Shown: one piece after another, positions 1 to 64,000 of the stretch
How positions within the stretch are numbered: the first letter of the stretch is position 1
Layout: the number at the start of each line of letters is the position of its first letter
Source of the DNA: Euglena gracilis
Taxonomy: Eukaryota
Reading direction: 5' to 3'
NCBI GenBank assembly: GCA_039621445.1
Contig: CP154954.1
Location: 12,580,716-12,644,715 of the forward strand
DNA length: 64,000 nt
Position numbers and translations under genes: made by a program
Notes under the pieces: generated by a model
What the model was told of the DNA's origin: nothing
The model's database searches: none
Seen by the model: the letters and a program-made list of their open reading frames with translations, nothing else

Positions 1-3000
1 GCAGGGGGCCCCCCAGGGGGGGGGGGGGCTCAGCCGGACCCCCCCCCAGGGGACCTCCCGGGGGGAGGTCCCAGGACGGAGGCCTGGGTGTAGGTTTTTA
101 ACTTTTTTGTGAGAAATGTTTTTAATAATGGCCCAATTTTTACGGGCCCCCCCGGGGTCCCTTGGGGGACTTTAAAAGAGGTTTGGCTGTCGTTCCGTAA
201 CTGTTGCATTTCCTTTTCTTGGTGTGGGATGTGAGTTTTTGACTTCGTTCAGAGGTGAGTGAGTGGGTTCCAGCCGAACTGCCTGCTGACCTGTCTGTTT
301 ATACCATTAACTTTTTTTTCTGTATTTGCTTAATTGTTTGGGGGATCATTGGTCACCACAGCTGCAAGGTCTGTTCCTCCCTACCCCTGGCTGGTGAGAC
401 ACCAGAATTGTTTCAAAAAAGTCAAAATCCAAAATTTTTTTGCCATTTGTCGCTTCAGCTGGAGCTCACCTTTTTCCAGCCTCGGTCCCCCAACGGCGTG
501 GTTGGGCCCAGACGATCAGGGATGCCTTCTGCTCTCGCAGCATTATGCCCCCCCGATGGCACCCTTCGCCAGGACGGACCCATTACCCCCCATCGCAGCC
601 CCGCAATCGTTCCGCTCTAACCCTTGGGCCGCGGCGCAGCGACCGCAGCCGCGGGCCTAGAGGAGCAGCGAGGCCCCTCCTTTCGCCCGCTGCCTGTCGG
701 AAAGCTTCGCGGGTCCAATTCCCTGGCCGTTTCAAGGGGTGCAATTACTTGTGCCCCCCCCCCCCCTGTCCGACCACCCCCTGGTGCGTTTACCACAAAT
801 CATTGGTCATAAGCCAAGAAGAGAGGCGCCTGCTGCGTCTCTGGATTCACCAATATATTTCATTAGAAAGTGTGTGCAGCAAGTATGCTGGTCAAGTGCA
901 GATGAGACCAACGGTGCAGTCCGTAGTTGGGGCGTCAAAAACAATCCGCTCCAGTGTACCTTTTGCACTCCGTTCGCCCGCACCTTGCTGATTCCCCGCT
1001 TCGGTCTTCATCTGTGGTTGATGCCTCCTTCCCCTCTGCAAGTTTCCATTATCTTTTTGGTGGCTACACCCGACACCCACATATTTGGGCAATCTTTGAA
1101 AAGAACGATCATTGAACGTTTGTAAATCAGTACAATGATGAAGCAAAGCATTTTGAATTTTTTTTGTGGTGCTAATTTTATTTGGGCACATTTTCTTCGG
1201 GCCTTCAGAATTTGGGCACGTGATTTCCTCCCATTCAAAATTGTGGGTTCTCCATCACTCCGTCCGCTTGAACCACTCCACGCACCAGGCTGCAATAATA
1301 CCTACATCTTTAATCCTTCCAGGAGCTGGCCTGCCCTCATCATCGGCGATCCCTTCTTCTTGCGCCATTGTACGTTGTACTGGCCAGGACACCCGGACAA
1401 TCCACTAATATTTTTGAGCTTCTGGCTTGCAACGTTAGGGGGGAGGGGAGGCGGCTACATTCGTGTGCGCATGAAAAATATGTCTGTTCAATTGTGTGTT
1501 TTTTTGGAGGCCAAAAGTGCTTCCAGTAGCTTTCAATGGCGTGGTTATGTGTTGCTGCTGAATCAGAAAGAGTGGTGTTTGAAGAGCCCTGGAGCACTGT
1601 GAACAATGCGGATGAGTAAGATCATATTATGTACATATTGCAAGCAAAGTCTTTTTTAGGGTTCGACTATTAAAAACAAGGTGTACTTTATTTTTGCAAG
1701 ATGTATGGTTTACGGCAGTTGAGTTAAATACCAAGTATTTGAAATTTTTCCCAGCGTTGTGTTTTCGGCAGTTTATTTGAATGTGTAATCTCGAAAAATT
1801 GTCACATAAAACTCTCCAAGAAATGTGAATAATTTTTTTTATGTTTGGTATGATGGCAAGCAAATTCTGCTTGTTTGTTGTTAACAGTTTTCCTTCTATC
1901 CCCCTGCTTGGTTCCCTTGTTGATCACATAGTTTGTGAGAGTCGACCTTGTCTTTGCAGTGTCTCCTTTCTTTCCCTGTAACTCAATGTCAGATGATGAG
2001 AGCGGTGAACGGGGTTTGTCACAACAGATTTGCCGTGTGCATGAGTCTTCGCCTTTTTTGATGGACATAATGAAACCACATTTGCATTCCAGGGCAACAG
2101 CTTTTTTTTTCCCAGAGACCCCAACAAACGGACGCAGACTCGCAGCCAAAGGTTATTTCAATACTCTTATCAATTTCAGATTTCAGACTTTTCTGCAATG
2201 AGAGCGATTTATATTTGTGTTTCTTAGGCCTTCTATATGCACAGAGCAGTCCGATACACTACCCCAATATGGTGAAATCGAGGCCTGATTTTGCCTTTGA
2301 TGTCGGGATGGATGGGCCATGGCCAAGTTGACAGTCGGGGAGCATGTTAATTCACATGATGTGCATTTTGTGCACATCTAAAAATCTTGAAAATTTTATT
2401 TTATTTTTTTGCACATTTGAAGTGCCTTGTCCCCCCCCCCGGTCGTGCACATCCCCCGGCGGTGTTCCCAGTGGGTTCTCGAAACAGTCGCGGCAGCGGA
2501 AGTGGTGCCGGAAGAAAGAGCGGCAGAAGACATCGTCCCCGCGGCACCACCCACACCACCCGCCGTGCCAACACCTCCACCCGTGCCGTGGCCGACAATC
2601 TTGTGTCGTGGCAGACCAATCAACCACGTTGCATATATTCCACATTGCACAATGCCATTCCTCCCCAATGCCAAATATGGGCAGAATTTCAAGATCCGCA
2701 TGGGGCGGTTATACATTTTTCATGTTCATATTTTTTTGAATTTTCTATTTTGTCAGAAAATTCATCGACCTAAAGGTCACCATTTTCCTTTGCCTGAACG
2801 TTTCTCAGCTTTCTCATCTTTCTCATCTTTGACCATCTTGAAGCATATTTCAAATTTTTGGAGCATTTTGCTTCGACGCCTTTTGCTTTTTGAAACATGT
2901 GTGTGCTGTCCAAGAAATGGGAGAGCCCTGCATTTTGTAATCAAACCAAGGGCCCCGTTAGGGGCTATACATTTGCGCACCTGCATGGGTTTTTTATGAA

Positions 3001-3799
3001 CAATTTTCTGATTGTGCAGGTGTGGCCCGAGGGGAAAGGCGTGTGTATGCTTTGGGTACCCTCCGCAACTTTTGTTGTATCTTCCCAGCAACACTGAATC
3101 CTCTTCAGGTCGGCCCGCTCCTGCAGCATGTTTTTATTTTGCCATGAAATGTAGCGCGTAAATGTGGTACGTAAATGTAAACCTACGTATAAATGGATAA
3201 ATGTTTGTAAGTGTAGTGTGTTTTATTTAGGCATGAAATTTGGCATGTAAATGTGGTATTTAAATGTAAACCAACGTATAAATGGAAAAAATGTATGTAA
3301 ATGTGGTGTGTTTTTATTTGGACATGAAATGCAGCATGTAAATGTAGTATGTAAGTGTAAATAAAGGTATAAATGCCTAAAGGTGTGGTAATGTAGTGTG
3401 TTTTTATTTGTACATGGCCTGAAATGTCGCAGTGCGGCTTTCGGCTGTTTTTCCGCCGTCCCTCCCTAATGCAACCTGGCCACAGGACGGTCCCACCCTC
3501 CTCCCCTCGACCCCACCCTGCAGTGCGTGTGCTGTACCAAGCTGAGCCTCTACGTCCACGAGCAGGAGACGCCCCAGGACAGGGCGTCTCCTCATTTGGA
3601 GGGACCCCACCCTCTGGGGGGGCAGCCACCCAGCAGCCTGTTCCCGGACCCCGCTCTCCCCCTCGACTCACTGCTCGGCTGCCCAGTCTGCCAGCACCCT
3701 CAAAGAAAGCCCAACTCTTATCAAAAAATTCAAAATTTCAAAAATAAAAAGTTCAGTTTTTAAAAAGGAATTCGAAAAAATACCGCCTGTGAGCTGGAC

Positions 3800-4103
3800 C
3801 ATTCCGTTGCTCAAGATGCATCCGACCCGAACGGGTGACTGACTGGTTTTTTCGGAGTGACTGACTGCTTTTAGGCTCCGGACCCCCCCCTCCCCGGGGT
3901 GGGTCGGCCAGGATACCTGGGGCGAATATTTTTTGACCAAAATCCTTTGTATTTGGTCATTTATGGCCGAGTGACCAAAGTGACTGATCCCCCCCGGGGG
4001 GGGGAGAGGGCAGGAACTGGGTGACTGGTTTTTGAACAGTGGCTGACTGGTTTTTTGAAATTGGAAGAATACCCCCCTCCCCCGGGGGGTAAGCAATGGT
4101 ATG
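3800..4103. mobile_element. MITE family B, older copy
   Basis: CATTCCGTTGCTCA / TAAGCAATGGTATG with the same internal GTGACTG repeats; flanks AGCTGGAC / CGTTGCAC (5/8). Confidence 0.75.
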
Positions 4104-4121
4104 CGTTGCACCCCCCGGCAG

Positions 4122-9793
<5,672 letters not shown>

Positions 9794-11988
9794 GTACGTA
9801 GTGTTCCAGAAAGGGATGATGGCCACGCAGCTGAGTTGATAACATATAAATTCCGGTCAAAACTATCAAATATATTGAGGGGGGTGCATATCGGGCCCAG
9901 GCGCCCAACCGACCCCTCAAATAGCCTGCTAATTTTGATTTAATCCACCCCTTCCTGACCAATTGACACATGCCCACCACCCCAAGTGCTTCGGTGGGGA
10001 GGATGTCTCCTTTTTTAACTAGCCATCTTGGCTGAAGTTGGGGGCGGTGGCAGCCATCTGCGGAGTGCGTCAATACCGTAGTCTTATGGGCAAGGGATCC
10101 AGTGAGTTAGTTTCACCCAAAAGCAGGAAGTGGGGGCTGGTGGATTTCGTCCTGTGTGAATTACGTGCAGGATGCGTTGTGTTTCCCCGGTGTATTTTCC
10201 CAACACAGTTTGCTTTGATTTCAATCAAACTCTCAATGTGAGTATTCATTTTGAAGGCACATGTAAATTTTGTATTGTTATGGGTATTTTTTTTGTGCAC
10301 GGCCAAATTATGAATGGAGTCCATAATTTCGTAGTTCATCACAGCTTGCCTGAGAATTATTAATTTGATTCATTGAGTATAAACCTGGGATTGCATGATT
10401 CATCCAATGTTCCTTGCCTTTTTTGACCATATTCAATTTTAATAATATATTGCTCGTTGTTTCACCAATGAATCAGCTTAACCATGCGAGTGCATTTTTG
10501 CTTTCCTTTTTTTATTTCAATCCCGATCAAAGGTGGTGGATCAACTACTGCGTGCTCCAGACAAAGCACGCAGTATTAACGTTCGGCCTTCGGAATTGTG
10601 AGTTGTTCCCCGTCCCGTGGACCGCGGTGTTGGCTCCCCTGTGACGAATCCCCCGTTGGCATCTGCCAGCCTCGTCTGAAATGCCACATTGTCATCCCTT
10701 CCACCGGCGATGCAGCTGCAGTATAGCAATCAGCAAACAGCAAATCAGGAAAACAGGTATAACATTCAGCAAACAGCAAACCAGCAAAAAGGAAATCAGA
10801 ATCAGAAAAATCAGAAAGGATATAAAAATAAAAAAATGTTAGTTTTGAGCGTTGAGTTTGAGTATTGAGTCATGCAAATGAACGCCTGAATAATGAGATG
10901 GACGCTCATTGCAATGTTTTCTAGGTTGGAAAATCAATAGAAAACAAATATATGAGATAGGCTTTTTACATCCACCTGAAAGCGGTTACCTTCTTATTGG
11001 AAAACGTGTATTCACGAATTGTTCTGACACAATACCGAAAGATCAATGAACCTAGTTGCCCTATGAAATACAACAAGTCAGTCCCCACCGTTGCTGTCAG
11101 TCCCTACAGCTAATTGTTGTGTTGGCCCCTGTTCCAAAGCGAGGCTGCAGCCTCCAATTTGCTTTTATTTGCTCTATTTTTCTTTCGTGATGTGTCTGTC
11201 TGCCCGCCCCACCCGTCTCCCCCTCTTGGCCCATCCATTGACCCGTCCCCTGTTTTAACCCCCACTTGGTGCCGTACGTCGGGCCCATTCCGCTGCTTGT
11301 TGACGTTCCCGGAGGGGGAAAAGAGCTGATTAGCTTTTTCCCCTCCTTTGACGACAGGACCTTCCTGCGGGACGTATATTATACCAGTAGCGTTCACACG
11401 TATGTTAAACATATTGTTTTAATAAATACATGGATGTTATGTATAATATAGAGAGTAATGTATGCATACAACATGCAATGCATGCAAAGTAATATATAGT
11501 ATATATGTATATGTATAAATACAGTATACATATAATGTGTGTATATATACATGTATACATATACATATATACTAATACTAGCAGTTGTATGGACTTCTCC
11601 AAGGGACACACATAGTTCCAGGGGTCCTGACAGTTCCCATCTGGTCCAAACTTTTCGTTCCATTTCGCCTGGGAAGCGTGGCGAAATTGCACGTTTTTTT
11701 GTCTGATTTTAGAGGATATGTGCATACTTATAGGAATGGGGTTAGGCTGGGATTGACGGGCCGAAAACTGCCCACGATTATGAAGACCGGAAGTTAGGTG
11801 GCCGGTTGGGAAGATTTAACCCGTTTTGCCCAAAGAATTGCTGGAATTTGGCCTAAATTCTCCCCAAAATGCTCCAGAATGCGGCCTAACCTCTCCCTAA
11901 ATTCCCAACAATGAGATCCCCACGGCAATTGGGCCGGGACCCAAACCCTAACCCAGAAAATAAACACCGACTGTCCCCGAAAGTGGGT

Positions 11989-12038
<50 letters not shown>

Positions 12039-15000
12039 ATGCCACTGGTATATACACAGGCGAGTGCTGCCGTTGAAGAATAGATATGGCAACCAGTAAC
12101 CACATGGACACCCTCCCGGGAATTCCAGATAGCTCCTCCAGGGGAGGGGGGTCCAAATAATTCCACCTGTCATGCACACATACCCAAACACACAGTGGTT
12201 GGGGTTGGGTGGTTCGATGTGTGTGTTCACTCTTTGGGATCGTGTAGGTGAGTTCTCCAGGAAAATGGGACGGTGGGTTTAGGTTGGGAAAGGACCTTTC
12301 CGGGGGTGTTTCTGAATGAATCTCTGGTGGGTGATTTTCGTGGACTGCTGTGGTTGGGGACCATGGAACAATACTGGATTCCCCCGAAAACCGTCCCATG
12401 CATTGAAAAATAGCTGCGCATTTTACAACCCCTCTGTGGTCTTCTCAAAAATATCGCCCTTAATAATGCCAGAGTTGACGTTGCATATTAATTCATTAAG
12501 TGCCTCCTGTGAGCACCAAAAGATATATCTTTTGTTGTTTGCCCCCCCATAGGCAAGCACTGGTGTGGTGAGGCCACTTCTGCTGGCCTCGTATATGTAT
12601 ACCAGCCAAGTGCAGCCTTGACTGTCCCGGCAGTATGCTGCTGTGCCATGGTGTTATTCTGGTTCTGGGTCAGATGAGAATGACATATGGAGGTGGTGTT
12701 TTTGGTTATGATAAAATGCGGTGAAAATTTTCACCACATGTGGAGTTGGAAGAGAAAGGAATATGCACAATTTACCACTACCAACATACACAAGAATACC
12801 ACACATTTTTCCCGACAAAAAATGTGTGAGGAAAACAGGGTTGTTCTGCGGGAAGGTATCCAGCAGTTTTTCGCCAACTACCCCGGCTCAATGCCCCCGC
12901 TTCGTGCCCCCCAATTTGCCCAACTCCCAAAGTTGGCCCTCGGCCTGTTGGAGCAAAAATGGTCCGTCCGGCCAAGGAGCCAAGGGTGGGCGGGTGGGTG
13001 CCTCACCAGCCGCAGCCAGTCAAAATCTGAGTTGCTCCGACCAGAAAATAAATCACAATCAAACGCCTGAACAAAGAACAAGGCCTGACCCACACCCACA
13101 GCATAGGGCGAGGAATCGGGTGTGTATCAAACTGGTTCCGACAGAATACGGCGGTCAACATACTCAGGCGTTTCTGGGCCATCTTCCGGAATCCGCCCCA
13201 ATTATCTGGCTTCCACTTTCTGAATGGTTGTCTTCCAAGCCTTGTGAAAGAAACCATCCAAATGTTGGGAATACAGGACAAGGCAAACAAGGTACCCATG
13301 GCCTGGGGTCCGTGTCACACAGCCCGCAGCTACCACACGAACACACTGTCTGCTTGACGCCCTCCTCTTGGGAGGAGGCGGAGCGGCCACCCCGGATCTC
13401 CAAAGAGGCATGCCCGTTCGGCGTGCGAACCTTCTCGGCCCTCCACCCCTGGGCCTGTGCTACCTCCCCTCCCCTGACTAAGCACCCCCTTTTTCTTCCC
13501 CAGCGTTTTAAAGTTCATCTTGTTGGGGAGGTTTATTTTGTGTGCCTTTTTGAGAGAAATTCCTCGAAATTTTCGAATTTTTAAAATTTTCTGAAGCCTG
13601 ATTTGGAAGATATTGTTAACAATTGGTTTTTGTATCCAAATGCCTGCAAATGCAACAGTGAGCCAAATTAAGGGAATTTTACTTTTTTGGTGCGAAGCAC
13701 CGGTTTTTTCTTACAGAAAAAAATATCTTGGCACGCCTCCCCTGGTTCTTGCCCGTCATTTCCGGTTCTCAGACAGGGGGGTGTTGGAATTAGGTTGTAA
13801 AAAATATTTCTGGGATTGGCGGCAATTGTCTGGTGTTTTTCTTTTACACCTGCAAATGAAGAAGTTAAAAAAGAATTTGGGTTTTTGGTCAATTCTGCTG
13901 GGTTCGAAAATTTGGGTCCATCAAAAGGGCATAAGATTCGAACATCCAACCTCCAATTCACTTTTTTTTCAATATATTTTTGCTAGAAACCACCAAGGGC
14001 TTAATTTTTATTGTTTTCTTTGACCAACTCCGGCCTTAAAACGAATTTGTATTTATTTTTTTGTGTTGGGGCTCCCAAGAACAAGAAATTTCTTACTCCG
14101 ACTCCTGTCCCCAATTTGCTTTTTATGGACGTGATTAACATGTTTTATGTGATTTGTCGTCTGGATGGTCTCCTACAAATCAGGATTTAGGTAGTTTTTT
14201 TATATTTTTTTTCTCCACCTCTGCGTTAATGTAAAAAAGGGTGATGCTCTTGTGTCACCACACCAACCCAGAATTTTTTCTAGTTGTCGTGACGTGGGGG
14301 GTGGGCGGGTCCCCGGGTCGGCCCGAGTGGGTATCCCCAGAGGCAGGATTTTCTTCTATTTCAGCGTGAACCGCTGAAGAAAAATTTGGACCCCAAAATT
14401 GACCCCCCCCCCAAAAGTGGGTCCACCAACTCCCCCCTCCCCCCCCCCCAGGGGACCCCAGTGGTTGGGTCTGGACGCACCCCAGGTGCTCTCTCCCCCC
14501 AACAGACGCGGGACATTTGTTCAATTTCGTTCAATCCAAGCGGTCCTATTGGCTGGCTCCCGTTCAGCCACGTCCACTCCCTTCGGCAGCGCCGGCCCTC
14601 TGGCGGACCACCACTGACCCTTTGGCTGCCATAGGCAGCCACTCCCGGACGAACGCTTTCCTGAAACCAGGAGGGGGGAGTGTCTGCCCAAGCCTGGTCA
14701 CGTAGTTGCCAACGGCGATGAGGGAAATGAAAATTTATAAAATAAAATAAAATGATTTTATTTTTATTGATTATTTTGATTGATTTTATTGAAGCGTGTA
14801 ATGTCTTTCAAGGGGAACCGCGGCAATTTGTGTTCTGGAGGCTCTTTCGTCAACTTTTCATCATTGGTTAGGCACCTCAGGAAAGCCTTCCCGGATGCCT
14901 AGAACACCTCCGACTGCTGTGTGGACCAGCGGGTTGTCGCATTTTCGGGCATGCCCGTCTGCTACAACAGCAACCATCTTTATTTTATGATTTTTACTTT

Positions 15001-17243
15001 GTATGCTTTTCACATTCTGCATTTTTTTTTGCATGTGACGGCACCCATCAACAGAGTTCACCCAACACAGTTCACAACAGTGTTTACCCATGGAATCCTT
15101 GCCTTACACACACGTAGGGATTTTGTTATTGATGGCGGGCTGTGCGAGGGAGGGCGACTGCCCCCCCCCCCCCACCAGGAGGCCGTTGGCCGACTAATTT
15201 CATTTGAGTTTTGGTCTGGGTCACGGTGCACCGCTGGTTTTGCCATTTTTCAATTATTTTTTAAATATGGGACGTTTTTTGAGAGTTTCTAGGTCATCCT
15301 GGAGCACTTCCATCAATTTGAAACCAAATTCAATTTGAGGGCGGGCGGGCTTAATTTTTAATTTCAAAGAAGGGGGTATTGTACAATGTGGTACAGTGTT
15401 TTTTTGGATGAAAAGTATTTGCATGTACAGTATAATATTGATCGAGCAAAGGAAGCAATGAGAAATAGTGTGTAATGAATACATTTTTCCTAAAGCACTC
15501 ATTGCACATTTGACGTCTGGCAGAGAAGTGTACATCCCAGGGGATGTACAAAGAATTTATTTCCGATTTACATTTTTGAATTTTTTTGCATTTTTGTGGT
15601 AATTTGTTTTGGCATCAAGAGCCCCTCTTCTTCAACTTATGCAAATGTTGCCTAAAATCTTCCACGTGCTAACGTTCATATGGGCATGCCGCCAGCCCCT
15701 GCCATCACAGCATTGGTCGCGCGAAAGCAGCGCCAGTCAGGGGTTTACTCAACGACCCCGGGAGTGTTCCTGTGGATTGTACCCCCAAAATGTGGTCGCA
15801 GACGGTCAAGCAATGTATGTCAGTGAAGGTTGTGCACGTTTCCGCCTCAAAATGTTTTTGGATAAGAAACCCAATCCACCTGGATTCGGGCTCTTTTTGG
15901 CGCCAGCCAGGCCTCGCCCGGGCTGCCAACTGGGACAAGTCGGCGGGCCAACTGCCAAGTTTGCATGTTAATAATTGCGAGGCTAAATTCCTAAAGCCTA
16001 GAGGGGGGGGCAAGGTCAAAAGCTGGGGGGCTAAGTTTGTATGCAATGAGCAGGCGGGCCAAGCGCCTGGCGTTTGGCACTTCGCTCCGCCAGACTGGGC
16101 TAAAGTCACCCTTGCTTTGTATCAACAGACACGTGCTCTCTGAAACCCAATGGCTGGTGGGGGGGTCGACCCCCCCACCTGTCCTTGTGGGGAGGGAGGC
16201 CCTGGTGGGGAGCCCGCCCCCCCATGGCACTGCGTGGGCACTGCGTGGCACTGTAAGGCCCCACTAGGCAGAACCACGCTTTCCGCATGTTTCAGAAAGG
16301 CGGATTTCCACCTTCCGAAAATTTCAAAATGTTAAAGGGGATGCCCACCCCGCAGTGCCGGAATTGCATGGAACTTCAGCCCGTTTTATCCGCATGCGAG
16401 CACCTTGAATGATTTACCGCATTTTTTTGGCCACTGCTCGATACTTCCAGCCAGAAGTGGTCAAATTGGCCCAAGGAGGCAAAAAGTCGCACAAAACGAC
16501 CAGAGTCAGTGAGCCAATGAGGCAAAAACAAGTTGTTTAACGGCCTGCAGTGCCGCGCAGTGCCATGTAATGCCACGCAGTGCCATGCAGTGCCACGCAG
16601 TGCCCACACATTGCACTAATTTGTGGGCATTTTCCTTGCACACAAATTTAATTTTTCCTTGTCCAGGTTCTGCAGTGGGTGGGACCCGGCCTTCTCGTAC
16701 AGCCTATCCCCCCCCCCGGGTGTGGGGTAGGGGTAAGAAACCCCTGTCCCCACGTCCGCTACTGGACTCTGGCCAATCCCTCGCCAGGGGGTGGCTATTT
16801 TTGTCTGGTACATCATGTTTTGTTTTGTCATGTTTTCACATGGCCATCCATCCTCGGGAAAAATTCCTGGACTTTTTCAGTGGGTGGGCAAGACTGTTTG
16901 ATTTCTCAGGTGGTGTTGATGGGATTAATTTACTTGAAATTTCTTGCTTGTTACTGAGACGTAAGTGTGGACAATACATCCCCACTTTTTTGAAAAGATG
17001 TTTTTGTGACTTTCTCGAAGTTTCTGGGGGTTTTTATGCATTAATTTTTGCTGTTGCTTTTCTCGGAGAATATGCATGTAAATTTATGCTGCAAAGAAGA
17101 AATGAAGCCCATTCCAAAAAAAAATGCCAAAATGCACCCGCTTTCAAAGTTTATGCAAATTTTTTTTCTGCCTCCGGTGTAGGTGTGAGCTGTCCTGATA
17201 CCCCTTAAGGTCCTTGTCTTTGGCCACAATATATAAGCATCCA

Positions 17244-17474
17244 CATATTCTAAATGCCCCTTCCGAGGGGGGGCATTTAGAGTTTGCAGGGGGTCAAAAT
17301 AGTCTTTTTGTGTTAATGATGGAATAGGGTTAGGTGCGCGACTTAGGGTGTTAGGTGTACAAGTTAGGCCTAACCCTAACCTAAGTTGCGCACCTAACCC
17401 TATTCCATCATTAACACAAAAAAGAGTTAACTGCCGACACTCTAAATGCCCTCCGGGGGGGCATTTAGAATATG
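17244..17474. mobile_element. Foldback element with telomere-like TTAGG(G)/CCTAA core
   Basis: Termini CATATTCTAAATGCCCC / GGGGCATTTAGAATATG; inner 43-bp arms 17305-17347 / 17380-17422. Confidence 0.7.
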
Positions 17475-18856
17475 GCTGCCATATATATTATATGTGTGTA
17501 TACATGTAATTTTAAATTGACATATAAGCATAAACATTTAAATTCCCCTTATCTTCTCTGTCCCCTTGCTTTGCAGTCGACCACGGAGAGTTCCACTGCG
17601 CATATTATACCGCTGAGAGAACGTCCCTCAATCATTTCCCAGTTATCTGGCTCTTGTTTTGGCTTCATCCCTCTTCGCTTTGATCTGCAAAAGCATTTTT
17701 CCCCACCTTGAGGAGCTTTGTGAAGCCGTAGGGGGGGAACTTCCTGTTGCACAGAAACAGGTTTGCAAAGACTTTTTTAACTGGAATATTTAATTTCGTA
17801 TGGGAAAAGACTTCAACGTAAAATATTTCACAAATGTCATTCTGCAATTATGATATGAAGGCCCCATTTGAACCAAATTTTTTACCTCACTGGTTAATAC
17901 CTTGTTCCATAAGATGCTCCAGAGAAGTGCCACTTTAACAAAATCAACAAAAACGAAGAGTGCACCACAACAAGGGCAGCCAAATCAATGCGCTCCGGCT
18001 CTGAATGCAAGCTTTGTTGGACGTGCAGGAGCTTTCACTCCTCCCCTGGAATTAGGGAGGGCGGACGTTCCGATACCCACCAATATTGTTGTACATTAGT
18101 TGACGACTTTCCTGAGTTTTTGTTTGTGTTTGTGCTTGTGCGCGAAAGATCAAGGATCATCTTGCTGATTTGTCAGCTCTGTTTATTTGTTTTATGGGTA
18201 CATGGGTGTGCAGATAAATGATATCAGTCAATAATCATTCACAGTTCGCTGATTACAATTGCACAAGTCACTGTTACAATTGCAGATTTGTTGTAATTTT
18301 TTTTTTCACAGCAAGTGTGTTGTAGAAATTTCATTGTATTTTTACCTGAGCCGTGAAGTACTACTCACTCACAGGTCTCAAAGAACATGTATTCTTTCTT
18401 TGTTGTGTTTCTTTGTTATGTGAAGAAAATCGGGGGTTTCAAAACTGTACCCAGCTTCCAATTTTTATTGAGGGCCACCCATTGCCTTTGCCAGCCTTGA
18501 CAGAAAGGGTTCGCAGTATCCCCCCCCCCCTGGCTGGACTGCAGCTGGTCCAAATTTGTCCAGTGGCATTTTAAGTGGACCCCGGAGGGGGGGATCCGCT
18601 GGCAGGGCTAGCTAGTGAAAGTTTTTGTTACAGTTGCTGGCGCGAAGTGCCGAAAAGAATTTTGGGACCCCCAAAACTGGCCAAATGCCCACAATTGGCC
18701 ATTTTTAGGATTTTTTTGGAACAAAGTCTGCCAAAAACCCGTTAAAATCTCATTTCTACCTCGGGGCACAGCACCAGAGGGATTTTTTTTTTCAGTCGGA
18801 GGAACCCCTGGACCCCCCCCCCCCTGGAACCGGGGCGACAGCGATCGCACACCAAT

Positions 18857-19138
18857 CAAGGATGGATATTGGATATCGGCCCATATCGGGTTTATCGAAT
18901 ATCTTGAATTTATCGGAGTTTATCCGAAAAAAACATCGTGAAATATCGGCTTTATTGGGGGGGGTATTTTTTTGTTGTATTTTGGGTGATTTTGGTATTC
19001 TCCAAATCACGAAACTGAGGATATCGGGGCACAAAAGGATCATATCGGTTTTATCGACTTTTATCGACAATATCGGGGTGCCAATCTATCCAAATTTATC
19101 GAGACTGCCCCAAAAACCAATATCAAGATCCATCCTTG
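18857..19138. mobile_element. MITE with ATATCGG internal repeats, 7-bp TSD
   Basis: TIR CAAGGATGGAT / ATCCATCCTTG; TSD CACCAAT on both sides. Confidence 0.85.
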
Positions 19139-19284
19139 CACCAATCAAGCCAGGAAGCGGACCTGTCGGGTGATCACCTGCGCATGGTGGATCTTCAACC
19201 TGCCCCATGAAGTTGGCCGCGACCACTCTGGATTGTGTCAATTTGTTTGGTTTTATTCATGCGACGGGCGGTCCAACGGGAGTC

Positions 19285-19304
19285 GCTGCCCTCGTTCTCC
19301 CCAG
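19285..19304 (+). promoter_or_regulatory. Putative trans-splice acceptor of the PUF60-like gene
   Basis: CCCTCGTTCTCCCCAG ending about 40 nt upstream of ATG 19346. Confidence 0.4.
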
Positions 19305-19345
19305 CCATGCCCTGAGCCCTGTGCCCGTTGCCGCTCCCCATCCCC

Positions 19346-32714
<13,369 letters not shown>

Positions 32715-33121
32715 CTGGCGAACCCCACCCCCCACTCCCAACCTTCAATGTTGCACCCTCTCCTCAACCCGGCCTCCTCGCGTACCCCCTATCCAACCAC
32801 ACTGCCGGTCGTGTGCGGACAGTTGACCCTCGAATGAGCTCTGCCTGCGACTACCCATTGAATTGTGCTTCAACAAGATAACGGTCCGACAGCCGCTAGA
32901 CCCGCACAGTTCCCTGCCAGAGTGTCCATAACCCAAATCCGGCCGACTTCCCATGCCGACTGCGAATTCCAGTCTGTGCTTGCCTCCGCAGCCTGCAACC
33001 TCAATCTCTTGGATGTTTATTAAGGGTGGCCTTGGTGTGGGCTGATGGGTTTCTCAACCTGCATGGAGTGGTGGAGCCAGACCTGGAAGCGCCCCATCAC
33101 GCCAACCACTCAGCAGAAGCA

Positions 33122-33166
33122 CACTCTCTTTTATTTTGTTACGTTTGTGTTATGCAATTTTTGCAG
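33122..33166 (+). promoter_or_regulatory. Putative spliced-leader trans-splice acceptor of Rab21
   Basis: T-rich tract ending TTTTTGCAG two bases before the ATG. SL trans-splicing is established in euglenozoans. A 5' UTR cis intron is not excluded. Confidence 0.55.
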
Positions 33167-33168
33167 CG

Positions 33169-36100
33169 ATGTCGGACCACTACAAGATCTGCCTGCTCGG
33201 AGAGGGCCGAGTGGGTAAAACTTCCCTCGTCCGCCGGTACACCGTGGATGACTTTTCTGAAAAGGAGCAAACCACAGTGCAGGTTTGTGTTTTGTTTTTC
33301 CCGCCTGTTTCTTTTGTGAGGCCCCTGTACGTTTCTGTTCCATGTGCAGAACAAGAAATGCACACTGGAATGTTTGAGTTTTTTTCAATCATCCGGTGCA
33401 GGTGTTTATTTGTGCGACATATTGCCCTTTATTTGCACGACAAGTCTTTTGGCCATTTGAAAATTTTGGTTTTTTTTTACATATCTTCAGCCAGAAAAAC
33501 GTATAGAAAAAAAACGCTTCGCAGCCTCTTGTAAAGCAATCTTTCCATCTGTGTGTAATTCTGAGTCTTTTTTTTTGCCATTCTTCAACTCTTTGCCTAG
33601 CACTCTGCCCCAATCGTCTCTGGTTGGGCCCCGTAGGCCAACATGTACTCCAAGAAGCGGCTGCAGATCGAGGACCAGGTAGTCACCATCGCTATCTGGG
33701 ACACCGCTGGCCAGGAACAGGGCTGTGCGGGAATGAATGCCCGAAACCCCAATGGGTGACGATGGTCGATCGCCGCCACGAAGCACCGATAAAAGGATGG
33801 GGCGTGATGGGGCGTGATTGGGCGTAACTGGGTTTGGGACTCTGGATGACCACCCGCGCGGCCCTGGCCAAGAGCGGTTCCACGCCCTCGGGCCCATCTA
33901 CTACCGCGACGCCAACGGTATTCTCCGCCCCCGTCCCCACTCCCGCCCCACCCTCTTCACCCAGGGGGGCTTCTCACGCCATCTTCTTCTTTTTCCATTT
34001 CATCTTCTCGGGCTCCATTTCTATTCCAATGCACATCGGTTCCGCATTGTGTTGCGTTGTGTTCGTTGCGACTCCCTGAGTGTCCGCCCCACCAGGCGCG
34101 TTGCTCGTGTACGACATCACCGACGCTGAGATCAGGCCTCTCCTTCCTTGTTCCCGGACCACCCCCGGCTTCTTGCTCGCCGCTCCTGTCGCCAGCACTT
34201 TTCCTGTGTTTTGTACTAGCTGTTGTTCACACACGGCTTCCGATCAGGCATTTGCTTAAGGGATTGCAGTACCCCCCCCGGGGGGGGGGCAGCTAGTCCA
34301 AATTTGGCTTTCTAGCAGACCCCCCCCGGGGGGGTCTGCTAGCAGGGCCAGCTAGTGGAATTTTTTTTCCCCAGTGACCGGCGCGAAGCGCCGAAAATTT
34401 TTTTCGGACCCCCAAAAATGGCCCAAAATGCCCGTTTTTGGCCATTTTTGGGAATTTTTGGAACAAAATCAGCCAAAAACCTATTAAACCTCATTTTCCC
34501 TTCCGCGCGCAGCGTTGGGGTAAATTTTTTTTCCAGTCCGGGGCACCCCCGGACACCCCCCCCGTGGTCCTTAAGCAAATGCCTCCTTCCGATCCCCCCT
34601 CTCTGGTTCAAGGCTCAGGTTGTCTTTGTGCCCTCGAGAGAACTGACACCATTCATTTTTATTTGATCCTCTTTATTATTCGTTTCCGCCAGCTATTTCC
34701 ATCTACGCTGCTGGAACAAGGGTGGGAAGCACTAGTGCATATGCGTAGAACAGTAGTAGTGGCAACTTTTTTTTTTCATGGTTCATTGTTGTTCCTGATG
34801 TGATGTTGTTGCCCTGAATTTTGGCGCCTTGGTGATATGGTGAAGCCTGGTTCTCACGTTCGAGCGGGTGAAGCATTGGATTAAGGAGCTGAAGTCGGTG
34901 GTCGGGGACGACATCGAGTACAGGCTGTCTTTTTTCCTTTATCAAAATGAACCCCCGGACAATAACCACAACCCTCCCTCCGAGTGGCCCTGATGAGCAC
35001 TCCTGAACCCAGACAGATAATATTGTCTTTCTTTTTGTTGTCTGGTTTCCAAAAATGAAAATGGAGGGGTTTCTGGAGGAAATGGGATTTTTTGCAGGCA
35101 GGCTTCAGGTTAAGGGTTTGCAGTACCCCTCGGTGGGGGGATCAAATATTTTTTGGCACATTTTGTTCCAAAAAAAATGGCCGAAATGGGCATTTTTGGC
35201 CAGTTTTGGGGGTCCAAAAATTATTTTCGGTGGTTCTCGCTGGTCACTTGAAGAATATTTTCTATTAGCTAGCCCTGCCAGCGGACCCCCCTTCCCTAGG
35301 ATTTCCATTAGTCAGTAGTCCAAATTTGGACTAGTTCCGAGGTGGAAGTGAGTAGAATCCCCATTCTTCCTTAAAGACCCCAGGAGTCAATGGCTAGCCA
35401 TTTTGCTGACACTGGAAAATAGCCACTAGCTGGACCCCCCCCCATGTCCCATGTCCTCGGGAGGTCGCAGGGTGGGGTTTCTTCTCTGGTATGGGCGGAA
35501 TGATTGGATCCGCCATCAGAAGCCCTCAGCTTCCGATTCCAGTCGGAAATTTCAGTGCAGACCACCTCCACGTGCAGCGCCGGAGAAATATTTTTCCCGT
35601 TGGGCTGCCCCCCTGCCCCCCCCCTCCCCGCTGATTTTAGAAAGCTGGGATCAACCGGACGTCGAGAAAGATAGAGGCATGTTGATGCCTTGCAGTTTCC
35701 GAGCCGGCCCCGGGCGGATAATTGGCTATGACGATCCTGGAGGTCGTAACGACCTAGGTCGGCCCGACCATTGGTCGGCCCGACCATGGTCGGCCCGACC
35801 TAGGTCGGGCCGACCACTGGAGGTCGGGCCGACTAGCCAATTAACCGCATTACCCCCCCCTTTTTCAAAATTTTCAAAGGATTTTTGACTATAGGTCGGT
35901 ATAGGTCGGGCAGACCATGGTCGGCCCGACCTGTTTGTTACCGACCATTATGGTCGGTAGAAACGACCTCCATGGTTTTCCATTTCAGAAGCATAAAAAC
36001 CCTTGGCCAAACCCTGTGGAACATACAGATGGGCTATTTTACCTACCTGGGGGCACACAAAAGGAGTTTGTTGGGGGGCGCGTTTTGGCCATCCTTGCCT

Positions 36101-38583
36101 TGCACACACAAGGGGATTTTGTTATTTTAGGCGGGGTGGCCAGGGGGGCGGCAGCCCCCCCCCCCCCCGGAGGAGGCCGTAGGCCGACTAAGTTCGCGTT
36201 TTCTTTTTTTTTCATATGGGATGCTTTTTGACAGTTTCAAGGTGTGTTTCCATCCTTTTTGAGTCAAATTTGCCGAATCAAATTTTGAGGGGGGGGGGCT
36301 TAAATTTCCAAAAAAGGGGGGGTAATGCGGATGATTGGAGGTCGGGCCGACCAGGTCGGCCCGACCTCCAATGGTCGATAGGCCATAGCCAATGGTCGGC
36401 CCGACCTAGGTCGGTCCGACCATGGTCGGTACGACCTCCGGGATCGTCATAGCCAATTATCCGCACGGAGCCTTCTGAGCCAATTTACAACATAAGGGGA
36501 TAGGTTATCTAACGAAATGCATCCAAGCCAAACAAACAACGTCTGGACAAATTTTACGTTATGCCGTTTTTTTTTGTCATCAGGCGAAGAAAGTGAGGTG
36601 GAAGCAAAAGAAGATGCCCAACGACCCAGAACAAATCCCCCTGAACCCGAGGAACAGGGTGACTCGCTGCTCGTGGGGTGGGGGGTCATTGACACTGCCG
36701 CACAAATTTCTTAAATATGACTTTGCCACTGTTGGAAAAAAATGGACATAAATTACATGTTCCCAAAAAAGGAGGCCAATGCCAATGGTTCGACTGTGGG
36801 GTTCGGTCCGTTGGGGTTATTTCCCCTCACCAGCCAACAAGTTTTTGCAAGCCTTTAACTTCAACCCCCATCTGTGCATTTCGACGGCGGATGGACTCCG
36901 CCGTGGGGAGTCCCATCTCGGGACTTCTGAAATCTCTTCTGGGTCAAAATGGCAGTGTGATCGAGGTGGTGGTCTGTGGCAACAAGTGCGACCTGGAGCG
37001 GCACCGGCAAGTGTCGCAGGAGGACGCCGTTGGGTATGGACCCCCCTTGCCCGTCAAACCCCCCCGGGTCCTGGGTTGTAGATGACCTAAGGTGGGGTTT
37101 TTTTTTGCATTTGGTCGTGCGACCACCGCCTGGTATGACCCCCCCCTCTGGCTGGGGGTTGGAGGAATCTGGTCGGTGGGGCGGATGGGCACCATCCCTC
37201 TCTCTTTGAATCACGGGACGTGCTCCACATTAATGCCGCGGTTCTGTCCCGGTGGAGCACTGCCAGTGGGCAAACACGAGCACTGCTTTTCACCAGAATA
37301 AGCGTTTATGTTGGGAGGGGGGAGGCAGAAGGCAACTCCAATGGTCCGGACGAAGCCAACCCTCGGGGTGCGAAGGGGGTCGGACCGGGTGGTTTCCCGC
37401 TGCAGGTACTGCAAGTCAGTGGGGGCGGAGCACTGCCTGACCTCCGCCAAGCTGAACAAGAACGTGGCGGAGGCGTTCGTGGCCCTGACCCGCAGTATGC
37501 CTTCGTAATTTCATACGAACGGCTCACGCGTGCATCCCATTTTAAACATCTGGCTGGCACTGCTTTTTTTTCTGCTTTTTTCAACGTTCATTATATTATC
37601 AGGGATCCCATCGTTTGTTTGCTCTTTAGAGAGCCATCTGGTTTTATTTTGGGGAGATAATTAAGTTATTTATATTGTTTTTTTTTCATTTTCATTTTTA
37701 TCCAGGCCATTAATTATGCAAAAATTCAATTTAATTTGAAATTCTAACTTCCTTCCCGTATATGCCTGCAATGGAACCCCTCAGGATTTTTGTTGGCCTG
37801 TTGCACCATCGATGGCCATTCGGCAGGAATGGTGGCAGTGCGGTCCCGGAAGGCCTCCATGACCCCACTCAGGCGGTGGTTTGGGGGAGATAGGGGAACA
37901 GGAGTCCATATGCTTCTAATCCTTCCCGTGTTCCGCTGCGTGTATGTGTACATGTTGTATGTATATATGGAAAAAGGTGTTCAAAGATGGCCAAAAAATG
38001 GTGTGTTTTGGGTGTTTTGGGCGTTCTTTTTTTTTGGGAGTTGTCAGATCTGAGATTGAGATCAATCTCAATCTTTTCAAAACTGTGTTTCGCGGGTCAT
38101 TATTTTTGGCAATCGCCCCATTTCGACCGAGCCCAGCCCAGCTCATATCAAGCTAGGGTCCAGCTCCTCCCCCTCCTCCTGGGGCGGGTTGGCCAGCCCA
38201 AAATTCTAGTCCTAGCCAGCATCCGCCCTGGGTCCTCAAGGACACGTGTGCATGCAACACCGTACGTATTGTATTACGAGTGCAAATATTTCATTCATAT
38301 ACAATATGCGTCTAATGTATGTGTATGTACACAGACATATACACACGGCGTATATCTATTTTCCTGTACTTCATTTGTGGATGCGAAACTGTTTGTGTGT
38401 TTCGTCTGTGGACACTACAAAGATCGTGGTTCACCACGCTAAATGAATGTCTGGTCCAAAGAGCCGCCTGGGACGTCGCGGGGCCTCGGCAGCGGCGTGT
38501 ACGGCCGGAAGGGGGCCGGCATCCGCATTGTGGACGACGAGCCCGTTGTGAAGAAGCAGGGCGGCTGCTGCTCCTACGCGTGA
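33169..38583 (+). CDS. RAB21: Rab21 small GTPase
   Basis: Exons 33169-33282, 33637-33714, 33872-33917, 34096-34129, 34855-34917, 36965-37033, 37406-37494, 37827-37866, 38475-38583. Motifs: [43 protein letters not shown] (Rab21-type switch II), GNKCDL, TSAK and C-terminal GGCCSYA (CCXXX prenylation). Confidence 0.92.
33715..33871 (+). other. Nonconventional intron (N3/N5)
   Basis: GAA-CAGGGCTGTGCGGG / CCCGCGCGGCCCTG-GCCAA, a 14-bp stem with 2 G-U pairs. Restores WDTAGQ|ERF; flanks GCCAGGAA / GCCAAGAG (6/8). Confidence 0.92.
34130..34854 (+). other. Nonconventional intron (N3/N5) hosting a MITE
   Basis: GAT-CAGGC / GCCTG-GTTCT. Restores DITDA-D-TFERVKHW; a 1-nt slide giving E is also possible. 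Confidence 0.85.
34245..34585. mobile_element. MITE family A, 8-bp TSD
   Basis: Same TIR (terminal G changed to C) and a closely similar body; TSD CTTCCGAT on both sides. More degenerate family-A copies lie at ~18500-18830, ~35100-35380 and ~44470-45140. Confidence 0.9.
34918..36964 (+). other. Nonconventional/intermediate intron (GT start, no AG)
   Basis: GTA-CAGGCTGTC / GGCAGTGTG-ATCGA; flanks ATCGAGTA / ATCGAGGT (6/8). Restores DDI-E-VVVCGNK. Confidence 0.85.
35710..36468. mobile_element. Long-TIR (foldback-like) element with GGTCGGCCCGACC repeats
   Basis: Near-perfect inverted termini of about 40 bp (CCGGGCGGATAATTGGCTATGACGATCC... / ...GGATCGTCATAGCCAATTATCCGCACGG) continuing into palindromic repeats; flanks AGCCGGCC / AGCCTTCT (5/8). 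Confidence 0.8.
37867..38474 (+). other. Nonconventional intron (N3/N4)
   Basis: ACT-CAGGCGG..TTTGG / CCAAA..CCGCCTG-GGAC. The frame requires 7 (or 10) nt outside the stem. Confidence 0.7.
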
Positions 38584-39487
38584 GCCCTCTGGGTGTGTGT
38601 GCCCCAGGGGAGTGTTGGGCGGATTGAGCTTTTTGTGGTTGAGTCATCTGCTGTACTCATGCCCCCCCCCACAAGCAGTTAAATGGGAATCTTGGAAACT
38701 CTATTGAGTCTTCCATCCTGCCCATCCAAGGGCTGCACAGAATTCCCTGAAAGCCCAAGGCGGGGGGTCTCTTCAAATCGGTTTCGTGGATAGTCAAGGG
38801 CCGGATACCAGGCCAAAATTGTTGGAAAATACCTGACTTTTCTTTAAAAAAGAGTCCAAATTTTGTTATTTTTCATTTTTTTTGGCATTTGTCATCATGC
38901 AGAGAACACAGTCTGCTTAAAAGTGAAGAGGGAGAAGGGCTGGTTGACTGCTTTTTTGTCGATTTCACACCTGGGAAGGAGGGGTTCAATTCTCCCTTTG
39001 GGCACCAGAAAACCTCAAATTGCTTTCGATTTGGTATTTTTATTTTGAAACGTCTGCCAAGCTTTCATATCTGCAAGTAGTAATTTATAATAGTGTTCAA
39101 ATTGGAGGTGGCGGAGACATGTTTAAAATAGCAATCAGTAATCTGACGTATCGTTTCATTAAAAAAAAAATTGGAAAATTGGAAACCAATGGACCCTTAT
39201 TTCCTTGTTTTTGTTGACCAAGCAAACGTCTCCCATAAACCCAAGTTTTTTTTTGGATCTTGTGTTCTTTGTGCGAGTTGATCTTGTGGTTTGCCAGGGT
39301 GTTTTCTCTCGTTGGAACAAAATAAATAATCGTCTTCAGAGTTCCAAATCCAAACCATGAAAATTTCAGGATAACAAACATTCATCTGGACCATCAAGCA
39401 CGTCGAGGGTTTGTTATGGCATCGATGAGGTATTTTATCGGTGGGCTTTCTCAGTATTCGTGTTTGTGTTATTTATTTTGTCTTCAG

Positions 39488-40872
39488 TTCCCCCGGCGAT
39501 TGCCTTCTGCTCCTGTCGTATACGTGGCTGAGCAGGTGCATCCTGGGTTCAGGGCCTTGTGAATCCCTGAAACTCTGTGGGTGCTGCATGTGGGGAGGTC
39601 GACCATCAAAATAATATTCCCCTTGGGAGTATTATTTGGACGGCAGAGGTTTTTAATTACTCTCTTTTTATTTGCGTAAAGTCCGCCCTGCTGAAGTGGG
39701 GCTGTTTTGTGCCCAGGATGCAGAATATTGTTTGGGGGGGTCATTGTTAGGGGGGATATTATTTGGGAGGTATTGCTCAGTCCACCATCATCAATATTTT
39801 GCAGTCTTTATTTTGCTTCAAACATTCGTATGCGAGTTATGGTTTTTGAATGGCGGTGTGGAGGGGGTCTGTGTCACCGAAAATTCCGTGCGCTGCGCCT
39901 GCCCGAGAGGTCTCCCCCGGCCGTTTCTGGCTTGCCCCTGACCCACCGTGCACGGGCCAACCTTCTCCGCCGTATGTGCATTTTTTCCATCGTGGCACCG
40001 ACTGCCCATTGGATCCTGTGGTGACGGCGGCTGCTTTTAGTCTTGACTCCTTGCCCAGGGACAATGGTGTCGGTGCACCCGCACTCCAAACCTCTGCCAG
40101 GAAACTCAAAGTTGCCCTGGGACAGCAAACTGAATTGACCATATGTCCCAAAGTGACCGCTTTCTGCTTTCCCCCCCCAAACGTAAAGATTTGGACCCGC
40201 ATTTGCCATTGCTGTTAATGGTGCCACACAGTGTGTCGTTGCCCCATGCCTCCTTTGTTTGTTTCTTCTTCTCAATTGTCTATTGGTGTCTCTTATTGAA
40301 TCATTTTTTTCATGATTCAGCATGGTCGTGTGATATTCATGTGGTTCTTAGATCTGGGATGCGGTGATGATATGTGTTTTTGGCAAGCGGTGTTGTTCAC
40401 ATTATTTGACGTGCCTCAATCTCCGGGAAGCCACCTACACTCCTGCATTTTGCCCACGCCCAAAGAATTTTGCTGGCGTACCGCAGCATTCACTTCATTG
40501 TGGCCTCCTCCTGTCTATTTGTTTATTTTCCTTCTGACTGCTGCACTCCCTGACCCTTGTTTAATTGAGCAACTGGCTTTGCATTCCCTGAAGAATTCAT
40601 TTTCAGTCCTCCATATTTTTGCTTCGTGTTTTATTTCTGTAGTTGTCCCCTTAGGTTTAAGCCCCAAATCTTACCCCAAATCCGACGGCTAACTGAAACC
40701 TTAACCACATCTTTGTGACGAATGCAATCCACGGCTCAGGAGGCCGGGGGGCAAAGTGTTGGTTGCGTTGGCCAAAGGAAAATTACAGTTGGGAGCCCTG
40801 GTTAAAAATGTTAGGCGGTCGACGACCCTGCATCGTTTTACAAATGGACCCTACACGGTGGGGACTCCCAAG
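39488..40872 (+). CDS. Possible uncharacterised multi-exon gene (fragmentary)
   Basis: Exon-like segments ending in GT donors: ~39488-39535 (FPRRLPSAPVVYVAEQ|gt), ~40018-40152 (...QQTELTICPK|gt) and ~40756-40872 (...YTVGTPK|gtgaga). No recognisable domain; the model and strand are not secure. Confidence 0.25.
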
Positions 40873-41205
40873 GTGAGAGGATGCAATTTCTTTCTGCCAT
40901 TTTTTATTTATTCATTCGTTCATTCATTCATTTATTCATTTTTTTCCTTATGACCCAACTAACCATCCTCTCTAATGATTTTGTGTGGTTTCTGCCTTTT
41001 TTTGCCAGCCATCTAACCACACCCAAAGCCAAGCGGTTGCCACTGCTCTCATCCAACCCAGCTCTCTCCTCCTCCCCGGCTTCACCAACAAGACACACCA
41101 AATTTCCCCTGCTTTTCTTTTTCTGACCCAAGCCACCCTTCTCCCCAGGGCTGTGATAGCACACCCCAGTGTTTATATGAGCAGGGTTAACCAGCCCCCG
41201 TCCAA

Positions 41206-41325
41206 CTGGTCCAGGACGAGGTTGGTGTGGTGTGGTCCAGGACGAGGTTGGTGTGGTCCAGGACGAGGTGGTGTGGTCGAGGTTGTGGTGGTGGTCCAGG
41301 TTGGTGTGGTCCAGGACAGGTCCAG
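41206..41325. repeat. Degenerate tandem repeat GGTCCAGGACGAGGTTGGTGT
   Basis: Several adjacent copies with no unique spacers. Confidence 0.8.
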
Positions 41326-43573
41326 TGGCACCGAACCAGAAGACGGGGCGAGGAGGCGATCATTTTTAAACCCAGCCCGAATCCCTGAGCTTTTATGGGT
41401 TGGGGAAATACCGCCCCGTCACCAATGGCACCTTTTCCCGCCCCCCTCCCCCCACCCCAGAGCACACATCAACCGACCTCCCCCTCGGCCCTGCCTAACC
41501 CCATTGGCCCCAGTGGCCCAGTGGCCCACCCACGACGGTCCTCAAAGGACCGGCCAGGTGGTGTTTTTTTTTTAAATTAAAGGACCTATCCTTGAGCACC
41601 GACATTAAACAGCTAGCCCGGCTCAAACGGGCTCGACATTGAAAGTCGAAAACATCTTTTTTTTAATGATTTTGGTGCAAGGGCGATGGTCCAAAGCTGT
41701 CAGGCGGCTCTTGGGGTTTCACCCGTGTCTCCCGCTTTCGCCGAGAACTTGTCAGTTTTTCACCACTTTTTGCTCTGGATTTCCAGCGTCCCGGGGAGAG
41801 CAAAGGTTTGTTCTTAGACATTTTTTATTCAAGGACCGCCCTGCCGCCGCCGCTGCCACGGGACCCCAGGCGGGCCGATGCCTCGGGCGGCCAACGTTGT
41901 GGCCGCCCCGTCCCCCCACAGGGGCTCTGGGATGGCCGCCAACTTGCCCTCCCCGACCAGCCCTGGGCCATCGGCTCACCCGCTGTGCTCCCAGTTTTGC
42001 TGCACCAGCCTTGCGGAAGGGGTAGCTTTTGGGAATGAATGGCCAGAGGTTGGAACCCACCCACCAACCCACAGGGGGCGGGCAGGGATAGATGGCAAGC
42101 AATTAGGGGGTAGCTGATTTCTTCTCTCTTCAAAGTAAGAGCGAAGCTTCTCACCAGGGAAGAGGAGGGGTAGAAGCACTCTGCCCCTGGATAGGTAATG
42201 AAGACTACGGATTATCACCATGGCTGGGACTCGTTCCCAGAATTTTTTATTTCAGTCGCGAGCGACTGGATCCCGAGTTTCCGAATCACCTCCTTTTGAC
42301 CCCCAACTGCCCACCGGGCCCGAGTTGTTCACCCGCGAAGGGGTCCAGACTGGGCAGGATTCGCCAACCCCAATTTCAACTCTGCCATTTCTCCGGGAGT
42401 GGGATTTTCGGTCAAAAAATAGACTTTTCGAAAATATCTCGAGTAAACGTTTGTTTCTATTGTTTCCGGAAGTGTCGGTCAGACCAAATGTTCCCCCGGA
42501 GGCAGTCTATAGCCCCCCAAATCGACTATTGTGAGGTTTTTTTCAGGGCCATTTTTTTTGTAAAAACTCCAAATTTTTCAAAATATCTCGAAAAAAAGTA
42601 GGATTATTATATTATTCCGGAAGTCTGAATTAGACCAAATGTACCCCTAGAGGGCCTCTGTCGTCTGTGGCCCAAACAGTGTTTTTGGGCCGCTTTTTTT
42701 TTTTGTCAAAAGCCAATAATTTCAAATCTCGAAAATGAAGGAAGTGTCCAAACAACTCTTTCCTTTTTCCTCAACTGCCCCACCCATTTTTTTTGGCCAT
42801 TTTGATTTGCCGTTTTCGGGGCCATTCTTTGGGTCAAAAAATCGAAACTTCAAAATCTCTCCAAACTGTTCGGGAATCGAACAAAATCACTCGGCGACGT
42901 AAAAGAAGCCCCTGGAAGCCTCTAGCATAGACTGCCAGGGCCAGTTGTGCGCCTGGGCTGGCCGGGCCGCCAGGCCGTTGGGCCGGGCCGGGCCGGGCCG
43001 CCAGGTCGGCCTGGTAGGCAGATGCTTCAAACATCTGCTGCGCCATGGCATCATCAGATCGGATATCTAAAAGAGCAGTGCTGGCACCACTTGCACCGCT
43101 AGGCACCGCTTTGAAACCTTGCTCCAAAACGGCAGGACCCGGCGAAATGTTGTCATTGCTGAACCCGATGAGTTGGCCGCTTTCCCGGCCATTTTTGAAA
43201 ACATCAGTTCCCATGCCCCCCGTTTTGGGGAACACCTCGCAACCTTGCCGTGCCCTGCTGTGCCACGACCGCTTCACAGTCACGAGAATTGCTGCTGGAA
43301 GGATGCTGCCAGGTTCCCCCCACCGGCTCTTGGCCCGCTTCTCTAAACAAACAAATTTGCCCCCCCCCCCCCAAAAGTTGGCTTTCGGCCTTGACTTTCG
43401 ATCCCAGAGGTGCAACCCCAGGTAACCTGTTTCCAAACACAACGACACAAAACACGAGGGGGCCAGCAGACAAACACAAGAACACAAACACAAATTGACA
43501 ACGAACGCGTGTGACACACACTGTGGCCTTCGCCCCATCAGCTTGCGCGTTGCCATCCAAGGTCACCCCCTCA

Positions 43574-46500
43574 ATGGCTCCGTTGGCTCGTGTGGTTGCC
43601 TTGGTCACTGGTGCTGCGCAGGGACTTGCCCAGGCAGCCCTTAACTGACTTGGCCAACAATGGTGACTGCATGCAAAACGTTGTGTGTTTGCGGTCATGC
43701 GTGTTGTCTTTCTGTCCGTGAATGCAAATACGTTTTTGAAAACCATTTTCCCCCTGATGCTCTGTGGTTCGGATGCCAGGGTGTCACACCGAGGGCATCT
43801 TCAGAAGTTCTTATCCCATCCTTCAAGCGGTACAGCCTTTTTCCACCCCACCCCTGGTCATATAGTTTTATTTTATTTTATTTATTCATTTTGGTATGTG
43901 CCAGGGGCGAAATCGGGCGAAATCGTTTTGTTATGTGCCAGGGCCAAGGGCATTTTTTTTTTGGTCAGAAAAGCAGTTTTCTGCATCTTTTCGGCATTTT
44001 AGATGTTCGACCCTTGGTTGGGCCCCGTTTCAGCTCTGGGATCTCCACGGGGGGTCAGCAAACAGAATTTTTTCCAGCCAGGCCATTTTTTCCTGTGAGC
44101 TGGACCCCCCCCCGGGCGGGGTGTCACCAAGCGACACCCTGGTCACAACCCATTCGGTGATACCAACTTTGGGCCATTTCTGTTCACTTTGACGCAATTT
44201 TGACCAGTGTTCCCCCCTTTCAGGCGCTTGGGGTCGTTATTTGCCCGTTCTCGGCAGCCTTTGGCCCCCAACCAGCCCCCCCCCCCCCCCCGTGGCAAGG
44301 GACGGCTGCCCCCCGGCCGGGCCACCGCGCTGCGGTTCGTGGAGCAGGGCGCCCGCGTCGTGCTGGCCGACCTCCCGTCGTCCGGCGCTGCCCGGTTGGC
44401 CCAGGTCCGGGACCCTTCGTGGCGCTTTGGCCAGTGGCACGAGGGATAAACGTTCATCAGGGGTGAGCCTTGGCTTAAGGGTTCGCAGTACCCCCCCCCC
44501 CCTCTGGTGGGGGGGCTGGGCTCCTGGGCTCGGCTGCACCTAGTTCAAATTTGGAATACCAGTGGACCACCTGGCGTGCCGGGGGGGGGGTTGCTAGCAG
44601 CAAGCACCTCCAGTGACAGATCCTGACAAATCCCGACAAATCCCAACAAATCCCAACAAAATACCAAGCAAACATGCAAATAATTTTTGCAAAGAGCATC
44701 ATTGCAAGATGTTTTTTATGCTTTTTTTGAAGCCATACACAGCAAAAAGTGGCCAACGGTCAGCAGAAGTGGAAGGCAGTCCAAGGCAGCAAAACGTGGG
44801 CGAAAGTTTGGCAAAGTGAATAACAACAATCAACAATAGCAAAAAAGTACCCAAGAGTGGCCAAAAGTGGTTTAGTAGTGACAGAAAGAGTCGAAAATGG
44901 ACAAACATGGCAACAATTTTGGGCAACAGTAGCCAAAGCTGACCCAGATGTGGCCATTACTCATGTGGCTGGGACCCCACCACCATTTTTCAAATCCCGA
45001 CAAATCCCGGCAAATTCAGGCAACACCGCCAAAATGCTAAGTGCCTAGAGGTGCACGCTAGCAGTGATAGCTCGTGAAAAACTTTTCTAGTGACCGGCGC
45101 AAAGTGGCGATAATTTTTTTTGGACCTCCAAGAGTCGCCCAAATATATGCATATTCAGACATTTCATTTATTTCGGTTTTTGAGTCCTTGTGGCAGACAC
45201 AAAGAAACATTGTGTATTTTTACAAAAGAAAACCGTCGTCTTCTGGCCTTCCGGCCTTTTATTCATTCCGTGTTTCCGCTCTCACATGCACATTCATTTT
45301 TGTTATCATGGCACTACCCGTGGTGTCCTCTGTTTCCCTGTCCCCACCTCACACCAGGAGCTCGGCCCCAACGCGGCATTTGCTCCCGTGGATGTGACCT
45401 CCGAGGCGGATGTGGAGGCGGCGCTGAAGCAGGCCGCCCCTGGGGCACACCCCCACGATTCCAAATGGCTGTTGTTTCGGATGGGGTGGTGGAGTGGCAA
45501 AGCTCGCCTCCTGCCTGCCTGGCTGTCCTGAGTTAGCCAACCCATAACGACCTCATTGTTTCATTTTGGAAATGAATTTTTTTTGTTTGAACAGTTATCT
45601 TGTGGGCGGGTCCGTTCCTGGAGCAGGCCTTCCCATAGAGTCCTGCTCTGTCCTCTGGGATACATGGTCGACTTCCACTCAGGACTCCCAGCACCCGGAG
45701 GCAGGCTGCCCCCTGACCTTGCCCAGCGCACCTTTCAGTCGGAGGTCAACGTGGCAGTCAACTGTGCGGGCATCCTGGTGGCCTCCAAGACGATGGGCAA
45801 GAAGGGGCCCCACAAACTCAATGATTTCTTGAAGGTCCGCCACGCGCGTGGCTGCTTTGTTACCCACAGTTGCTGGCAACCCATAAAGTTTCCATCAACT
45901 TGTCGTTTTTTTGCCAGATAAAAAAAGAGGAAGGACGTTGCCTAGGCGATATGTCGGTGTCAGGGGTTTTTTTTTTTAGTCTTGGACCCCTCCCCCGGGG
46001 GGGGGGGGGGTGGATCCCTTGTACCCCCTCCCCCCGGTCTGAAATATGAAATAAACCCCGGTGTTTATTTTACCGGTTGTGTTGTTTTGAATTTCCCCCC
46101 ACCTCAACGACTCACTGCACAGGAACGTTGCACGACCATATCACAGGAGCATGGATTATGAATAAAATTTTGAGCAATTGAAAGTATTGTTTTTTTAATG
46201 TTCTCGGTTACAAGAGCAAGTGGTTGGTTGAAGGGGTATATCATTTGCCACGCGTGCCTCATGAGTCACACCTGCCAAACGTGCCACACCTTCCACACCG
46301 TACGTGCCACACGTGGCAACTCTGTCATGCGTGACACATGCACCCCACACATCACATGTTCCACAGGTTGACCTCCCCCCCGTCCCCACTCGCAGGTCCT
46401 CACCGTCAACGTGGCTGGCACATTCAACGTCTGCCGGCTGGCCGCAGCCCGCATGCGGGCCACTGCCCCGGACGCTGCGGGGCAGCGTGGCGTGCTGGTC

Positions 46501-49500
46501 AACACTGCGTCCATTGCCGCCTTCGACGGGCAGAGCGGGCAGGCTGCGTACGCCGCCTCGAAGGGCGCCGTGGCCGCCCTGACGCTGCCCATGGCGCGGG
46601 ACCTGCCAGGGCCTCTGCAGGGTGCTGGGAAGAGAGTTTTTTTTTTTTAAAAATCGTAAACTCTAATTTTTAAGATTTTTAAGGCGTTTGCATATGTATG
46701 TATGTATGAATGTATGTATGTATGTATGTATGTATGTATGTATGTATGTATGTATGTATGTAGGTATGTATGTATGTAGGTATGTATGTATGTATGTATG
46801 TATGTATGTATGTATGTATGTATGTATGTATGTATGTATGTATGTATGTATGTATGTATGTATGTATGTATGTATGTATGTATGTATGTATGTATATGTG
46901 TATATATATGTATGTATATATGTATATATGTATAGATAAGTATATATACATATATTTTACATATATATTTTACGTCGTAAAGTTTATTTTTTTTGTTTTT
47001 AAGGCGTTTATTTTCCAAGGGAAGAAATTATAAGACGTCTCTTTTCGAAGGGAAGTCCAAGGGCCGTCCCTACATCGAACTGGGATCCAAATTAAAAAGC
47101 ATTTGCAACCCCATTTTTTTTTGATGGACCAGGGGCTGGGAGATATTCCGGTCCGGTGTAAACCGGAATAAAAGTGCCAGCCGGTGGTATGAAAATTCTG
47201 CAAGACACAAGGGCAATGAATGTGAAGTTTGATGTGTTTTCATGTTTTCCTCAGTCAATCTCATGTCAGATGGATCGGATGAAGAGGGTGGACCACCAAT
47301 GAAGAAGACAAGATCTTCCAAAGGATGGGTGAATAAGGCGAAATGTAGAAGTGCAATGACAGCTTGATTCAAGGTTTTTCACCGGTTCGTGCCACGAACA
47401 ATCACGAACAATCACGAACCAGCACGAACTTGGGATTTTGGCAAAATCACGAACAATCACGAACAATCACGAATCGAACATCTTTGCAGAAATGTCTTTT
47501 TCTGAGAATGGTGTTGTTCAATCAACCAAAGAGAAAAGATTATGGAAGAGAGGTGGCAAAATGACTCCTCAAAAGGGTGCTGCCCAGGTGTCATACCTAT
47601 CTTGTTTTGATTTCCCCCTTTTTGTCACCTTTTTAAGTTTGGTGGAGTGATGGAAGTGAGAGGTTCACAAATGTGTTGCAGTGTTTGTGATGTTTCAGTG
47701 CACTGGGCCGAGATATTTTGATGCCAAGTTTCAAAATCACAGGCATTTCCAAGAAGTTCAAAGATTTTGCCACGTAAGCCACAGTGATTTCGTTTTGCAA
47801 TGGCGACGTTTCACTCTTGCAAATCTTTGACCTAACCCTTTCCAGCCGCTTTCAACCCGCTGTTTGCTTTGGCGAATTGCATTTGGCACAACGCAACACA
47901 AACCCGCACACCGCGCCTTTTGCTTTCCCCATTGACCTCAATATTTAGATCAGGCAATTGCTTAAGCACTGACCGACCCCCCCCCCGGGGGGTGGGTGAC
48001 TGGTTTTTTCAGAGTGACTGACTGGTTTTGGCCCGGACCCCCCCCCCCCCCCCCGGGGGGGGTCGGCCAGGAGTGGGCAAAAGTGGCACCGAAGGCGCTG
48101 GAAAAAATTTTTGCGCCTAAAATGGCCTAAAGTGACTGGAAAGTGGCCGTTTTTCTGAGTGGCCAACCCCCCCGGGGGGGGGGTAGTGACTGGCTGGTTT
48201 TTTGAAAATGAGTGACTGATTGGTTTTTAAAAAAGTGGAGTGACCCCCCCCCTGGGGGTCGGTAAGCAATTGTATGATTAGATTAAAGATTAGGCACAAG
48301 AAGCCAAAGCACAAGAGGAATCACCTATTTCACCAAGGAAAAAGGAAAACCGGGCGGTTTTTTGGAAGCACGAACAATCACGAACAACCACGAACAATCA
48401 CGAACAATCACGAACCGGATTTCAGGCTTCCTAGCACGAACCGGTGGTAAACCCTGCTTGATTGCACATTCAGGATTATCCCAAGGGAGTGTTTTGTGTT
48501 CGCAAAGGACATACGATGAAACCCAGTTATTTTTTAAAACCACATCAAAGCAATTTAGAATAGTAACCACGTGGCTTCTGCAAAACATAAAAGTGTGAAA
48601 GCAACTCAGTTTGATCGATGACTAACGTCCAGTCGGGCACACGTAGTTTTTTTGGCGTATCAGAAGTGAAGCAAGAGGCAGAAGTGAATGTTTTTCCCTG
48701 AGTGCTTTCCAAAGGGACGTGAACAAGGGCAATATTAATGCTGATTTGACTGCAGCGTTTTTTGTGGCAAGCGATCCCATTGGGCAAAGTGGATCATCCT
48801 CCAATTAGGGGTTCCTTCGTAAGTGCACTGATGTGTACGGATTGTTCAGGGTTTTCTTCAATTTTGGTTAGGATTTTTTTTCCAGGTCTGCATCCAATTT
48901 GCGATTAGACCCAAATTTGACAAAATTGTTGAACAAGCATCTCCGGGCCATCAAGCAAGCTTTTAAGACGGCAGAAACGGTTGTTTGCTGTACGTGATGT
49001 TTGATGGGTGGCTGAACGACATTGGTCATGAAGTGTGCACAATCACAGGAGAAGTATGGTACGTGGTGGAGAGGGGCCAGCCGTGGTGTTGAGCACAAGG
49101 AACTCAATTCAACTTAGGCATCCGGTCTGACTTTTTTTTTGAAAAACGCTAAATTAATTGTTGACAACACCATCTTCAATAAGTTGCGCGGAGAGAGTTC
49201 TTTCGAAGGCTGCCGTATTGGATACAGGGTATTTCTGAAGCCGGAGGGGACACTATCCCCCGGGGGGAGGGTCCAGCCAGACAGCAGAGCTGGGAGCCCG
49301 CCCCCCCGGGGTGAAATAAAGTTGGGTCCAGAGGCTGGGCCAGCCGGCCGAAGGCCGGGCCAGTCGGCTGTAGGCTGACCTGGCCAGCCAACTGGGCTGC
49401 CCTGCATTTTTCCCCTCATCACAGCTTCCTCCATCACAGCCCCCCAGCCTTGGTCTAGCTCCATCCATCAGAATGTCGATAAGGCAAAAATGTTTCAGAA

Positions 49501-52500
49501 AATTTCGTTTTTCATCGACCCAGCCCAGCCCAGCCCCCTCCAGCCCCGGACCCCCCCTCCCCCCCCCCTATCCTCCCCGCGGGGGTCCAGCCAGTAGCTC
49601 GTTTCCAGCCAGCAGCCTTTTTTTCCATCCGGAGGCTGGACGTGGGGAGAGTCCTTAAGAAATCCCCTGATTGGAACCGTGTGACATCAAGGCCATTATT
49701 GCGGAAGGCCAGCATCATGCTGTATTGTAATGGGGACGTTGAATCTCGCTTCGCTGCCAAGTGACCCCATTACACTGCACAACGAGTGCAGTATTTATAA
49801 GGTTTCGTTCAGTTGCCCGCATGTTGGAACAAGCAACAAGCACTCGGCAGGACAATTTTTGAGTAGAAAAAGGAAATGGTGCCAGGGACCTGCCTCAAGA
49901 GAAAACCCTGTGCACCAATTTTTATCAGCTGGTTTTTCCTGAAAAGGCGGGGATCTGCTGTGATGTGCAGACCAAAATGGCCACTTGGTGGGGCTGAACA
50001 ACCAAGGAATGCGTACCTTTTCCCGAAGCCCGGGTGAGCTCGAATTGTATTTCAAAAAATCTTAGGTCCATTTAGGCAGAGATTGACTAGAATAAACCGG
50101 AACAAATTCCGGAATAAACCGGAATAACCCGGAATAAAGCTGAATATAACCCCGGAATAAAAATTTTGGCCGACCGGAATATCTCCCTGCCCCTGGATAG
50201 ACAACTTCCACCGATGCCAGAGATCATTTTTTTCCCCCGGAGTTGGCTTGCTTTTTGCCGAGATTTTGCGATTTCATTTTCAGGTGTTTAATTTTTTAAG
50301 CATTTTGACCAAACATTTTTAAACCGGTTTTAAAGGTTTTTTTTAAGTTTTTTAAGGCACCTTAAAAAGTAACCTCTGGCTGGGTACTCTGTTGCAGAAT
50401 TTGCCCCCCGCCAAAACACGATCTCCAAAAACGGTCATATTTGTTCGCATGTTTTGCATATTCATTTTTGCATTTTGAACACATGCTCGTTTCGTGAGAG
50501 GTGTATATGCTTCAAGTGGTGGTGCTTCTTCAAAAATAAACAAACTTAATTAAAATTAAATTGAATATTAATAATAAATTTTTAAAATGAAATTAAAAGT
50601 TGATATTTGAAGATTCACTCGGATATTTTTTTTTTGATTTCCCAGCTTTCTGCGTTTTGTCATGGACACAAAGTACAGTGCAAGCATTTGCCTTATGGTT
50701 TGTGCCCCAGGGATGCAGACTCACAAAGGACTGAAAGAAAGAGTGGCGTGCTTATTTCTGGACAAAGAACCACCAGCAGCCACCAGCAGCTGTCCTTCTT
50801 CGAGTGAATTTGGCATCCGAGTGGTCACGGTGTGTGCACTCTGTGGTGTCCATCTGTGGATGTGGCATTTCGGTTGGGTTGGCACGTGTTGTGCCAATCG
50901 CACGTGCACAACAAAAGGATCCTGGTCCCAAATTTTCACCTGGGACCTGGGATGAGGTTTCATTTCATCACACAGTGGATATTCAAGGGCTGTTAAGGAA
51001 AGCTTGGTCCCAGATTGCTGGCATTTTGTGGCCTGCTGATTATGCCAACCACTCCACCCAAATTTGCCTTCTTGGCTTTCGTTTGGGCAGATTTCTTTCA
51101 TCTTTCAGGCCATTGTTTTTTCTGAGGTGCAATGGTCTTGTCCAGCCAGGAGCCAGGGGTCCGACCATCTGGGGACACCACCTGGGGAATCCCCTGGTGG
51201 CTAAGGGTCCTCGTCAAATGTGCCAAACCTTCAGCATTTCAGCCAAAGGCAGCTCCTGAGGCGCAGAGGTCACATCCCTCCCAGGGTTTTTTTATAAGAC
51301 CGTGGGGGGGGGTCAGCACTCACCCACCCACCCCCTAGGGTGGGCCCCCAAAATAGCGCCCTTTCCAAAATTTTCGGCGCCTTGGGCGCCGAAAAAGATA
51401 CCCACCAGCCCCATTCCCCACCCCCCCAGCCCCCAGGGGGGGGGAGGGGAGTCCAAGGCCCAGGTCCAAGACCCGTCCACCTTACCCCCCCCTCCCCCCC
51501 GGGGAGGGGGTCCAAGACTAAAAAAAAAACCCCTGATCCCTCCCCATCAAACCAGGAAATAAAAAGTGAAAATTTTTCATTTGCATATTTTTGTGACCGG
51601 ATTTTGAAGGGGGCGACCCTCCCCACTAAGGTCTACGCTTCTGCTGGTTGTGGTCGCTTCCTCCCCCCAGGAAAGTGATCATTGGATTTGGGGGAGCAAC
51701 CCCATAGGGCAGTCCAAGCCTTTTCAGGTCATGGTCTGGTGTGCCATGGTCTGGCTTTTGCGCTGCACGGGGAGGGCATTTGCAATGGGCGTCCCGAGTG
51801 TAGCCACCTTTGAAAACGTGGGCCCCAAGCTCAAATCTTGCAAGAGGTGTGGCAGCAATTGGAAAACCCGCGTCGGGACTTATTCAAAATGCCCTGTAAT
51901 TTTCGAATCACCCAAGAAACTTCTCCCCACCCACTCTCCGATTTTGCCATGTTGATGGAATTCCGGAGTAGCCTTGATGAGGCGACGTAACCCCTACCAA
52001 AAACATGTGAAATTTGCTCCTTCGCCCTAAAAGTGAAATGTTCGGACTCCCAAGGGTGGGCGTATCTGTGATTAAAAAGAAAAGCGACTACTGGATCCCG
52101 CCAAGAAGTTGATTTTTCCGACCGAATATAAAAAATATAAAACGCCCCTGGGGGTCTTGAAATTTCCCTCCAAATATAAAACCGGGGGGTTTATATCTGG
52201 GGGGGGGGTCCCAAATCTTCCAAGAATCACAATTCGAGGAGAGATTATGTCATATAACTTCCTTCCCACGCTTCGCGCCGCAGGGGGGGTTTATATTTGG
52301 GGGGGGATTTCAAGGTCCTCAGAGGGTTTTTTTATTTGGGGGGTTGTTACATTTGGGGGGTTTATTTAAAGTTGCGAAGCCGAATGAGTAGGGATCACAA
52401 TATGACCTACAAAAATTTTGGGATGAATTTCGTCGCCCCCCCTCCCTCCAGATCGCCCCCGGCATGTTTGAGACGCAGATGATGACGGAGACCGTGCCCG

Positions 52501-54213
52501 CCGCGGCTCGGGAGGTGTTGGCCCAGCAGGCCAGACGATGGCTTTGTAAATTTGGCTGTATGCATAGCGAAGATCGAGTATTTTGTGATTTCTCCTATTC
52601 CTTATGGGCAAAAGTACATTTAAAATTGATTGTGCATACAGTCTTTTTGCTGTTCAGAAGGGTGTTGGTGGGGTCAAATGCAGTAATGGTGATTGATTAT
52701 TTTGAGTCTTTCCCCGTCATCTCTGTTGCGTGTGAAAACAAATCGAGGAAAGAAGTTGTGAGATATATGTATGTGGTATTTTATTTAGGATTGTATTTCC
52801 TCGCTGGTGCATCCTGGGTTCAGTTGCAGTTCCCTTCCATAAACACCCAAATTTCCAGCCCCATTTCAGTTTTCAGCAAAACACCAAAGTCATTTAATTA
52901 AGACACCCCGCATTTTTTGAAAGAATTGAAAAGGCTAAACCCCTAAAGTTGTGAAAATGCCCCAAAGGGACATTTTTGGCTTTTTTGTTTTTGCCCATTT
53001 AATTTGTGTTAGAATTTGCACTTTTGAGCCTTTTTTTCCTGAAAAATTTCCCCGAAGATCCAAATATGTATATAATATATATATATATACTATAGACTAT
53101 AAGATATATGTATGCCTGTATATATACATATACCTGGAAAATGAACCCCCTTGAAAAATGTTGAAACCCCCACCGCCAAGGAGAGCAATGACCCGGGGTG
53201 TGGCCCAACAATAGACCCGCGGGTGTCGTTTTTTATTTTTTTTTTTTGAGAGATATGTCTGCTTTAGAACGTCTCAAAACCACTTTTTCCCCCCAAAGCC
53301 ACCATTTTTTAGTATATATAATACATATATATATAAGTATTATACATATATAATACCTGGAAAAATGAACCCCCAGGATGTTGAGCACCGGCCCAAACAA
53401 TAGACCCGGGTGTCGTTTTTTTTTTTTGAGAGAGATGTCTGCTTCACCGCTCAACGTTTTCCCAAAAGCCACCATCGGGCCATTTGCTGCGTCCAGTGCC
53501 ATTCCCGAAGCGCCTCGGCCGGCCGGAGGAATTCGCGGCGCTGGTGCAAGTCGCGGTGGAGAGCCCGTACTTGAATGGGGAGGTCGTCCGGCTGGTCCAG
53601 GGCACCGTACCGCAGCCCGGGGTGGCGGGTTGGCCTCTCGTGGGCAGCCCCCCGTCGATGAGGGAGACCGTTTCAGGGACGAGGGCTTTTCAAATATTAT
53701 CAAATGGTTTTTGATTTTTCAAACGGGCTCAGAACAGGGATTTGCTGAAGCCGACAGGAACTCCATCCCCAGGGTTGGGTCCAGCCAGCCAGCCACCTTT
53801 TTCAAGCTCTAGCCCCCCCACCTATCGAAGTTGGCAAAAGGGGGCAGGAAACAGCTAGCCAGCCAAATTTTGGGGTCAAAATATTTATTTTAATTGGCGA
53901 TTCTCGACCACTTTTGCAGTTTCGATTTCTGGTGCCAAATTCTGGTTCGGATCCACCTCAGCTCGGGCCTAGTTCCAGTCGGGGGCTGAAACTTTTGAAC
54001 TTTTCGTCGCGTCCGACCACATTGGTCCCCCATGTCCAGGAGCGCTTCACTGTAACCTGGATATGCAGTGGGCGATCGCTGTCTGTGCTGCTGTTGACAC
54101 GTTGTTAGTGGCAACCCCCCACAGTGCTCCATTACAGGTCGTGGTGAAGAGTCCACAGACGTGCGCAACAGTGCTCTGAGGCCGATGGAAGCCTCCGCCT
54201 GGGCTTTAAATGA
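43574..54213 (+). CDS. HSD17B10: 3-hydroxyacyl-CoA dehydrogenase type-2 (HSD17B10/scully-like classical SDR)
   Basis: Exons 43574-43627, 44315-44404, 45358-~45435, ~45721-45834, 46396-46604, 50802-50829, 52452-52528, 53495-53594, 54184-54213. Motifs: VTGAAQGLG (TGxxxGxG), [32 protein letters not shown] (YxxxK), [34 protein letters not shown] and [14 protein letters not shown]. Confidence 0.92.
43628..44314 (+). other. Nonconventional intron (N3/N6)
   Basis: GCC-CAG..CCCTT / AAGGG..CTG-CCCCCC. Restores TGAAQGL|GRAT. Confidence 0.8.
44601..45057. mobile_element. CAAGCACCTC-family element inserted into a family-A copy
   Basis: CAAGCACCTCCAG / CTAGAGGTGCACG; duplication CTAGCAG (7 bp, or 8 bp if the terminal G is counted). 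The empty site is visible in the other family-A copies. Confidence 0.8.
46693..46893. repeat. (TATG)n microsatellite
   Basis: Directly visible. Confidence 0.97.
47370..48456. mobile_element. Nested TIR element, 7-bp TSD
   Basis: CAAGGTTTTTCACCGGTTCGTG / CACGAACCGGTGGTAAACCCTG; TSD CTTGATT; subterminal (CACGAACAAT)n. Confidence 0.85.
47951..48276. mobile_element. MITE family B, nested
   Basis: CAGGCAATTGCTTA / TAAGCAATTGTATG; flanks ATTTAGAT / ATTAGAT. Confidence 0.75.
49225..49669. mobile_element. Nested MITE, degenerate 8-bp TSD
   Basis: CAGGGTATTTCTGAAG / CTTAAGAAATCCCCTG; flanks ATTGGATA / ATTGGAAC. Confidence 0.75.
52529..53494 (+). other. Nonconventional intron (N3/N5)
   Basis: GGC-CAGACGATGGC / GCCATTTGCTG-CGTCC. 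Restores [12 protein letters not shown]. Confidence 0.8.
53595..54183 (+). other. Nonconventional/intermediate intron (GT start, no AG)
   Basis: GTC-CAGGGCAC / GTGCTCTG-AGGCC. Restores GEVVRL|DGSLR. Confidence 0.88.
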
Positions 54214-55292
54214 ACCACCGGGCACCAGCCATGAAGAGTGGACCCCCTGGGCCGCGCCATTACTTGATCTGTGTCCCCCAGGGATTGACCAGTTCTGCGC
54301 TCGGTGAGAACCGAGTGGCAAGAGTGACCGGCCCTGCTGGGGAGGAGGTAAGAAGACTGACTGGTGGTGGTTCGAAAAACAACCACCTGGTTTGTGAAAG
54401 AGGGCAATGGGCTCCCCCAAGGGGATCGTTCTTCAAGTTCAGAACAGGGTTTTGCTGAAGCCGATGGGAACCCAGCCAGCAGCAGCCCTTTTCTAGCCCC
54501 GGACCCCTCCCTGTCCACGAGTGTCATTCAGATTTTTGCCTTTCGGCCAAAAATGGGCAAAAATGGATCGGAAGATCTAGCCTGCCTAAATCCCGGGGTG
54601 GAATGGTTTTTTCGGCAGTTTTTGGGGTTATTTTTGCAGTTTCAACTCAGCAATGTTCTCCTTGGGAAAGGTGCCGCAGCATATACATATGCCATGGCGC
54701 GTCGCCCGTACTGCACCTTACGGTGTAAAACCATTCCGAGCGGTCTTATCGCTGTTGTCAATGGCACAGGCCTCCGTTTAACGCCCCACCTTTCTGGTCC
54801 ATCTGGATTTGACAGGGTCCTGAGTTTTGTGGGATGTCATGTGGTATGGGTTCGGTTATATTTCAGTTTAATATTTCTAATATCCGGAGTCGGCACCATT
54901 TATTTTCTGTTTATGAGTTTGCAGAATTCTAGGAAAAGTTAGCTCCCTCGGGATTAGACCTCTGTTTTAGTTGCAGCTACTAGCACCCCCCATCTCTTGG
55001 CCCAGGGGGCATGATCCCCCAAATGTTCCACCAAAAATTCCCCGGCGCTTTGCACCGGAAATTTTCATCTCGTTTATAATCAGTTTTGAAAAAGCGCGAT
55101 CTTTCAGCACTGGAAATCCCTGAAATTTTTGAAAGTTTTTCCAGCGATTTGTTTTCTCCCCACTGCCCCTCTGATTCAGTACCTTGTCCGCCCCCGTCCA
55201 ATTAATTCCCATTCCCAACCAACTCCCGTGACCGCCCCCTCGGCCAGGGCTGCCACGTAGTGGCTGCCCTTCCCCTGGGGCTGTGTCGCGGG

Positions 55293-55590
55293 CATTCCAT
55301 TGCTTAACACCTGTCCTACCCCCGGGGGGGGGGTGACTGACTGGTTTTTTTGGCCCAGACCCCCAGGCCCGGGGAGGGGTAGGCCCGAAAATGGGAAAAG
55401 TGGCTGGTCTGGCGCCGGAATTTTTTTTGGATTTTTTGAGACTTTTTGGCACATTTTCATTGCCTCCTGAAGAGTGGCCGGGGGGGGGTAAAGTGACTGG
55501 CTGGTTTTTTTGGGGAAAAGTGACTGACTGGTTTTTTCGGAGTGGAAAGTAACCCCCCCTCCCCCCCGGGGGTCGCTAAGCAATGGTATG
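55293..55590. mobile_element. MITE family B (GTGACTGACTGG internal repeats), 8-bp TSD
   Basis: TIR CATTCCATTGCTTA / TAAGCAATGGTATG; TSD GTCGCGGG on both sides. Confidence 0.88.
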
Positions 55591-56004
55591 GTCGCGGGGC
55601 CTCCCTCCCTCCCCCCGACCAGACGCGCGGTGCCGATGCTGGTACTCTTGCCCCCACCCCGCGTCTCGTCGTCGTTCTGTATTCGCCCTCTGAAAGACAC
55701 AGCTGCCGCTGGGCACCCCTGGGCTGACCCATGAGCTCTGCACGCCCCCCACTGCCGGGGACTGGACCCGGCAGTCCCCTTTTTTCCGGGCTTTCCATCA
55801 TTTTGGATCCGCAGCTCTCACTCAGGCATTTCAGACTCTGCAGAGCATCCTCCAGTTGGAAGATTTCCTTTCCCACAGTGTTTTTCTGCCTAACAGTGTT
55901 ATATTTTCTTTTACAGATCGGTCATCCAAGGGGTTGTTCAGTCCGCTTTATCGAAAGAAGAATGTTTCGGTGCGGCAATTGCATTCTGTTTCTTGCCTCG
56001 GCAT

Positions 56005-57368
56005 CAAGCACCTCTGATGATGCAGGGCGATGCTGGGCGATGCAGGGCGATGCTGGACGATGCTGGATTTTTGGAGACCAGAGGTGGGGTTCCGATGCTG
56101 GGCGATGCTGGGCGATGCAGGGCGATGCTGGGCGATGCTGGGCGATGCTGGCATTTTTTTGTATATTTTTTAGATATTTTTGGAGATTTTTAGACAGATT
56201 TTAATGCATTTTTGGCCATTTTGCACTTTTTTGGTGATTTTGGGTCATTTTTCACAATCTTTTTTGGACATTGTTGGTGTTTTTGGGCAATTTTTGGTTA
56301 TTTTGGTTGCTTTTTGGGGCTTTTTGGGGTCTTTTGGGCTTTTTGTGGCCATTTTTTGGGCTTTTGTGGTTATTTTGGCTTGGTCAGCAGCCAACGGATG
56401 AATACTGGGCAGATAGTGGACAAGATGCAGATGCTGGACAAGATGAACTAGATGCAGACACTGGACAAGATGCCGATGCTGGACAAGATGAACTGGATGC
56501 AGACACTGGGCAACATGTAGATGGTGGACAAGATACTGGACAAGATGCCGATGCTGGACAAGATGAACTGGATGCAGAAACTGGACAACGTGTAGATGGT
56601 GGACAAGATGCATCTCCCTCCACCCTCCAGCGCAACAACTGTTTTGGACTTTGTTTGTCTGACCGGCAAGAGGCTTGCAACTTGCACTCGATGTTGCCAT
56701 CTCACAGGCCTGCATCCTGTGCCGACAAAAAGCAGCAAAAGTGGTCAAAAAGTGGTCAAAAAGCAGGCAAAAGTGGGGTAAAAGTGGTCAGAAAGCAGCA
56801 AAAGTGGTAAAAAAAGTGGGCAAAGTGGGCAAAAGTGGTCAAAAAGCACTAAAAGTGGGCAAAAAAAATGAAAGCGATCAAAAAGCTGCAACAATGGCCA
56901 AAAGTGGGCAAAAAGTAGCAAACGTGGGCAAAAAGTAGCAAACGTGGGCAAAAGTGGTTGAAAAGCAACAAAAGTTGTCAAAAGTGGTCAAAAAGCAGGC
57001 AAAAGGGGCCAAAAGTGGTCAAAAAGCAGCAAAAGTGATCAAGAAGCTGCAAAGGTGGTTGGAAATGGGCAAAGGTGGGCAAAAAGCAGCAAAAGTGGTC
57101 AAGAAGCAATCAAAGTTGGTCAAAAGGCAGCAAATATGGGCAAAAGTGGTCAAAAAGCAGTCAAAATTGGTCAAAGTGGTCAAAAAGCAACCAAAGATGG
57201 CCAAAAGTAGCCAAAAGTGGGGTAGAGCGGCAAAAGCAGCAGGCATTGTAGGTATAGTGCTCCAAAGGCGATGCTGGGCGATGCTGGGCGATGCTGGGCA
57301 ACACTGAGCGATGCTGGGCGATGCTGGGCGATGCTGGGCCCAAGGGCATGGCTGACCAGAGGTGCTTG
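56005..57368. mobile_element. CAAGCACCTC-family TIR element, 8-bp TSD
   Basis: TIR CAAGCACCTCTG / CAGAGGTGCTTG; TSD CTCGGCAT on both sides. Subterminal (GGGCGATGCT)n, internal AAAAGTGG and TGGACAAGATG repeats. Confidence 0.9.
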
Positions 57369-57698
57369 CTCGGCATTCAGTTCCCTTCCACCATCACACA
57401 ATGTTATGTTTCCCACGTGCACGTCCTCCAACAGAACCATCTGGGGGTTGTTCAGAGTGGTGCATGAATGAAGTGCAGAACGGAACTAAAAAAAATGAGG
57501 AAATCAAAAAATGAAAAAATGAAAAAATGAAAAAAATATGTTTTATTATTATTTTTATTGAATTTTAAACTTTTTAATTTTCCTTAAATATTTTCAATTT
57601 TGAACAATGAAAAACGAGAGCTGGAAAATCAATGATTTCTTCCAGTGCGTCCGCCTCCCTCCCAGCTCCCTCTCCGACAGTAACTCTTCTTGCTCAAA

Positions 57699-60600
57699 AT
57701 GGTCTCCTCCCTCATGCTCCCCTGCGGCGCCAACGTGCGGGTGGAGTGGACGGGTTCAAAGGCGGCCCAGGCGGCGTGCAGGCAATTTCCGCTTGGTTTT
57801 GTGCCCTGCTCATTTGGGTGGTGGTGTTTCCCTGAATTGCGACAATCCAGATCGAATATACATCCAAATCAGACATAACCAGCTGGACACGCATTCTAAC
57901 ACATGGATAAGTCTTCCTCCCCATATGTGCACAATCGTTGTGTGATTCGCATGCAGACCCTCCCTTCACCTGCCTTTCATCTTTAAACCTTTCATCAAGG
58001 TTTACGGCCTTTTTTTTTATGGTAGAATGACAGTTGTCTGCTGTTGCTCAAGATTCTGCAGTCTCATCAACGACAGTTGGCTGTCCGAGTTGTCTGGGTG
58101 ATTGTTGATTGCAGTCGTGACATCTGCCTTTCTTACATTGTTCCGCTTCTTTGTGGTCATGAACACTTTCTGTCCTGAGATGGTGGGAAACAATGTTGAA
58201 ATTATTTCAACCTGAGCACCTGCCTATTTTCCCCCTCTGTGGAGAGACGTAGAAAAGTTGCTGCTTGTTTCCATGAGCCTTGGCGCATGCTTACCTCTCG
58301 TCTGTGTCGAAGGTTGTCAACCACGTGAGGTTGTGAGCAATTTGGGCAGTTTCAGCCACTTGTGGAAAGTCTTCAACAGGTCAGATTTTGCACCCTTCAA
58401 TCAAAGATTTCATCGTGATTTCCAGCTCCTAAACACGCAGAGGAATATGTTTTTGAATGTTATATATGTGGGAGGTCAAGCATATGCAAACAAAAACGTG
58501 TTGAATTGGACAGGAATCAGGTTCACATGAAATCTTTGTTCAAGGAGCCACAATGGCCCTCTGTGGACAACGTGTCAAAGTTTCCTCTGCGTTCTCCAGC
58601 CAGGTCGGTCTGCTCGAGTGAGCCAGCTGGGATGTTTTGACTGGGCCTTCCCAAGAGCAACATGATCAAAGGTCAATGCTTGACCCGAATGCATTTAAAA
58701 ATCAGGTTTTTTTATTTTTTTTGTTTTTATTTTTTTGTTTTTTTTTGTTTTGTTTTTGTTTATTTTATTGTTTGTATTTTTTTATTGCAAATCCCCACTT
58801 AGGAATTAACTCAGTTGGGGCACCAGCAGGAAACCCATCGCTTCAGGGACTCTGTAGTAAAGCTCTTAACCATTCAACCCAAAGCAGTCGACCTGCTGGC
58901 GAGGTTCGATATGAGGGAGGTGGGGGGTCGGACCCCACCTCCGGTCCAGGAGGGAAGGGGGACCCCCCCGCTCCTGCCCCCTGAACGCCTTGGGCCTTGG
59001 GCCCACCCCCAACAAATTGACAGGGGTCTTTGGCAGAAGGGGGAAGAGTATCAGCTATCGTCACCAGGAGGGGTGCCACAGAGGGACAAGTCATGTTTAA
59101 GTCTGCAACATCGACATCACATTTCATTATTGCACTGCAAGATTTCGTGGTAGCGGTGGTCCCGAACACCCCCTGCACACCCCGGGGTGTAAAGTGGTAG
59201 GGGGTCTGGACCAGAGGGTCCGATGGGGTTGCACACATTTTTATGATTTGGTGTTTTCCACACAAAAAATATTCAAATAATTCAAAAAAAAGAGCATTTT
59301 TGGATTGGGTTTTTTCCAAAGAAACATCAGGATTCTGGTGCAAGTTTGACCTGTTTTACGGCCCTTGGCGAGTTTACACAACCGAAATTTTTGCCGACCC
59401 CTTTCAGTATCGACTTTTCAGCGGGGGTCCGCCCCACCTCTGTGTTTGGAGGGCCAAACCCCAACCTCAAATGCTTCCCTTTCATCCAGGGCTGTATGGC
59501 AATCCCCGCAACCCTATCGGTGGTGGTTGGGGAGGGCTCGACGAACCCTCCACCTCCATACTGGTGGCAGGCGGGGGGCGACCCCTCCCCCTCGTATTTC
59601 CGGGGGTGCCGATTTTTGGCAAATTTTTTTTCAGTGCCTTTGGAATTTTCTTTGAGTGGGTGCCATGGTGGATACACAAAAAAATGGTTGGCTGGACACA
59701 TACCAAATCCCCTGACGCGGGCCAAAAATCCTGCAGTGGTGGGTTTTGTGGTTTTTATTTGTCAAATTCCCCCCAACACTCCACTCCGGTTGTCGACAAA
59801 GGAGCCCATTCGTCCAGTTGACCTACAACTTAATCCGTCACTTGAAAAAAATGATTAGAAATTAAATATGGATTAGAACTTAGAAATGAATTAGAAATTA
59901 GAAATAAATTAGACATCAGAAATAAATTAGACAATAGAAATAAATTAGACATTTGAAAGAAATTAGAAATTAGAAAATAAATTATAAATAATTAGAAATA
60001 AACAAGAAAACAGAAAAAAAATAGATTATTTGCCCGCAACTCAGCAGCCCCCCCCCCCCCCGAGGCAATGGGACAAGCCCTGGCCTGTCCCGCAGCCCCC
60101 TCCCCCTCCAGCCCCGCCAGCTCGGACGCCAGCGTGGGTTCCGACGCCCCCTTCGTCCGCTGCGCCGCGCCCCCCACACCCCCGCCTTGCTCAGGGCTTC
60201 CCCCGACCGGTGCCTGGAGGCGTTTTGGGTTGCCCCCGCTCCCAGCCGGTTCAACAAACGGTGCCAAGCAGGGCAGGGGTGGGGTTGGCCAGTGGTTCCC
60301 AATGGTTGTCTTCCGCCGAATCGTAAACCAGACGGATGTGTGTGCAGTTTTCCCGGAGGACGGCGTGGAACAGGCGAGCTCTAAAGAGCGAGCTCAAAAG
60401 AGGCCCAACGGGGTTCCTTAAAGTAACCGGTTTGCATTGCCCATTTTGTGCAATGTGAATGGAATTTGAAAACAGATGCATTTTGTAAAAAGAAGACAAA
60501 CAATCATAACAAACTATCGACGCTGGGTTGTTTTTTTTATACATATTTTTTTTTAATTATTCCCTAAGGTTTTACAACAGTTATTTCAGTCTATCTTTTT

Positions 60601-61789
60601 TTTTTTCAGCGGGCTGCTCCATCCCTAAGAGAATCCCTGGCGTGCTGCCGCACCAGTGCTGTCCTCCGCCTCCGTATGAGCACCACATGACTGCTCAGAG
60701 TAGGTTTCTCATGTCTTGAGACCACCCCTCTCAAGAGGTCTGTGACTCAAACAAGTCAAAGATGCGATAATATGGTCCCTATGCCGCAACTTGTTTCCCT
60801 GGACTCCTCGTTGCCCATCATGTTTCTGCAAAATTTGATGTATTGGATTCCCCTCCCCCTTTTTTGAGTGGATCCCCCACCCCGTTCGTACCCCCCTCCC
60901 CGGGCCGACCCAACAAACTTTGATTTACCCCCCCCAGGAAGAAAAATGAACGACGCCAGGGACGTTTTTTTTTTTGCCCATAGAACACTGAGAAGCTGAT
61001 TTTTTGGCACTTCATGGCACAATCAAACTTTTTTTTATTACAAAAGTGGACCTTTGGGGTTTTTGGGGGGTCGGTATTTTTATTTTGACAGTTCTTTTAT
61101 AGCTCAACTATTCTTTGAGCTGTAACCCCCCCCCACTCACAACCCCCCAAATGTGCCCGTTTTGTCGTCCGGGATTTCACAGTAAAGTAAAATTTCACAA
61201 GCTTTTTAACTTGGCACGCAGCGCCGGAGAAGAAATGTTTTCCGGTTAGAGAGACCCCACGGACCCACCCCCCCGGGAGGGTACAGCTGGTGGCTTTTTT
61301 TCCAGCTACTAGCAAAACGGCTAGCCGAGTGGTCGAAAGAAAACCTGAGGTATCCTCCCCCCTCGTGCAGAACCCACAACCCCCTCCGGGGTACGACCAT
61401 CCTGAAAAAAGAAGCCTGGCTCCAATTGAATTCTGGCGATGATTTTTAACCCCCCTTCTCCTTCCCGCCATCGTTTTCAATGTGACGTCGGAGGCGACCA
61501 CAAACAGTGACCATTTTCAAGTAAAATTTTTCTGCTTGGCTCCCAGTGGGGCCCGCCATCACGGTGATGGGTTGGGCCCCCACAGCTGATGCCACCCCGC
61601 CCCCTCCTCAAGGGTTGTCAAGGCGCCGGAGGCTTCGGCGCAGTCATGTGCGCCCGATGGACGTCGACGCTGGAGAGTACGCCTTGCCCCGGACCAGCAA
61701 CCCGGCCGAGCCCTTCTTTGAGCCCGCCCGACTTCCGGCCGAGCCTGCCACCGAGGGCGGTCCTTGGGGCCGCCCCAGCAAACCGCAAG
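57699..61789 (+). CDS. Possible uncharacterised proline-rich multi-exon gene (fragmentary)
   Basis: Pyrimidine tract + AG at 57680 followed by ATG 57699 (MVSSLMLPCGANVRVEW...). Further GC-rich exon-like blocks after AG acceptors at ~60096 and ~61546-61789. No domain recognised. Confidence 0.3.
59854..60000. repeat. AT-rich (ATTAGAA)n-type tandem repeat
   Basis: Directly visible. Confidence 0.85.
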
Positions 61790-61862
61790 GCAATGGGCCA
61801 TGCTTCCAATTCCAACGTGCGCACACACACTTTTCTGTATATACACCACATATGAACCACAA

Positions 61863-61900
<38 letters not shown>

Positions 61901-64000
61901 GTGTATATATATATATATATGTATATATATGTTATACACACATGCCATTATCTTTTCGAGATATTATATTCTTTTGCAGCCGAAGGCAGCAAGCAGTGGC
62001 CATAATTCGGCAAAGTTAAACCCTCCCCCAAGTAACACCTCCCCCGCAGTATTATTTTTTTCGCACGCAGTACCACCCAAAGGGGGGTATTATCTAAAAA
62101 AAATATACATGATGGTATTCGAGCGCAAGTTTTCTACTGCAGTGAAGCGACGCCTGCCGCCAATCCACCTATGCCTGCCCCCTCTGCCTTCGTTTCCCAT
62201 GCTGCGCAATTTCCAGCCGCGAACAGTCGTTTTGTTCATGACCCCTATTCTTTCGATTGTCCTTGGGTTGACGCATGTGTTCTACCTTTGGTCAAACTTT
62301 TGCCAAATTCCTGTCACTGAAATGTTTGTATGCCCCTTTCATCAAACCATCATTTAAAAAATGTAGCATTTTAAAACGAAGTCTGTTGTACTGTCGATTT
62401 TTTTGATAGATGCTGCACTTCTAGATTCTTGGTCCAATCGCTAGCCTTAATAATGATGAATTTTGAGAAGTCAGAAAGTTTCTATAAACTTCGTTTTAAT
62501 TTTCCTTTTCAGATTTGTTCTCTTTGCATTATCAGGACATATCCCGGTCGAGCCTCATTTCTGCACGACAGTTGTGTCCTTGTGACACCTGGTGTGATTT
62601 TTATAGGGACATCTGTTTGCCATATCCCCCCCTTCGAATCAAATACTCTACACCCTGGGACCAAGCCTACGGACCCCACTCTGTATTCTAACTTTTTGTG
62701 CCTTCAGCATTCACTGCCTGGGGTGTACACAGTTTTATCGTGAGGTGTTCTTTGTCCTTGTTTTTGGACACATCGTGATGGACAAGAGGGGTTGTTCTTT
62801 TCTTTCGATTTTACGAATCCGCAAAGGATAAAGGCTTGGGTCCCAAATAATTTGGAATGTTCATCTTTGGTCGCTTTTGGAGCCCCCGTGGGCCTGGTAC
62901 CCCTGCTCCCCGAAGCCTACCTATATGGAAAAGACTGGGCGTAGTTGGGTGTGACTGGGCGTGAATGGACGTGACTGGCATGACTCGCTCTGTTTTGACA
63001 CCCTTGGAACTTTTTGGCCATTTTCCAGGAACCTCCTCTAACCTCCTCAGCATGGTTCCATTTTTATAGTATACTACAAAAATCATGTAGTGTACTAATT
63101 ATTGTAGTGTGATAGTCATGTAGTGTAATGTAGTGTACTTTTTGTAGTGCACTACATTTTTGTAGTTAAATTTTGTATTGTTTTTCCATTTTTCTTTACA
63201 ACAACATGAAAATTTTCTATCGGCTCCATGTGTTTTGATGGAATGAATTAAAGTCATTTTAGTCTGGGCGTCTGAAAATCGGCTTTTGGGGTCCCTCATA
63301 TTTGTAATTGCTTATAGCGTAGGGTTTCATTTTTTTGGGGAGTTTAAGCCCGTAAAAGGAGAAAAATGGTCGTTAAGCTGCACTCCGTGTCCCATGACTC
63401 TGCTGTGGGGTGGTGATTTCAGCCCCCTTGTAACTGCAATCTCATCAAAAATTCAGCATTGCAATTCTTCCATCCGTTGTATGCACCGCTTTCCCCCTGT
63501 GGAACACCGGGCTGCGATCATGCCATCGCTTGGACAGTTCCAACAACCTTTTGTCTGGATATTTTGCGGCTTAGACAACGGCCTCAGTTTCAGATTGTCA
63601 GAATACGTGAGTATTCACCTCAAAACCGAGTTTTCTGACGGGAGAAGGGTTCTAGCAGCCATTTAACCCCCCCCCCCAAACAAGGACCTGCTGCTATTTT
63701 TGAGTCCCTGACTGGAAACCTCCAGGGGGCTCTTATTTTTGATTATTTTATTTTTGGTTTCTTTCTTTAACTAACCCTGGAACACAAAAAAAAACTCATT
63801 GTTTATCAAATTCTCAAAAACAGTGAAAAATTTCTTTCGGAGCCATATGTAAACACGCATTTACCATGTTTTTTTAGCATTTCAAAATTCCGAATTTGTT
63901 TGGAATTTCATCATTTTTGTCTAAAATCGGTTGTTTTGGTAGGAAGTGTTTTACCGTCCCCGGCACATTTCGCGGTCAGGGGTGTCTTATTTTTGGAATT

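What the first reader, a model, noticed from the sequence alone, without database searches (positions are those of the whole stretch)
18850..50202. Parallel class of 7-bp-TSD elements, matched by introns needing 3+4 spacing
Seen: 7-bp duplications around CAG/CAA-ended elements at 18857 (CACCAAT), 28180 (CAGATAG), 47370 (CTTGATT), 44601 (CTAGCAG) and 47130 (GATGGAC/GATAGAC). Seen: introns 26995-27737, 37867-38474 and tentatively 19465-19897 keep frame only if 7 (or 10) nt outside the stem are removed; 43628-44314 needs 9. A 7-bp TSD is atypical for hAT. Inference: variation in the 3' spacer may record the TSD length of the founding element.
Basis: partly seen in the sequence, partly recalled or inferred. 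Interest (0 to 1): 0.72.

Follow-up and report, generated by a model that had tools for sequence, protein, structure and literature searches.

The report
Seven-base transposon duplications, one short-spacer intron
In this Euglena-type DNA, small transposons flanked by 7-base as well as 8-base duplications are real and one intron is cut one base closer to its stem than usual, but nothing here shows that the two facts are connected.

Summary
The window is euglenid-type nuclear DNA with spliced-leader acceptors and stem-guided nonconventional (NC) introns. All five 7-bp flanking duplications stand at the stated coordinates. Two cannot be read as 8 bp (28180, perfect; 47130, 6 of 7). Three (18857, 44601, 47370) can also be read as 8 bp if a terminal base of the inverted repeat is counted as flank. 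Seven other CA-ended elements have 8-bp duplications and none has 9 bp. RNA joints confirm intron 37867-38474 as N3-CAG...CTG-N4, inside the coding sequence of a Rab-like GTPase. They confirm 43628-44314 as N3...N6, which the published Euglena code already allows. Seven further NC introns are 3+5. Introns 26995-27737 and 19465-19897 have no RNA or protein check, and frame-keeping 3+5 alternatives exist for both. The 3+5 introns keep 8-base flank identity (27 of 56 positions, p=1.5e-4; two at 6 of 8). The N4 intron has 1 of 7 and the N6 intron 3 of 9. Published mutagenesis shows N4 and N6 are tolerated. The proposed link between spacer length and duplication length is untested here, attractive, and not found in print.

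The parts
18857..19138 (.). Non-autonomous CA-ended element, 282 bp, ends CAAGGATGGAT.../...ATCCATCCTTG, TATCGG-type subterminal repeats. Flanked by CACCAAT (18850-18856 and 19139-19145).
   Evidence: The direct repeat extends to 11 bases (CACCAATCAAG), so an 8-bp reading (CACCAATC with the left terminal C counted as flank) is not excluded.
28180..28631 (.). Non-autonomous element, 452 bp, ends CAGGGGGGGGGAATGCAACTTG.../...CTG. Perfect 7-bp duplication CAGATAG (28173-28179 and 28632-28638). The clearest 7-bp case.
   Evidence: Neither neighbouring base allows an 8-bp reading. It lies inside the RNA-verified 3+5 intron 27798-28949.
44601..45057 (.). Non-autonomous element, 457 bp, ends CAAGCACCTCCAG.../...CTAGAGGTGCACG, GACAAATCCC subterminal repeats. 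CTAGCAG on both sides (44594 and 45058).
   Evidence: A G before the left copy allows an 8-bp reading. Ungapped comparison with a relative's right end at 6808 keeps the terminal G in the element, which favours 7 bp. It is inserted in a copy of the CAGGCATTTGCTTAAGG element family, inside GT-AG intron 44405-45357.
47370..48456 (.). Non-autonomous element, 1087 bp, ends CAAGGTTTTTCACC.../rc CAGGGTTTACCACC, CACGAACAAT subterminal repeats. CTTGATT on both sides. Nested inside 47130-50195.
   Evidence: A G before the left copy allows an 8-bp reading.
47130..50195 (.). Non-autonomous element, 3066 bp, inverted repeat CAGGGGCTGGGAGATATTCCGGTC (23 of 24 by my count). Flanks GATGGAC / GATAGAC (6 of 7).
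   Evidence: At k=8 the flanks match at 1 of 8 by my count. No Pfam transposase domain among the 48 ORFs scanned of the 53 ORFs of 60 aa or more in 45.5-51.3 kb; I dropped the 5 ORFs that lie in the (TATG)n tract at 46650-47030.
47951..48276 (.). Small element of the ...ATTGCTTAAG family nested in 47370-48456. Flanks TTTAGAT / ATTAGAT.
   Evidence: 6 of 7 at k=7 and 4 of 8 at k=8. It can equally be an 8-bp ATTTAGAT with one T lost from the right copy.
23371..23765 (.). Comparator with an 8-bp duplication (ACCCAAGA), ends CAGGCATTTGCTTAAGG...CTG. Six further 8-bp cases: 34245-34585 (CTTCCGAT), 51282-51535 (ATCCCTCC), 55293-55590 (GTCGCGGG), 56005-57368 (CTCGGCAT), 6857-7287 (7 of 8), 3800-4103 (5 of 8).
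37867..38474 (+). Nonconventional intron with N3-CAG...CTG-N4. CAG at 37870-37872, CTG at 38468-38470, 7-bp perfect stem CAGGCGG/CCGCCTG, next exon base G. It lies in the coding sequence of a Rab-like GTPase.
   Evidence: joint 37865->38474, skip 608, slide 1. Support: X1 one contig, X2 one contig, X21 8 reads from 7 starts, X24 1 read; the ORF stays open across the joint to ...GGCCSYA stop. No N5 register pairs (checked by hand on the sequence).
43628..44314 (+). Nonconventional intron with N3-CAG...CTG-N6 and next exon base G, in a short-chain dehydrogenase gene.
   Evidence: joint 43627->44315, skip 687, slide 1; X21 24 reads, X24 6 reads, one contig each in X1 and X2. Removal joins ...VTGAAQGL to GRATALRF.... 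A stronger 7-bp helix, GGCAGCC/GGCTGCC, sits in a 5+4 register.
26995..27737 (+). Not verified.
Evidence: No listed joint. The only database protein is an unspliced read-through ORF. A 3+5 alternative, 26996-27753, has a 7-bp Watson-Crick stem.
19465..19897 (+). Not verified.
   Evidence: Outside the laid stretch. The (CA)n tract at 24865-25087 blocked the first request. No protein relative was found. There are 17 frame-keeping N3 candidates with stems of 6 bp or more: 5 with N5, 8 with N6, 4 with N4.
33715..33871 (+). RNA-verified 3+5 nonconventional intron with an 8-base duplication remnant, GCCAGGAA / GCCAAGAG (6 of 8). The six other 3+5 introns are 27798-28949, 34130-34854, 34918-36964 (ATCGAGTA / ATCGAGGT, 6 of 8), 39530-39906, 40063-40446 and 41143-41848.
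33166..40562 (+). Rab-like small GTPase gene with a spliced-leader acceptor near 33166. It has 11 introns: 5 GT-AG and 6 nonconventional.
   Evidence: (Ras/Roc Pfam hits).

Best explanation
WHAT IT IS
The stretch is euglenid-type nuclear DNA. Genes are interrupted by GT-AG introns and by stem-guided nonconventional (NC) introns. Many non-autonomous cut-and-paste transposons lie in introns and between genes. These elements have CA(A/G)G...C(T/C)TG ends and short subterminal repeats.

THE ELEMENTS (shown)
Their target-site duplications come in two lengths. Seven copies have 8 bp. Two copies have 7 bp without ambiguity, and four more can be read as 7 or 8 bp.

THE INTRONS (shown)
NC introns are excised as published for Euglena. 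A terminal helix, usually CAG/CTG, brings the ends together. The 5' cut falls 3 nt before the helix and the 3' cut usually 5 nt after it. With an 8-bp duplication, 3+5 removes the element plus exactly one duplication copy and restores the original message. Two RNA-verified 3+5 introns here still carry 6 of 8 of that duplication.

THE SPACER VARIANTS (inferred)
The single verified 3+4 intron and the single 3+6 intron are most simply variants within the known tolerance of the 3' cut. They could be old 3+5 introns whose spacer lost or gained a base while the cut stayed at the purine-led exon. They are not shown to be records of a 7-bp or 9-bp founder.

I take the two classes of duplication length and the spacer variation to be two separate real features, with no demonstrated link.
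For: RNA joints
- One search listed 15 joints: 5 GT-AG, 9 NC and 1 inside a repeat in one run only.
- At the N3 register the 9 NC introns are 3+5 in 7, 3+6 in 1 and 3+4 in 1.

Flank identity at k = spacer sum
- The seven 3+5 introns give 27 of 56 positions (p = 1.5e-4). Off-register values are 10 of 49 at k=7 and 16 of 63 at k=9.
- The N4 intron gives 1 of 7 and the N6 intron 3 of 9.

Published work
- PMC12501133, abstract and sections 5, 8, 11, 12: the code is N3-CDG...CH'G-N5-6|R.
- A 1-bp change in the 5' spacer abolishes splicing.
- The 3' +1 variant looks normal, and the 3' -1 variant gives about 20% transcript.

Elements
- Searches give the coordinates, duplications and the null.
- None of the elements with intact duplications is spanned by a strongly coding ORF after in-silico excision: the best GC3 is 0.69, against roughly 0.9 that I counted by eye in nearby exons.
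Against: - A 3' -1 spacer costs about 80% of transcript in the published assay. Drift from N5 to N4 in a coding intron of a Rab gene should therefore be selected against. Birth as N4 from a 7-bp duplication would avoid that step.
- 7-bp elements with exact CAG...CTG ends (28180, 47130) do exist beside the genes.
- With only one N4 and one N6 intron, absence of duplication remnants is weak evidence: five of the seven 3+5 introns also lack a clear remnant (2-4 of 8).
- 95 joints were not shown, so my tally of spacers is incomplete.
Confidence: 0.55

Rival explanations
1. The 3' spacer length of an NC intron records the duplication length of the element that founded it. An insertion into a coding exon is tolerated only if the cuts remove the element plus exactly one duplication copy. 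So 7-bp elements give N3/N4 introns, 8-bp elements give N3/N5, and 9-bp elements give N3/N6.
For: - The arithmetic holds for the 8-bp class. Seven of 9 verified NC introns are 3+5, two of them with 6 of 8 of the duplication left, in the k=8 register only.
- A natural N3/N4 intron exists in a coding sequence.
- 7-bp elements with CAG...CTG ends exist.
- N4 is spliceable (PMC12501133 section 8).
Against: - The N4 intron has 1 of 7 flank identity, and the N6 intron 3 of 9.
- No 9-bp element was found among 13 elements, although N6 is part of the common published code.
- No 7-bp element is itself an intron.
Confidence: 0.22
2. There is no separate 7-bp class. One transposase family makes staggered cuts of 7 or 8 bases, as the P-related element BuT5 makes 8 or 9.
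For: - The ends of 44601 (7 bp) and 56005 (8 bp) share CAAGCACCTC. The ends of 47370 (7 bp) and 51282 (8 bp) share CAGGGTTT.
- All 13 elements have the same build: CA start, short inverted repeat, subterminal repeats.
- BuT5 has 4 copies with 8 bp and 13 with 9 bp, and families 1360 and Galileo have 7 bp (PMC3698922, passages read).
Against: - The subterminal repeats of the look-alike pairs differ: GACAAATCCC against GGGCGATGC. BLAST finds no likeness beyond the ends.
- The one family with several copies (...TTGCTTAAG) has 8 bp in 5 copies and one ambiguous copy.
Confidence: 0.2
3. The 7-bp duplications are 8-bp duplications misread. Either a terminal base of the inverted repeat really belongs to the flank, or one base was lost at the junction.
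For: - Three of 5 elements allow an 8-bp reading.
- 47951-48276 fits an 8-bp duplication with one T deleted.
Against: - 28180 (perfect 7) and 47130 (6 of 7; 1 of 8 at k=8) allow no 8-bp reading.
- Three of 5 is what chance gives for true 7-bp cases (p = 0.38).
- A relative's right end keeps the terminal G of 44601 inside the element.
Confidence: 0.08

Closest known systems
Euglenid nonconventional introns (code 5'-N3CDG-/-CH'GN5-6|R; Nomura et al. 2025, PMC12501133; Milanowski et al. 2014, PMC3935182)
   Same: No GT-AG ends. A terminal helix with CAG at +4 to +6 and CTG near the 3' end. A 3-nt 5' spacer and a purine at the next exon start. Seven of 9 verified introns here are 3+5 and one is 3+6.
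   Different: Intron 37867-38474 has a 4-nt 3' spacer. That lies outside the published N5-6 code and is known only as a weakened engineered variant. Three of the 9 use other triplets (TGG/CCA, GGT/ACT, CAG/GTG).
   Same: Short inverted repeats that begin CAG/CAA, subterminal short repeats, no coding capacity, and an 8-bp duplication in 7 copies here.
   Different: Two to six copies have 7-bp duplications. No hAT transposase domain was found in the window, so membership of the superfamily is unshown.
P superfamily (P element 8 bp; 1360 and Galileo 7 bp; BuT5 8 or 9 bp; PMC3698922, passages read)
   Same: It shows both 7- and 8-bp duplications, two lengths within one family, and small non-autonomous derivatives with subterminal repeats.
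   Different: No THAP-type transposase was seen, and the ends here begin CA(A/G)G. The likeness rests on duplication length alone.
Introner elements of Micromonas, Aureococcus, dinoflagellates and Amoebophrya (PMC11282704 and PMC7789003, passages read)
   Same: Transposon insertion makes an intron, and excision removes the element with one duplication copy. Inverted and direct repeats lie at the junctions.
   Different: Most introners are spliced by the spliceosome at GT/GC-AG sites co-opted from the element or its duplication. Here the cut sites are set by distance from a helix.

Membership tests
Euglenid nonconventional intron | Excised from RNA without GT/GC-AG ends | tested here: met
   joint 37865->38474 in 4 of 4 runs laid, skipped ends CA..GA. 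Joint 43627->44315, ends GC..CC.
Euglenid nonconventional intron | Terminal helix with CDG at +4 to +6 paired to CH'G near the 3' end | tested here: met
   37867-38474: CAGGCGG/CCGCCTG, 7 Watson-Crick pairs. Six of 9 verified NC introns have CAG with CTG.
Euglenid nonconventional intron | 5' spacer of exactly 3 nt | tested here: met
   All 9 verified NC introns can be placed at N3 within their slide range.
Euglenid nonconventional intron | 3' spacer of 5-6 nt | tested here: not met
   37867-38474 has 4 nt, and no alternative pairing gives N5. The other 8 introns meet the feature: 7 with N5 and 1 with N6.
Euglenid nonconventional intron | Purine at the start of the downstream exon | tested here: met
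   Eight of 9, including the N4 and N6 introns.
hAT superfamily | 8-bp target-site duplication | tested here: not met
   Not met for 28180 and 47130 (7 bp). Ambiguous for 18857, 44601, 47370 and 47951. Met for 7 other elements.
hAT superfamily | Transposase with a hAT dimerisation domain / BED finger in an autonomous copy | tested here: inconclusive
   No such Pfam hit in 150 ORFs (16.5-45.9 kb) or 48 ORFs (45.5-51.3 kb). All elements seen are non-autonomous. The rest of the genome was not available.
hAT superfamily | Short inverted repeats beginning (C/T)AG plus subterminal repeats (recalled feature) | tested here: met
   all 10 listed elements begin CA. Subterminal 8-10-mers are repeated.
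P superfamily | THAP-domain transposase | not testable with these tools
   There is no autonomous copy in the window and no genome is held.
Introner (transposon-born intron) | Intron equals element plus one duplication copy, with the duplication still visible at both junctions | tested here: met
   Met for the 3+5 introns 33715-33871 and 34918-36964 (6 of 8 each). Not met for the N4 intron (1 of 7) or the N6 intron (3 of 9).

The most novel reading that the evidence does not exclude
Euglenid nonconventional splicing is an RNA-level 'precise excision' of cut-and-paste transposons, and its cut geometry is matched to the integration geometry. The fixed 3-nt 5' spacer plus a 4-, 5- or 6-nt 3' spacer equals the 7-, 8- or 9-bp duplication of the founding element family. 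Under this reading, the spacer class of every such intron is a fossil of the transposase that made it. The published N5-6 (and rarer N4) tolerance would exist because several transposon families had to be accommodated.
Probability: 0.2. Interest if true: 0.75.

Novelty: new variant of a known kind. Interest (0 to 1): 0.42.

Why it matters
The source of the very numerous nonconventional introns of Euglena is an open question. They make up 71.8% of E. agilis introns according to PMC12501133. A small-transposon origin has been proposed since 2013 without named elements.

This window shows three things side by side:
- actual elements with intact duplications;
- 3+5 introns that still carry an 8-base duplication in exactly the register the splicing code predicts;
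- a natural N4 intron that the published code does not cover.

If spacer length tracked duplication length genome-wide, it would tie the splicing code to transposase chemistry. It would also give a way to assign old introns to transposon families. If it does not, N4 and N6 are simply the tolerance limits of the machinery.

Tried and rejected
- Whole genome: none is held, so copy numbers and duplication lengths per family could not be counted.
- Sequencing runs: no listed holder is on record as RNA among the indexed runs. I therefore laid two contig runs and two raw RNA runs.
As the tool advised, I asked for the part beside it.
- Protein searches for spliced products. The RRM exon gave only an 85-aa unspliced read-through ORF. 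The small gene's first exon gave nothing among 13 candidates.
- Pfam for transposases: none. The only hits were Ras/Roc, adh_short and three sub-threshold matches.
- Rfam on the whole window: 0 matches.
- Earlier scan notes: none for this genome or for my search words.
- RNA duplex folding of intron ends ran into the exons and did not give clean spacer counts. I used the hand-placed CAG/CTG registers instead.
- The built-in repeat finder and my first scans were swamped by the (CATG/TATG)n tract at 7.6-9.7 kb. One scan timed out, and three scripts failed on an undefined name or a missing import.
- Supplements. Datasets S7 and S8 of PMC12501133 classify introns by motif and by exon start, not by spacer length. 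Its SI appendix PDF could not be read and may bear on N4 frequency. The supplement of PMC11170887 holds no intron sequences (part 1 of 3 read).
- In-silico excision of each element found no strongly coding ORF across any empty site.
- I considered Amoebophrya introners as the source organism. I rejected this after finding the 3+5 CAG/CTG geometry and the T-rich leader ends at 33166 and 43561.


Full report
WHAT THE DNA IS

The window has about 50% G+C. Its genes are broken into short exons. RNA contigs carry T-rich leader ends (TTTTTTTTC) joined at 33166 and 43561 (table 7). From memory, this matches the 3' end of the Euglena spliced leader; I did not find the leader sequence in the papers I read. 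Many introns lack GT-AG and have CAG at +4 and CTG near the 3' end. This is the nonconventional (NC) intron of euglenids. Its published code is 5'-N3CDG-/-CH'GN5-6|R (PMC12501133, abstract and sections 5, 8, 11, 12). No whole genome is held for the window.

THE ELEMENTS

- 18857-19138: CACCAAT on both sides.
- 28180-28631: CAGATAG.
- 47370-48456: CTTGATT at 47363 and 48457.
- 44601-45057: CTAGCAG at 44594 and 45058.
- 47130-50195: GATGGAC / GATAGAC.

Each has inverted ends that begin CA(A/G)G, and short repeated words just inside the ends. No coding capacity was detected. There was no transposase domain in the 48 ORFs I scanned of the 53 ORFs in 45.5-51.3 kb (I left out the five ORFs in the (TATG)n tract). 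There was also none in 150 ORFs of 16.5-45.9 kb.

Controls:
- A scan that asks for an exact flanking repeat next to CA...TG inverted ends found no hit in any of 12 order-1 Markov copies of the window, at k=7 or at k=8.
- A looser scan gave 12 hits at k=7 against 11 in a complement-only control, so the raw count is no evidence. The control hits were all simple repeats.

The same scans and a search with family end motifs found seven elements with 8-base duplications:
- exact: 23371, 34245, 51282, 55293 and 56005;
- 6857-7287, 7 of 8;
- 3800-4103, 5 of 8.
None has a 9-base duplication.

IS IT REALLY 7?

In three of the five, the repeat can be read as 8 bases if the terminal base of the inverted repeat is counted as flank.
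- 18857: the direct repeat runs on to 11 bases, CACCAATCAAG.
- 44601 and 47370: a G precedes the left copy.

For true 7-base cases this happens by chance 44% of the time, and three or more of five has p = 0.38. For 44601, the right end of a relative at 6808 aligns without a gap and keeps the final G in the element, which favours 7. Elements 28180 and 47130 allow no 8-base reading. A sixth case, 47951-48276, is 6 of 7 but could be an 8-base repeat that lost a T.

A 7-base class therefore exists: two firm cases and up to six in all. Whether it is a separate class is open.
- 44601 (7) and 56005 (8) share the end CAAGCACCTC, and 47370 (7) and 51282 (8) share CAGGGTTT.
- Their inner repeats differ, and BLAST sees no further likeness.
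- The P superfamily shows that 7, 8 and 9 bases, and even two lengths in one family, occur elsewhere (PMC3698922, passages read).

THE INTRONS

I laid two contig runs and two raw RNA runs on 25100-45099. Of the 15 joints listed (95 more were not shown), 5 are GT-AG, 9 are nonconventional, and 1 lies inside a repeat in one run only.

The skip is 608 bases with a slide of 1, seen in all four runs (X21: 8 reads from 7 starts). CAG is at 37870 and CTG ends at 38470. The only registers are therefore 3+4 or 4+3. A changed 5' spacer abolishes splicing in the published assay, so 3+4 is the reading.
- That intron lies in the coding part of a Rab-like GTPase. The joined exons read through to a C-terminal ...GGCCSYA stop.
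- 43628-44314 is confirmed as 3+6, which the published code allows. It joins the dehydrogenase motif ...[16 protein letters not shown]....
- The other seven NC introns sit at 3+5 within their slide range: 27798-28949, 33715-33871, 34130-34854, 34918-36964, 39530-39906, 40063-40446 and 41143-41848.

THE TWO UNVERIFIED INTRONS

- 26995-27737 has no listed joint. The only matching database protein is an unspliced read-through ORF.
- 19465-19897 lay outside the laid stretch, because a (CA)n tract blocked the first request. No protein relative was found.
- For both, the claim that only 7 or 10 outside bases keep frame fails. With a 3-nt 5' spacer and stems of 6 or more pairs, there are 14 frame-keeping candidates for the first (7 with N5, 4 with N4, 3 with N6). 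There are 17 for the second (5 with N5, 8 with N6, 4 with N4).
- These include 26996-27753 with a 7-pair Watson-Crick stem and 19502-19904 with another.
I rate it as possible, not shown.

DOES THE SPACER RECORD THE DUPLICATION?

For the 8-base class the geometry fits well. The bases before the helix and after it agree at 27 of 56 positions in the seven 3+5 introns (p = 1.5e-4). The off-register values are 10 of 49 at k=7 and 16 of 63 at k=9. Two introns keep 6 of 8: GCCAGGAA/GCCAAGAG and ATCGAGTA/ATCGAGGT. Removal of element plus one 8-base copy is therefore visible in RNA-verified introns. This agrees with the 'TSD-like' repeats noted in PMC11282704 (passages read) and the MITE hypothesis of PMC3935182 (passages read).

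For the 7-base class there is no such support.
- The N4 intron has 1 of 7, and the N6 intron 3 of 9.
- No 7-base element is itself spliced. Element 28180 lies in the 3+5 intron 27798-28949, and 44601 in the GT-AG intron 44405-45357.
- After in-silico excision, no element is spanned by a strongly coding frame.

The published knock-ins show that one intron still splices with N4 (about 20% transcript) and N6. Spacer drift can therefore make these classes without a different founder. Against drift, the loss of efficiency at N4 should be costly in a coding intron.

PRINT STATUS

Searches for introner/TIR/TSD terms, for Euglena with transposons, for hAT with euglenids, and for Euglena genome repeats found no paper that links spacer length to duplication length. 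None names a transposon superfamily for these introns. Datasets S7 and S8 of PMC12501133 do not sort introns by spacer. Its SI PDF could not be read.

VERDICT

It is a clean, testable, genome-wide hypothesis.

Noticed in passing
33715-33871 and 34918-36964: Two RNA-verified 3+5 nonconventional introns still carry 6 of 8 of an 8-base flanking duplication, in exactly the register the splicing code predicts. For 34918-36964 the slide range of the RNA joint (6) equals the intact part of the duplication. This directly illustrates intron = element + one duplication copy.
   Followed up: yes
33166 and 43561: RNA contigs carry a T-rich leader end (TTTTTTTTC) joined here. I take these to be spliced-leader acceptor sites of the Rab-like and dehydrogenase genes.
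   Followed up: partly
27768-29101, 33771-35104, 44443-45099: Summed contig depth is in the hundreds to thousands over the small elements, against about 10-50 in the bins beside 28180 and 34245. The bins beside 44601 already stand near 100. These families are high-copy and present in RNA-run assemblies.
   Followed up: no
7600-9700: A long (CATG/TATG)n microsatellite with G+C 0.34 and GC skew +0.63. It swamps repeat scans. Shorter (CA)n lies at 24865-25087 and (TATG)n at 46693-46933.
   Followed up: no
35750-36440: Arrays of a 15-base palindromic unit (CGACCTAGGTCGGCC) at both ends of a roughly 600-base stretch inside intron 34918-36964. They give many spurious inverted-repeat plus direct-repeat hits at k = 8-10.
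   Followed up: no
29699-29721 and 30697-30718: Tens to over a hundred RNA reads per site run off into long C runs at these poly-C tracts. The cause is either tract-length variation or a mapping artefact.
   Followed up: no
44464-45143: Element 44601-45057 is inserted into a copy of the CAGGCATTTGCTTAAGG element family. 47951-48276 lies inside 47370-48456, which lies inside 47130-50195. This is nesting three deep.
   Followed up: partly
27798-28949, 40063-40446, 34918-36964: Three RNA-verified 3+5 introns use helix triplets outside the published CDG/CH'G set: TGG/CCA, GGT/ACT and CAG/GTG.
   Followed up: partly
25100-45099 (table 3): Base differences between RNA runs and the window are dominated by T>C (13 and 15 places in X1 and X2). 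They could be strain polymorphism; I did not examine them.
   Followed up: no
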